A stretch of 34,515 nucleotides of DNA. Origin: a virus. This document shows positions 1 through 34,515 of this stretch, piece after piece. Position 1 is the first letter of the stretch. The number at the start of each line of letters is the position of its first letter. A model generated the notes under the pieces. The model had not been told where the DNA came from and searched no databases. It was given only the letters and a program-made list of their open reading frames with translations. The stretch lies in IMG/VR virus record IMGVR_UViG_3300013936_000007, positions 1 through 34,515 of that record, one strand, 5' to 3'. The translations under genes were made by a program, and so were the position numbers.

Positions 1-77
1 CCTCCGGCCAGCCGCTTCCATGCGGCGTCGAATTCCTCCCCGCTCCCGTATGCAACGTTTCGGGGCTTTTCTTCCAC
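1..77. repeat. 77-bp terminal direct repeat, identical to 34439..34515
   Basis: cctccggccagccgcttccatgcggcgtcgaattcctcc...cttccac is read at both ends of the window. Confidence 0.95.
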
Positions 78-643
78 CTGACCCAGCAGCGCCTGCGCGA
101 TGGACTTCGGGCGGTCATTGCCGCTCTGCGCTGCTTTGGTCTTCGTCCAGGAAAGAAACCGCAGGTTGTCCACTGCCATTGCCAGCAGCAGGGTTTCCCG
201 GTCGGTCTTTACTCCGGACATTTTGATTTTGATGCGGCTGTTGTCCCTCAAACCGGCAGCGAGCACCGCCAGGGTGGAAACCGGCAGTGCTCGCATATCA
301 TAGATTCCGTAGGTCTCGGCCAGGTCACAGATCAGCGCGGCCCGGTCGGTGGCAATCATACCGGCGAGGGTGCAGAGTTTTTTCCCTGCTCGCCGAAGCC
401 GCGGATGATGTCCGCAATTTCTTCGCCCATCGCCTGGGGCGGCACTCTGCCGTCCTCAGTGCGGATGTGATCATACAGCCGCTTCCGCTGGTCCTTGCCC
501 AACAGCAGCAGACACACCCGGCTCAAGGCAAAAGGGTGGCCGCCGTCGTCCAGCTCTGCCATGGCGTCCACCAGCTCCATGTTGTTCATGGCGTCGTCGG
601 ACAGCTGATACGCAAATCCGCTCTTGGTCTTTCCCTCGATCAT
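1..643 (-). CDS. tail assembly chaperone, long gpGT-like form made by -1 frameshift (last codons GGT GAA TGA wrap to 34438..34436)
   Basis: The -1 frame is open from 386 down to position 1, checked codon by codon. It reads ..LLLAMAVDNLRFLSWTKTKAAQSGNDRPKSIAQALLGQ.., which is typical of gpT. Its stop TGA overlaps the tape measure ATG (ATGA) across the circular junction. Confidence 0.7.
356..643 (-). CDS. tail assembly chaperone, short gpG-like form
   Basis: 95-aa acidic ORF between the major tail protein and the tape measure. Its start overlaps the major tail protein stop (ATGA). Confidence 0.8.
   Translation of the reverse strand: MIEGKTKSGFAYQLSDDAMNNMELVDAMAELDDGGHPFALSRVCLLLLGKDQRKRLYDHIRTEDGRVPPQAMGEEIADIIRGFGEQGKNSAPSPV
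377..383 (-). promoter_or_regulatory. programmed -1 ribosomal frameshift slippery heptamer A_AAA_AAC
   Basis: The minus strand reads CAG GGA AAA AAC TCT, 6 codons before the gpG stop. The downstream ORF is in the -1 frame relative to gpG. Confidence 0.7.
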
Positions 644-1290
644 ACTGTTGCCTCCTGCTGGTTCTCAGCGTCGGCGACCACTGCGGCCTTCTGCGGGCCC
701 TCGGCATTGGGCTGGGCCTCGCTGGCCGTAGAGGTGATCAGGTGCTCATAATGAGTGTTGCCACTGGCGTCAGGCTCAGCGCTGATGGTGACCTCATATC
801 CGATGGGCTGGCCGTCGGCGTAGGTAATGTCGCCTACTTCCGTGACCTTGCCTGCAGGGATCACGATGCGCTTGAGGTTGTTGCCCTGAAGGATCATATC
901 AATGACCCATACGCAGCGCACCTGCTCGGTGCTGTTGGCCTTGACGGTCATGCCGGCAGTGAGAGACCCGGATACATTACTGTCTCCGTATACCGCCTTG
1001 AGCACGGTGTCTCTGAGGCTCTCGAGCATTGTGAACTTAAACGTATCCGGCTTTTCCGTCTGATAATTCAGAACAGTATCTCCGCCCCACGCCTTGACGC
1101 TGTCGGAAGACGGGGAGTTGGAATTGACCACGCCGTCCTCGGAGATATAGCCCACCGGCAAGAATGTCTCAGCCAGGGCAGATTTTGCATCGGTGGGGAT
1201 AGCCGTCCCAGCCGGAGCGCGGTAAATTGCGCCGCCCACCTTAGGCTTGCCGACGCTTACATTTGCGGAATTGTTGGTGGCGTCTGCCAT
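640..1290 (-). CDS. major tail protein
   Basis: 216-aa ORF immediately upstream of the G/GT chaperone pair. The N-terminus VGKPKVGGAIYRAPAGT..LPVGYISEDG resembles siphovirus major tail proteins. Confidence 0.75.
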   Translation of the reverse strand: MADATNNSANVSVGKPKVGGAIYRAPAGTAIPTDAKSALAETFLPVGYISEDGVVNSNSPSSDSVKAWGGDTVLNYQTEKPDTFKFTMLESLRDTVLKAVYGDSNVSGSLTAGMTVKANSTEQVRCVWVIDMILQGNNLKRIVIPAGKVTEVGDITYADGQPIGYEVTISAEPDASGNTHYEHLITSTASEAQPNAEGPQKAAVVADAENQQEATV

Positions 1291-1305
1291 CGTATTGCAC
1301 CTCCA

Positions 1306-1644
1306 TTAGTAATGCACAATATCGTACACCGCCTGATAGCGGTGCCGTTTGATGCTGTCGTCGTTATACGGGTAATCGCTGTTGAGGCTGCTGGCGCAGA
1401 TGCAGTCCAGCTGGATCGCGTTGTCCATAGCGTCCTTCACTTTCTCGTTGAGCTCGGCGGCCTCATACAGGCTTTTCCCATAGCTTTGCAGCGCAATCAT
1501 AGCGCTGCGGATGTAGTTCTCACGCCCGGAGCCGGTTTTCTCCACCAGCACGCAGCGTTCCGGCAGGGTTTCCGGCATGTCTGCATACACCGGGCAGTCC
1601 AGCTGGGTGGAGAGATAGTCGCGGATCACTTTTTCGATAATCAT
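1306..1644 (-). CDS. tail terminator / tail completion protein (tentative)
   Basis: 112-aa ORF in the position between the neck genes and the major tail gene. Confidence 0.5.
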   Translation of the reverse strand: MIIEKVIRDYLSTQLDCPVYADMPETLPERCVLVEKTGSGRENYIRSAMIALQSYGKSLYEAAELNEKVKDAMDNAIQLDCICASSLNSDYPYNDDSIKRHRYQAVYDIVHY

Positions 1645-1669
1645 GATTATTTCCTCCGCTGATATGCGT

Positions 1670-1999
1670 TCACCCAGATCTTCTTCCCGTTTTTACCCTT
1701 GCGCCAGTATCCTTCGACTTTTTTCCGGTTCTCGGTGCGCTGGCGCTGCTAGACGGCACCTTGACGCCCATGGCCTTGAGCATGGTGTTATTATTGGCGT
1801 TGTCCTGGAGCGCATCCGGATCCTCGGTGCACACGGACACATTGGCGCGGGTTTTGCCGATATGCTGACTGGTCTGGTACTGGTCGCCCAGTTGAGCGCG
1901 GATGTTGTCTGCCTGAGATTGGAGCACATCCACGATTTCCTGAGATTTCAGTAAAGTCTGGATTCCGGCGCTGTCCAGCTGAATTTCGAGCTTACTCAT
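1670..1999 (-). CDS. neck/head-tail joining protein, HK97 gp10-like (tentative)
   Basis: 109-aa ORF, assigned by synteny in the connector block. Confidence 0.4.
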   Translation of the reverse strand: MSKLEIQLDSAGIQTLLKSQEIVDVLQSQADNIRAQLGDQYQTSQHIGKTRANVSVCTEDPDALQDNANNNTMLKAMGVKVPSSSASAPRTGKKSKDTGARVKTGRRSG

Positions 2000-2321
2000 A
2001 CCGTTCCACCTTGACCTTTCGGTTCCATCGCAGCGGAATCATCGCTTCAATCCCCTCCGTTACCGCGCCATACGTCCGGAATTTCTGGCCGAAGAACTTC
2101 ACCGTGACATTATCCCAGTCGTGGCTGTCGCCCTTGGGCAGCGCCAGGGTGTAGGCAAGTCGATGGCCGTACAACTGGAGATCGTTGACGATGTCCTCAG
2201 TGGTTGGCTCGCCGATCAGGACATTATGGATGACCTCAGGGGCCTCCGAATAAATCGGGGCCCCGAAGCCGTCCACGCCGGTCTGGGTTTTGTTGTATCG
2301 GATGATATCAATCCCCCGCAT
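1992..2321 (-). CDS. head closure / head-tail adaptor protein
   Basis: 109-aa ORF overlapping its neighbours, assigned by synteny after the gp6-like connector. Confidence 0.55.
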   Translation of the reverse strand: MRGIDIIRYNKTQTGVDGFGAPIYSEAPEVIHNVLIGEPTTEDIVNDLQLYGHRLAYTLALPKGDSHDWDNVTVKFFGQKFRTYGAVTEGIEAMIPLRWNRKVKVERYE

Positions 2322-2703
2322 CGGTCATACCCTCCAGCGGGGAGTGGGCCCCGATCCGGTTGCCCACTCCCAGAAGTTTTTTGTCCAATTTGGACAAATA
2401 CAGCTCGCCCACCGCGCCGCTGCCCATGGTCCAGCTCTGGCTGTAGCCCATGGCGCTCATGCTGCCCTGGGTGGAACCCATCGGGAATTGGATATCGCCG
2501 CCGTCTCCTGCGCCCAGCTGCCGCCGGACCATCCGGCAGGACACCAAGCGTTTTGCATCTGCACTGGCGGCCTGGTTGTAGGCGTCAATGATGATCGCGG
2601 CCTCCTGGAGCAGTGCCTCAGCGCGGGTCTGCTCCTCCGACGTCAGGACGCGGAATCCGTCCTCGACGTCGTAGGCGGTGGCGTATGTCAGATCAGATGC
2701 CAT
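2308..2703 (-). CDS. head-tail connector protein (gp6-like)
   Basis: Start refined to the ATG at 2703, just after the upstream stop at 2705. The N-terminus MASDLTYATAYDVEDGFRVLTSEEQTRAEALLQEA is typical of gp6-like connectors. Confidence 0.6.
   Translation of the reverse strand: MASDLTYATAYDVEDGFRVLTSEEQTRAEALLQEAAIIIDAYNQAASADAKRLVSCRMVRRQLGAGDGGDIQFPMGSTQGSMSAMGYSQSWTMGSGAVGELYLSKLDKKLLGVGNRIGAHSPLEGMTDAGD
2382..2396. repeat. dispersed palindrome copy 1: TGTCCAATTTGGACA (perfect; extends to 19 bp, TTTGTCCAATTTGGACAAA)
   Basis: Inside the connector gene; translated as L-S-K-L-D-K. Confidence 0.95.
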
Positions 2704-2704
2704 C

Positions 2705-2950
2705 TCATTCGCCCACTTCGCTTTCCGGCGCAGCGGTTTCCTGAGGCTGTGCGACCTCCTGGGGCTGTGCATCTTCCTGGGGCTGTGCGTCTTCCGATGC
2801 GTCTGCCTGTTTGCTGGGCTTGGCTTTTCCTGCCTTCGCCGTCTTTCCGGGGTGCTTGTGCCCCAACTTCAGGTATTCCTCCACCCGGCTATCATCGACC
2901 CACATCTCCGTGCCAGTCATGGCGTTAATCAACTTGGTCATATCGTTCAC
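2705..2950 (-). CDS. small acidic protein with Q-P-Q-E repeats (possible head decoration or unknown function)
   Basis: 81-aa ORF directly after the major capsid gene. The C-terminus reads EDAQPQEDAQPQEVAQPQE. Confidence 0.5.
   Translation of the reverse strand: MNDMTKLINAMTGTEMWVDDSRVEEYLKLGHKHPGKTAKAGKAKPSKQADASEDAQPQEDAQPQEVAQPQETAAPESEVGE
2741..2794. repeat. 3 x 18-bp tandem repeat (ctgRggctgtgcNNcYtc)
   Basis: ctgaggctgtgcgacctc / ctggggctgtgcatcttc / ctggggctgtgcgtcttc. It encodes the QPQE(D/V)A repeats. Confidence 0.85.
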
Positions 2951-2951
2951 C

Positions 2952-3845
2952 TCACGCCTTAGTCAGCCGGTTAAACACGCTGGTGTCGCAGCGGAAGCCG
3001 ACCTCGATCTCAGCGCGCACGGCAAACATGTTCTGCTGGAACAGGTTAATGGTGGTACTGCCGTCGGTCAGGGTGGCCTGATCGGAGATTGCCACCTGTA
3101 CACCCTCTACGGTGCCATAAACCGCCTGGGTCCAGTCACCGGCATAGCCAACGGTGGCAGGCACAGCCTCGACCTTGGGAGGGCCGTCACTGGCTGCTAC
3201 CGGGGCAATATACGCGCCCTTACTCTGCTTCGCCGGTGCACCCAGAATCATGGGGACAGCGCCTTCCGCCACACTGTTAATAAACAGCGGGCGCTTGTTG
3301 TTGTCGGTAGCGGTCAGCAGCAGGCTCTTACCCTTGGGCGAGAGAACCCAGCCGTTCAGGATACCGTCATGATCCGCAATGTCCGCATCCGCAGCCACCA
3401 GACCATTGTAGGTGTTGGTGCCGATCTCCTGGGCAGTGCAGTTCTTGAGGGTATCGAAGTTGGAACCGGGCACAGCAGTGTTGCCGAAAACGGTGCTGTC
3501 AAATGCCTTGCCCAGTGCTTTGGGAAGCCGCTGCACCAGCGCGTCATACAGCGCAGGGACATCCCGCTTGAACTGGTTGGAGAACGGCACAATGACCGCC
3601 AGCGTGTACGGGGTAATCACCTTGGTTGCAAGGCTGCCGCGCTTTACGGGCTTCTTGTCGGTCTCCCCCACCCACGCCGCTTCGGGGTCGCCGGTAATAA
3701 CGGGGATGGTCACACCCAGGCCCGGCAGCGTAATCTGACGCGCCAGAGACATGACGGCGGAATCCTCCTGGGTTTTCTGCAAGATCTCCGATGCCACCGC
3801 CGTGGGCAGGGAGATGGAGCTGGTTCTGTTCAAATCGATTGCCAT
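2952..3845 (-). CDS. major capsid protein
   Basis: 297-aa ORF after the scaffold gene, with RBS AGTGAGGA. Confidence 0.8.
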   Translation of the reverse strand: MAIDLNRTSSISLPTAVASEILQKTQEDSAVMSLARQITLPGLGVTIPVITGDPEAAWVGETDKKPVKRGSLATKVITPYTLAVIVPFSNQFKRDVPALYDALVQRLPKALGKAFDSTVFGNTAVPGSNFDTLKNCTAQEIGTNTYNGLVAADADIADHDGILNGWVLSPKGKSLLLTATDNNKRPLFINSVAEGAVPMILGAPAKQSKGAYIAPVAASDGPPKVEAVPATVGYAGDWTQAVYGTVEGVQVAISDQATLTDGSTTINLFQQNMFAVRAEIEVGFRCDTSVFNRLTKA

Positions 3846-3862
3846 AGCTTAATTCCTCACTT

Positions 3863-4357
3863 TCATTTCGTTGCCTGATTAAACCAATCCGCAAACTGGT
3901 CTCGTGTGCTGCCGGTCGGCTTGGCCTGAGGGTCGCCGCCATCCCGGATTACGGTTCCGCCGCTGACCGGCTTGGCATAGTCCAGGATCGCCTGGGCCTG
4001 AGCCTTGCAGCTGTCCTCATCCTCTCCATACAGCAGGCTTGCCGGCACGCCGGTTTCCTTACTGACCTTCTCCCGGATGCTCCGGAGGTTGTCGGCCTTG
4101 GTGTATGCATCCACCTGTGCCTGAAGCGCTGCAACTTTCTCCGTGGCCTTCTGGAGGTCGGTTTTGTCTGCCTCCTGAGCAGCGTCATACTTCGCAGCCT
4201 TCTCCTTGAGGGCTGCATAATCTGCGTACTGCTCCCGCTCCCGGCTCAGCCGATCCGTAACGATGGCGTTCAGTTCCGACTGGGTGAAAGTACGCTCCTG
4301 GGTTCCGGCCCCAGTGCCGCCGCTTGTGATTTCCTGCTTCACAGTTTCTTTTTCCAT
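3863..4357 (-). CDS. capsid scaffolding protein
   Basis: 164-aa charged, coiled-coil-like ORF (..SELNAIVTDRLSREREQYADYAALKEKAAKYD..) directly upstream of the capsid gene, with RBS AAAGGAGA. Confidence 0.75.
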   Translation of the reverse strand: MEKETVKQEITSGGTGAGTQERTFTQSELNAIVTDRLSREREQYADYAALKEKAAKYDAAQEADKTDLQKATEKVAALQAQVDAYTKADNLRSIREKVSKETGVPASLLYGEDEDSCKAQAQAILDYAKPVSGGTVIRDGGDPQAKPTGSTRDQFADWFNQATK

Positions 4358-4399
4358 AATAGTCTCCTTTCCGGCTTATGCCGCCGTGGCGTAATTTAT

Positions 4400-4436
4400 A
4401 CAAAATAGGCAGCACCGGAATCCGGTGCTGCCTATT
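4400..4436 (-). terminator. rho-independent terminator after the small membrane-protein gene
   Basis: Perfect 15-bp stem AATAGGCAGCACCGG / CCGGTGCTGCCTATT with a 3-nt loop, followed on the minus strand by TTTTGTAT. Confidence 0.7.
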
Positions 4437-4459
4437 GCATATGAAGTTGTATAGATTGT

Positions 4460-4651
4460 TCAGCTCCTGCGTTCGATTAGCACGATCACCACAACAATTC
4501 CAATCCAAACCAAAGCCGAAGCCCACACAGGTGCCAGCGTCCAAATCCAAGACCAGCTGATAACGCCGGTGAGTTTCAGCACGATAAAAACAAGCGTCAG
4601 CAGCCCGCAAAAGCCAATGCGCACGCCGCTGCCGCCATCTGAATCTTTCAT
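4460..4651 (-). CDS. small two-TM membrane protein
   Basis: 63 aa, with hydrophobic segments GFCGLLTLVFIVLKLTGVI and WTLAPVWASALVWIGIVVVIVLI. RBS GAAAGGAAA. Confidence 0.6.
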   Translation of the reverse strand: MKDSDGGSGVRIGFCGLLTLVFIVLKLTGVISWSWIWTLAPVWASALVWIGIVVVIVLIERRS

Positions 4652-4675
4652 TTGTTTTTCCTTTCTCAGGTGGGG

Positions 4676-4704
4676 TTGACAGATTTGCAGAAATGCCTTA
4701 TACT
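4676..4704 (+). promoter_or_regulatory. orphan plus-strand sigma-70-like promoter (TTGACA-17-TATACT)
   Basis: -35 TTGACA at 4676..4681, exact 17-nt spacer, -10 TATACT at 4699..4704. It points away from every annotated CDS. Confidence 0.5.
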
Positions 4705-4710
4705 GAACTT

Positions 4711-4780
4711 GATCCCCCGAAGGGGACAGCGAAGCGAATCGAACCTCTGCTAATTTGGCGGGGGGGCGGTTCGCTTTTTT
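4711..4780 (+). ncRNA. candidate ~70-nt antisense small RNA
   Basis: Lies between the orphan promoter and a T6 run at 4775..4780 preceded by CGAACC...GGTTCG pairing. Contains a CCCC-CGAA-GGGG hairpin. It is antisense to the MuF-to-membrane-gene intergenic mRNA. Confidence 0.3.
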
Positions 4781-5972
4781 AATATCTTCTCACGGATGCC
4801 AGTTTCCCCTTGCTCAGCACAAGGATATCTACGTTCCCGTTCGTTTCGTACCATCCCATTCGTTTATCCACCACAGACCAGAGCTTTTCCTCGGAGAATT
4901 CCAGGTCTCCAAGATCGAGGATAATGCCTCCGGGGTTCGCTTGAATTTGCGCGAATCCATGGCGCACAGCGGAGTTCGCAGCCTTTTCGCTGGAGATGGT
5001 TTTGAGGTCCCATAGTTTTTCATTCCACAGGTAATCCGGCGTTTTTACCTTATCTTCGTTGGCTTCCCGCAGCAGCGTGACGTCTCCACCCAGGTTATCA
5101 TGCAGCCACTGTGCAATCTTGACTTCCTCCGGGTGGGTGCCTTCTTGATATCCATCTCCCAAAACGATGGATCCACTTCCAGGCTTCGCGGCCTTTATGT
5201 ACTCAGCCGTAACGCTTCCGCGCGTAGCCCGAAGCGTAATCGTCTTCGCGCCGCTGGCTTCCAGGGCCTTTCTGGCGTGATAGGCTTCCCGCTGTTGGGC
5301 GTTCACCAGCTCCTTGTTCTCCTCCCGCTGCGCCCGGCGCATGGAGTTGATTTTCTCGCTGGGTGTGCTGCCCTCAGCGTTTTCGTACATCCGGAGGTAC
5401 TTGTCCGGATCATACCCGGCCACATTCGTTCGAGACGAAAATCGGATCGCATAGTTGCACTTGCAGTGGGCGTGAATGTGCTGGGCGTGGCCGTTTTTAA
5501 TGGCCTTTTTGCTGGCCCGCTGCCAGCCCCGACTTGCCAGGGTCAGGCAAAAGGCACATCCCAGGCCGCCGGGGATCCAGGCGAATTCCGCCCCGTCCCG
5601 CAGCGCGTTTTTCAGGATGGTGTCCGCACCGGCCTGCTTCACCAGGCGGCTGGTGGTGCCGGAGATCTGCGGTGGACTGCTAAGTGTGCTGTAAATGGCC
5701 TTTGCCACCTCTGCCATACTGGGCGGCTGGGCAGGCTCTGCCGGGCTGACGGTCACGCCCTCCGCCGCTGCCAGCTCATCGTACATCTGGGCTGCCAGTT
5801 CCGCGCTACCTTCGCCGTATTTGGTCACCAGGGCATTGGCGTAGACGATCAGGCCCTCGGTGTCCTCCGTTCCGTACTTGGCAATATACTGTGCCATGGC
5901 GTCCCCGGCGCGTTTGTCCAATTTGGACAGCCGCTGGACGTAATTACTCCAGTCCCGCTCCGAGATTGTCAT
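4779..5972 (-). CDS. MuF/SPP1 gp7-like head morphogenesis protein with C-terminal PD-(D/E)xK nuclease-like toxin domain
   Basis: Located after the portal gene. The central Cys/His cluster GCAFC...HAHCKC is typical of MuF-like minor capsid proteins. The C-terminal ~140 aa carry E..(n)..TPDYLWNEKLWDLKT, matching the PD...(D/E)xK pattern. Confidence 0.65.
   Translation of the reverse strand: MTISERDWSNYVQRLSKLDKRAGDAMAQYIAKYGTEDTEGLIVYANALVTKYGEGSAELAAQMYDELAAAEGVTVSPAEPAQPPSMAEVAKAIYSTLSSPPQISGTTSRLVKQAGADTILKNALRDGAEFAWIPGGLGCAFCLTLASRGWQRASKKAIKNGHAQHIHAHCKCNYAIRFSSRTNVAGYDPDKYLRMYENAEGSTPSEKINSMRRAQREENKELVNAQQREAYHARKALEASGAKTITLRATRGSVTAEYIKAAKPGSGSIVLGDGYQEGTHPEEVKIAQWLHDNLGGDVTLLREANEDKVKTPDYLWNEKLWDLKTISSEKAANSAVRHGFAQIQANPGGIILDLGDLEFSEEKLWSVVDKRMGWYETNGNVDILVLSKGKLASVRRY
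5915..5929. repeat. dispersed palindrome copy 2: TGTCCAATTTGGACA (perfect)
   Basis: Inside the MuF-like gene; translated as L-S-K-L-D-K. Confidence 0.95.
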
Positions 5973-6261
5973 GGACTCCTACCCCCTTATCATCCAGGTA
6001 CACATCCGCATAGATTTTGCGCGGGTTATACCCCAGCATTTTAATTGCCGCGGGAGCGTTTTCGTTCACGAGGTTCGGACGCAGACCATTGGACACGCAA
6101 AACACGATTGCATCGCTCAGCCGTTTTCCGGCTCGGCAAGTCCACAGAATGATAATATCACCGGAGCGCTGGCGCAGTGCCAGATGCCGAAATAGCCTAT
6201 GGTTTGCGCTGCCGTCTTGCAGCTGGAGTGTCCCATCAAAGTCAACTGCTATGATTGCCAT
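5944..6261 (-). CDS. small HAD-like hydrolase-fold protein (tentative)
   Basis: MAIIAVDFDGTL contains a DxDGT HAD motif I. The ATG at 6261 is preferred over the TTG at 6267. Confidence 0.45.
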   Translation of the reverse strand: MAIIAVDFDGTLQLQDGSANHRLFRHLALRQRSGDIIILWTCRAGKRLSDAIVFCVSNGLRPNLVNENAPAAIKMLGYNPRKIYADVYLDDKGVGVHDNLGAGLE

Positions 6262-7663
6262 CGTCAACGTCCTCGTTGTTCAGCTCCGTCAGCACCTTCT
6301 GCCCCCTGACCCGCTGTTCCTGGGCGCGGATCCTCCGGATGTCCGCCTGGTCAAACCCGATCATCTCGAGAAAAGTGTCGGTAGACGCGAATTCCTGCCT
6401 CGCGGAAGCGATTTTGATAGCGGCATCCGCGGTCACGGCCACGCTGGGCATAGCTGGATTTTTGAAATGCGCCACGATGTCCTGCTCAGCGTCCTCCAGC
6501 GCATCCAGACTGCAATTCCGGGCAACCGCCTGCGCCATCAGTGCAATGGTCTTAAGGCTGTCCCCATTGCCGGAGTTCAGCTGCTGGGCCATCAGCACCA
6601 GCGTCTGGCTTTGAGCGAGGATTGCGTCCGAGCTGGTGGGGTTGGCGTCGTTGATAATGCCCACATCCGTCACGGTCAGCCCGGTGGCAGCAGAAAACTG
6701 CGTCGCCACCATCCGGAGCTTGTCCACATGGGGGCTGAGACTGCCCTGGGCGAGCTGGCCGAAGGTCGGATTTTGCCCGGTCTCCGGGTTCTGCGTCGCG
6801 GCGATCAGGCTGCCCATGTACTGCCGAAACTTGTCCGACATAATCACGTCATACTGCTCATCCGTAACACCCAAAAGGTACTTCTGCGGCGTGGTATCAA
6901 ACTCCAGTGCAATGGTGGCGTTGGCAAGTACCCGGATATAGTCGTCGATCAGCGTCCGGATGGGGTATTTCAGCCGGGAGCGTCCAAAGGGTTTCCCGTT
7001 GGTAGCATTCCATACCAACGGCTCCATGATCGGTCTGCCGATGCTGTGCGCCAGCCGTGTTTTTACGTTCCACCCACTCGGCGTGCGGCTGAGCACGATA
7101 ATGGCTTTGTCGGTGTAGAGATTCACCAGGGACGGCGTCCAGCTGTCCTTATATTTTTCGTCCTTCGCGGTGTCGATGATTGCCAGACCGCAGGATATGC
7201 GCCCTTTGTCGCCGTCCCACAGCGCCGATGCGGTGGCGGGACTGTGCCAGCGGATCTTGCACCCCAGCTCATCATCCGGCGACAGCGTAGCAAAGACACA
7301 GCCGTATTTCAGCTCATCTCGGCACGCCTTTTGGTACTCTGCTACCATACGGTTTTTCTCGATGATCTCAGTCAGCGCCGTGGTGTCATTGCCGTTCGCG
7401 CCCACAAAGCCGTCAAACATGGACCGGGCAGCCAGCACATCCACGGCGGTCTGGCCCCAGTTACACCCGACCGCCAGCCGTCCCAGCCCGTCCGGGAGCG
7501 CAATGCCGATGTTGACGTCCCGCAGGGTGACCTGCCCCTCATAGTACTTGTCTTTGGTGGCATTTTTACTCTGATGGTAGTTATACACGTCGGCAAGCTC
7601 CACCAGCTGCTGCTGTTCCGCGTCATTCAGCCCCTGGACACGTCCAAAGTTCAAACTTGTCAT
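6242..7663 (-). CDS. portal protein
   Basis: 473-aa ORF directly after the large terminase, with RBS AAGAAGGTGA. Confidence 0.8.
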   Translation of the reverse strand: MTSLNFGRVQGLNDAEQQQLVELADVYNYHQSKNATKDKYYEGQVTLRDVNIGIALPDGLGRLAVGCNWGQTAVDVLAARSMFDGFVGANGNDTTALTEIIEKNRMVAEYQKACRDELKYGCVFATLSPDDELGCKIRWHSPATASALWDGDKGRISCGLAIIDTAKDEKYKDSWTPSLVNLYTDKAIIVLSRTPSGWNVKTRLAHSIGRPIMEPLVWNATNGKPFGRSRLKYPIRTLIDDYIRVLANATIALEFDTTPQKYLLGVTDEQYDVIMSDKFRQYMGSLIAATQNPETGQNPTFGQLAQGSLSPHVDKLRMVATQFSAATGLTVTDVGIINDANPTSSDAILAQSQTLVLMAQQLNSGNGDSLKTIALMAQAVARNCSLDALEDAEQDIVAHFKNPAMPSVAVTADAAIKIASARQEFASTDTFLEMIGFDQADIRRIRAQEQRVRGQKVLTELNNEDVDDGNHSS

Positions 7664-7675
7664 ATCTTCACCTTC

Positions 7676-9121
7676 TTACCCGATCCGCATCTTGCGGTTG
7701 GGGTCTCTCTTACTGGTCTTTGCTCCCCACAGCGCCAGGGCACATGCCTCAATCGGCAGGCTGTTGTCGCCGCCGAAGCCGTACCCGCCGCCGAAGGCCC
7801 GCTTGGTTGCGGTAACGGCGCTATCATTCAGCGCCGCCTGGGGCTTGTACCAGCTGAGGGTGCCATCGTTGACGGCATCAGTCAGCACGGACACCGCCGC
7901 AATCACATTTTTGGTATTGGCGCGGACAACAGCATCCTTCGCCCGCCAGGTATCGGAGATCCGATCCACCAGCACGTCCACGCCGTTGCGCCCGTCAATC
8001 ACCACGCAGCTGGCGCGGTCATACCGGGCATTCAGCCAATCCGCCAGCCACCGGATGCCCCGGCCGCAGGGCTGCATATCAATCAGCGAGATCCGCGCCG
8101 GTCCCTCCTGGGGGATTACAGCGCCGCACAGGCACACAGCCGAGCCGTCAGCGGCAAACTTCACGCCGTAGGCGGTCTTGCCCTCCGGCTTCCGCTCCTC
8201 CGACGCGCATCGCTCCCAGGCGGCCTTGTTCAAGGCGAAGTCCTCCTGCTCCGTCAGCACCGGGCTCCACCAGCCAAGCCGCTCCCGGGCAAAGCCGTCC
8301 CGGCTCATGCTCCGCAGCTCCTCGGCGGTAAAATCCTCGGTGAGATGGATGCCCAGCGCCGGATTGGTCTGGTACCACAGGTCCCGATCGTCAACGCTGA
8401 TCTTTTCCGCGTCGTCTCCGTCCGCACTCCACTCATGCCATGCATCATGCGCGCCGGGGGTCTGGAGGCAGGCCGTGCGTCGCCTGCGGAAAACAGTACC
8501 GGGGCACCCCGGATATGGAGGTGTCCCGGTATAGATGATCTGTCTGGTGCCGGTGGCCGAGGCTGCCAGTGTGGCCATAATAGCCTCCACCTGATCGTCC
8601 GTCAGCTCCTGGGCCTCATCGTACACAACCAGGCTGACCCCATCAAAGCCACGGACAGCCTGCCGTGATCGCGCGGAAAACTCGATCGAGCCGCCGTTGA
8701 CCAGCTCGATCGCTTCCTCTCCGTTCGTCCGGCGGATATTTTTGACCAGCGCGGCAATCTCCGGATGGCGCTTGTCGGTAAACATCCGCGCCAGCCGGTT
8801 AAATCCCTTTTTCGCCGTCCTGACCTGATGCGCCGTGTGGAGGATCTTTTCACCGCTGACCACCAGCCCGAAAAACTCCCGGGCCTCCAGGCAGACGTTT
8901 TTCCCATTCTGCCGCGGCAGCGCCAGACCCGCAGAGGTAACGCTGTAAGCGCCGGACGCATCGCGCCCGAGCCAGCAATCTACCACACTCCGCTGCCAAG
9001 GGTCCAGACTGTTGCCATACGCCGCCATCAGGATTGCAGCATCCTCGCCGTCAGATCGTACCCGCTCCGGCTCCACCTGAATCCTCGGCGTCTGTGATCC
9101 AATGCGATCCGCCATCGTCAC
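7676..9121 (-). CDS. terL: terminase large subunit
   Basis: 481 aa with Walker A-like LPRQNGKN and Walker B-like VVYDEAQE. The GTG at 9121 overlaps the terS stop; an alternative ATG is at 9115. Confidence 0.9.
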   Translation of the reverse strand: MTMADRIGSQTPRIQVEPERVRSDGEDAAILMAAYGNSLDPWQRSVVDCWLGRDASGAYSVTSAGLALPRQNGKNVCLEAREFFGLVVSGEKILHTAHQVRTAKKGFNRLARMFTDKRHPEIAALVKNIRRTNGEEAIELVNGGSIEFSARSRQAVRGFDGVSLVVYDEAQELTDDQVEAIMATLAASATGTRQIIYTGTPPYPGCPGTVFRRRRTACLQTPGAHDAWHEWSADGDDAEKISVDDRDLWYQTNPALGIHLTEDFTAEELRSMSRDGFARERLGWWSPVLTEQEDFALNKAAWERCASEERKPEGKTAYGVKFAADGSAVCLCGAVIPQEGPARISLIDMQPCGRGIRWLADWLNARYDRASCVVIDGRNGVDVLVDRISDTWRAKDAVVRANTKNVIAAVSVLTDAVNDGTLSWYKPQAALNDSAVTATKRAFGGGYGFGGDNSLPIEACALALWGAKTSKRDPNRKMRIG

Positions 9122-9534
9122 GCATCCTTCCGCTTGCCAAGCACAAGAGCCAGGGCAGTTTCCGGGGCAGCATTTCGGGCCGCAGCTGTCGCGCTGTCTT
9201 TAGCGGCGTCCGGCAGCTGTGGCAGGAGGATTCCAAGCCCGGTGCAGTACGATTTCCACAGGGCTTCATAGGCCTTAAATGCCGGATTCTGGCGGACGCC
9301 GGACTGGCCGCCGCCGTTGTCGTACTCGGTCAGCAAACCCGCCTCGCCGATCTCTTCTCGGGCGTCTTCCAGTTTGATTTGCATCCAGCAAATGTTATCA
9401 AAAAGGGGCGTGAGCGCGTCAATTTTCTCAGCGTCCACACCTGTTTCCCGGTAAAAACGGGTCATTTTTCGCACTGCTTTTTTACAGCGCTTGGAAATCT
9501 CCGCGCGTGCGCGGATAGATGTATTTTCTGCCAT
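9118..9534 (-). CDS. terS: terminase small subunit (P27-like)
   Basis: Start refined to the ATG at 9534, with RBS GGAAGGAGGA. Sits directly upstream of terL and downstream of the HNH gene. Confidence 0.65.
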   Translation of the reverse strand: MAENTSIRARAEISKRCKKAVRKMTRFYRETGVDAEKIDALTPLFDNICWMQIKLEDAREEIGEAGLLTEYDNGGGQSGVRQNPAFKAYEALWKSYCTGLGILLPQLPDAAKDSATAAARNAAPETALALVLGKRKDA

Positions 9535-9646
9535 TCGGCATCCTCCTTCCCCCGGATTGACCACCCCCTCCTGGGTCTATCCCTCGGGGGTAAATCGGCG
9601 CTGGACGGCGATGGGAGCGCCTCAGCGCGGGGCCGGGGCCCTCCCC

Positions 9647-9985
9647 CTACCACTCGCCGTCGGACACTCTGGGCAAACGTTTTGGCTTAGCAAACACGTC
9701 GCCTGTCCTTGCACCTTTTTGTTGGTTGCAAACGTAATGCGCAGCTTGCAGATTGCTCCAGTCTTCGGCGGCGGCGCGGGGGGATGAATAACCAAACTCA
9801 CGCCATCTGGAGACCGGACGAATCTCATCCACCACAAAGCTCAGCGGATGCTTTGCATCAGACGGCTCGTCGTAGTGGATCGGCCCAAGTTTTCCATGGC
9901 AGATCCCGCACTCACCGCCCAGGGCCTTGAGCCGCGCCCGATACTTCCGCCGCAATGCGCCGTTTGCATATCTTGGATTGTTCAT
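9647..9985 (-). CDS. HNH endonuclease
   Basis: CGICHGK...H...VDEIRP...NLQAAHYVCN pattern. Start at the ATG at 9985, with RBS AAAGGTGA. Confidence 0.85.
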   Translation of the reverse strand: MNNPRYANGALRRKYRARLKALGGECGICHGKLGPIHYDEPSDAKHPLSFVVDEIRPVSRWREFGYSSPRAAAEDWSNLQAAHYVCNQQKGARTGDVFAKPKRLPRVSDGEW

Positions 9986-10023
9986 TCTTTTCACCTTTTC
10001 CAGGATACAGGATAACACAGAGA

Positions 10024-10467
10024 CTATAGGACATTCAAGGACATGATTTCCCGCAGCTGCCGCAGTGCCTCCCCGTGGAGCCGAGTCACATGACGATAGC
10101 TATAGCCCAGCTCCACCGCTGTCTGTTCCCAACTGTGCAGTAAAATATACCGCTGCACCAGCACGTTATGCTCCGCCCCCTCCGGTAGTTTTGCAATCAG
10201 TTCCCGGGCTTCGTCCTTGGCAGCGATCAGCTGACCAATGCGCCGTGCGATTCTGTCCTTGCCGTCAGCAACCTGGATTGCCAGTGCCTCCACGCTGCCC
10301 CTTCCGCCGGAGGACTGTACAATGGGTTTCTCGTAGTCAAAACTCTGGAGGGAGCTAAGACTTTCCTCCAGCTGGGCCTGTTCCTGCTGGAGAGCTTTGA
10401 TCTCCTGGTCGATGTGCAGTGTACGCCGCAGAATCTCCCTTGGGTCTTTCTTATCTACGTTGTTCAT
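10024..10467 (-). CDS. late-gene transcriptional regulator (sigma-70 region-4-like, RinA/ArpU-type)
   Basis: 147 aa with a C-terminal HTH, SWEQTAVELGYSYRHVTRLHGEALRQL. Positioned just before the HNH/terminase genes, with RBS GGGAGGTAG. Confidence 0.55.
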   Translation of the reverse strand: MNNVDKKDPREILRRTLHIDQEIKALQQEQAQLEESLSSLQSFDYEKPIVQSSGGRGSVEALAIQVADGKDRIARRIGQLIAAKDEARELIAKLPEGAEHNVLVQRYILLHSWEQTAVELGYSYRHVTRLHGEALRQLREIMSLNVL

Positions 10468-10473
10468 AAGTTA

Positions 10474-11235
10474 CTACCTCCCCCCAGAATTAAAATGCGG
10501 CCCGTATAACTGGCCCGGTTTGGGCAGCCAGTATTTGATGAATGCGAACTCGCCCCACTCGTTTCGTGTACCATCCCGCTCAATGGTCACGGCTCCAGCC
10601 GGTGCCTCCAGAGTCACCTCATCGGGCACATCAATGGTCTCGACTTCCGGACGTTTCAGTCCCCGGCATGGGGTCCAGGTTCGTTCCCCCGGACGGGGTT
10701 TGCCATGATCCCGTGGCTCATGGGTCATATAGGTTGCCTTGTCCGTCACAGCCTGATCGTCGTTCTGCCACTCTATATAAATATTAGACCCATATGTCCA
10801 CAGGGCCCGGATGGTGTCAAAATCATCCTTACCGCCGTCGGCAGCGGACAGGACCATATGATGATGCAGCCGGAGACTGCCATCGTCCTGCACCTGCTGG
10901 GTACAATATATATATAGTAGCTGCTTGCCTTTGAGCTTCCATGCAGCGCGCAGTTTCCGAATGTACTTCCGCATGACTGCACCGGCGGCTTTGCGATCCT
11001 CAGGGAGGTGGGCATCATCATATGTCAGTGTCACCCACCAAAAGCCGCCAGGGAAATTCAGCGCAATCAGCATCTCCAATTTGTCCGTGGATTTCGAGAG
11101 ATTAAATCTTGCCTGTGCCTCCGTGCTGATCTGGCGTCTCGGCCCGCGGGAACGTGGCTCCGGCTGCCGGGAGGGCGCAGTGTACACGACACTGCGCACC
11201 AGCCGACCAGCTCTCATCGTCTTGAGCTTCTTCAT
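10474..11235 (-). CDS. HUH-superfamily rolling-circle Rep-like protein
   Basis: Motif I-like WWVTLTYDD, HUH-like LHHHMVL and a downstream Tyr region (KATYMTHE). The ATG at 11235 overlaps the upstream stop (ATGA). Confidence 0.55.
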   Translation of the reverse strand: MKKLKTMRAGRLVRSVVYTAPSRQPEPRSRGPRRQISTEAQARFNLSKSTDKLEMLIALNFPGGFWWVTLTYDDAHLPEDRKAAGAVMRKYIRKLRAAWKLKGKQLLYIYCTQQVQDDGSLRLHHHMVLSAADGGKDDFDTIRALWTYGSNIYIEWQNDDQAVTDKATYMTHEPRDHGKPRPGERTWTPCRGLKRPEVETIDVPDEVTLEAPAGAVTIERDGTRNEWGEFAFIKYWLPKPGQLYGPHFNSGGR

Positions 11236-11399
11236 GGTTTCTGACCGGCGCACGTTGCGCAGATGTAATGATCCACGATAGCTACAGATTCTTCTCGGGT
11301 AAAACCCTGCGTCACCAGCTGATCTCGCATAAATCCAGCGATTTCAGCGAGGGCCCCAATGCTGATCAGAATCGCTTTAACGTCAAGTTTCGGCTCCAT
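11232..11399 (-). CDS. hypothetical small protein
   Basis: 55 aa starting at the ATG at 11399, with RBS AGGAGG at 9-nt spacing. Confidence 0.5.
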   Translation of the reverse strand: MEPKLDVKAILISIGALAEIAGFMRDQLVTQGFTREESVAIVDHYICATCAGQKP

Positions 11400-11400
11400 T

Positions 11401-11613
11401 TTATTTTTCCTCCTGCTTGGTTGTTGTGGGTTGGTATTGCAAAGCATGAGGCCCATATCTCTGAACCTTTGCGACCCGTTCCGCGTGGACTTTGGGGTTC
11501 CAGCCGCAGCGGTCACATTTTCGTTGGCTGCAAAAGCTGCCCCGCATGACGATCCCACTGAGGGGGCAGATATACGTATCATCCACTTGTATCACCCGCT
11601 CCTTTCGTGGCAC
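11401..11613 (-). CDS. small Cys-rich (zinc-ribbon-like) protein
   Basis: 70 aa with a C..(n)..CSQRKCDRC pattern. The start is uncertain because it overlaps the upstream ORF by 35 nt. Confidence 0.4.
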   Translation of the reverse strand: MPRKERVIQVDDTYICPLSGIVMRGSFCSQRKCDRCGWNPKVHAERVAKVQRYGPHALQYQPTTTKQEEK

Positions 11614-11800
11614 CGGTCAGTTCTTCCAGCCGTTCCGCAGCATCCATTCCGATCTTGTCACAGTCACAGCTTCGAATCTCTTCCTCGCGCCATGTCTCGG
11701 TGACGCAATAGGGGCACGTCTTGCACTCGCTATCATCCGGCATTGGGCTGCTGCTGCACCGCAGCGCCCAGATCAGCCGTTCGTCGTTTACTCTGTCCAT
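11579..11800 (-). CDS. small Cys-rich protein
   Basis: Start at the ATG at 11800, 6 nt after GGAGGA and directly after the parB stop. Contains CKTCPYC...CDC. Confidence 0.5.
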   Translation of the reverse strand: MDRVNDERLIWALRCSSSPMPDDSECKTCPYCVTETWREEEIRSCDCDKIGMDAAERLEELTGATKGAGDTSG

Positions 11801-11802
11801 AC

Positions 11803-12996
11803 TCATTCCTCCGGTACCGGCATCCAGCCGCCCACAAGCTCCTGAATGGCCGTCGCGCCATCCTTGCGCATCAGCCATGCATCTCCGTCCCAGTACAGCA
11901 CACGATACTTGCATGAGTTGTCGACCTTACAGGTGTAATACCCATCCTTCGGCGGCTCCCCGGTCTGCCAGACGCTTTCCGCGTCCGCATCTCTCGCTGC
12001 CGCCAGTTTTCGGATTGCCAGCAGGGCCAGATAGTCATACACCTGGGAGTAGCTGATGGGCATTGTCCGATCACTGGCACTTCCGAAGGATATACCATTT
12101 GACATTCCTTCGACGCCGCGGGAGCTACAATAATAATAGCGAAATGCCTGTTTCAGCAGGGCAACAGCCTCTTTTTTGCATCCGGCGGTGCGGATCCTGC
12201 CGCAAAGCATAGGAGCTGCACCGTCCATTTTGGACAAAACTCCATCCGTTTCCTTCCGGATCGCCTCATACTCAGCATCTACGTCCTTTTGGTACACTTT
12301 ATCATTCAAGCTCAGCTGCCGCACGGTTTCTTTCTGCTCCGCTTCCGACTGTCTCGCCAGCTGATAGGCTTCCGAGGCGTTCAGCTCACCGGCTGCCACC
12401 TTCTCCATGGCTTCCGGTACCAGATTCTCGTTGACGGTATGCATCCGGCTGACCTCGTTCCGGCTGACGCCCATGGAATCGGCAATGTACTGGCTCAGCC
12501 CGCTGGGCAGCTTCCGTCCCTGGGCTTTCATCGCCAGCAGCGTCTCCCGCATAGCCTTCTCCTGCTGGAGCTTGTCTGCATAGCTCAGTTCACGGGCGGT
12601 GGCGTTGGCAGTCAGCAGGGCAAATTCCTCGTCCAGCGTGTCCAATTTGGACATAATGATGGAGGGAATTTTGTCAAACTCCATTCCGTGTGCTTCATCC
12701 CGCAGCAGCTGATACGCTGCCAGTCTCCGGTGCCCGGAAACCAGCCGGTAGCCGCGATCCTCTGCCGCAACCACCCGCACCGGATCCAGAAGGCCCACAA
12801 TGCTGATGCTCTCCGCAAGGTTCCGGATCCCGGCGATCTCGTAGAAGTTTTTGTCGTTTGCTTTGATGGCGTCCAGCGGGATCAGCCGGATCCGCTCCGC
12901 CTGGGGCTGTGCAGCCTCCGAGGGGCCGTGGATGGCAGCTGTGATGTCAAATGCCACTTGGAGCCACCTCCCATCCCGTGCTGTCCAGCGTTCCAT
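11803..12996 (-). CDS. parB: ParB-like partition protein with extra C-terminal domain
   Basis: The N-terminal ParB/Srx box LIPLDAIKAN...LLDPVRVV...YRLVSGHRRLAAYQLL includes the GxRR arginine patch. The gene lies directly downstream of parA. Confidence 0.8.
   Translation of the reverse strand: MERWTARDGRWLQVAFDITAAIHGPSEAAQPQAERIRLIPLDAIKANDKNFYEIAGIRNLAESISIVGLLDPVRVVAAEDRGYRLVSGHRRLAAYQLLRDEAHGMEFDKIPSIIMSKLDTLDEEFALLTANATARELSYADKLQQEKAMRETLLAMKAQGRKLPSGLSQYIADSMGVSRNEVSRMHTVNENLVPEAMEKVAAGELNASEAYQLARQSEAEQKETVRQLSLNDKVYQKDVDAEYEAIRKETDGVLSKMDGAAPMLCGRIRTAGCKKEAVALLKQAFRYYYCSSRGVEGMSNGISFGSASDRTMPISYSQVYDYLALLAIRKLAAARDADAESVWQTGEPPKDGYYTCKVDNSCKYRVLYWDGDAWLMRKDGATAIQELVGGWMPVPEE
12222..12236. 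repeat. dispersed palindrome copy 3: CGTCCATTTTGGACA
   Basis: Inside parB; translated as L-S-K-M-D-G. Confidence 0.9.
12639..12653. repeat. dispersed palindrome copy 4: TGTCCAATTTGGACA (perfect)
   Basis: Inside parB; translated as M-S-K-L-D-T. Confidence 0.95.
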
Positions 12997-13792
12997 CAAT
13001 GGTCACGCTCAAAAACTGGGCCACAAAATCCCGGTAATCCCGTCCGGCGCTGCTGTACCGGCTGTACTCGCCCAGCGCCTGACCGTAGTAGGTACTTTCG
13101 TCCACCTTGTCGCTCCGGCGGATCATGGCCGGGTAGAGCAGGACGTTTTCGGGGAGCGCATCCTCCAGGACAACCAGTCCCTGCTTGCATGCCTCCGAGT
13201 TGTGCCACATAGTAACCAGCACCGAGGGCAGCACCTCCCGCTCCGACGTCGATGCAATGATCTCGATCTGCTCCAGAATAAACTGGGTGGCCCTATATCC
13301 GAAGTAATCCACCTTGATGGGGATAATCACATCGTCGCTGCAATAGATGGCAGCCGCCGAGGGGCCGCTGAATGCAGGCGGGCAGTCAATCACCACGAAA
13401 TCGTACGGCCTGTCCGTCTCGCTGATGGCAGCAATAAAATCGCTGAGCCGTTTGGTGCAGTCGTCCGCGCTGGTCAGCCCCAGCACGAGCATCTGGCTGC
13501 AACTGGGCACCAGATCGAGCCCGGAATACCGGGTAGGGTAGATCATGTTTTCCGGGTACGCTTCCGCGCCGGTCAGCAGGTCATAGGCCCCCGCAATATT
13601 ATCCAGCTCCCAGTGGTCGCCCATAGGCGTGGGCGTGCCCAGCAGTGCTGTCAGGTCTGCCTGGGGATCCAGGTCAATGGCGAGCACGTGCATGCCGTAC
13701 TCGCTGGCGAGGATCTGGGCCATGTTGGCAGCAGTGATGGTTTTGCCCACGCCGCCTTTACTGTTCATAATACTAATTACCTTTGTCTTCAT
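12947..13792 (-). CDS. parA: ParA/Soj-type partition ATPase
   Basis: Deviant Walker A NSKGGVGKT, then LAIDLDPQ and VVIDCPP. Start chosen at the ATG at 13792. Confidence 0.9.
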   Translation of the reverse strand: MKTKVISIMNSKGGVGKTITAANMAQILASEYGMHVLAIDLDPQADLTALLGTPTPMGDHWELDNIAGAYDLLTGAEAYPENMIYPTRYSGLDLVPSCSQMLVLGLTSADDCTKRLSDFIAAISETDRPYDFVVIDCPPAFSGPSAAAIYCSDDVIIPIKVDYFGYRATQFILEQIEIIASTSEREVLPSVLVTMWHNSEACKQGLVVLEDALPENVLLYPAMIRRSDKVDESTYYGQALGEYSRYSSAGRDYRDFVAQFLSVTIDGTLDSTGWEVAPSGI

Positions 13793-15107
13793 TGTCGCAT
13801 TTAGTCCCTTCCATATTGATTTCTTGCTGCTCAAACGGCACGGGGGTGCTGTCCGGCAGCGGTTTGTAGACGTTCGGCACCGGCGGAGTCGATTTTGTGG
13901 GGATCGGCTCGAACCTCTGCGTCGCGCCGTACCAATTCAGCTCCAGCTGACCGGTTCGGCCCTGCTTGTTCTTGGCGATCTTAAGCTGGCGATGCCCGTT
14001 AAAATCCCCTTTGCTGGCGAGATACAGCAGCATAATGCTGTCGGCGTCCTGCTCGATCTGACCGGATTCCCGGAGGTCGGACATCCCGATTTCCTCGCTC
14101 TTTTTGTCGGCCTTAAATTCACGGCTGACCTGGCTCAAAGCGTGGACGAGGATTTTGTTGCGCTGGGCCAGCGTATGGATCCGCATGGAGATCTTTGCGA
14201 CCTCCTGCGTCCGGTCCCGTGCGTCGCAAGAGATCAGCTGGAGGTAGTCGATAAAAATCACGTCATACCGGTGTGCGACGGCGTGATGAAAAATTTCATC
14301 CACCGTCCACCCGTGAGCGCTCTGAATCCATAGCTTATGATTTGCCAGCTTTTTGCTGGCGGAAGCGATCCGGCTATAGTCAAATTTGTCGAGGGTCTGC
14401 TTGTTTGTCAGGGCGTCCATACTGACGCCGGACGACGCTGCAAGCAGCCGCTCATATAGCTGATCGTCGTCAGCCTCCAGCGTGTAGTAGCCCACTCGGT
14501 AGTCCACCGACTGGTTATATGCAATCTGCAAAGCCAGTGCGGTTTTGCCTCTTCCGGGGGCCGCTCCAATGACGTTCATGCCGCCGGGGCGGAGATGGAC
14601 CCGGCCGTCCAGCTCTGGGATCCCGGTTAAGAGATACCGCTCGCCGGTCTTGCAACGGTCGTAAAATCGCATGGTCAAATCCATCATGCTGCTCTCGTTC
14701 TGACGTCCATTTTGGACACAAAGCTCATTGGCCTTTTGGATCGACTGCTGCATCTCGTTGAGGTTATCCGCCCTGGCCCCCTCCGACAGCAGCTCCCGCA
14801 GCCTTGCCATCCGGCTGCGCTCCTTGACGAGGGTTATGTACTGCCCCAGCATGGCGGTGGATGGTGTCAGCTCCACAAGCTGGCTGAGGTAGTCCCGGTA
14901 TTCCGGTCCCAGTCTGGCAGCCACCAGCACCGGATCCGGGTTTTGACCACCGGCGAAGATCTTGGAGATCACCTCATAGGCCGCCAGTGCAGCCCCGGAG
15001 AAGTCCTCCTTGCTGGTGTTGCTCAGCAGTTCCGCCGCAAGGCTGGGATCTACAAGGACGCAGCCGATGGCGGCGTTCTGACTTTCCAACCACTCGCTGT
15101 TTACCAT
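13773..15107 (-). CDS. dnaB: replicative DNA helicase (DnaB family)
   Basis: 444 aa with the N-terminal DnaB domain motif AAIGCVL, Walker A GAAPGRGKT, and IFIDYLQLI. Confidence 0.9.
   Translation of the reverse strand: MVNSEWLESQNAAIGCVLVDPSLAAELLSNTSKEDFSGAALAAYEVISKIFAGGQNPDPVLVAARLGPEYRDYLSQLVELTPSTAMLGQYITLVKERSRMARLRELLSEGARADNLNEMQQSIQKANELCVQNGRQNESSMMDLTMRFYDRCKTGERYLLTGIPELDGRVHLRPGGMNVIGAAPGRGKTALALQIAYNQSVDYRVGYYTLEADDDQLYERLLAASSGVSMDALTNKQTLDKFDYSRIASASKKLANHKLWIQSAHGWTVDEIFHHAVAHRYDVIFIDYLQLISCDARDRTQEVAKISMRIHTLAQRNKILVHALSQVSREFKADKKSEEIGMSDLRESGQIEQDADSIMLLYLASKGDFNGHRQLKIAKNKQGRTGQLELNWYGATQRFEPIPTKSTPPVPNVYKPLPDSTPVPFEQQEINMEGTKCDNEDKGN
14704..14718. repeat. dispersed palindrome copy 5: CGTCCATTTTGGACA
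   Basis: Inside dnaB, in a different reading frame (C-V-Q-N-G-R). Confidence 0.9.
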
Positions 15108-15814
15108 TGCTCCATCCCTCCCGATCCGCTTGTCGTGGTAACCTCTTCAGCGTCCTCCCAACGGCGATTGTTCAGGAACGTGCTGGGCAATGGGATCGCT
15201 CCCCGCTGCCAGTCGTCCGTGGTCATCAGCGTCTGGATGCTGCCGAGGATCTTGTCCACCAGCTCACCGTCCGGATTAAGCTGCCCCCACCGCTGCCGGG
15301 CTTTCTGTTTGTCCTTCCGCCGTTCCGGCGGGTAAGCATCCCAAAACCGTTTGAAGCTGTTCTCCAGCTCCGGGGAAAGCTCTGTCTGTTGGCAGGGTCT
15401 CCGTTTCCCGCTCCTGGGCTTTCCCTCTGGCGCTGCCCCCTGGGGGGCTATAGGGGGATTATTTATATCTTTTTTATTATTTTGGGTGACATTTTTGTCA
15501 TGGTGGGGGGTGACATTTTTGTCATGGCGCTCCCCTGCTGCCCGCAGCGTGATAATGCGGATAGTTTCCCCGCCTTTATTGCCCACGTCTACCGTGATGT
15601 GGCCCCGCTGCAACAGCGGATCCAGCAGCCGCGGAATGCTCCGCGGCTGGACGTGGAAATACTTTGCGAATGTCTCATTTTTAACGGTGCAACGCCCATA
15701 GTAGTTGCAGAAATTACTAATCACGCCGTACAGCAGGATAGCCCGGGGTGGCAATTCCGGATCGTAAAACACGTCCGCCGGGATCACCACCCAGTATCCA
15801 GCTTTATCTCCCAT
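15101..15814 (-). CDS. replisome organizer / replication initiator (N-terminal winged-helix, DnaD-like context)
   Basis: 237-aa ORF directly upstream of dnaB. Its central low-complexity linker is encoded by the iteron repeats. Confidence 0.55.
   Translation of the reverse strand: MGDKAGYWVVIPADVFYDPELPPRAILLYGVISNFCNYYGRCTVKNETFAKYFHVQPRSIPRLLDPLLQRGHITVDVGNKGGETIRIITLRAAGERHDKNVTPHHDKNVTQNNKKDINNPPIAPQGAAPEGKPRSGKRRPCQQTELSPELENSFKRFWDAYPPERRKDKQKARQRWGQLNPDGELVDKILGSIQTLMTTDDWQRGAIPLPSTFLNNRRWEDAEEVTTTSGSGGMEQW
15484..15527. repeat. two 20-bp direct repeats (24-bp period), each containing palindrome TGACA-N5-TGTCA; candidate origin iterons
   Basis: gggtgacatttttgtcatgg occurs at 15484..15503 and 15508..15527. 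An AT-rich run gattatttatatcttttttattatttt lies just before them. Confidence 0.8.
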
Positions 15815-15818
15815 GGCG

Positions 15819-16100
15819 TCACCGATCGGAGAAGCAATCGACAGTAAGCCCGCTGATATGCGTGATGCCGCCGACCATGTCTTTCAGCAGATACAGCGCC
15901 TTAGCTCCATCCGAATTTTTGAGCAGAGAATCTCTGGTACCGTCCAATGCAAATGCCATTGTCGCAATATCCGTGGTGGTTCCGCGACCCTCGACCATTG
16001 CGTGCACGCCTCCGTCTCCGTTGACAGCGATCACTGCAAATTTTGTGGTGCGGGTCAGCACCTTCCCAGTCTCCGTGTCTTTGATTGTAATCTCCAGCAT
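15819..16100 (-). CDS. hypothetical protein
   Basis: 93-aa ORF with RBS AAAGGAGTGG. Confidence 0.5.
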   Translation of the reverse strand: MLEITIKDTETGKVLTRTTKFAVIAVNGDGGVHAMVEGRGTTTDIATMAFALDGTRDSLLKNSDGAKALYLLKDMVGGITHISGLTVDCFSDR

Positions 16101-16127
16101 TTAAGTCCACTCCTTTGTATGTGTGCG

Positions 16128-16157
16128 CCCCGGGGAGGTTTCACCGGCTCCCCGGGG
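16128..16157 (-). other. GC-rich intergenic hairpin (10-bp stem)
   Basis: ccccggggag / ctccccgggg with a 10-nt loop. There is no U-run, so it is not a classical terminator. Confidence 0.5.
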
Positions 16158-16229
16158 CTATGAAATTGGGGAGCATCCCTGCTCCGTCAGACCGTGGTAT
16201 GTCGGGGTCCACAGCCTGAGGCAGCAGGA

Positions 16230-16787
16230 TTACTCCTGGCTTATGATGTTGATGCCATAGATCTGCTCCAGCCGCTCCGCCATGGGCAGGCTGATCCGCC
16301 CGGACTTCTTCCAGCGGGCAATAGAGCCGGTTGTGATGCCGGTTTCCTGGCTCATGCCGTACAACCCGCCGCGATCCTCCAGCAGCGCCCGGAACAGGCC
16401 CATGTCGATATCTGCCCCTTGTCTGGACATCTTGACCGGCTCCGGCACATAGCAGCGCGGAGGATAGTTCCCGCCCGGCTTGTGCGGTCTGGGCGCGGTT
16501 GTGTCCACGATCTTGGGCTTGGGTTTTGGTTTTGGCTTCGGCGGCGGATCCAGTCCCAGCTTGATCCGCACATGGCGCTCACATGGGTCAATCATGCCCT
16601 GACGGATTGCCGGGTCTCCTTTGAGGAATTTCGGGCAGCCTGGGCCGCCGGGGTGTCCTCGCCCGTGGTCATTGCACAGGTGATACTCGCAGCCCACAAG
16701 GCCGCAGCTCAGGCAAAAATGCCAGACGCAGCGCCGGCAGAACTTAGCTTCCTGCCGATTCCTCTCAAAGCTCTCGTGCTTGCTCAT
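16230..16787 (-). CDS. Cys-rich N-terminal domain / (PK)5 linker / C-terminal HTH protein
   Basis: Start refined to the ATG at 16787, with RBS AGAGGGGA. Contains CRRC..CLSC..C..H.C, then PPPKPKPKPKPK, then an HTH-like MSQETGITTGSIARWKKSGRIS. Confidence 0.55.
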   Translation of the reverse strand: MSKHESFERNRQEAKFCRRCVWHFCLSCGLVGCEYHLCNDHGRGHPGGPGCPKFLKGDPAIRQGMIDPCERHVRIKLGLDPPPKPKPKPKPKIVDTTAPRPHKPGGNYPPRCYVPEPVKMSRQGADIDMGLFRALLEDRGGLYGMSQETGITTGSIARWKKSGRISLPMAERLEQIYGINIISQE

Positions 16788-16949
16788 GCAATCCCCTCTT
16801 TCTTGGGCACGGCGGTCATGGCCGACCCGCCGCGCCCAGCTGATAGGAAGGATAACCGGTGGTTTCGCCGGTTGGGCATGATAACGCTCATGCGGGCGGC
16901 TGTCTTTCCAGCAGCCAGGCACTTAGACCGGTTATGGAGATATATTAGA

Positions 16950-16969
16950 GTCCGCAGACTCCCGCAGAC
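16950..16969 (-). repeat. two direct GTCTGCGG(G/A) repeats, 10-nt period, immediately upstream of a TAATAT box (minus strand)
   Basis: The plus strand reads gtccgcagac tcccgcagac. An inverted copy ctgcggac is at 17058..17065. Confidence 0.45.
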
Positions 16970-17073
16970 GTCCGCTGCAAAAAAGGAGAGAACGCAGCGG
17001 AACGCCCACACAAGAAGGAAGTTCGGGCGCAGCTAGACGGCTCTGCGCCTGCGGCAGCCTGCGGACAAGCTGG

Positions 17074-17295
17074 TCACCGGTGCAGGCTGCCGCACATGTA
17101 CCGCGCCAGAAACACCTTGTTGACCGTTGCGTCCACAATGGGGACGCCAGCCTTGCCCAGCCGGTTCATCACCGTCTCATACTTGCTGACCCCCAGCACC
17201 GCCCCGCACTCCTTGATGCGCAGCATATCATGATCCGGGTACCGCTCGTTGAGCAGCTCCAGAATATCCCGGTACCCGTCCTTTTCTCTGGGCAT
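17074..17295 (-). CDS. hypothetical protein
   Basis: 73-aa ORF whose ATG overlaps the upstream stop (TAATG). Confidence 0.5.
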   Translation of the reverse strand: MPREKDGYRDILELLNERYPDHDMLRIKECGAVLGVSKYETVMNRLGKAGVPIVDATVNKVFLARYMCGSLHR

Positions 17296-17459
17296 TATGC
17301 TCCCTCCTTCTGTTCGGACTGCGACTTGTGCGCTTTCAGCCGTCCGTGGACTTCGCCGCAGACGTACCCCTGTTCCATGGGGGACATCTGTCTCCAGAGC
17401 TGTCCGAGGGCTTCAAGAGCCGCAATTGCGTCCGGCGACAGTTTAATCATCGTGTCCAT
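17295..17459 (-). CDS. hypothetical small protein
   Basis: 54 aa starting at the ATG at 17459, with RBS AGGAGG. Confidence 0.5.
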   Translation of the reverse strand: MDTMIKLSPDAIAALEALGQLWRQMSPMEQGYVCGEVHGRLKAHKSQSEQKEGA

Positions 17460-17483
17460 TATGTACCTCCTTCTGATATCGTC

Positions 17484-17512
17484 TTGTCCCTCCCTGCCCC
17501 GCGTGGTAGAAT
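17484..17512 (+). promoter_or_regulatory. plus-strand promoter TTGTCC-17-TAGAAT
   Basis: -35 at 17484..17489, 17-nt spacer ending in TGG, -10 TAGAAT at 17507..17512. It lies 22 nt upstream of a strong RBS and ATG. Confidence 0.5.
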
Positions 17513-17534
17513 ATGGGCGAAAGGAGGTGATAAT

Positions 17535-17714
17535 ATGTCCGATCATTTCCCTGCAAACGAAGTCGAAGCGCTTGCATATCTGTACGTTCAGCGCTATGGT
17601 GACGGAAAAGGGTTAAATGCCGAAACCATTTACAAGAAGTACAAAGAAGCCTACGACAAAATCAGCCAGTGCCGCCAGCAGGATCAGGCGAATCAGACCG
17701 TCAAAGGCGAGTGA
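17535..17714 (+). CDS. small plus-strand protein (59 aa), unknown function
   Basis: RBS AAGGAGGTGA at 17521..17530, ATG at 17535, with its own promoter. Third-position GC is high (about 74 percent) in the part that overlaps the convergent ORF. Confidence 0.55.
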   Translation: MSDHFPANEVEALAYLYVQRYGDGKGLNAETIYKKYKEAYDKISQCRQQDQANQTVKGE

Positions 17715-17837
17715 TCTACTGATCTTCACCATCTGATCAGACAACCGGTCTGAAGCAATCTCCGGGAGCATCCGCTCCGACTCCTTCGCCAACAGCTCCA
17801 TCTGTTGACGGAGGAGTTCCTTCTCTTTCTTCCGCAT
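17613..17837 (-). CDS. coiled-coil protein with hydrophobic C-terminal tail (74 aa)
   Basis: ATG at 17837 with RBS GGGGGTGA. The N-terminal two thirds have high GC3. The last 34 codons overlap the plus-strand ORF. Confidence 0.45.
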   Translation of the reverse strand: MRKKEKELLRQQMELLAKESERMLPEIASDRLSDQMVKISRSLAFDGLIRLILLAALADFVVGFFVLLVNGFGI

Positions 17838-17871
17838 CCCCTCACCCCCTCTTTCTGAATATCGCCTTGCA

Positions 17872-18078
17872 TTAAGTCCCCTCCAGAAACCGCTCGATCT
17901 TGCAGCCAAACACCGCTGCCAGACCTGCCGCCACTTGAAGGCTGGGGTTTCGTGTACCACGCTCGATTTGGCAGAGCGCTGCCTGAGTGATGCCAACCCG
18001 CTCCGCGGTTTCCGCCTGGGTTAGATTCTGGGATTCACGGACTTCCTGGATGTTCTTCCCTATGGTCACTCCGTTCAC
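17872..18078 (-). CDS. Cro-like XRE-family HTH regulator
   Basis: 68 aa with LTQAETAERVGITQAALCQIERG. It is divergent from the CI-like gene. Confidence 0.8.
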   Translation of the reverse strand: MNGVTIGKNIQEVRESQNLTQAETAERVGITQAALCQIERGTRNPSLQVAAGLAAVFGCKIERFLEGT

Positions 18079-18111
18079 CCCCTTCTTGTGCTTTATCCCT
18101 TTTTGTGGTAT

Positions 18112-18149
18112 AGTTAAGGAAATTGCTTAACTTAGTTATATTATTAACT
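18112..18149. promoter_or_regulatory. candidate operators of the genetic switch (AGTTAAG-N7-CTTAACT and AGTTA-N6-TAACT)
   Basis: Two adjacent palindromes sharing the AGTTA/TAACT half-site, in the 149-bp divergent intergenic region. Confidence 0.5.
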
Positions 18150-18227
18150 CACTTTTTTGAGATTGTCAAGCTATTTTCTCATTTTAGTAAGAAGTTTAGC
18201 ACATTGCACAAAAAGGGAGTGATAATT

Positions 18228-18581
18228 TTGTTTTGGGAACGTTTTAGCCAACTATGCGATGAGCATGGAATTAAGCCGAATCCATTAGCCAAAGAAATCG
18301 GCATTTCTTCCGGTATCATCACAAAATGGAAAACAGCCGGAACACTGCCGAACGGAGAAACGCTTAAAAAATTGGCAAGCTATTTCGGTTGCTCTATTGA
18401 TTATCTCCTTGGGCTTTCCGGAGATGCAGAAAAATCCCCTTTCGTTTCGGAAGAGGATCAGGATCTGCTAAATACGGTTCACCGGCTGGATGCACGGGAT
18501 CAAGGCAAAGTGTTGGGCTATGCCGAAAGCCTTCTGTCTGCCGAGAAGTACTTGGCGAAAGACGGATTCAAAAACGCTTGA
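18228..18581 (+). CDS. CI-like XRE-family repressor
   Basis: HTH NPLAKEIGISSGIITKWKTAG. The probable TTG start at 18228 lies 8 nt after AAGGGAG; the longer ORF from 18123 is hydrophobic junk. Confidence 0.7.
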   Translation: MFWERFSQLCDEHGIKPNPLAKEIGISSGIITKWKTAGTLPNGETLKKLASYFGCSIDYLLGLSGDAEKSPFVSEEDQDLLNTVHRLDARDQGKVLGYAESLLSAEKYLAKDGFKNA

Positions 18582-18645
18582 ATAACACCATATTTGTCGA
18601 ATTTTAAGATAACATCGGAGAGAAAACAGGAAGGGACGTGTAAGC

Positions 18646-19767
18646 ATGGCATTGATTGTGATTGTGGTTCTAATAAGCATATTTCTGGTTTGGAAATCCA
18701 ATAAGAAGAAAAAAACGGTGAACCACGGAAGCGAAATCAAACAGATCAAGAGCCAAGGAACAGTTCCAAAGCCGCCACAGCAACGTACACCTAAACTTGA
18801 CGGCATTATAACCGATGTAAAAAAAGACAATAGTACATCTACCCAAGTTTCTTATGCAGGAAAGCAACCTAAGTTTGGCAATGACTTTCATGCTTATACA
18901 CTTCCGTTTGAGCGGCATAAATCCTTGAATTTGCTTCGGGGCATGATTGCTGGTGCATCTTGCGACGGGGCGATCTCCGACAAGGAGCTTACGGAAATAG
19001 CTGGTTGGTGTAACGCGCAAGTGTCGCTTTATGACCTTGAACCCTTCTTCCAGCTCCATTCGATCGAGTACCGGTTCATCAGTACAGGGCGTATCAGCAA
19101 TAACGATAGGAAGACTTTGCTCACTGGATATATGCACCCGTCAACTATACGAAAGCGCATAGATGAAAAAACCTCCGAGGCGCAGTTCCTCACAGGCCTT
19201 TGCTATGGCCTGATCTCAGACGCAGAGCTTACAGATTTCGAAGTGCAGGCGCTTGATGATTGGCTGTCTACGAATGAAAATCTAAAAGGCTCCTTTCTGT
19301 ACGACAACCTGTCAGAACTCGTTTCAAAAGCTTTAGAGAGTAGCCCGATACAGGAGCAAGACAGAATCGCGCTATATTGTTTCATTGGAGATTTAGTGGA
19401 CTTCCGATATTCCGCCAATTTATGTGCTTCGGACTTCGACAATCTCAAGCGTGAATACTGCATAAAGGAGCTTGTCGAAAAGGATGCTGTGATTACGCTT
19501 CCCAAACATAGTATTTGCCTTGCTGGGCAATCTTCGAGAGCATCCCACGATGAGCTTCTTTCGATTTTGGAGCAGTGCGGTGCGCTGTATAGAGAGCACG
19601 TGTCAAGTAAGACAGATTATCTTATAGTCCTTGATGTTCCGGATCCCGCTTGGTCTTTCCCACGATATGGTCGTAAATTCGAGCGCGGCATTGAACTTAT
19701 GCAGTCAGGATCAAAGCTCAAAATTGTGTCAGAGACGGTATTCTGGAACGCTGTTGCGGTTGTGTAG
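18646..19767 (+). CDS. membrane-anchored protein with two TerB-like repeats and a C-terminal BRCT domain
   Basis: N-terminal TM segment MALIVIVVLISIFLVW followed by KKKK. TerB-like repeats MIAGASCDGAISDKELTEIAGW and LCYGLISDAELTDFEVQALDDWL. The BRCT-like C-terminus reads ICLAGQSSRASHDELLSILEQCGALYREHVSSKTDYLIV...KLKIVSETVFW. Confidence 0.65.
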   Translation: MALIVIVVLISIFLVWKSNKKKKTVNHGSEIKQIKSQGTVPKPPQQRTPKLDGIITDVKKDNSTSTQVSYAGKQPKFGNDFHAYTLPFERHKSLNLLRGMIAGASCDGAISDKELTEIAGWCNAQVSLYDLEPFFQLHSIEYRFISTGRISNNDRKTLLTGYMHPSTIRKRIDEKTSEAQFLTGLCYGLISDAELTDFEVQALDDWLSTNENLKGSFLYDNLSELVSKALESSPIQEQDRIALYCFIGDLVDFRYSANLCASDFDNLKREYCIKELVEKDAVITLPKHSICLAGQSSRASHDELLSILEQCGALYREHVSSKTDYLIVLDVPDPAWSFPRYGRKFERGIELMQSGSKLKIVSETVFWNAVAVV

Positions 19768-19780
19768 TTGCATTGCAAAC

Positions 19781-19813
19781 AACGCCCCGCGTCCAATTTG
19801 GACACGGGGCGTT
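19781..19813. terminator. bidirectional hairpin terminator between convergent genes, with a copy of the dispersed palindrome in its loop
   Basis: AACGCCCCG-CGTCCAATTTGGACA-CGGGGCGTT. Confidence 0.55.
19790..19804. repeat. dispersed palindrome copy 6: CGTCCAATTTGGACA
   Basis: Intergenic, forming the loop and inner stem of the terminator hairpin. Confidence 0.9.
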
Positions 19814-19830
19814 ACTTTACCTGTAATTCC

Positions 19831-20235
19831 TCAGCCGATTCCCAGTTTGTTTCTCAGTGCATCCTGGAGCACCTGAGAAAAGTTCAGTGCATTCTTTTCC
19901 GCCAGATCGTTCAGCCAAGCCGGAATCGACAGTGTTTTCTTTACCGATTTGCTTTCGTAGAATCGCCGGTACCAGTCTGTATCACAGGACACCAGCGAAA
20001 CGAACGCATCGTTATCATGGGCAATTTCGTTCACACCGGAGGGCTCCGGAATCGTTTCCCCCTCCTGCTCCATTTCGTACAGGGTTAAGCACAAAACATC
20101 GTTTGCCATTTCAAGTCCTTCCTGAATGGATGCCGCGCTGGTATAGCAGCTTTCCAGATCGGGGAAGGAAATCGAATACCATTCGCCCTCCTTCTTGAAG
20201 ACGGCAGGATAAGCATACTTCGCCATATCTATCAT
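19831..20235 (-). CDS. hicB: HicB-family antitoxin
   Basis: 134 aa. The N-terminus YAYPAVFKKEGEWYSISFPDL is a HicB-like fold and the C-terminus is a DNA-binding-like tail. The gene lies directly downstream of hicA. Confidence 0.85.
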   Translation of the reverse strand: MIDMAKYAYPAVFKKEGEWYSISFPDLESCYTSAASIQEGLEMANDVLCLTLYEMEQEGETIPEPSGVNEIAHDNDAFVSLVSCDTDWYRRFYESKSVKKTLSIPAWLNDLAEKNALNFSQVLQDALRNKLGIG

Positions 20236-20263
20236 TTCCTTTCTTGGGGTGGGAACCCCGGTC

Positions 20264-20449
20264 TTATTTCAGACCGGAGTCCTGTAGGATGTTTTTCAAT
20301 GTACCGGGTGGCACCTCCTGAGTTTTGTGCCGCCCAACCGGGAACTTCTTTCCGGTGATCGGGCTGTACCATATATCATGCCGGCTTCCGTCCCGTACTA
20401 TGTAGCAGCCCGCTTTCTTGAGCTTCTGCGTAAGCTCACTGTATCGCAT
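20264..20449 (-). CDS. hicA: HicA-family mRNA interferase toxin
   Basis: 61 aa: ELTQKLKKAGCYIVRDGSRHDIWYSP..GKKFPVGRHKTQEVPPGTLKNIL. Confidence 0.9.
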   Translation of the reverse strand: MRYSELTQKLKKAGCYIVRDGSRHDIWYSPITGKKFPVGRHKTQEVPPGTLKNILQDSGLK

Positions 20450-20471
20450 TTCATCTCCTCCTTACCCTTAT

Positions 20472-20500
20472 ATTATACTACGTATTTTATACGTTGTCAA
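20472..20500 (-). promoter_or_regulatory. consensus sigma-70 promoter of hicAB (TTGACA-17-TATAAT)
   Basis: On the minus strand, TTGACA is at 20500..20495, the spacer is exactly 17 nt, and TATAAT is at 20477..20472. Confidence 0.75.
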
Positions 20501-20526
20501 TAACTTTATACGTAATATTTACGTAT
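20480..20526. promoter_or_regulatory. two ACGTAT-type palindromes (candidate HicB operators)
   Basis: ACGTAT-TTT-ATACGT at 20480..20494 lies inside the promoter spacer. ATACGTAA-TAT-TTACGTAT at 20508..20526 lies just upstream of the -35. Confidence 0.5.
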
Positions 20527-20534
20527 TTTATGCT

Positions 20535-20549
20535 TGTCCAATTTGGACA
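20535..20549. repeat. dispersed palindrome copy 7: TGTCCAATTTGGACA (perfect)
   Basis: Intergenic, 35 bp upstream of the hicAB -35 box. Confidence 0.95.
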
Positions 20550-20560
20550 CGGGCTTAATC

Positions 20561-20779
20561 TTACCTGCCGATTAACTTGTTGAGTTCTGCCGCAAAGTCC
20601 GGGATATCCTCCGGGTCTGCCAGAACCCGCCGCCCGATTGCCTCCAGGGGCCCGCTCCCGTCTGGGACGGAGATGCCCATCCTGCGGGCAATTTCTTCCG
20701 CTTTTACCGCTCGCCCTGTCGGGCAGTAGACCATATGTACCATCCACGCTGCCAGGTCTGGATCATGATGATAGTTCAT
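20561..20779 (-). CDS. hypothetical small protein (72 aa)
   Basis: ATG at 20779 with RBS AAAGGAGG. A TATAAT box is at 20807..20802 on the minus strand. Confidence 0.5.
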   Translation of the reverse strand: MNYHHDPDLAAWMVHMVYCPTGRAVKAEEIARRMGISVPDGSGPLEAIGRRVLADPEDIPDFAAELNKLIGR

Positions 20780-20902
20780 CCCACCGCCTCCTTTTGTCAC
20801 CATTATAACCCATTTTATAGCAAAAACGGGACACTGAGAGTGACCTCATATGCATAAATACCCAAGGTGGATTTTGGTTATAATACCGGCAGGGGTGTGT
20901 GA

Positions 20903-21130
20903 GTGGAAATCAGAATTGCGGAGCAGATCCGCGCTCTGCGCAAACGCAGCGGGTACCGATCGGCGGCGGCACTGGCGGCAGCACTGTGTCTCTCCGGCTA
21001 TGATTGCTCTGCGTCGTTGGTCAAAAGCTGGGAAGCCGGGGTGCGGTACCCGACACTCCCGGCCGTCCGGGCGCTGTGTGACCTGCTGGAGGTAAGTGCC
21101 GACGAGCTGATCTTTGGCGTGGAAAAATAA
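20903..21130 (+). CDS. XRE-family HTH regulator upstream of integrase
   Basis: GTG start. Contains IRALRKRSGYRSAAALAAAL...VKSWEAG. A TATAAT box is at 20879..20884. Confidence 0.7.
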   Translation: MEIRIAEQIRALRKRSGYRSAAALAAALCLSGYDCSASLVKSWEAGVRYPTLPAVRALCDLLEVSADELIFGVEK

Positions 21131-21292
21131 AAGCGCCCGTGCCATTGCGATCATGGCACGGGCGTGATAAGATAGAAGGACGGGACAGCGATCCCACGCT
21201 GCCCCGCCCAGAAGAAAAGAAAAGGACTTAAATGCACATATATTATAGCCTATTTTCTTCTGGCAGTCAAACGAAGCAAGGAGGTTATAATT

Positions 21293-22378
21293 TTGCCGAA
21301 GAAAAAAGGGCTCGACTATGCCAGTTTGTACACGCTCCGGAAGGACGGGCGGTATATGTATCGCTGGACGGATTCTTCCGGCCGGCACTGCCTGTACGAC
21401 AAAGATCCGGAAAAGCTCTGGCATAAGATCAACGATCCAAAGCCGGAAGTGGTGTACACGTTTGCAGACGCCGTGGACGAGTGGGAGCGGCAGCACCTTG
21501 AGGAAATCAGCTATAAGACCGCCGAGGCCTACGCGGCCCCCACCCGGCGGTTGAAAGAGCAGTATGGGGCGCGTCCGGTATCCGATATCACAGCTGCCGA
21601 TGTGGCAGCTTATCTCTCCGTGCTGGGCAAAAAGGGCTTTTCCAAGCGGTCCGTGCAGATGCATCGGGACATCCTCAACATGGTTTTTAACCACGCCATT
21701 GTGGCGGGGCACATCACGGCAAATCCGTGCGCCGCTGTGTCTATGCCGCGGAACCTCCCATCGCACAAGCGGGAGTTGCCCACCGACGAGGCCATTCAAG
21801 CCGTCAAGCACGGTGCAGACGTGCCCTTTGGTTTGTTTGCCCTGGTGTGCCTTTACGCCGGACTGCGGCGCGGGGAAGCGCTGGCATTGACCTATGAGGA
21901 CATCGACAGAGACGCAGGCGTCATCCATGTGACCAAGGCCGTGGAGTTTATCGGCAACAACCCGCACCTGAAAACGCCCAAAACCGCTGCCGGTTACCGG
22001 GATGCGATCCTGTTGGATGCTTTGGCCGCAGCACTCCCGGAAGATGGCGCCGGGCTTTTGTTTCCGCGCCAAGACGGCGGCCTGCTTACAAAGATCCAGT
22101 ATCGCAAACGCTGGGCAAAATATTGCGAGGCCATCGGCTATGAGATCACCGCCCATCAGCTGCGGCACGGCTTTGCGACGATCCTATACGAGGCTGGAGT
22201 ACCGGACAAAGACGCCCAAGAGCTGCTGGGCCATAGCAGCATCACCGTCACCCGGGACGTATATACTCACATCCGGCAGAGCCAGCGGAGTGCCACAGCC
22301 AGCCGCCTGAACCGGTATATTGCCGGGGAGGACGCCGAAAAAGCTGACACCAATTCTGACACCAAAGAACCGGAATAA
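21293..22378 (+). CDS. int: tyrosine site-specific integrase
   Basis: TTG start 8 nt after AAGGAGG. C-terminal catalytic signature GLRRGEALAL...HQLRHGFAT...LLGHSSITVTRDVYTHI. Confidence 0.92.
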   Translation: MPKKKGLDYASLYTLRKDGRYMYRWTDSSGRHCLYDKDPEKLWHKINDPKPEVVYTFADAVDEWERQHLEEISYKTAEAYAAPTRRLKEQYGARPVSDITAADVAAYLSVLGKKGFSKRSVQMHRDILNMVFNHAIVAGHITANPCAAVSMPRNLPSHKRELPTDEAIQAVKHGADVPFGLFALVCLYAGLRRGEALALTYEDIDRDAGVIHVTKAVEFIGNNPHLKTPKTAAGYRDAILLDALAAALPEDGAGLLFPRQDGGLLTKIQYRKRWAKYCEAIGYEITAHQLRHGFATILYEAGVPDKDAQELLGHSSITVTRDVYTHIRQSQRSATASRLNRYIAGEDAEKADTNSDTKEPE

Positions 22379-22432
22379 ACCGGATTTTAGCGGAACATTT
22401 TGACTTGTAAGACATGGGGCCTAGAAAACAAT

Positions 22433-22468
22433 AAAGCCCCGAAACCGTTGCAGTTTCAGGGCTTTTTA
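22433..22468 (+). terminator. rho-independent terminator after int
   Basis: AAAGCCCCGAAAC / GTTTCAGGGCTTT stem with one mismatch, followed by TTTTT. Confidence 0.6.
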
Positions 22469-22479
22469 ATCAATGTTTC

Positions 22480-22529
22480 TGGTGACCCGCCGGGGAATCG
22501 AACCCCGGACACCCTGCTTAAAAGGCAGG
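22480..22529 (-). other. attP core candidate: 3-prime 50 nt of a tRNA-Lys(UUU), from the anticodon arm to CCA, with no D-arm or 5-prime acceptor
   Basis: The minus strand reads CCTGC-CTTTTAA-GCAGG GTGTC CGGGG-TTCGATT-CCCCG GCGGGTC A CCA. The sequence upstream of it does not fold into a D-arm or acceptor stem. Confidence 0.8.
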
Positions 22530-22781
22530 ATTAAAGCCTTTATTTGCATCGCAATCTCGAAATCCGACACCAAATTTGACACGCTTGAAGAACTCCGAGA
22601 GAGTGTCAAGCGCATTATGAACGAGTAAGAAATGAGCGGCTGCCCCGTTAAGACCGCCGCTCACCCACCAATAAGGTGCCCCGGGAGCCTTACCCCGGGC
22701 ACCTACCATAATATCAGATTACGTTGTAGAAATCAAGCGTTTGGAACCGGGAATAGGAGACGACAACGTATGCAACCTAAC

Positions 22782-22808
22782 AAAGCCCCTCCATCACGGA
22801 GGGGCTTT
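22782..22808 (-). terminator. terminator after the endolysin gene
   Basis: 11-bp stem AAAGCCCCTCC / GGAGGGGCTTT with a 5-nt loop, 8 nt after the stop codon. Confidence 0.65.
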
Positions 22809-22815
22809 GTCTTAT

Positions 22816-23850
22816 CTATGCTCGATTAAGAATGATCAACACCCGGATCGCACTCAACGGTAGATCCAGCACAAGATCCTCCCCTTCCCCGGATTTGCCC
22901 TTGAGTTTCCCGTCCGCGATCAGTTTGTCCAGCTCCTGCCGGTACCCGCTGGGCACCTCCCGCAGTAAGTGGCAGTACTGCTCAATCGGGCGCATCTCGC
23001 CGCTGTCGTTGAGCCCTACAACCATATTGGTCAGCATTGCGCCGCCGAGGTCGAGGTAATAACACTTGCCTTTGCTGTCCACGTACCACTGATCCTCCAG
23101 TATATAGCCCTCAGAATCGAAGCGGTACCACTTGCCGTCGATTTTGGCCCAGCGATCGTGGTAATAGCTTGCCTCGGTGTCGGCGTACCACCGCCCTTTG
23201 GCGTCGCAATGCCAACCCAGCGTATATTTTCGGCTGTTGGTGATTGCGCCGGAATTGGCCATAATATTGATGTCAAACTTGCCGGAGCAGCCCGGGATGG
23301 TATAACTGCTGCTGTACTGCCAGAGATCATAGGCGGTAACGCTGGGCGCGGAGGCATACTGCGCGTACCACTGGCTGTACCCTCCGACGCTGTCCAGATC
23401 CACCATCCGGTTGTAGTAGTCTTTGTTGTAGTACACACCGGGGGCGTAGCCTGTCGCCTTGATCGCCTCACAAAATGCCACCGTGTGAGAGTTGAACGCA
23501 GCTTTGCCCAGCGTCACGCCACACTTGGCTGCATAATCGACGGAATCGTACTCCATATCGAAATACACGGGCAACACGATCTTGTTCTTGTAGGGCTCTA
23601 AGAGGCTGAGACAGAACGCTGCCTCTTTTTTTGCACCTGCTGCATCCAGCGCATAAGAAAAATGGTACACGCCGATGATAATCCCCTGCGCGATCGCACC
23701 GGCCATGTTGGCCTTGAACTGGTTATCTACGTGGGACACGCCGTAGCCGTCCCGAATAATCGCGAATTTAATGCCGGCCTTTTTGATGGCGGCCCAGTCC
23801 AGTACCCCGTTGTGCTCGCTGACGTCGATGCCGAGCCACTTATTCGCCAT
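22816..23850 (-). CDS. endolysin: GH25 muramidase plus C-terminal cell-wall-binding repeats
   Basis: N-terminus GIDVSEHNGVLDWAAIKKAGIKFAIIRDGYG...GVYHFSYA. C-terminal aromatic repeats GRWYAD..DGKWYRFDSEGY..KGKCYYLD. Confidence 0.9.
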   Translation of the reverse strand: MANKWLGIDVSEHNGVLDWAAIKKAGIKFAIIRDGYGVSHVDNQFKANMAGAIAQGIIIGVYHFSYALDAAGAKKEAAFCLSLLEPYKNKIVLPVYFDMEYDSVDYAAKCGVTLGKAAFNSHTVAFCEAIKATGYAPGVYYNKDYYNRMVDLDSVGGYSQWYAQYASAPSVTAYDLWQYSSSYTIPGCSGKFDINIMANSGAITNSRKYTLGWHCDAKGRWYADTEASYYHDRWAKIDGKWYRFDSEGYILEDQWYVDSKGKCYYLDLGGAMLTNMVVGLNDSGEMRPIEQYCHLLREVPSGYRQELDKLIADGKLKGKSGEGEDLVLDLPLSAIRVLIILNRA

Positions 23851-24019
23851 AGTAACCGGCCTCCTTCAGCGCCGCCCGCCTGGTCTCTATGTCGGCGGCG
23901 TACTCGGCCTTGATGCGCTCTACCTCAGAGACGTCCATGCCGCAGGTCGCGGCGATCTCGGCGGTGTCCAACCCATAGGCAAGGGCCTTGATTGTCTCCA
24001 TAATTTCGGGTGTATACAT
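23840..24019 (-). CDS. 59-aa ORF between holin and endolysin with a LuxR/GerE-like HTH pattern
   Basis: Below the ORF-track cutoff and translated by hand: MYTPEIMETIKALAYGLDTAEIAATCGMDVSEVERIKAEYAADIETRRAALKEAGYYGE. RBS AAGGAGG at 9-nt spacing. Its stop overlaps the endolysin start. Confidence 0.55.
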   Translation of the reverse strand: MYTPEIMETIKALAYGLDTAEIAATCGMDVSEVERIKAEYAADIETRRAALKEAGYYGE

Positions 24020-24020
24020 G

Positions 24021-24398
24021 TTACTTGTCCTCCTTATCGTCTTCGGTGGTACTCAACCCCAGCACTGCCCGCAGCTTCTTCGGGGCCAACTGGGGATTTG
24101 CTTTGCACACATTTTCAACCACGCTTCCGGCCTCCATGAGCGTGATATAAGCGCTGATACACTGGTACACTGGGATGGAGATACCCAGTTCTAAGTAATG
24201 CTGTCCGACGTTGAGCACGACGCCTAGTGCCACGCACAGAAGCAGGCTGCACTTGTGCAGCAGCCCCTCGCGCATGATCTTGGACTTCCACGCGTGCTGC
24301 ATAACAGCAACAATGGTGCCGCTCAAAAAATCCAGCACCATCAGGCAAAATACAATGCCGAAAATGACGCCGTCCGTTTTGGTCATAATTGTGATCAT
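24021..24398 (-). CDS. holin
   Basis: Start refined to the ATG at 24398, with RBS AAGGAGG at 8-nt spacing. It has three hydrophobic segments and a charged C-terminus (TTEDDKEDK), and lies upstream of the lysin. Confidence 0.75.
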   Translation of the reverse strand: MITIMTKTDGVIFGIVFCLMVLDFLSGTIVAVMQHAWKSKIMREGLLHKCSLLLCVALGVVLNVGQHYLELGISIPVYQCISAYITLMEAGSVVENVCKANPQLAPKKLRAVLGLSTTEDDKEDK

Positions 24399-24832
24399 TA
24401 ATATGCCCTCCTTACTGTTTCCCATGCCCCTGCATATTCGGTGGGGCTGTATACCGTGTCCATTTTGGACAAATATAGCGCGCCGTCAGTGTAGACCATG
24501 TATTCTCCGGCGTGGTACATGTCGTGTGCTCCAGTCGGCTGTACCCACGGTCGTGCCGTCTCCGGCGTAGTCCCGTGCAGCGGCCTATTAAATGTATACC
24601 ATGCGGAGTTCCCGGGCTTAATATCCGGGTATACGGCATTATCATACGCCGCATAACACTCCCACACCTGTCCATTTGCGCAGTAAACATCTCCGACGGC
24701 ATGTTCACCGGCGCTCCAGTCCGGGATAAGTGCGCTGATCCGCAACCGATCATTATCTCCGGTCACGCTGGTAACTGCAATCATAGTGGCGTCGCGGATC
24801 GCCTGGGCCTGAGCCACAAGATCATCTCTCAT
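24398..24832 (-). CDS. tail-module protein with two CBM5/12-like aromatic repeats (tentative)
   Basis: WSAGEHAVGDVYCANGQVWECYAAYD...PGNSAWY and WVQPTGAHDMYHAGEYMVYTDGALYLS...AGAWE. Confidence 0.45.
   Translation of the reverse strand: MRDDLVAQAQAIRDATMIAVTSVTGDNDRLRISALIPDWSAGEHAVGDVYCANGQVWECYAAYDNAVYPDIKPGNSAWYTFNRPLHGTTPETARPWVQPTGAHDMYHAGEYMVYTDGALYLSKMDTVYSPTEYAGAWETVRRAY
24457..24471. repeat. dispersed palindrome copy 8: TGTCCATTTTGGACA
   Basis: At the 3-prime end of the CBM-like gene, about 60 bp before the holin start; translated as L-S-K-M-D-T. Confidence 0.9.
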
Positions 24833-24962
24833 CGCTGTTTTCCTCCTCCGTTTTCACGCCCAAAACATTGAGCGCCTCGGCCATCTGGGCACGTTCCGCT
24901 GCCTCAGTGGCGGCTTCGGCATTCGTCTGGGCGCGGTTCCGCACATATTCCATAAGCGTCAT
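24822..24962 (-). CDS. 46-aa XkdX-like small ORF (tentative)
   Basis: Translated by hand as MTLMEYVRNRAQTNAEAATEAAERAQMAEALNVLGVKTEEENSDER. RBS GGAGGTGG. ATGA overlap with the upstream stop. Confidence 0.4.
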   Translation of the reverse strand: MTLMEYVRNRAQTNAEAATEAAERAQMAEALNVLGVKTEEENSDER

Positions 24963-25909
24963 TCGCCATCCACCTCCACAATTACAGCGGGCTCGCCGCA
25001 TACGGCTCTACCTCCACTTTTGGCATAGATCTTAACTCCCAGCTGCCATTTGTCGGTTTCCTTGGTCTCATTCGGCAAATCCACCGCAACACCGTTCTGG
25101 CACTCGACCCATGCAGGGTTGTCGTCGCCTGCGTTGTTTGATAAGTAGATTTGACTTTCCGTAGCATTCGTGATCTCAACCTCGACTTTGGCTCTCTTAA
25201 GTCTGGTATCAGTCTCGCCGCAAATCACGGCGTACTTCAACTCTCGGTACAGATGTGTCACGTCAGGTAGGATATAGATTGTGTCCTCCCCAAGGTCGGA
25301 CACCATTGTGGCATTTGCCACCTTAAAAGCGGGGCGCGGGCAGTAACCGGCGACGGACGCGCCGTCGCTGCTGAGACCGCCGTTGAAGTAGACGAAGCGC
25401 ATCCGCTCGGACGAGCCCGCAGACCGCAGCCACCAGTAGACCGCACTGCCAGCAGAATTATAGGCAATTCTGGCTGTATTGTCGTTCGTGGTGTTGTCCC
25501 GGTGAGTCTTGAGCGCAGATAGAATGCTGTCACCCTCTGCACCACCAGCTGCGATAACCTCGCTCTCGCTGAGTAGAAATGCTTGCCGTGCAATTTCGGC
25601 CACATCGGTAGCATCATAGGGTTTAACCTTGATCTGTGTAGGAATAATGCAAGCCTGCATTGGTGCATCAAAATAAGAGAGATACCCGCCGTCAGTATTA
25701 TTGAGCCACGCGTCCATCTCACTGTCGATGTAGGCAGCTACATTCGTGGGGTTGATTCTCCGTCCGGCCAACGTCTCAGCTCGAAGCAGCACTACGCCGT
25801 CGGAATCCTTACGGATTGGCCAATATTTTACGGTTGTGGTCACGCCGTTGACGGTTTCCTCGTACCACAGTTCCTCCGAGAGATCAATCGTTTCAATCGC
25901 TCTTGCCAA
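24959..25909 (-). CDS. DGR target (variable) protein, putative receptor-binding protein
   Basis: TTG start at 25909, 9 nt after AAAGGAG. Contains the VR. The FLLSESEV...YWWLRSAGSS...CPRPAF pattern resembles lectin-fold-type DGR variable regions. Confidence 0.85.
   Translation of the reverse strand: MARAIETIDLSEELWYEETVNGVTTTVKYWPIRKDSDGVVLLRAETLAGRRINPTNVAAYIDSEMDAWLNNTDGGYLSYFDAPMQACIIPTQIKVKPYDATDVAEIARQAFLLSESEVIAAGGAEGDSILSALKTHRDNTTNDNTARIAYNSAGSAVYWWLRSAGSSERMRFVYFNGGLSSDGASVAGYCPRPAFKVANATMVSDLGEDTIYILPDVTHLYRELKYAVICGETDTRLKRAKVEVEITNATESQIYLSNNAGDDNPAWVECQNGVAVDLPNETKETDKWQLGVKIYAKSGGRAVCGEPAVIVEVDGE
25308..25321 (-). other. hairpin GTGGC-AAAT-GCCAC 7 nt downstream of the VR
   Basis: 5-bp stem and 4-nt loop. 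A second inverted repeat, GTGTCC-N11-GGACAC, is at 25281..25303. Confidence 0.4.
25329..25452 (-). repeat. DGR variable repeat (VR)
   Basis: 124-bp match to 27021..27144 at a constant offset of 1692. There are 19 mismatches, and 18 are at TR adenines on the coding strand. Confidence 0.9.
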
Positions 25910-26957
25910 TTATTTCAACTCCTTTCATTGTTGTTCTCGTTCGATACCCTGCTTTTTTCAAAAGCAGGGTAAAATGTCTATCCATCTCGATTGCTACATT
26001 TCGGCACCCGGCACGCAGAACTCGTTGTCTCCAGCCTTGATACCTCAGCTGTACTTGTTCCGGAGTCAAATTCCCATTCGCCAGCTCACGCACGACCATT
26101 TTCAGCTCACGTTTCTTTGCCTTTTTCTTGCCATTTTGTAACCTCACAAGGGATATTCCGCCATCGGTCAAAATGTACGTAAAGCCAAGATAGTCCACGC
26201 GCCCGCGCTGGATCGTCGTCTTTGGGTTCAGCTCCAGCCCGATCTCCGCAAGGTGCTTTTCGATAACTCCCAGTAAGTGCTCCAGCTCCTCTCGGGTCGG
26301 TGCAATCACGTAGAAATCATCCATATGGCGTCCGTATAGTTGGTAGCCGTAGTCCTCGGTTATCAGCTGATCCAGCGTCTCTAGATACAGGTTCCCATAG
26401 CATTGGCTCTGCTGTAGCCCTAGAGGCATTCCGACAGGCGAATCATTATATTGGATATACGCCCTGCTGATCCGCAGAATATCCGGGTCTGTGATAACCT
26501 CCTCGGCCAGCCGAACCAGACGCTCCCGTGAGACGGAAGCGAAATAAGAATGAATGTCGCCTTTGAGAATCCACGGAGTTTCATGGCTTGCGTGCCAGTA
26601 ATCGCGCAGCAGCTTTGTAAGTCTTGCAGTACCGTATTCGGTGCCCCGCCCGATCAAACACGCGGAGATACCATCGCCGAGACGTGAAGCCACAGCTGGG
26701 TAAATCGTGTTGTCGCACAGTGCGTGCATGATGATCTTGTCGCGCACGGTTGGCACCTGCGCGATTCTCGGTTTGGGGACGTCGATGCGAATCAAGCCCA
26801 TAGGCAGCGGCTTAAAATCTGGGGATGCAAGCTGCTGCCGAATTTTGTAGATGTGATCATCGAGATAGTATTCGTATCGCTGGTACCTGTCCAGCGCAGT
26901 TTTCCCACGCCTGACCTCACGCCAGGCGTTTTCTATTTGTGCATAGGTCGGTATCAT
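25893..26957 (-). CDS. DGR reverse transcriptase
   Basis: 354 aa with LGLQQSQ (the [LIV]GxxxSQ motif characteristic of DGR RTs) and YGRHMDDFYV (YxDD box). Confidence 0.92.
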   Translation of the reverse strand: MIPTYAQIENAWREVRRGKTALDRYQRYEYYLDDHIYKIRQQLASPDFKPLPMGLIRIDVPKPRIAQVPTVRDKIIMHALCDNTIYPAVASRLGDGISACLIGRGTEYGTARLTKLLRDYWHASHETPWILKGDIHSYFASVSRERLVRLAEEVITDPDILRISRAYIQYNDSPVGMPLGLQQSQCYGNLYLETLDQLITEDYGYQLYGRHMDDFYVIAPTREELEHLLGVIEKHLAEIGLELNPKTTIQRGRVDYLGFTYILTDGGISLVRLQNGKKKAKKRELKMVVRELANGNLTPEQVQLRYQGWRQRVLRAGCRNVAIEMDRHFTLLLKKAGYRTRTTMKGVEIIGKSD

Positions 26958-27020
26958 ATATACCTCTTTTTAAGGGGCAGCTTCCTTTTCACGGGCTTCG
27001 TCATCTAAGTTTCCGTCAGA

Positions 27021-27144
27021 GCGGGGCGCGGGCAGTTTCCGGTGTTGGACGCGTTGTTGCTGTTGAGATTGCCGTTGGAGTTGACGTAGCGCATCTGCTC
27101 GGACGAGCCCGCAGACCGCAGCCACCAGTTGACCGCACTTTTAG
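27021..27144 (-). repeat. DGR template repeat (TR)
   Basis: Intergenic between avd and the RT. Read in the target frame it gives the Asn-rich AVNWWLRSAGSSEQMRYVNSNGNLNSNNASNTGNCPRPA. Confidence 0.9.
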
Positions 27145-27158
27145 GCTGCCCCTGTGTC

Positions 27159-27539
27159 TTATCGTTTTGCGTCGGCTTGCGCCCACGCATAGATTTTCCA
27201 GTACAGCGAGACAATTAATTCTTGCCATCGGGCACGCTGTTTCTCGCTGATATAACCCTTTTCATACAGGTTTCTCGCTTGGTGTTTCAACACAACCAAC
27301 TTTCGTAAGGCCTCTTGCTGATGCTCCACTCGGGCAGTTTTAGATGTCCTTAGATCGGTCTCGTTTGCCAGGATAACAGATTCCTGCACTGCGCAAGCAG
27401 CTAGTATGATTCTGTCAGCGAGACTTCGGTGTAGCCGCTTGGGAAGGCGTGGCTTGGGAGACTCCCTGTCGCACATGTCCAGTGTTAGAAGCAGGAGATC
27501 ATCCGCCATATTGCAGATCGCAAACTCGCCCTGAATCAA
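27159..27539 (-). CDS. avd: DGR accessory variability determinant (Avd-like four-helix-bundle protein)
   Basis: About 126 aa, helical and basic, immediately upstream of the TR. The TTG at 27539 overlaps the fibre gene stop (TTGA); an alternative ATG is at 27509. Confidence 0.7.
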   Translation of the reverse strand: MIQGEFAICNMADDLLLLTLDMCDRESPKPRLPKRLHRSLADRIILAACAVQESVILANETDLRTSKTARVEHQQEALRKLVVLKHQARNLYEKGYISEKQRARWQELIVSLYWKIYAWAQADAKR

Positions 27540-28513
27540 GAGACGACCACCCGGGAGTATTTATCCACAGCACCAGAGGTGACGGTTATGGCGTCATGCG
27601 CGAAATCTGCGACAAAAACATTGACGGCATTGAGATCGGTGCCTCCGGGCATATCCGCAGAACCCCAAGCGGTAGGCTTGCCGTTGGAATCTACTGCGGT
27701 GATGACGGGGATCTGGCCGACGGTTGCACCGGCAATCTCCATTCCCGCTCCGCTGGGACCGACATCGCCCTTGAGCGCAAGCAGCTGCCACTCATCGTCA
27801 ATTCCGGGGACGGCCCCGATTGTTGGCACTGTACCGGCGTATACGTAGCTGCTTCCGTCGTAGCTGACCGCATCCATGCGGCTATACTGGGCCGTAGAAC
27901 TGTATGCCCCATGCCAGTTAACGGATGTTCCATCAAACTCGCCGGACGCTTTGGCCTGGGCTAGGACGGCGTCGGTGGCGCTCTGAAGCCCGTCTCGGGT
28001 AATGTAATCCCCTTTGGGCTGCTTGCCATCGAACAGGGGCTGTAACGCATCCTGGACTTCCTCCCAGGCGCTGTCCACGGCGGTGGCTACATCGTCGGCG
28101 GTTGCAGCACCCACGTCTGTTGCACTAAGCTCGACGTCTCCCTGTTTGCCATTGACAGAGGTTACGCTTCCCTTGACTCCGTCCTGTTCCAGCGTCTCGA
28201 TGCGCTTTTCCAGCTGCCCCCACGTCTTGATTTCGGTGGGGGTATAGGCGTATCCATCGGGTCGCGGGCGGGCATGTACCTCAATCTTCGCCTCGTCCAG
28301 CGTGTGATCGGGCTTGTACGTCCACAGCCGGATGGTGTCGGTTGTCCACATTAGTTCCGGCGGGATCTCTACCTGGCCGTCCTTGGCGGCCACAGGCTTA
28401 TTGGTGGGCCAATACCTAAAATGTACTTCCGTCACGTCCGCCGGGACGCTGATGGTGATATCCGCATCCCACTGGTATACATGGTCCTTGCCGTTCGAGA
28501 GTTTGATTTCCAT
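27536..28513 (-). CDS. tail fibre protein
   Basis: Start refined to the ATG at 28513, with RBS AAAGGAGTG. SVNGKQGDVELSATDVGA is a fibre-type motif. Confidence 0.7.
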   Translation of the reverse strand: MEIKLSNGKDHVYQWDADITISVPADVTEVHFRYWPTNKPVAAKDGQVEIPPELMWTTDTIRLWTYKPDHTLDEAKIEVHARPRPDGYAYTPTEIKTWGQLEKRIETLEQDGVKGSVTSVNGKQGDVELSATDVGAATADDVATAVDSAWEEVQDALQPLFDGKQPKGDYITRDGLQSATDAVLAQAKASGEFDGTSVNWHGAYSSTAQYSRMDAVSYDGSSYVYAGTVPTIGAVPGIDDEWQLLALKGDVGPSGAGMEIAGATVGQIPVITAVDSNGKPTAWGSADMPGGTDLNAVNVFVADFAHDAITVTSGAVDKYSRVVVS

Positions 28514-28527
28514 AGCTTTCACTCCTT

Positions 28528-29772
28528 TCACGCCGTGCGCAGCAGCTTCGGGACCCACAGATCAGATCCGCTGTACGCCGATCCAGCCGGCGATGCTGAA
28601 ATATAAAAATTGCAATAAAAAGACATTGGTTCCGAGATGGAAAACGTCGCGCCGTAGCCCTTCTCCCACACATGATCCTGGGTCTGGGTGACCGTCGTGG
28701 GGGCGGAGGTGTACTTCGTGGAGGTGTATCCGGTCACCAACGACGTAATAGACCGTCCGTCACTGGGATACAATCGGATGCCCCAATAGGAGTAGTCCAC
28801 CCGGGCACGGCGATCTTGATACGCCGGGGTTCCGGACAGATGATAGGTGCCCGCAGGCAGATAAAGGGGATAATTGGACGACACCAGCGGGAGGACGGTG
28901 GCGGCGGTGGCCCCTGAACAAGCGGTGGTTACGCCGTCCTCCGAGGCCGTGGCCGTAACCCCGGAGGCGTAGGTTTTCCTGTCTCCGAAGATCCACGGAT
29001 AGGCCAGATAGTTGTAATTCGGGTCGAATGTGTACGTCTGCTGTGGAATTTTTTCGTAGTCGGGACGGGCGAAAAAGACGATATCCGCGTTGCGGTTGGC
29101 GTAATTGGTACGCACCACCGTATTGGGAATGTCGGTTACATTAAAATATTGGTCAATGTTGGTTGATACAATCGACACGTGAGAAATCGACAGGAACCGG
29201 CTGTTTTGTTTGGTGGAGTGGAAAATTAAATCCCCAGGTTTCCGCAAAGATGCGTCCGTAAAGGCCCGTCCGGCGGCCCAATAATAGGCAGCCAGATCGG
29301 CGGCGTAGCGCACCATCCCGCCCAGGGTCTGGCTGGATCGGATGTGGTCGTCCGCCCAGGTGTAAGTGGTATTCGTACTTAAATTCGATGCATTGTAAGT
29401 AGCATTTGCGCTTGTGTTAACATAGGGACTTTTTTGGTACGGAATGCCGCGCATCACCAGGTGGATATACGTGGAGCAGTCGATGAGCCCCTGCCCAGAC
29501 GCATTGTTCAGCGGCGCGCCGTCCAGGAACGTTGCGCCGCCGGAATAGACGAACTTCCGGCCCGAGGCCCGGGCGATCCAGTAGCTTTTGGCCACGTCCA
29601 CGGCCTCCAAAGCCCTTGGCTCGCAATAGGTTAAGGCTCCGTCGGCCCAGCGATAGCGCCTGAGCTGCTGGATTTTCGTTGCAAACTGCGAGGCCTGGAT
29701 CGGGTCGGAGGTACCGTTGCTGCCGCGAATGGCGAACGCAATGGCGGAGAGAAAATTTTCCTGCTTGCTCAT
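28528..29772 (-). CDS. tail protein with NlpC/P60-like cysteine peptidase domain
   Basis: GLIDCSTYIHLV is a candidate catalytic Cys context; PGDLIFH...ISHVSIV is a candidate His context. Confidence 0.55.
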   Translation of the reverse strand: MSKQENFLSAIAFAIRGSNGTSDPIQASQFATKIQQLRRYRWADGALTYCEPRALEAVDVAKSYWIARASGRKFVYSGGATFLDGAPLNNASGQGLIDCSTYIHLVMRGIPYQKSPYVNTSANATYNASNLSTNTTYTWADDHIRSSQTLGGMVRYAADLAAYYWAAGRAFTDASLRKPGDLIFHSTKQNSRFLSISHVSIVSTNIDQYFNVTDIPNTVVRTNYANRNADIVFFARPDYEKIPQQTYTFDPNYNYLAYPWIFGDRKTYASGVTATASEDGVTTACSGATAATVLPLVSSNYPLYLPAGTYHLSGTPAYQDRRARVDYSYWGIRLYPSDGRSITSLVTGYTSTKYTSAPTTVTQTQDHVWEKGYGATFSISEPMSFYCNFYISASPAGSAYSGSDLWVPKLLRTA

Positions 29773-30957
29773 TTAATAGCTCGCCTCCCATGTCGATACC
29801 ACTGCCGCCTGAATCTGCTGGGTCACATAGGCCTGCGTGGCATATCCGCTCAGCTCGGTTTTGGTCGATGCGCTGATACTGGCCGAAGCCCTCTGCACGT
29901 CCCGCTTGCTGGCGGTGCGGTCAACCCGCCGGTGGTAGCTGGCAATCATTTGGTTGTACGTCTGCTTTGCATACCCAATGTCGATGCTGTCATACTGTTC
30001 ACGCAGCACATCATACGCAGTCTTAGTAACCTTTGCCGTGGCTGACACGCCGATCTGCTCAAAATATACCGTCACCGTATCGCAGATTGCAATCTGCTCA
30101 ATCTGTCCAATTTTGACAAATTCCACGGTCAGGCTGACCGTGGGCACGCCAATCTGGTTTGATGTCATGTAGGCCTGAGCCCTTGTGCGCAGCTGATCCT
30201 CAGTCGGCGCATTCTCCCATTCCGTACTGAGGTCAAGCGGTAAAATGCGCGTCACCGGGTACGTGCCCTCAGCGTTGATCACTTTTTCGGTCAGCTGTAC
30301 CAGCGTGCCATCAGTGCCTCGCCAATAGGGGTATACGCCGGTGTAGACGTTGGCGCACGACTGCTCCTGCTTGAGATCGGTCAGGTTTTTCCCGTACCGG
30401 ATCACAACGCCCCGGTCCTTCCCCCGCTCCTTGTGGAGGGTAACAGAAAAACGGTTAAACTCATACTCGCCTCCATACACGTCCAGGATCCCGCCCTCGC
30501 TACCTCCCAGTAGGCTCCAGATGGCAGTAGGCACATCCACGGTCATGGTAGCAACGGTTTCCTTGTCCGTGCTAAAGGTGTACGGACAAGTCACCGCAGC
30601 ATTGGCCGTCAGCTTCTGCATGGCCTCAGCAGCGGACGTAGATGTAAATGGCTTAACGGGTATCCCCATCAAACCGTAGGCAATGTGACGCGCGTAGACG
30701 GTCACAGTGCCCGACATTGGCTTGGAGATATCATAGATGCGAAACGGCTGGTTGCGGCTCAGCTCGTCCGGCTTCGACAGAATGATCCGTTGGAGTGTGA
30801 TATCGCTGTAATGGATCCCCTGTACTGGGTACTCCATTTCCAACTCGTAAGAGCCGTTCCGCTCCTGGGTCACGACGCACGTAATGGCGTCAGTCAGGAT
30901 CCCGAGGCCGTTGTCCGAGTACGAAGTCTCCGTCTCCGCGTAAAGTATTGGCTTCAT
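29773..30957 (-). CDS. tail-associated protein (Tal / prophage tail endopeptidase-family N-terminal domain)
   Basis: Start refined to the ATG at 30957 (ATGA overlap with the Dit stop). The N-terminus MKPILYAETETSYSDNGLGILTDAI...ERNGSYELEMEYP is typical of Tal. Confidence 0.75.
   Translation of the reverse strand: MKPILYAETETSYSDNGLGILTDAITCVVTQERNGSYELEMEYPVQGIHYSDITLQRIILSKPDELSRNQPFRIYDISKPMSGTVTVYARHIAYGLMGIPVKPFTSTSAAEAMQKLTANAAVTCPYTFSTDKETVATMTVDVPTAIWSLLGGSEGGILDVYGGEYEFNRFSVTLHKERGKDRGVVIRYGKNLTDLKQEQSCANVYTGVYPYWRGTDGTLVQLTEKVINAEGTYPVTRILPLDLSTEWENAPTEDQLRTRAQAYMTSNQIGVPTVSLTVEFVKIGQIEQIAICDTVTVYFEQIGVSATAKVTKTAYDVLREQYDSIDIGYAKQTYNQMIASYHRRVDRTASKRDVQRASASISASTKTELSGYATQAYVTQQIQAAVVSTWEASY
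30104..30118. repeat. dispersed palindrome copy 9 (degenerate): TGTCCAATTTTGACA
   Basis: Inside the Tal gene, in the second frame (F-V-K-I-G-Q). Confidence 0.7.
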
Positions 30958-31691
30958 AGATGCCACCACCTTGGTGTGATCTCCACTTTGGTGATATCTC
31001 CCGCCCAAAATATCGTGGTATCGCCGTGGGGAAGTGTCGGGAATTCAAGTGCCTGAATGTTTGCGTTCCAGTTGACGGTTGCGCCGCCCAAGCCGCTGAT
31101 CTTGTAAGCGTTTTGCGTCTCGCAATCCAGGATCAGCGGCGGTGTTGGCGTCAACCCCTTAATGCTGACAATCGTACCCCCGACATCCAAAAAACCGTTC
31201 CCGGAGCCATACACCCGGATAAGGGGCCGAGCTTCCATCCAGGCGTTTTGCAGCACGGTCCCGCTGGTGACTTCAAATGTCTCCTGTCCGGCATCGGTGT
31301 ACACCTGAGGCATACAGCCAAACTCCAAGGCAAAGGCGCGGATGCTGTCGGACAGGCACTCCACACCGGGGGCATTTGTCACATACGCCGTCCGGAATCC
31401 GTCCTCCCACGGAAAACGCAGCTGCCGGTATCCGTTTGTCCCCAGCAGCCACTGGGAGATGCCCGCCACCTTGTCCTGGACGTTATCTCCAATCACAAAG
31501 CACTCCGCCGAGAAGCCGACGTTTGTGAAGCTGCCCTCATAGTGCAAAAGATCCCCGCTCCGACCCGGAACGGAGATCTTGTCCACATTGGGCTGAGCGC
31601 CCCCGATTTTAATCGCGCTTTTGATATAGATGCCATGGGTGCGGCTGTCTACCCCATCATAAGTAAAATACTGCGTATTTTTTGCGGTCAT
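30954..31691 (-). CDS. distal tail protein (Dit)
   Basis: 245 aa directly after the tape measure (ATGA overlap). Contains FTYDGVDSRTHGIYI...ISVPGRSG. Confidence 0.7.
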   Translation of the reverse strand: MTAKNTQYFTYDGVDSRTHGIYIKSAIKIGGAQPNVDKISVPGRSGDLLHYEGSFTNVGFSAECFVIGDNVQDKVAGISQWLLGTNGYRQLRFPWEDGFRTAYVTNAPGVECLSDSIRAFALEFGCMPQVYTDAGQETFEVTSGTVLQNAWMEARPLIRVYGSGNGFLDVGGTIVSIKGLTPTPPLILDCETQNAYKISGLGGATVNWNANIQALEFPTLPHGDTTIFWAGDITKVEITPRWWHL

Positions 31692-34435
31692 AATGCCGCC
31701 TCCTGTCTCTCGTAATCTCGCTCCAGCAGCTCCATGATGGCTTCGGCCAGCTCCATCTTACTGCGGTAGTCGCTGCCGTTGACGTTGATGGTGACGCCGG
31801 TCATCCGTGCCAGCAGAGCAATCAGCCGATCCAGCTTGGCTTCCAGCGCCGAGGTGCTGCCGGACAACTCGCCGCCGACGGCCCCGCGGATCATACCCAT
31901 CAGGGTTTTGGCGCCGCTGACAACCTCATCACCGGCCTCGCCGCCGCCCAGAAGATTTCCACCGGCTGCGCCGAAGATGGTAGGGCTCCGCAACAGTATG
32001 GGCGTGGTCATGGCCTTTGCGTACCAGCTAATCCCAAATTTCGGGACGCTGGGGGGCGAAATTGAGAATTTGCCAGAGATGCTGATATGCGGCAATTTTA
32101 GACTTGGCAGGCTCCAAGTAAAATTAAATTTCGCCTTGATCGCCTCAATGGCGTTGTGTACCGCGTTTTTCGCAGCCTGAATTTTATCGGAGATCGTGGT
32201 CTTGATGCTGCTAAAAATACTGACCACCGTGGTTTTTGCGGCAGTCAGCGAAGTGGAGATGTTGGTTTTGATGGCAGTAAATTTATCCACAACACCTGCC
32301 TTGATGGTTGCGGCAGTGCTTGCGATGCTGCTGGACATTTCACTCCATTTGGAGGATGCGCTGGCCTTCATCGCCTCCCAGCTTGCAGCCACATTGTCTC
32401 GCAGTGTCGTTACGTACGGTCCCACCTTGCCCCAAAGTGCGCCGAAGGAATTCTGAAAAATCGCAGATACGCTGTCAAGAGACGTTGTGGCAGAGTCAAG
32501 CAACCCTTGGGCAAATCCGTCAAAATCCCCCTGAAACAGGGCCACAAAGGCGCCGAAGGTGTCGGAGATTGCCTTAAAGTTGTTAGAAAATACCGTCTTT
32601 ACATTTTCCCACACTGCGTTAAGCAGTGTGCCGCCTGTGGTGGCTTTGTCCACCAGCCAGCCAATCACATCAGCAATCCCGTTGATCGCTTCGCTGATCG
32701 CCAGCACCACGGATCCAAACAGATCCGCCGCCAGCTGCCAGGCGTTGGAGAATAGGCCACTGCCCTCTTCGCTGTCGCTGACAAAAAAATCAAACACAGC
32801 AACAATTCCGTCAATTACTGCGCTAATCCCAGCTCCAATGTTTGAGATTGCCGTTTTTAATGCACTCCAGGCAAAGTTGATCGTGGTGCCCTCCGTGGTA
32901 AACTGAGTTGCCAGCCAGCTCACGGTGTTGCCGATCGCGGAGATCGCGGTTTGGATAACACTCCATGCCGCGCTGACTGCGTTGGGAATTACGTTCCAAA
33001 CAGAATTTAGAATCGTGCCGTCTGTTGTGGTTTCCTCCACGACCCATGCAATGGCGTCAGCGATCCCGGTAATCACGCCGCTGATAATGGCAGCGGCAGC
33101 GGAAATCCCGGCTGCGATCCCGTTCCATACATCTGTCCAGGTAATACCGGCATCTGCCATGATTGCATTGACGGTATCGTGCACCGTGCCGAAGGCATCA
33201 CCGATACCCGTAAATATCGTCTGGCAGCCGTCCAGCAGCGACTGGAGCACGCCCATAATGCCGTTCGTTGTGGTCTCAGACAGGCCCAGCCCATTGGTGA
33301 GCACCGTCTGGATGGCATCCATGGCGGTCTGAATCAGTGCCGGGCCGCTGCTGATAATCGCCCCGGCGAACGCCGAGATCAGAGACACACCAGCCTCAAT
33401 CATGGCTGGGAGTACCGCCTGTACCAGTACGGGCATAGCCGCTGTGATGATGGGCGCCATTCGGGTGACCAGCTGCCCCGTACCTTCCAGGATCGTTTCC
33501 AACCGCGGCAGAATGTTGTAGGCGGCAGTTGCGGCGGACGATACGAAGTTATCCATCAACTGATCAAAGTCCTGAGTGTCATCCGCCACGCCAACCATCA
33601 GATTTGTCCAGGCCGCTTTCATTGCGCCCACAGAGCCCTGAATGGTGGTACTGGCCTCCTTGGCAGTGGTGCCGGTGATGCCCATCTCCGTCTGTACCAG
33701 ATGGATGGCTTCCACGATGTCTGCAAAGGACTTAATGGAGAGGTTCGCAGTCTCGCCGTTCGCTTTTTTGAGCTTATTGGCGTCCTTGATCAGCCGTTCC
33801 ATCTCCTCCTTGGTGCCGCCGTAACCTAGCTTCAAGTTATCCAACATGGTATAGTTTTGTTTGGCAAAACCTTGATAGGCATTTTGGATATCCTGCATAT
33901 TGGTGCCCATTTTGTTGGCATTGTCGGACATATCCACAAGTGCCTGGTTGGCATATTCGGCAGCCTTTCCGGTGTCGTTGTTCAGGCTCTGGAGCAGCGA
34001 TGCAGAAAAACTCGTAACAGTCTCCATGTAGTCGTTTGCGGACAATCCGGCGCTCTGGAACGCTTGATCTGCATACTGCATGACAGTACCAGCGGCATCG
34101 CCGAATAGCGTCTCAACGCCGCCCACCAGCTGCTCATAATCCGCATAGGCGTCCAGCGCTTTTTTCGAAAATGCAGCGATCCCCGCCGAAGCAGCGCCAA
34201 GCCCGGCAACTCCGGCTGTGGCAGCGGCCTTGAACGCCGTGCCCACAACCTTGGACGCTGACCCCATTGCGGTCTTCAGCCCTTTCACCAGCGCATTACC
34301 AGAGCTCTGACCGGCGCTTTTCCCCGCACTGGTTGCCTCGCTACCTAAGATGCTGCTCAGCTTGCCCTTAATGCCCTCAGCAGACGGGATAATTTGCACA
34401 TATGCCTTTGCGATACTGGATCCAGCCATCGTCAT
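31688..34435 (-). CDS. tape measure protein
   Basis: 915 aa, Ala/Gly/Ile-rich and helical, between the chaperone genes (across the circular junction) and Dit. Confidence 0.9.
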   Translation of the reverse strand: MTMAGSSIAKAYVQIIPSAEGIKGKLSSILGSEATSAGKSAGQSSGNALVKGLKTAMGSASKVVGTAFKAAATAGVAGLGAASAGIAAFSKKALDAYADYEQLVGGVETLFGDAAGTVMQYADQAFQSAGLSANDYMETVTSFSASLLQSLNNDTGKAAEYANQALVDMSDNANKMGTNMQDIQNAYQGFAKQNYTMLDNLKLGYGGTKEEMERLIKDANKLKKANGETANLSIKSFADIVEAIHLVQTEMGITGTTAKEASTTIQGSVGAMKAAWTNLMVGVADDTQDFDQLMDNFVSSAATAAYNILPRLETILEGTGQLVTRMAPIITAAMPVLVQAVLPAMIEAGVSLISAFAGAIISSGPALIQTAMDAIQTVLTNGLGLSETTTNGIMGVLQSLLDGCQTIFTGIGDAFGTVHDTVNAIMADAGITWTDVWNGIAAGISAAAAIISGVITGIADAIAWVVEETTTDGTILNSVWNVIPNAVSAAWSVIQTAISAIGNTVSWLATQFTTEGTTINFAWSALKTAISNIGAGISAVIDGIVAVFDFFVSDSEEGSGLFSNAWQLAADLFGSVVLAISEAINGIADVIGWLVDKATTGGTLLNAVWENVKTVFSNNFKAISDTFGAFVALFQGDFDGFAQGLLDSATTSLDSVSAIFQNSFGALWGKVGPYVTTLRDNVAASWEAMKASASSKWSEMSSSIASTAATIKAGVVDKFTAIKTNISTSLTAAKTTVVSIFSSIKTTISDKIQAAKNAVHNAIEAIKAKFNFTWSLPSLKLPHISISGKFSISPPSVPKFGISWYAKAMTTPILLRSPTIFGAAGGNLLGGGEAGDEVVSGAKTLMGMIRGAVGGELSGSTSALEAKLDRLIALLARMTGVTINVNGSDYRSKMELAEAIMELLERDYERQEAAL

Positions 34436-34438
34436 TCA

Positions 34439-34515
34439 CCTCCGGCCAGCCGCTTCCATGCGGCGTCGAATTCCTCCCCGCTCCCGTATGCAACGTTTCG
34501 GGGCTTTTCTTCCAC
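34439..34515. repeat. second copy of the 77-bp terminal direct repeat
   Basis: Exact match to 1..77. Confidence 0.95.

Follow-up and report, generated by a model that had tools for sequence, protein, structure and literature searches.

The nine dispersed copies of a 15-bp palindrome, TGTCCA-ATT-TGGACA, in the gut phage genome studied here probably serve as cognate parS-like sites of the phage's own ParB, whose gene adjoins that of a ParA. The window, that is the whole stretch of 34,515 nucleotides analysed, assembles as a circle, with a terminal repeat of 77 bp and 34438 bp of unique sequence. The motif tracks the ParB family and is absent from relatives that share the capsid but carry no ParB, which strongly supports an earlier sequence-only reading where it had predicted parS-like sites.

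Four copies are exact and five are near-exact, with one or two mismatches, at the positions first listed from the sequence alone (Table 1). Seven of the nine lie inside genes. Translation confirmed that five coding copies are read as (L/M)SK(L/M)D, in the head-tail adaptor, the MuF-like protein, ParB (twice) and the ORF at 24398-24832, and that the DnaB and Tal copies are read in another frame; the two intergenic copies also stand where they had been described. A degenerate search of the window gave three extra one-mismatch matches (10512, 21615, 31580), within chance expectation (1.76). The hairpin that carries site 6 folds with an energy of -34.5 kcal/mol on the minus strand (z -6.5), and homology between the window and relatives L280, L282 and L283 breaks at site 7.

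Table 1. Copies of the palindrome and associated features in the window, with their state in related loci (L numbers).
Feature	Coordinates	Strand	Description	State in relatives
Site 1, exact	2382..2396		TGTCCAAATTGGACA on the minus (sense) strand; in head-tail adaptor gene 2308-2772; reads LSKLD	kept in L120, L121, L280
Site 2, exact	5915..5929		in MuF-like gene 4779-5972; reads LSKLDK	kept in L120, L121, L280
Site 3, 2 mismatches	12222..12236		sense TGTCCAAAATGGACG; in parB; reads LSKMD at ~residue 255	kept in L279-L284, flanks there 75-93% identical
Site 4, exact	12639..12653		in parB; reads MSKLDT at ~residue 115	arms 12/12 identical in six relatives
Site 5, 2 mismatches	14704..14718		in dnaB, other frame (V-Q-N-G)	kept in L279, L282, L283, L284
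Site 6, 1 mismatch	19790..19804		intergenic; apex of hicAB terminator hairpin	perfect palindrome in L280, L282, L283
Site 7, exact	20535..20549		intergenic; 35 bp upstream of the hicAB promoter -35 box	kept in L280, L282
Site 8, perfect arms, TTT spacer	24457..24471		in ORF 24398-24832; reads LSKMD	
Site 9, 1 mismatch	30104..30118		TGTCCAATTTTGACA; in distal tail/Tal-like gene, other frame (V-K-I-G)	perfect copy in L120
parB	11803..12996	-	divergent ParB-superfamily protein with GHRR box and putative helix-turn-helix region; proposed binder of the sites	
parA	12947..13834	-	Walker-type ParA/MinD-class ATPase directly upstream of parB; likely start Met ~13792	
Hairpin, 33 nt, probably intrinsic terminator	19781..19813	-	AACGCCCCG + site 6 + CGGGGCGTT; between convergent genes 18646-19767(+) and hicB	stem kept in L280
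hicAB promoter	20500->20472	-	perfect TTGACA-17-TATAAT; site 7 upstream	

The copies are not a product of chance, as had been argued from the expected number of 15-mers. No exact copy arose in 100 dinucleotide-preserving shuffles against four observed, and with up to three mismatches on both strands the window holds 19 matches where 100 such shuffles gave a mean of 0.98. The excess also stood against 2000 codon-preserving shuffles, which preserve every protein and the codon usage of each gene. Perfect arms with a W-rich spacer, observed four times, occurred there at a mean of 0.06 (maximum 2), and arms with at most one mismatch, observed seven times, at a mean of 1.36 (maximum 5). The nine sites are more evenly spaced than by chance (maximum gap 6.7 kb, P ~0.03).

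Selection acts on these sites at the DNA level. This constraint, claimed at the outset from the reading frames, is confirmed and strengthened by the codon-preserving shuffles, by homologues without the motif, by the arms in relatives and by the covariation of the arms. In close relatives the arms are identical at 316/324 positions (97.5%), compared with 87.2% for the flanks (Fisher p 4e-10). Homologues devoid of the motif also lack LSKLD, a comparison already envisaged in the sequence-only reading: about 70 motif-less homologues of the head-tail adaptor read LSKLE with other codons where the window reads LSKLD, and motif-less homologues of the MuF-like protein read RLSRLNQ where the window lineage reads RLSKLDK. 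Thus, in the MuF-like protein three residues have been replaced in the window lineage, creating the site. Retention of the site has most likely altered residues of at least two virion-module proteins, the head-tail adaptor and the MuF-like protein. When the arms vary they remain symmetric (TGTCCA/TGGACA, TGCCCG/CGGGCA, TGCCCA/TGGGCA and TGTCCG/CGGACA), and the peptide encoded at the same spot of parB differs radically between variants (VSKLDT, VPESGT, VPNLGT and VSGSDT).

Over the whole family the consensus is a 17-bp palindrome, G-TGYCCR-A-W-T-YGGRCA-C. In 93% of the family copies A occupies position 7 and T position 9, a pairing that fits a putative double-stranded dimer site and not a hairpin loop. 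Family sites are 83% coding, compared with a coding fraction of 90% for the DNA. A common orientation of the sites had been proposed from their shared central T; all nine copies do have this T on the plus strand of the window, but the orientation is not kept in relatives, the centre being flipped at the homologous sites of L284 (12639), L280 (19790) and L282 (20535). The plus strand of the window is itself T-rich; along most of its length the AT skew lies between -0.1 and -0.2.

Linkage of the palindrome to parB extends across deep clades. With the exact 15-mer as sole bait, 119 viral contigs were fetched, spanning 25-65% GC and strongly enriched in distant homologues of the window ParA/ParB module: similarity searches placed ParB homologues in 20 (25-38% identity), ParA in 17 and DnaB in 12, and a profile search detected ParB in 21. 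Conversely, ParB similarity as sole bait yielded 79 loci (1.21 Mb), in which TGYCCR-N3-YGGRCA occurs 253 times where about two would be expected. In 73 of these 79 loci a copy is no more than 100 bp away from the parB start, placed either where parA and parB meet or within the first ~25 codons of the latter; the 3′ end of parB forms a second hot spot. In another, independent ParB clade, whose 12 loci are 72-100% identical to one another, every member has a single copy, 26-28 bp upstream of parB in the parA-parB spacer. Flavonifractor phage Cormatin carries four copies (15330, 21481, 23601 and 28506), one of them 49 nt inside its ParB homologue (WAK79880.1). Among loci sharing the capsid, those with a ParB homologue hold 10 copies in 62 kb, whereas the ~75 relatives without one hold no symmetric and five degenerate copies in 1.16 Mb. 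Likewise, no copy was found in 313 kb of capsid-sharing loci with only a DnaB homologue, or in 55 kb of those with only a Rep homologue and no ParB. In the motif-rich fragments L017, L019, L081 and L117, which are partial contigs, ParB was not found in the fetched stretch.

The elements of a ParABS system can be recognized in the window by sequence: a Walker-type ParA adjoining a protein with a ParB_N match and a GxRR box, and palindromes in parB itself. ParA matches Pfam AAA_31 (E 6e-33), also CbiA, and PHROG 164 (ParA-like partition protein, E 2e-48); in 64 of 71 family loci its gene is the one just before parB, with an end within ~200 bp. The window ParB scores 26.8 bits against Pfam ParB_N, only just above the cut-off of 26.3, and matches PHROG 4715 (ParB-like partition protein) at E 5e-36, and its family profile matches the Noc, ParB and Spo0J structures at E 1e-17 to 1e-11. 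It remains below the cut-off of NCBIfam parB_part (TIGR00180), with 25 vs 58.45 bits over profile positions 28-176 of 186. As judged from these scores, it is a divergent relative and no member of a curated ParB/RepB/Spo0J partition family. In the family alignment G88, R90, R91 and A94 are invariant, and a conserved segment, S-x-S-K-L-A-R-L-K-x-I-R, aligns with the part of Spo0J that comes after the N-terminal domain. The search for covariation between protein and site gave no clean case, the putative ParB helix-turn-helix being near-identical across loci with different arm variants. Either positions 3 and 6, which vary only between T and C or A and G, would not be discriminated, or another factor would set the specificity.

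We suppose that a ParB dimer reads the symmetric half-sites TGTCCA and TGGACA via its helix-turn-helix. Like other ParBs with a GxRR box, it would then load in a CTP-dependent manner and build a nucleoprotein complex around each site, on which ParA would work so as to position or segregate copies of the phage genome. A local effect on transcription, for instance at the hicAB promoter, is also conceivable. The ancestral copy probably stood at the parA/parB junction, in the spacer that immediately precedes parB or else within the first ~25 codons of the gene. In the window lineage the copies would have multiplied and dispersed over the whole genome, those in genes arising at spots whose coding sequence already resembled the site, through changes that were synonymous or, in some cases, non-synonymous.

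ParB, ParA, DnaB, DnaD-like and Rep-like proteins travel together in most loci, so that only the smaller control sets allow them to be told apart by association. It is unlikely that the sites instead bind replication proteins as an origin or iteron-type array, whether the DnaD-like HTH_36 initiator (15101-15814) or the HUH Rep-like protein (10474-11253), even though Rep homologues occur in 18 of the 119 motif-fetched contigs and 56 of the 79 ParB loci, a DnaD-like gene in 60 of the latter, and a copy ~10-60 bp upstream of the Rep homologue in L076, L050, L081 and L075. The fixed place of the site is the parA/parB junction and not the Rep or DnaD-like gene. The 55 kb from capsid relatives bearing Rep and no ParB are free of copies, while copies are present in relatives that have a ParB homologue but gave no match to Rep or DnaB; ParA, ParB and the site also occur together in the L002-type clade, whose fetched flanks yielded neither Rep nor DnaB. 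Furthermore, nine nicking or initiation sites per genome would be hard to square with a rolling-circle origin.

The second proposal made from the sequence, scattered stoperator-like operators as in mycobacteriophage L5, could involve the XRE/CI-type repressor (18123-18581) or the sigma-70 region-4-like protein (10024-10467). One copy does lie upstream of the hicAB promoter, ParB loci show a site cluster 5-7 kb upstream of parB among XRE and integrase homologues, and the central base is common to all nine window copies. We nevertheless regard this proposal as decidedly unlikely and find it unsupported: the sites are symmetric with a centre that flips between relatives, they are mostly coding, window XRE homologues occur in only 26 of the 79 ParB loci, and the ~75 ParB-less capsid relatives are without the motif, whose positional anchor is parB.

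Alternatively, the motif could work not as a duplex bound by protein but as a folded single strand, a hairpin formed in mRNA or in single-stranded DNA that serves, for example, as the apex of a terminator or as a processing site. Site 6 is the apex of a strong terminator-like hairpin, both intergenic copies of L282 cap longer GC-rich hairpins followed by T-runs, the T-to-C change in three window copies retains a G-U pair in minus-strand RNA, and compensatory arm changes would be expected of a hairpin too. Yet the motif alone makes a 6-bp stem with a 3-nt loop, of ~-8 kcal/mol in context, which at 12639 is no better than 21 of 200 shuffles; the complementarity of positions 7 and 9 is needless for a loop, hybrid copies with unlike arms are common, and the tie to the presence of parB is left unexplained, all of which makes such a role very improbable. 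Finally, it is hardly credible that the motif has no function in the phage and simply reflects a feature found throughout the host, base composition or a recurrent LSKLD peptide: five copies do encode one pentapeptide and LSKLE is already present in the adaptor of relatives, but the codon-preserving shuffles speak against it, two copies are intergenic and two in another frame, the ParB-less capsid relatives, probably phages of similar hosts to judge from their MCP identity, have none, and the phages with the motif differ widely in GC.

Sites of the phage's own ParB, the reading that we prefer, would have their closest counterpart in the chromosomal ParABS of Firmicutes, where Spo0J/ParB acts with the 16-bp parS TGTTNCACGTGAAACA. 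About ten palindromic parS sites reportedly exist there, mostly in genes and one in parB (spo0J) itself. Both systems combine a ParB-superfamily protein, with GxRR box and a helix-turn-helix that is putative in the phage, adjoining a Walker ParA, and about ten palindromes, most of them in genes, parB included. However, the phage site is unrelated in sequence and of odd length (7+1+7 or 8+1+8), its ParB falls below the curated cut-off, the replicon is a 34-kb temperate phage, and the sites are spread over the whole genome and not clustered near the origin.

Phage N15, a linear plasmid prophage without integrase, is said to use SopAB with four dispersed centromere inverted repeats, identical to one another and in some cases near promoters. 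It thus resembles the window in having a ParB-type protein with several palindromic sites in distant genome regions. It differs in site sequence and protein family, and the window has more copies, mostly in coding sequence, as well as an integrase and named relatives that are prophages predicted at chromosomal coordinates. RedRock-type actinobacteriophages reportedly encode ParA and ParB, with cis sites adjoining the operon; they have no integrase, and arrays of 8-bp repeats flank their parAB. These are also temperate phages with parA, parB and cis sites, whereas here single 15-17-bp palindromes are found, one embedded in parB and others dispersed, and an integrase is present.

KorB of plasmid RK2 (IncP), with its ParA partner IncC and 12 dispersed 13-bp palindromes, serves both partition and long-range gene silencing, and shares with the window the ParB family, the ParA partner and the dispersed palindromes. 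KorB operators stand mostly at or near promoters; in the window only site 7 is near a promoter-like element, and the sites of the family are largely coding, a placement that does not fit a KorB-type global regulon. The stoperators of L5 and cluster A phages, bound by the immunity repressor, are similar in that many copies of one short motif are spread across a phage genome, but they are asymmetric, oriented with transcription and mostly intergenic. This class does not fit either: the sites described here are palindromes in which only the central base is asymmetric, and they follow ParB and not a repressor.

An integrase is encoded by the window phage, and Cormatin and Saumur, the members of the family that bear names, were recovered as prophages that had been predicted at chromosomal coordinates and were induced. 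It is therefore not obvious that the system would serve plasmid-like partition during lysogeny. We tentatively consider, as a possibility of lesser weight, that temperate phages of this family, which integrate and infect gut Clostridia, use ParB and the sites spread over their genome in a KorB-like or condensin-loading role and not for plasmid-type inheritance: the whole phage genome might be coated, folded or silenced, or its copies might be organised once a cell has been infected or the prophage induced. If so, selection for an even spread of sites would have been strong enough to rewrite residues of virion proteins.

Other observations fit a role in coating, folding or silencing. The spacing of the sites is even. 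The parAB genes are located in the replication/early operon, outside the lysogeny module, in phages that also integrate. The copies between genes sit at the tips of terminator hairpins, which border exchangeable cassettes.

The palindrome TGTCCA-ATT-TGGACA (TGTCCAAATTGGACA) is best explained, on the comparative sequence data, as the probable ParB site of a ParABS-type system. A pattern search of the window recovered all nine copies listed in the sequence-only reading, four exact (2382, 5915, 12639 and 20535) and five with one or two mismatches (12222, 14704, 19790, 24457 and 30104). That reading had proposed parS-like sites, an idea now strengthened since the motif follows parB across loci. 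An exact scan of viral contigs for the 15-mer returned 119 loci, where a rough estimate gives about 100 single matches by chance, and many unrelated contigs held 2–5 copies each. Homologues of ParB (25–38% identity) were encoded in 20 of these motif-fetched loci, of ParA in 17, of DnaB in 12 and of Rep-like proteins in 18; the par-bearing ones range from 25 to 65% GC. In most, the motif lies at the parA/parB junction, 26–35 bp upstream of parB or at parB codons 15–25.

Retrieval through ParB protein similarity only, which avoids the bias of motif selection, gave 79 loci. They contain 253 copies of TGYCCR-N3-YGGRCA in 1.21 Mb, versus about 2 expected, and 73 of the 79 have a copy at most 100 bp from the parB start. 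The 3′ end of parB is a second hot spot, and a looser cluster of sites is located 5–7 kb upstream of parB, at repressor and integrase genes. At about 29 of these loci (L200–L278) a second site is fixed about +1204 to +1216 from the parB start, so that parB is bracketed by two copies in many family members. Relatives fetched via the major capsid protein (80 kept out of 408) served as control: those lacking a ParB homologue contained five degenerate copies over 1.16 Mb, none of them symmetric, and the three possessing one contained 10 copies in 62 kb. A separate ParB clade of 12 loci displays exactly one copy each, always 26–28 bp upstream of parB. The ParB family counts at least 242 relatives in one viral collection; a viral-contig search with the window ParB found no relatives.

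Two named phages belong to this picture. Flavonifractor phage Cormatin (our locus L285, ON453905.1) carries four copies, one 49 nt into its ParB homologue (27019–28569 region, annotated only as hypothetical protein, in a record without annotated integrase) and another within the head-tail adaptor gene, where the window has one too. In Clostridium phage Saumur, a copy with one mismatch precedes parB by 19 bp. Cormatin and Saumur are prophages predicted at chromosomal coordinates of OMM12 strains, Flavonifractor plautii and Enterocloster clostridioformis respectively, and their induction has been shown (PMC10197239). The ParB family is found in temperate phages of gut Clostridia, these inducible prophages included.

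The window ParB contains a ParB_N domain with a GHRR box, scoring just over the Pfam cut-off, and matches PHROG 4715, while the family profile matches Noc, ParB and Spo0J structures. It falls below the curated NCBIfam cut-off, which we count against the ParABS reading. ParA, encoded directly upstream, is a Walker-type ATPase. ParB is predicted to bind the palindromes and to load in a nucleotide-dependent manner, and the two proteins would act in partition. The copy at the parA/parB junction would be ancestral, the window lineage having gained additional ones round the genome; as site number varies from one at the junction to nine genome-wide, comparison of related phages could show the role of the extra copies. 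The integrase of the window, and its named relatives being chromosomal prophages, sit awkwardly with a need for a partition system and raise the question of what ParA/ParB do in phages that also integrate.

Concerning specificity, the mutual-information ranking of ParB residues against arm variant is dominated by variable, clade-specific columns, and the helix-turn-helix hardly differs between loci that use different arm variants, a point against the ParB-site reading. Since site positions 3 and 6 vary only T/C and A/G, ParB perhaps does not discriminate them. Two capsid relatives whose ParB homologue is more distant carry TGTCCAC-T-GTGGACA, in which positions 7 and 9 are C/G and not A/T (L174 at 3415 and 4918; L191 at 3515, 4705 and 19808). 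Their putative recognition helix reads SAGAAARLN versus SKSKLARLK, and together these differences may represent a specificity switch.

Comparison across the family indicates that selection acts on the DNA of the site, in agreement with the DNA-level constraint suspected from the window: the palindrome is kept while the peptide changes, and in close relatives the arms are more conserved than their flanks. Arms are TGTCCA/TGGACA, TGCCCG/CGGGCA, TGCCCA/TGGGCA, TGTCCG/CGGACA or hybrids, usually with a single variant dominant within a given genome. The consensus is a 17-bp palindrome, G-TGYCCR-AWT-YGGRCA-C, which offers a concrete and testable site for a large, so far uncharacterised ParB family. 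Of family sites, 83% are coding, with one frame used in 80% of these. In the ParB N-terminus, the corresponding position keeps the DNA palindrome GTG YCC RAW TYG GRC AC while the peptide is VSKLDT, VSNLDT, VPESGT, VPDSGT, VPNLGT or VSGSDT; serine/proline and aspartate/glycine swap jointly because both arms change together. Here the parB peptide follows the palindrome, a plain example of protein sequence being shaped by a DNA site. The head-tail adaptor has LSKLE with varied codons in about 70 relatives, and LSKLD spelled as the motif in the window and in the two relatives nearest to it. The MuF-like protein reads RLSKLDK in the window versus RLSRLNQ in relatives, which implies that three residues were replaced in the window lineage to host a site copy. 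In eight close relatives (ParB 64–90% or capsid protein 93–94% identical) no site in shared DNA has been lost, arms being identical at 316 of 324 positions versus 87.2% for flanks (Fisher p 4e-10); of the eight arm differences, five bring the site back to the consensus.

The contexts described from the window alone also stand: the proteome contains five (L/M)SK(L/M)D peptides, all five motif-encoded, the DnaB and Tal copies use another frame, and two copies are intergenic. Base composition by codon position places nearly all genes on the minus strand, so the sense-strand reading of the motif is TGTCCA-AAT-TGGACA. Of the intergenic sites, 19790 caps a 33-nt hairpin (minus-strand energy -34.5 kcal/mol), and 20535 precedes the -35 box of a perfect sigma-70-type hicAB promoter by 35 bp. 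For these two copies a hairpin function in RNA or DNA could come on top, but it leaves unexplained the parB tie and the complementarity at positions 7 and 9; A/T in 93% of copies at these positions is more in keeping with a double-stranded site for dimer binding than with a hairpin loop, and the RNA-hairpin reading of the motif was set aside. The two intergenic copies flank the hicAB cassette, and homology with the close relatives L280, L282 and L283 breaks at copy 20535. In L282, copies at the equivalent two positions cap GC-rich terminator-like hairpins flanking another cassette, which encodes a small membrane protein in reverse orientation. Such motif-capped hairpins could be the points at which accessory genes are exchanged.

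Rep homologues are found about 2–7 kb downstream of parB in 56 of the 79 ParB loci, and in several loci a copy lies 10–60 bp upstream of the Rep homologue. Sites for replication initiators are disfavoured by site position and by the control sets: no copy occurs in 313 kb of capsid relatives with only a DnaB homologue, or in 55 kb of those with only a Rep homologue. The stoperator-like repressor system put forward alongside parS is likewise disfavoured: the sites are symmetric, with flipping centres, mostly coding and weakly tied to the repressor. Chance, coding by-product or a host-wide motif is excluded or unlikely, the last being opposed solely through the capsid relatives without ParB: dinucleotide shuffles of the window yielded zero exact copies, and 2000 codon-preserving shuffles (every protein and each gene's codon usage kept), a control suggested in the sequence-only reading, did not reproduce the counts, with a mean of 0.06 (maximum 2) versus 4 observed for perfect arms with a W-rich spacer and 1.36 (maximum 5) versus 7 for arms with at most one mismatch.

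Returning to ParB sites, chromosomal parS sites also occur within genes, including spo0J, as do palindromes of the window, and phage N15 and plasmid RK2 possess dispersed ParB-type sites, comparable to the dispersal seen here. By analogy, the window system may work like these ParB-parS systems. It differs from them in the sequence and odd length of the site, in the copy embedded in the 5′ end of parB, in sites spread over the structural genes of an integrase-bearing 34-kb genome, and in the breadth of the phage family. Literature searches with the 15-mer and its core found no publication with the motif, and keyword searches on dispersed phage parS gave nothing on it, a paper on megaplasmids being unrelated. 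The motif could serve as a simple marker for the par module in metagenomes.

The window, at about 57% GC, is the genome of a siphovirus-like temperate phage. A 77-bp exact direct repeat (1–77 and 34439–34515) leaves 34,438 unique bases and marks the assembly as circular or circularly permuted. Along the minus strand come DnaD-like initiator, DnaB, ParA, ParB, Rep-like HUH protein, sigma-70 region-4-like regulator, HNH, terminase, portal, MuF-like protein, scaffold, capsid, head-tail adaptor, tail genes, diversity-generating retroelement, holin and endolysin; the CI-type repressor, the hicAB pair and the tyrosine integrase are on the other strand or in a low-GC block, integrase and hicAB being named from translations and gene order. 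This block looks like a separately acquired lysogeny/accessory module.

Coordinates of features in the window and of the possible exchange region in two close relatives
Feature	Sequence	Coordinates	Strand	Remarks
Rep-like gene, HUH rolling-circle	window	10474-11253	-	Pfam REP_ORF2-G2P, PHROG 3584
parB	window	11803-12996	-	
parA	window	12947-13834	-	
Low-GC block	window	17000-20500		45-49% GC vs about 57% elsewhere; also holds hicAB
CI-type repressor	window	18123-18581		in low-GC block
373-aa protein	window	18646-19767		in low-GC block; faint BRCT match
Possible exchange region	window	19781-20549		
Possible exchange region	L282	2800-3330		
Possible exchange region	L280	2552-4094		
Tyrosine integrase	window	21293-22378	+	
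54-bp match	window	22476-22529		92.6% identical to MT836296
Diversity-generating retroelement	window	24959-27539		complete
Gene with variable repeat	window	24959-25909		
Variable repeat	window	25321-25447		
Reverse transcriptase	window	25893-26957		
Template repeat	window	27013-27139		
Avd-like four-helix protein	window	27159-27539		

Scans of the window for tRNA and Rfam families gave no matches, and a near-identical DNA search of a phage collection returned only the 54-bp stretch that closely follows the integrase gene, shared with a gut phage contig otherwise unrelated to the window; it may be an attachment-site core. Host assignment is weak and draws on two metagenome bins, an Oribacterium sp. 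and a Lachnospiraceae bacterium. In the retroelement, the 127-nt template and variable copies are 85% identical, with differences at adenines of the template copy. The Rep-like gene, in a dsDNA tailed phage, adjoins those of the DnaD-like initiator and DnaB.

Follow-up and report, generated by a model that had tools for sequence, protein, structure and literature searches.

Organization of the lysogeny module

The window, the whole 34,515-nt stretch of viral DNA that we analysed (IMG/VR record IMGVR_UViG_3300013936_000007), comes from a temperate gut phage. Its lysogeny module runs from a cI-like gene (18228-18581) through a gene encoding a 373-residue protein (18646-19767) to an integrase gene (21293-22378), and the features of the region are collected in Table 1.

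Table 1. Features of the lysogeny module and of the 373-aa gene
Feature	Coordinates	Strand	Evidence
Cro-like HTH regulator gene, transcribed away from the repressor gene	17872-18078	-	HTH_3 E 1.9e-15; 76% nucleotide identity to the equivalent in L001
AT-rich switch region, GC 0.31, divergent promoter-like sites	18079-18227		Inverted repeats; minus-strand TTGACA-18-AATAAT (18169-18140)
117-aa CI-like repressor whose sole domain is an HTH, without a peptidase domain	18228-18581	+	HTH_3 1.4e-9; Phage_CI_repr 2.8e-3; NCBIfam RstR 6e-10; DicA 8e-7
Intergenic spacer containing the ribosome-binding site for the 373-aa gene	18582-18645	+	Sequence; without a terminator-like site
TM helix and KSNKKKK flank, residues 1-22 (predicted)	18646-18711	+	Kyte-Doolittle; AlphaFold2
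Disordered K/S/T/Q/P-rich tether, residues 23-78	18712-18879	+	pLDDT; composition; dN/dS 0.12
First helical TerB-like unit, residues 79-169; motifs ~G103-D107-E114-E117 and D147-E154	18880-19152	+	DUF533; family invariants; helices
Second helical TerB-like unit, residues 174-270; motifs ~G188-D192-E199 and D232-E239	19165-19455	+	pLDDT >90; conservation; TerB/DUF533 matches of relatives
BRCT domain, RFC1/LigA type, residues 285-373; A293/H301 where the family has T/R	19498-19764	+	Profile; fold; alignment
GC-rich palindromic hairpin of 33 nt where the 373-aa gene and hicB converge; likely bidirectional terminator	19781-19813		Fold energy
HicB antitoxin (19831-20235) and HicA toxin (20264-20449)	19831-20449	-	HicB_lk_antitox 1e-9; HicA_toxin 2.4e-14
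Genes for a small HTH protein (20903-21130) and a tyrosine integrase (21293-22378), closing the lysogeny module	20903-22378	+	Pfam Phage_integrase; HTH_31 on the identical contig L172

The 373-aa ORF is genuine. It is read from the plus strand, begins with ATG and is preceded by a ribosome-binding site (AGGAAGGGA). Comparison with an 84%-identical homologue gave a dN/dS of 0.16 for the whole ORF and 0.12 for the linker, values that point to purifying selection on the entire ORF, the N-terminal part included. The GC content of the gene is low (0.45 versus 0.56 for the genome), and an artefact of gene calling in a low-GC patch was ruled out by the dN/dS value together with recovery of the same 373-aa gene from independent assemblies and pipelines.

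Only 64 nt separate the 117-aa CI-like HTH repressor gene from the start of the ORF; position 18228, from which an earlier reading of this DNA made from the letters alone (the sequence-only reading) had begun, is the TTG start of that repressor gene. The 64-nt gap lacks both a terminator-like site and unusual structure (fold z = +0.56). The first strong hairpin lies at 19781-19813, within a 71-nt stretch (19765-19835) having a folding energy of -29.8 kcal/mol (z = -4.7, with 0 of 200 shuffles as stable). The sequence-only reading had placed the gene behind a CI-like gene on the same strand with no terminator between them and the first terminator at 19781, and this arrangement is borne out. The CI-like repressor and the 373-aa protein are thus probably encoded by a common transcript made in the lysogen. 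As the gene sits behind the repressor in the lysogeny module, the proposed positional analogy to rexAB of lambda also holds.

The T-tract of the hairpin is weak and the site lies between convergent genes; in locus L171 a homologous gene is flanked on both sides by the same hairpin. HicAB is an adjoining accessory cassette. No tRNA was found at the integrase-proximal site.

Membrane anchor and linker

Residues 1-15 form the sole hydrophobic segment of the 373-aa protein (Kyte-Doolittle mean 3.46) and are followed by KSNKKKK, and AlphaFold2 modelled a helix of residues 2-21 with pLDDT values of 85-90. These data agree with the single N-terminal TM helix with a K-rich flank that had been read from the sequence. 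Application of the positive-inside rule gave a predicted N-out/C-in topology, and therefore the remainder of the protein is predicted to be cytoplasmic. We considered and rejected a secreted or outward-facing protein of the Sie type, given the K-rich flank after the only hydrophobic helix; relatives having two TM segments also keep the core cytoplasmic. The hydrophobic N-terminus is shared with relatives P0002 and P0003. Within the protein family described below the membrane anchor is a rare but recurrent variant, found in 6 of 267 members, and relatives P0010, P0012 and P0068 acquired anchors independently.

The anchor is followed by a disordered linker (pLDDT <50 for residues 23-77) that is rich in K (13 residues), S, T, Q and P over residues 17-83. 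The Lys/Pro/Gln-rich linker proposed earlier is therefore present, but its length is about 60 rather than 80 residues.

The C-terminal BRCT domain

The assignment of the C-terminal domain as a BRCT domain of the RFC1/LigA type, a class that binds DNA ends, is well supported. The window protein itself scored 16.8 bits against PF00533, which is under the Pfam gathering cut-off of 21.3, but 82 of 83 family members matched this model (E<=0.01, best 8.6e-11). A family profile searched against the PDB matched the BRCT domains of RFC1 (5.5e-6) and LigA (1e-4), and Foldseek retrieved the BRCT domains of RFC1, LigA, REV1 and TopBP1 with probabilities of 0.97-1.0 and TM scores (target) of 0.5-0.58. The AlphaFold2 model of residues 285-372 had pLDDT values of 82-97 except for a loop at ~331-340 (mean 58), and the TIGR00575 LigA model aligned to residues 284-330. 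The BRCT domains of LigA and RFC1 (p140) were the best matches both in sequence and in structure, and the resemblance to the BRCT of NAD-dependent ligases noted in the sequence-only reading is confirmed, although the window protein lacks the catalytic domains of the ligase and of the clamp loader.

The T-G...R...K pattern of the phosphate pocket is incomplete in the window protein (A293-G294...H301...K322). At positions 293 and 301 the family has Thr in 250 of 267 members (94%) and Arg in 236 (88%), and these are replaced by A/S293 and H301 in the window clade. The two positions align with RFC1 T415 and R423, residues which we take to contact the 5' phosphate and to form the phosphate pocket together with G416 and K458. 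The G-[RS]-K helix motif and K322 are retained in the window protein. Because the replaced residues are those that putatively contact the 5' phosphate, DNA-end binding in the window clade may be weakened or changed.

The helical region

The region between the linker and the BRCT domain contains four copies of an aDG..i...E (D-G-x-I-x3-E) motif. PF05099 gave no match to the window protein at E<=1, and DUF533 matched residues 87-123 with 19.4 bits (E 8.6e-4) against a cut-off of 29.6. PF05099 matched 30 of 83 relatives, with a best E of 2.8e-5 and each match covering only ~25 residues. TerB-clan matches of the relatives were mostly below cut-off, P0196 being above it with 24.8 bits versus 24.4, and their TerB/DUF533 matches fell in the second helical unit (residues 174-270). 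When the model of residues 79-270 (pLDDT 84.4) was searched against the PDB, Foldseek returned no match at E<1; small all-helical domains are hard for this program. D192 and E199 are present in 261 and 265 of 267 family members, respectively. The TerB assignment thus consists of short sub-threshold motif matches, and the fold is putative. The two TerB-like repeats of the sequence-only reading survive as two helical units carrying four motifs, but the profile scores were below threshold and no match to a TerB fold was obtained.

Membership in the phrog_3989 family

As judged by profile matches, the window protein is a divergent, membrane-anchored member of phrog_3989. It matched this profile with an E of 3.5e-48 over residues 84-370 (positions 8-292 of 296), and the PHROG search gave nothing else. 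Orf2 of Vibrio phage K139 (NP_536630) matched the same profile at 5.9e-135 and was also recovered directly by tblastn (E 8e-8). The family invariants D107, E114, D192, E199, G294, Y341-G-R-K and E346, each present in >93% of 267 members, are all found in the window protein. The family comprises 427 50%-identity clusters at E<=1e-30 and is present in at least 471 species genomes, and 159 IMG/VR viral contigs encode a relative having the signature motifs. In annotations its members go only by 'BRCT domain-containing protein' or, mistakenly, by 'NAD-dependent DNA ligase'. Hence, the novelty that had been implied for a TM-TerB-BRCT architecture does not stand: the core of two TerB-like units plus BRCT is not new but belongs to a large, long-known, uncharacterised family, of which the anchored form is a rare variant.

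K139 Orf2 resembles the window protein in having two TerB-like helical units and a C-terminal BRCT domain within a core of ~300 aa. Its gene likewise comes next after the repressor gene in the transcript of the lysogen and precedes the integrase gene, within the mapped PL lysogenic operon cI-orf2-glo-int. The two proteins share only ~20% identity, and K139 Orf2 lacks the TM helix and linker and, unlike the window protein, retains the T-G...R...K pocket residues. K139 is a P2-like phage having a Gram-negative Vibrio host, and its periplasmic exclusion protein Glo follows Orf2. A sentence in a review that cites Nesper 1999 credits K139 Orf2 with superinfection immunity, or prevention of superinfection; the phenotype might be immunity instead of exclusion. 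The later literature found on K139 Orf2 consisted of primer lists and one review sentence. Our search for papers on a BRCT plus TerB architecture in phage defence found none (the 'BRCT' of an integron paper was a false match to 'Brc').

Genomic neighbourhoods

Homologues were surveyed for adjacent prophage repressors in 80 genome loci. A same-strand HTH gene was found within 1 kb upstream in 41 loci and was lacking in 39; the HTH repressor occupied position -1 in 25 loci and position -2 in 14. A same-strand integrase gene lay downstream in 47 loci, and 34 loci had both the upstream repressor and the downstream integrase. An integrase gene was never found on the opposite strand and was upstream in only one locus. 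The phrog_3989 family is therefore typically an accessory gene of prophage lysogeny modules, situated between repressor and integrase. The closest relative, P0003, lies in the same cro-cI-X module (L001) with a different (serine) integrase, and the window repressor is 83% identical to that upstream of P0003. In L171 no repressor gene precedes the homologous gene, and a separate hairpin lies upstream of it.

A DEDDh exonuclease is fused to the family domains in P0197, P0011, P0008 and L071 and is encoded adjacent to the family gene in 10 further genome loci. In the lysogeny module of the window there is neither an exonuclease domain in the 373-aa protein nor an exonuclease ORF. Other neighbours of the relatives are an SF1 helicase-nuclease, a DEAD helicase and T5orf172 proteins. 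Proteases of the ImmA/IrrE type (Peptidase_M78) co-occur with the family in ~11 loci. Because of this co-occurrence the family is not the usual induction protease, and the idea that it substitutes for an ImmA-like anti-repressor was rejected. A Foldseek search of BFVD with the full model yielded ligase-like phage proteins with BRCT domains and nothing else, and gave no lead to function.

Comparison with known systems

The PADLOC candidate PDC-S48 is composed of a DEDDh exonuclease, a TerB-like unit and a BRCT domain, and in the window protein a membrane anchor stands in place of the exonuclease. Relatives of the window protein matched the C-terminal region of PDC-S48 (233-376) with E values of 1e-6 to 1e-8, and the exonuclease-fused members matched it end to end (E 7.5e-35). 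The window protein itself gave no match to the PADLOC models, PDC-S48 included (E<=1). PDC-S48 is itself only a candidate, for which a literature search found no paper.

RexAB of lambda, Sie2009 of lactococcal P335 phages and Ltp of Streptococcus thermophilus phage TP-J34 are likewise accessory genes of lysogeny modules located beside the repressor gene. According to the introduction of PMC3952083 and general knowledge, the RexAB and sie products are expressed in the lysogen, are membrane-associated and protect against other phages. These proteins are small and are outward-facing or channel-forming, whereas in the window protein a large DNA-type domain is predicted to lie exposed on the cytoplasmic side; the PHROG search detected no sequence similarity between them and the window protein.

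Shango (through the TerB protein SngA), Bunzi and Dionysus share the short TerB-type aDG..i...E motif with the window protein, and Dionysus also couples a TerB-like protein with membrane proteins. All three lack a BRCT domain, unlike the window protein. The Shango partners SngB (helicase) and SngC (ATPase) are absent from the window locus, whose 373-aa gene is flanked by the repressor gene, HicAB and the integrase gene, and the Shango and Bunzi PADLOC models did not match the window protein. The link to Shango and Ter systems made in the sequence-only reading thus comes down to the short motif, and we do not retain it.

Candidate function in exclusion or defence

The explanation that we favour, albeit tentatively, is that the product of the 373-aa gene is made in the lysogen and works on the inner side of the membrane in superinfection exclusion or defence. 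The gene is a candidate anti-phage gene because its K139 relative has been linked to blocking superinfection, and the earlier proposal of an exclusion or defence gene gains support by homology (K139 Orf2, PDC-S48 and the DEDDh exonuclease) but not from a PADLOC match of the window protein. Upon co-transcription with the CI-like repressor in the lysogen, the single N-terminal helix would enter the cytoplasmic membrane and leave the remaining protein in the cytoplasm on a flexible tether of ~60 residues. The RFC1/LigA-type BRCT domain could then bind an infecting phage genome at its ends or at its nicked cos junction, or bind a host factor active at these sites, with the two TerB-like helical units perhaps serving as a regulatory or oligomerising part. 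The superinfecting phage would fail to establish, by superinfection exclusion or by abortive defence. In many relatives the fused or adjacent DEDDh 3'-5' exonuclease would degrade the captured DNA, and in this phage a tether to the membrane where the DNA enters may substitute for the missing nuclease. Both the DNA-end binding and the exclusion phenotype are predictions, and several observations run against them: the L171 gene without an upstream repressor, the A/S293 and H301 replacements, the putative nature of the TerB fold and the missing nuclease partner.

A more specific version of this scheme, which we put forward as speculation and consider doubtful, is that a BRCT module leashed to the inner membrane face catches the entering genome by its leading end or annealed cos site at the exit of the injection channel, so that circularisation or ligation is prevented and no nuclease is needed. 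The soluble and exonuclease-linked relatives, K139 Orf2 included, would then make up a large and so far overlooked group of anti-phage factors, linked to repressors and directed at DNA ends, among the temperate phages of Gram-positive and Gram-negative hosts. If true, leashed-BRCT capture would differ in mechanism from every exclusion system described so far.

Genes linked to a repressor are on in every lysogen and determine which other phages can infect gut bacteria. The window holds a candidate anti-phage gene and not a wholly new kind of system. The position of the family within the lysogeny module is conserved from P2-like phages of Vibrio to siphoviruses of Oscillospiraceae. The K139 Orf2 link, the recurring exonuclease partner, the PDC-S48 link and the repeated gain of an anchor allow concrete hypotheses to be framed and tested for a family that has received little attention since 1999. 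Should the family prove to serve defence or exclusion, a widespread prophage-borne system would be added to those known.

Alternative functions

The main rival to exclusion or defence is a regulator of the lysis-lysogeny decision, which we think unlikely. The BRCT domain would sense DNA damage, in the form of nicks, gaps, ends or a phospho-protein induced by the damage, and the protein would then inactivate or assist the small non-cleavable CI-like repressor, thereby controlling induction or immunity with no attack on other phages. The 117-aa repressor has no peptidase domain and therefore needs another route of induction. Moreover, the genes are tightly adjacent to HTH repressors at positions -1 and -2, the cro-cI-X unit travels as one module among prophages having different integrases, and a 2026 preprint independently reads the cI/BRCT modules of Roseobacter prophages as DNA-damage-responsive regulators. 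A phenotype of 'preventing superinfection', as given for K139 Orf2, would also fit a helper of repressor immunity. Such a regulator would explain the induction of many prophages whose repressors lack a self-cleavage domain. However, dedicated ImmA/IrrE-type anti-repressor proteases already co-occur with the family, and nearly half of the loci (39/80) lack the nearby same-strand HTH gene, as does L171, where the gene follows a hairpin of its own. Exonucleases are also found fused to family members or encoded beside them, the family has a relative among the candidates from defence islands, and a membrane anchor would be odd for a sensor of chromosomal damage.

Less probable still is an accessory role in DNA transactions of the prophage's own cycle, such as recruitment or mimicry of the host NAD-dependent ligase or clamp loader at phage ends during circularisation, integration or excision. 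The gene would then adjoin the integrase gene because its product works with integrase, and it does precede Tyr or Ser integrase genes and share their orientation, apart from the single locus with an integrase gene upstream. The proximity of its BRCT domain to those of LigA and RFC1 and the HhH2 plus BRCT arrangement added by some relatives (P0025), which is the C-terminal layout of LigA, point the same way. Tyr and Ser recombinases, however, require no ligase, and the repressor transcript is not the usual place for genes of the infection stage. The protein also diverges faster than the neighbouring repressor (56% versus 83% identity), and both the membrane tether and the exonuclease fusions are left unexplained.

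E. coli DjlA is composed of a TM segment, a TerB-like domain and a J domain. The TerB-like motifs and TM anchor of the window protein recall this arrangement, and together with the low GC content of the gene they would fit a host-benefit 'moron' acting in envelope or metal stress, as proposed for membrane-associated proteins of the TerB/DjlA type, with no anti-phage role. We regard this as very improbable. The TerB similarity is confined to motifs of ~25 residues without a fold match, the invariant partner domain is a DNA-type BRCT, and the neighbours and fusion partners of the family are nucleic-acid enzymes.

The 373-aa protein belongs to a large prophage family

Residues 84-370 of the window protein match phrog_3989, a PHROG family of 'unknown function', with an E value of 3.5e-48. 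The relatives that tblastn found in the phage collection form a single group, comprising Orf2 from the Vibrio cholerae phage K139 and related proteins; Orf2 itself matches phrog_3989 at 5.9e-135. In a 1999 study of K139, Orf2 reportedly had a part in blocking superinfection. In the annotated K139 record the PL lysogenic transcript is mapped as cI-orf2-glo-int, with orf2 in second place, an arrangement common to K139 and the window module. A passage in a review credits 'K139 (Orf2)' with superinfection immunity, citing the 1999 study of the region.

A word-indexed search found 4 relatives besides the window protein; an exhaustive profile search gave 427 clusters (50% identity) at E<=1e-30, nearly all of about 300 aa and spanning the whole profile. 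A motif scan confirmed relatives in the genomes of 471 species and on 159 viral contigs of IMG/VR; the genomes listed come chiefly from Oscillospiraceae, Lachnospiraceae and Bacilli, and some are from Spirochaetota and Bacteroidota. The architecture taken in the sequence-only reading to be unprecedented is instead a rare variant, anchored in the membrane, of a prophage family that is old, widespread and uncharacterised. The analysis ties this large anonymous family to one member that has been touched by experiment, to a candidate for phage defence and to a nuclease that recurs as its partner, links that open the way to clear experiments.

Membrane anchor, BRCT domain and TerB-like repeats

The sole strongly hydrophobic segment of the protein is residues 1-16 (Kyte-Doolittle 3.46 for residues 1-15), with KSNKKKK directly after it. 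The AlphaFold2 model (83-sequence alignment, mean pLDDT 79.6) consists of a helix at 2-21, residues 23-77 lacking confident structure, a helical region at 79-270 and an alpha/beta domain at 285-372, and thus the N-terminal TM helix and lysine-rich flank proposed from the sequence held up. Among 267 family proteins 233 are core only and just six have TM segments at the N terminus, namely P0001-P0003 (the window clade), P0010, P0012 and P0068. The last three have unrelated TM designs of one to three helices (two in P0010), and a low-complexity linker comes after the anchor in every case. As the anchors are unrelated, membrane anchoring of the core arose several times, which suggests that tethering is useful; in all anchored members the core should lie in the cytoplasm. 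When the gene was compared with that of P0002 (locus L171, 84% identical), dN/dS came to 0.16 for the gene as a whole and 0.12 for its linker, indicating that the whole reading frame, anchor and linker included, is under selective maintenance.

The BRCT domain is well supported. PF00533 is matched by 82 of the 83 aligned relatives, the window protein alone scoring 16.8 bits (Pfam threshold 21.3), and the family profile matches BRCT domains of known structure from RFC1 (E 5.5e-6) and LigA (1e-4). Foldseek paired the C-terminal domain of the model with the BRCTs of RFC1, LigA, REV1 and TopBP1 at a probability of ~1, and residues 284-330 match the NCBIfam LigA model, in agreement with the ligase-like BRCT first proposed. 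Two pocket residues are changed in the window clade, which alone has His where 236/267 members have Arg, and has Ala or Ser where 250/267 have Thr. In the profile alignment these Arg and Thr positions are R423 and T415 of RFC1, residues that reportedly contact the 5' phosphate of DNA bound by the RFC1 BRCT. The clade retains K322 and the G-R-K helix motif and lacks four cysteines nearly invariant in other Firmicute members, as does K139 Orf2.

The TerB assignment is weaker. The aDG..i...E motif is present four times, and its acidic residues D107, E114, D192 and E199 are each kept in at least 255 of the 267 members. The protein scores 19.4 bits with DUF533, and 30 of the 83 relatives have a PF05099 match, the best at E 2.8e-5. 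Given that the TerB-type profile matches are short (~25 residues each) and mostly sub-threshold, and that a PDB structure search with the confident model of residues 79-270 gave no match with E<1, we call the region 'TerB-like motif repeats' rather than a demonstrated TerB domain. The repeats seen earlier stand as motifs, and the profile searches and structure prediction proposed with them gave better support to the BRCT domain.

The gene occupies a repressor-integrase slot

The window holds the complete genome of a temperate siphovirus, its genes identified by PHROG matches, and the same phage was assembled from a second sample as a contig of 34,499 nt on which the gene calls are identical. 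The lysogeny module lies on the + strand against the background of the remaining phage genes. The interval originally singled out, 18228-19767, is the repressor gene plus the 373-aa gene. The 64-nt gap between them contained no terminator-like site and its folding was not unusual, whereas the 71-nt stretch around the downstream hairpin gave -29.8 kcal/mol (z = -4.7), both as the sequence-only reading had it. The HicB/HicA toxin-antitoxin pair is convergent with the 373-aa gene; HicA/HicB genes occupy the same slot beside relatives in L001, L002 and L086.

Coordinates of features in the window and of exonuclease-bearing loci
Feature	Position	Strand	Basis or remark
Head protease	4779-5972	-	PHROG match
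Portal	6242-7663	-	PHROG match
Large terminase	7676-9121	-	PHROG match
Region with partition genes	10474-13834	-	ParA- and ParB-like, REP_ORF2-G2P-like
ParB	11803-12999	-	PHROG match
DnaB helicase	13773-15107	-	PHROG match
Cro-like HTH gene	17872-18078	-	
AT-rich switch region	between Cro-like and CI-like genes		
CI-like HTH gene	18228-18581	+	117 aa
373-aa gene	18646-19767	+	
Strong hairpin	19781-19813		33 nt, GC-rich, palindromic
hicBA	19831-20449	-	
Small HTH gene	20903-21130	+	
Tyrosine integrase	21293-22378	+	
Endolysin	22816-23850	-	PHROG match
Diversity-generating retroelement	24959-27139		
DUF6273 gene	24959-25909		contains VR
Variable repeat (VR)	25321-25447		
Reverse transcriptase	25893-26957	-	phrog_1423, E 9e-71
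Template repeat (TR)	27013-27139		
Tape measure	31688-34435	-	PHROG match
Tail proteins			PHROG match
Exonuclease-bearing locus, L086	6001-7815		fused or adjacent
Exonuclease-bearing locus, L084	7001-8482		fused or adjacent
Exonuclease-bearing loci, L010, L015, L024, L032, L043, L061, L062, L066, L071, L079, L083			fused or adjacent

ORFs were called in 80 genome loci, and HTH, tyrosine-integrase and serine-recombinase genes were detected by iterated HMMs. A same-strand HTH gene lay <=1 kb upstream in 41 loci and a same-strand integrase downstream in 47, both being present in 34; the integrase was upstream in one locus and on the opposite strand in none. Hence, the family gene habitually fills the repressor-integrase slot. 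P0003, the closest relative with context (56% identity), follows a repressor 83% identical to that of the window and adjoins a serine recombinase, not a tyrosine integrase. Nucleotide similarity between window 17872-19767 and L001 8104-11063 is 76% for cro, 82% for cI and 67% for the gene. GC content is 0.31 in the switch region, ~0.46 in the cI-like and 373-aa genes and 0.56 in the phage. The shared similarity and the low GC point to the cro-cI-gene block as a putative exchangeable immunity cassette. Amino-acid identity between the window and L001 is 83% for the repressor and falls to 56% for the protein encoded after it, a far lower degree of conservation.

In L171 homology to the window starts 44 nt upstream of the gene, and a copy of the 33-nt hairpin, rather than a repressor gene, precedes it, indicating that the gene can also travel alone. 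The hairpin is on both sides of the L171 gene (44-75 and 1307-1339), which is 86% identical to that of the window and thus looks like a hairpin-bounded cassette that may move on its own.

Association with an exonuclease and possible function

A DEDDh (RNase_T) exonuclease is fused N- or C-terminally in the P0197, P0011, P0008, P0174 and P0014 clusters and is a separate neighbour in others, the L086 order being repressor-P0185-exonuclease-hicA-integrase. It was found in 11 of the 80 genome loci (1 fused, 10 at position -1, +1 or +2), on either side of the TerB-like/BRCT gene and always on the same strand; the window's module has none. The exonuclease-bearing forms match the PADLOC phage-defence candidate PDC-S48, as does the C-terminal half of plain members, K139 Orf2 included. 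The window version is set apart by its anchor, its exonuclease-free module and its changed BRCT pocket residues.

Away from clear prophage contexts, DEAD-box helicases and T5orf172 proteins are among the neighbours, as is a 1211-aa SF1 helicase that carries DUF3320 and an MTES_1575 endonuclease domain. In L073 (11-3646), L068 (3703-5916) and L038 (3577-4875), where neither a repressor nor an integrase is obvious, the family gene directly follows an SF1 helicase, DEAD-box helicase or DUF4041/T5orf172 gene, neighbours typical of defence-type neighbourhoods.

The exclusion or defence role guessed at the outset is reasonable, and we tentatively favour it for the window gene overall, with less assurance as to details. 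The 373-aa gene, presumably co-transcribed with the repressor, would supply lysogens with a factor interfering with incoming phage DNA. Its product is predicted to be anchored N-out/C-in, which would hold the cytoplasmic BRCT/TerB-like module, with DNA as its putative ligand, close to the DNA entry site. Relatives couple the module to a 3'-5' exonuclease, and the window version may act by binding or sequestration. Of this reading, the analysis establishes family membership, architecture, the operon position with its conservation and the link to the nuclease, whereas expression, topology, DNA ligand and phenotype are inferred.

The main rival, a regulator of the lysis-lysogeny decision, seems unlikely. 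It would fit the tight linkage to a small, non-cleavable repressor, and a 2026 preprint independently suggests DNA-damage-responsive regulation for cI/BRCT modules of Roseobacter prophages, but the membrane anchor, the nuclease fusions of relatives and the co-occurrence of ImmA in family loci argue against it. A helper in the phage's own DNA transactions is less probable still, and a stress-tolerance moron is very improbable. ImmA/IrrE-type metalloprotease genes are present in ~11 loci, at times between the repressor and the family gene, and hence the family protein cannot simply be equated with the modules' anti-repressor protease.

The ParA- and ParB-like partition genes and the REP_ORF2-G2P-like gene beside DnaB, in a phage that also has an integrase, raise the question of whether it persists as an episome too. 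The 127-nt template and variable repeats of the retroelement differ at 19 positions, 15 of which are template adenines, and the gene containing VR adjoins tail and lysis genes.

Follow-up and report, generated by a model that had tools for sequence, protein, structure and literature searches.

A probable active diversity-generating retroelement in the tail module of a gut phage, with differing variable repeat alleles and two covarying RNA helices around the template repeat

Organisation of the element

The window analysed here is the whole of IMG/VR virus record IMGVR_UViG_3300013936_000007 (34,515 nucleotides), a contig of a temperate siphovirus-type phage with close relatives in gut Oscillospiraceae-type genomes. 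No deposited phage with DNA similarity to the contig was found, and the relatives with a reverse transcriptase (RT) identity of 65–93% all came from metagenome contigs or MAGs. An element at 24959..27539 on the minus strand contains, in the order avd-TR-RT-target, the genes and repeats of a diversity-generating retroelement (DGR), and all of its ORFs are intact (Table 1). The cassette makes up the distal end of a tail module that includes the tape measure gene, a tail protein gene and two fibre-like ORFs, with holin and endolysin genes directly next to it on the other side, in agreement with a preliminary description of this DNA that had embedded a complete DGR in the tail-fibre module. The parts named there (RT, Avd, TR/VR, IMH/IMH* and hairpin) were each tested, and nearly all hold.

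Table 1. Features of the retroelement, in window positions
Feature	Position	Strand	Remarks
avd	27159..27539	-	126 aa, basic (pI 9.3); PHROG phrog_3206 'Avd protein of DGR', E = 1.4e-10
Helix P1, 5' arm AGGGGCAGCCT	27143..27153	-	Between avd stop and TR; candidate strand of a 'cPRT Stop' duplex
Template repeat (TR)	27021..27144	-	From alignment and repeat search; secure exchanged core 27021..27139
IMH* region	27013..27035	-	GC block CTGCCCGCGCCCCGC, then TCTGACGG, unlike the VR side
Helix P2, 5' arm GACGG	27013..27017	-	3' end of TR/IMH* region; candidate template strand
Spacer (Sp) RNA	26958..27012	-	Between TR region and RT start; ends with the RT ribosome-binding site
Helix P2, 3' arm CCGTG	26990..26994	-	Pairs with 27013..27017; AAAAGG next; candidate primer strand
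Helix P1, 3' arm AAGCTGCCCCT	26973..26983	-	Pairs with 27143..27153; invariant TTAAAA next
DGR reverse transcriptase	25893..26957	-	354 aa; LGLQQSQ, HMDD; Pfam RVT_1 E = 8e-16; PHROG phrog_1423 E = 9e-71
Target	24959..25909	-	316 aa; TTG start; overlaps RT stop by 17 nt
Variable repeat (VR)	25329..25452	-	Target residues about 154–193; secure core 25329..25447
IMH	25321..25343	-	GC block CTGCCCGCGCCCCGC, then TTTTAAGG
Post-VR hairpin GTGGC-AAAT-GCCAC	25308..25321	-	In the minimum-energy fold; within the target coding sequence

The RT contains the two motifs originally reported for it, LGLQQSQ ([LIV]GxxxSQ) and YGRHMDDF. Its best sequence match in the PDB was the BPP-1 enzyme bRT (8ub7_A, E = 3.5e-19), with group II intron RTs behind it. 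Two of the group II intron RTs among these matches are deposited as 'retron-type'. A full-length BLASTP alignment with Brt (24% identity, E = 9e-25) had the motifs in register, and the nearest RTs from deposited phages, those of nd12 and Faecalibacterium phages, were about 30% identical. An RT of another class (group II intron, retron, Abi or DRT) accompanied by a coincidentally adenine-biased repeat appears so improbable as to be negligible. The top NCBIfam model was indeed that of a group II intron RT/maturase (E = 3.5e-24), followed by Drt and retron models with lower scores, and some phage records call homologues 'retron-type', but all of the NCBIfam matches lie far under the curated cut-offs (for example, 85.6 bits against 300 and 45.7 against 200). 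Furthermore, the best solved relative is a DGR enzyme with which the [LIV]GxxxSQ motif aligns, an Rfam search detected no intron RNA and no retron msr/msd family, and the adenine bias of the repeats (p = 3e-13) recurs independently in relatives. Sequence comparison thus supports grouping this RT with those of DGRs.

The ORF upstream of the RT had been described as Avd-like, helical and basic, which is borne out by its PHROG profile match, its predicted four-helix fold and its pI. The match to the NCBIfam model DivGenRetAVD (E = 9e-6, 25.9 bits) was under the cut-off of 80, and a homologue in nr that is 72% identical is named 'Avd-like protein'. An AF2 model predicted a four-helix bundle (pLDDT 89.8) for which Foldseek returned BPP-1 Avd (4dwl and 8ub7 chains B–E; TM-score 0.68–0.83, prob 0.99–1.00) as well as the fold relatives 2gsc and 2rld. 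A sequence-level match to BPP-1 Avd (Bbp7) was not found.

Template and variable repeats and their alleles

A pairwise alignment of TR and VR reproduced every number in the preliminary description. The 124 bp pair aligns without gaps at a constant offset of 1692 with 19 mismatches, and 18 of these are at TR adenines (minus strand). Changes are therefore found at 18 of the 29 TR adenines against 1 of the 95 other positions (Fisher p = 2.9e-13), the single exception being a C to T difference at TR position 66. An unguided repeat search of the window recovered the identical pair. With adenines masked, the VR matched 108 nt of the TR with one mismatch, where 0 matches are expected by chance, and a third copy was not found in the window by the adenine-masked search. 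On retranslation, the peptides previously read from TR and VR were both correct, and the TR is intergenic as stated, starting 15 nt past the avd stop and ending 63 nt short of the RT ATG.

The TR adenines fall at codon positions 1, 2 and 3 in 14, 13 and 2 cases, respectively (27 of 29 in positions 1–2), and include those of nine AAY codons. The pair starts with five positions (CTAAA in the TR, CTGGC in the VR) that are probably flanking and outside the exchanged sequence. The GG on the VR side is fixed in all alleles and in the relative L006, the AAA on the TR side is the sole stop-capable TR codon, and the CT with which the TR starts belongs to helix P1 (see below). For these reasons, the secure core was set at 119 nt, in which 15 of 16 mismatches are at A and no stop can arise.

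At the 3' ends of the repeats, the proposed IMH/IMH* pair was recovered, with the GC block common to both and then the differing tails listed in Table 1. Each tail is largely conserved from lineage to lineage, as GCTC..GG AAACT on the TR side and GCTTT.... on the VR side, and the two remain different; after the VR, GCTTT is invariant in 10 lineages and GCTTTTAAGG itself is present in four of the 10. The small hairpin reported 7 nt past the VR was also found, with a 5 bp stem. Across 10 lineages, 84% of cells were paired and one of the pairs occurs as G-C, C-G and U-A, while the folding energy alone was not significant (z = -0.1). Canonical DGR hairpins have a GC-rich stem of 7–10 bp and a GRNA tetraloop and lie 4–34 bp from the VR (PMC3240598). 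The hairpin found here, with its 5 bp stem and a loop of AAAT (GAAT or GAAC in relatives) that is not GRNA, is weaker.

Activity was assessed by comparing the window with four near-identical copies, giving five assemblies from different metagenomes. Three VR alleles in all were found among these contigs, and the TR was identical in every copy that covers it. Sixteen of the 18 variable VR columns are at TR adenines; two VR changes, at C66 and T56, are not at adenines. Contig L153 differed from the window at 17 positions over 2074 nt, and all 17 are inside the VR. In L106, there were 18 differences over 2713 nt, including 12 within the 96 nt of the VR that it covers. L154 and L155 had only two VR differences, and both of those in the L154 allele are at A positions on the 5' side, which is not what one full homing event should give. 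Only two of the amino acid differences among full-length target proteins clustered at 90% are outside residues 168–189. The pattern extends to the clade, in which L089 and L090 have identical RTs and TRs and VRs that differ mostly at A positions. The non-A differences between the TRs of the window and L006 are mirrored in the respective VRs, indicating that TR-to-VR copying has occurred since these lineages split.

It could be argued that the element is a decaying or inactive relic in which the TR/VR differences are old, and that the repeat gave rise to the apparent alleles as errors of assembly. Assemblers do break or mis-join at this repeat, and many 1.7 kb contigs of relatives span TR to VR. 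One contig (P0264) is a chimera with the 5' part of a VR and the 3' part of a TR, and in one relative (L105), which looks decayed, just 9 of the 24 mismatches are at A. However, the cassette ORFs here are all intact, and the allele shared by L106 and L153 includes bases absent from both the TR and the window VR (GG at 56–57, GG at 68–69, GT at 80–81, T at 89 and G at 108), so it cannot be a TR/VR chimera. Two unrelated samples gave the same assembled sequence for this allele, and flanks that are 99.8–100% identical border a VR that differs at 17 of 124 positions. We therefore consider a relic very unlikely. A monomorphic VR beside a decayed TR, which had been put forward as a finding that would count against a DGR, is the opposite of what was seen across metagenomes, where the TR was invariant and the three VR alleles differed at TR adenines. 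These differences between metagenome assemblies support ongoing mutagenic retrohoming, and the minus-strand element is, with high confidence, a complete DGR that has been active as this phage lineage spread.

RNA helices around the template repeat

An alignment of the spacer from 16 lineages revealed the conserved blocks AAACT, GAAGCCCGYG, AAAGGAG and CCCTTAAAA, which are invariant although the RTs share just 65–93% identity. Unlike in BPP-1, a stem-loop just downstream of the TR was not found in this lineage in the spacer alignment. Two helices that pair the spacer with sequences in or beside the TR, designated P1 and P2 (Table 1), were examined across the 16 lineages. Compensatory changes were found in five of the ten pairs tested in P1 and in three of the five pairs of P2, for which 98.8% of cells were paired. 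Taken jointly, 95% of cells were paired, compared with 37–50% in slid controls, eight of 15 pairs had compensatory changes, and the covariation score was reached by none of 500 shuffles. RNAalifold independently predicted both helices and added one further pair to P1, extending it to 11 bp. In the window itself, P2 forms four of its five pairs and P1 has one C.A mismatch.

A similar arrangement is known from BPP-1, where the DGR RNA includes a template:primer duplex (Sp47-56:TR117-129) and an avd:Sp 'cPRT Stop' duplex with adenosines next to it, and matching RNA duplexes were predicted in 207 of 278 Avd-containing DGRs (bioRxiv 10.1101/2023.10.23.563531). By analogy, P2 would match the template:primer duplex and P1 the cPRT Stop duplex, and both roles are candidate assignments. 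Together with the evidence of activity from the VR alleles, the two covarying helices around the TR are new relative to the preliminary description.

A possible course of events can be proposed. The avd-TR-RT-target region would be transcribed from the minus strand, and the RNA from about 27153 to 26973 would fold such that P1 clamps sequences just outside the TR to the spacer and P2 joins the 3' end of the TR (IMH*) to the spacer, the covariation of both helices being as described above. If P2 acts as in BPP-1, the RT-Avd complex would self-prime cDNA synthesis there, and P1 would end the cDNA at the 5' TR boundary. The pattern of mismatches is that expected if the RT copies the TR faithfully save opposite adenines, an enzymology that we infer. 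Replacement of the VR by the cDNA would follow, with the GC-rich IMH, and perhaps the small hairpin as well, serving as a guide. As 27 of the 29 TR adenines are in codon positions 1–2, mostly in AAY codons, each event could re-randomise up to about 18 residues between 158 and 189, in the DUF6273 domain of the target.

The target protein and relationship to known DGRs

The N-terminal part of the target (aa 38–197) is a C-lectin-like DUF6273 domain (Pfam E = 5e-25) with the VR inside it, and the DGR rewrites a stretch of about 40 residues of this lectin-like putative surface protein. Hypervariable columns were concentrated in the VR in an alignment of 57 homologues. The AF2 model (pLDDT 93) has a C-terminal seven-stranded beta-sandwich (residues about 205–316, about 115 aa) for which no Pfam match was found and to which the Ig domains of nd12 were not aligned by hhalign. 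Foldseek matched the model to 9qa6 (E = 1.7e-8), an IgA peptidase of T. ramosa in which a DUF6273 forms the N-terminal domain (PMC12402451), and to gut-phage DUF6273 proteins. In hhalign, the target aligned with aa 124–272 of the nd12 'tentaclin' (95.6% probability, E = 1e-8), and the WWLR motif and VR of the two proteins were in register. This supports homology to a known DGR target.

The element resembles the prototype, BPP-1 (mtd-avd-TR-brt), in the full-length homology and motif 4 of its RT, the predicted four-helix-bundle Avd fold and the TR between avd and RT. Both also have TR/VR differences specific to adenines, a GC-rich IMH whose IMH* counterpart diverges, a hairpin past the VR, though a weaker one here, one TR:spacer and one upstream:spacer duplex, and a location between tail-fibre and lysis genes. 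The departures are minor. The target follows and overlaps the RT here, whereas the BPP-1 order is target-avd-TR-RT, and the VR is mid-gene (residues 154–193 of 316) rather than C-terminal. The spacer is very short at about 55–63 nt, compared with 144 nt from TR to brt in BPP-1, and the hairpin has 5 bp and an AAAT loop instead of 8 bp and GAAA. The DUF6273 target has no detectable sequence link to BPP-1 Mtd.

Parallels were also found among gut phages. Phages nd4 and nd12 include DGR cassettes in which the targets are 'tentaclins' (Baykov et al. 2023, PMC10743442). In that of nd12, the local order is the same: the RT is preceded by a 128-aa ORF and an intergenic gap, and followed by a DUF6273 target overlapping the RT stop and by lysis genes. 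However, the nd12 RT, the nearest among deposited phages, is just 31.6% identical, and the 128-aa ORF upstream of it has no profile similarity to the Avd found here. In addition, nd4 and nd12 each have two targets, of which target1 is 569–579 aa with three Ig-like domains, compared with one target of 316 aa and one beta-sandwich here, and both are small myoviruses, whereas a long tape-measure gene is present here and a sheath gene was not seen in the part of the contig examined. The Faecalibacterium prophages Roos, Pioen, Lelie and CP11 (PMC11792537) are likewise gut Clostridia phages with DUF6273 DGR targets. In these, the VR is at the C-terminal end of the DUF6273, and activity was also deduced by comparing cognate genomes, between which the VR varied and had lost adenines (PMC11792537). 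The RTs of Lelie and of the Faecalibacterium phages FP_Brigit and FP_Toutatis are about 29–31% identical to that found here. This DGR cleanly exemplifies a system that was already known from related gut phages.

We infer that the target is the receptor-binding protein of the phage. The element may instead be a real DGR whose target is an accessory adhesin (a tentaclin or Hoc-like decoration) that attaches to ligands other than those of the host, such as mucus glycans or immune molecules, a possible though somewhat doubtful reading. It would be consistent with the tentaclin topology of an N-terminal DUF6273 followed by a beta-sandwich, the authors of the tentaclin study having proposed binding to bacterial receptors or to intestinal or immune cells (PMC10743442), and with an IgA peptidase from a gut bacterium providing, in its N-terminal domain, the closest solved fold. 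Separate tail-fibre-like ORFs upstream (27536..28558 and 28528..29772) could also encode the primary receptor-binding proteins. The best PHROG match of the target is annotated 'Hoc-like head decoration' (phrog_10993, E = 1.4e-18), but this label is an annotation only and the target lacks a Hoc-type array of Ig repeats. The position of its gene, which ends the tail module beside the fibre-like genes as mtd does in BPP-1, argues against an accessory adhesin. If the target were an accessory adhesin, diversification would tune where the virion sticks and not which bacterium is infected. The ligand to which the virion attaches, which may be a bacterial receptor or something else, is most likely altered by diversification of the target.

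Cassette components and the TR/VR repeat pair

The reverse transcriptase (RT) matched Pfam RVT_1 and PHROG phrog_1423 (E = 9e-71). In a comparison with all PDB sequences its top match was 8ub7_A (E = 3.5e-19); a query with the protein encoded by brt in NC_005357 confirmed this entry as the BPP-1 RT (bRT or Brt). Group II intron RTs, of which two carry the deposited label 'retron-type', ranked below it. The pairwise alignment with Brt was full length at 24% identity (E = 9e-25), with GMPLGLQQSQ opposite GIPIGSLTSQ and HMDD opposite YMDD, and the RT scored far under the cut-offs of the NCBIfam group II, retron and Drt models. An exact look-up of the RT protein returned no identical record. The closest genome match was to an Oscillospiraceae MAG (68% identity), with remoter relatives across gut Clostridia, and relatives at 65–93% identity were found in metagenome contigs and MAGs only. 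A viral-contig scan with the single RT sequence returned 31%-identical loci only and its repetition with an alignment was no better; the informative relatives came from look-ups of contigs encoding identical proteins and from a metagenome scan. The cassette DNA had no match in 50,697 deposited phage genomes, and relatives in deposited phages were found at the protein level only, at about 30% identity.

The Avd-like ORF, which is basic (pI 9.3), matched the PHROG family 'Avd protein of DGR' (E = 1.4e-10) and, weakly, the NCBIfam Avd model (25.9 bits, cut-off 80). No sequence- or profile-level similarity to the BPP-1 accessory protein Avd (Bbp7), to PDB entries or to the 128-aa ORF of the gut phage nd12 was detected. 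The AF2 model is a four-helix bundle (pLDDT 89.8), for which Foldseek returned the pentameric bundle proteins 2gsc and 2rld first and BPP-1 Avd next (4dwl and 8ub7 chains B–E; TM-score 0.68–0.83, probability 0.99–1.00). What identifies this ORF as an Avd is its PHROG match together with its predicted fold.

Features of the cassette and of the surrounding phage genes
Feature	Coordinates	Strand	Remarks
Tape-measure protein	31688..34435	minus	
Tail protein	29773..31008	minus	
Avd-like ORF	27539..27159	minus	126 aa
Stretch between Avd-like ORF and RT		minus	201 nt, intergenic
P1 5' arm	27153..27143	minus	AGGGGCAGCCT; immediately 5' of TR
Template repeat (TR)	27144..27021	minus	
P2	27017..27013 with 26994..26990	minus	last bases of IMH* region with CCGTG
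P1 3' arm	26983..26973	minus	AAGCTGCCCCT; just ahead of RT ribosome-binding site
RT	26957..25893	minus	354 aa
Target ORF	25909..24959	minus	316 aa; TTG start; 17-nt overlap with RT stop
Variable repeat (VR)	25452..25329	minus	
Post-VR hairpin	25321..25308	minus	GTGGC-AAAT-GCCAC
HicB-like antitoxin	19831..20235	minus	PHROG E = 2e-39
Repressor-type regulator	18123..18581	plus	
397-aa protein	4779..5972	minus	

The repeat pair reported in the preliminary description, which had proposed a complete diversity-generating retroelement (DGR), was reproduced exactly by pairwise alignment, gapless and at an offset of 1692, and was also recovered by a separate repeat search of the window. The adenine bias claimed there held, with 18 of the 19 mismatches at TR adenines (18/29 A; Fisher p = 2.9e-13) and only one of the 95 non-A positions differing in VR; both peptide readings quoted for TR and VR in the target frame were correct on translation. 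TR adenines fall at codon positions 1, 2 and 3 of this frame 14, 13 and 2 times, respectively, and nine codons are AAY. When all TR adenines were replaced by N, the pattern matched TR and VR alone in the window (for VR, with 1 mismatch in 108 nt; chance expectation none), and there is therefore a single target in the window. A 340-aa upstream ORF, considered as a second target as in nd12, contains neither a DUF6273 domain nor a VR. The first five positions of the repeat (CTAAA in TR, CTGGC in VR) are probably flank, because the VR-side GG is the same in all alleles and in a sister lineage, AAA is the sole TR codon mutable to stop and the TR-side CT belongs to an RNA helix. The secure TR/VR core spans 119 nt and contains 16 mismatches, of which 15 are at A. 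A promoter and terminator scan of the cassette found nothing over background that would delimit a separate TR transcript.

VR alleles in related contigs

Copies of the window's element were recovered from other assemblies via the metagenome scan and exact-protein look-ups. TR was invariant across all contigs covering it and three VR alleles were found in total, with 16 of the 18 variable columns at TR adenines; the other two were a T adjoining an A (TR position 56) and C66. Position 56 is changed from T to G, directly beside a mutated A, in the allele shared by contigs L106 and L153, while C66 (window VR 25386) is changed from C to T in the window allele. All alleles, and the related locus L006, carry a fixed A to T change at TR position 14, by which Asn becomes Tyr in AVYWW. 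The L106/L153 allele includes bases found in neither TR nor the window VR, and its assemblies from two unrelated samples are identical; mis-assembly between TR and VR is therefore impossible. Within the 90% cluster, the amino-acid differences between full-length members were located at residues 168–189, with two exceptions.

Copies of the window's element in other assemblies
Contig	Assembly	Aligned (nt)	Differences from window	Differences in VR
L153	ERZ27300197	2074	17	17
L106	ERZ808240	2713	18	12 (96 nt of VR covered)
L154	ERZ26858192	6951	16	2
L155	ERZ26858472	2268	6	2

The allele of L154 and L155 differs from the window VR only at 25404 and 25407 (TR positions 48 and 45, 5'-side adenine sites), and 14 other A-substitutions are common to both. 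One complete homing event with its anchor at the IMH (the block at the 3' end of VR) would not leave this two-site difference, which could stem from patchy conversion, from recombination between alleles or from repair.

The wider clade behaved likewise. L089 and L090 have identical RTs and TRs, but their VRs differ, mostly at A positions. Between the window and L006 (RT 93% identical), the non-A differences in TR are mirrored in the respective VRs, and TR-to-VR copying has therefore occurred since these lineages split. By contrast, in L105 (RT 69% identical; TR 3815–3936, VR 5513–5634) only nine of the 24 TR/VR mismatches are at A, and its RNA helix P1 contains two mismatched pairs; this is probably a DGR that no longer works and is drifting. 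In L009 (Oscillospiraceae MAG CAKTZN010000001; TR 5808–5898, VR 7516–7606), the homology extends over 91 nt only and a GC-rich IMH is absent on the VR side; the target has apparently had its 3' end replaced or truncated. DGR repeats visibly harm the metagenome assemblies here. Many contigs of ~1.7 kb start in TR and end in VR (L008, L094–L097, L148 and L150) because assemblers break at the repeat, and one further member of the 90% cluster (protein P0264) is a chimera of the 5' part of VR and the 3' part of TR (...CPRPALTET).

RNA helices and the VR-side site

The region bounded by the avd stop codon and the start of the RT was aligned for 16 lineages with RTs 65–93% identical. AAACT, GAAGCCC, AAAGGAG and CCCTTAAAA were invariant, and two helices, P1 and P2, were predicted around TR and the spacer. 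Together, these had 95% of cells paired compared with 37–50% for slid partners, a control favoured by the helices having first been spotted by eye in the same sequences; the compensatory double changes, found in 8 of the 15 pairs, are independent of that. The covariation score was matched by none of 500 shuffles, and the same two helices were predicted independently by RNAalifold. A candidate pairing of AAAGGAG with CTCC just upstream of P2 was rejected, being inconsistent across lineages and, through the invariance of AAAGGAG, yielding no covariation signal. An Rfam scan of the window gave no match, a tRNA scan found none, and the TR/spacer RNA belongs to none of the curated RNA families.

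The cryo-EM structure of the BPP-1 system revealed a TR:Sp template:primer duplex, in which A56 of the spacer (Sp) primes cDNA synthesis, and a second duplex, avd:Sp 'cPRT Stop', which has adenosines after it and just ahead of which cDNA synthesis ends (bioRxiv 10.1101/2023.10.23.563531). P2 and P1 correspond to the template:primer and cPRT Stop duplexes, respectively. P1 adjoins the 5' limit of TR/VR homology, in keeping with a stop function.

The spacer in the window lineage is short (55–63 nt). In sister lineages (e.g. L112, L110, L108, L105, L147, L152 and L009), a tetraloop hairpin such as CCTCC-GGAT-GGAGG is inserted between AAACT and GAAG (alignment A4 columns 161–181), and it is missing in the window, L006, L099, L107, L109, L149 and L151. 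This hairpin may be the counterpart of the BPP-1 Avd-binding stem-loop; most DGRs that contain an Avd were predicted to have an Avd-binding stem-loop directly downstream of TR. One tentative and rather doubtful reading is of a pared-down DGR, in which an RNA of ~180 nt (27153..26973; the 119-nt template and ~55–63 nt of spacer, with the primer and stop duplexes only and without the stem-loop just downstream of TR) would be sufficient for self-primed, adenine-mutagenic cDNA. Its target would be a 'mini-tentaclin' of one beta-sandwich, whose gene has VR, IMH and hairpin all within the coding sequence and whose ligand is perhaps not the bacterial host.

On the VR side, GCTTT follows VR in 10 of 10 lineages, four of which retain the full GCTTTTAAGG, whereas the TR side reads GCTC..GG AAACT. 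The post-VR hairpin occurs in the minimum-energy fold, with a folding energy that is unremarkable and no better than that of shuffled sequence. One of its pairs is found in three types (G-C, C-G and U-A), at the cost of amino-acid changes. The hairpin is shorter than those described for phage DGRs, which have 7–10 bp and a GRNA loop (PMC3240598).

The target, the phage and known systems

The target carries a DUF6273 domain at residues 38–197 (E = 5e-25), with VR (residues about 154–193) at its C-terminal end, and a beta-sandwich is predicted for about 120 further residues (AF2 pLDDT 93). For the whole-protein model, the closest solved structure found by Foldseek was 9qa6, an IgA peptidase of Thomasclavelia ramosa (E = 1.7e-8 over 282 aligned columns), and many gut-phage DUF6273 proteins were also returned. 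The N-terminal domain of this peptidase is DUF6273 (PMC12402451), so that one fold is common to a hypervariable domain of a phage and a domain of an IgA protease from a gut bacterium. A profile of 57 target homologues aligned to target1 of nd12, a tentaclin, over the WWLR motif and VR (95.6% probability), and sequence and profile comparisons with BPP-1 Mtd and all PDB sequences gave no match. In the 57-sequence alignment, hypervariable columns were concentrated in VR and the remaining protein was well conserved. The diversified protein may be the one that binds the host receptor; that it is instead an accessory adhesin is a live alternative.

The window contig is a temperate siphovirus-type phage. 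The minus-strand order is tape measure, tail protein, two fibre-like ORFs, DGR, two small ORFs, holin and GH25 endolysin, and beyond the lysis genes are a plus-strand integrase, then the repressor, HicB-like protein and replication genes. The stretch at 18–20 kb near the integrase, with the HicB-like antitoxin and repressor-type regulator, is lower in GC (43–47%). Elsewhere, the 397-aa protein contains a VG15 phage-protein domain (Pfam E = 1e-46) and a C-terminal CdiA_C contact-dependent-inhibition toxin domain that is barely over the cut-off (E = 4e-6, 27.3 bits), giving the impression of a toxin-like tail on a phage protein.

Compared with the BPP-1 prototype, the cassette has another gene order, a mid-gene VR, a compact spacer and a small hairpin. 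Variant cassette orders are not unusual in DGR surveys. The local order is that of nd12, with an avd-sized ORF, a gap, the RT and an overlapping tentaclin gene. DUF6273-target DGRs of gut Clostridia phages have been described before, for Faecalibacterium prophages (PMC11792537) and for tentaclins (PMC10743442). The element belongs among these known DUF6273-target DGRs of gut Clostridia phages and is itself new.

The general understanding of DGRs is unchanged by this element. It contributes a DGR that is well documented and demonstrably active, from a clade of gut Clostridia phages not yet in culture, and its unusually short TR-plus-spacer RNA could interest DGR engineers working on directed evolution. 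The covariation, coming from a distant Bacillota phage clade, is independent support for the template:primer and stop duplexes of BPP-1, and the three VR versions on one backbone form a natural allele series that is usable to probe the DUF6273 ligand.
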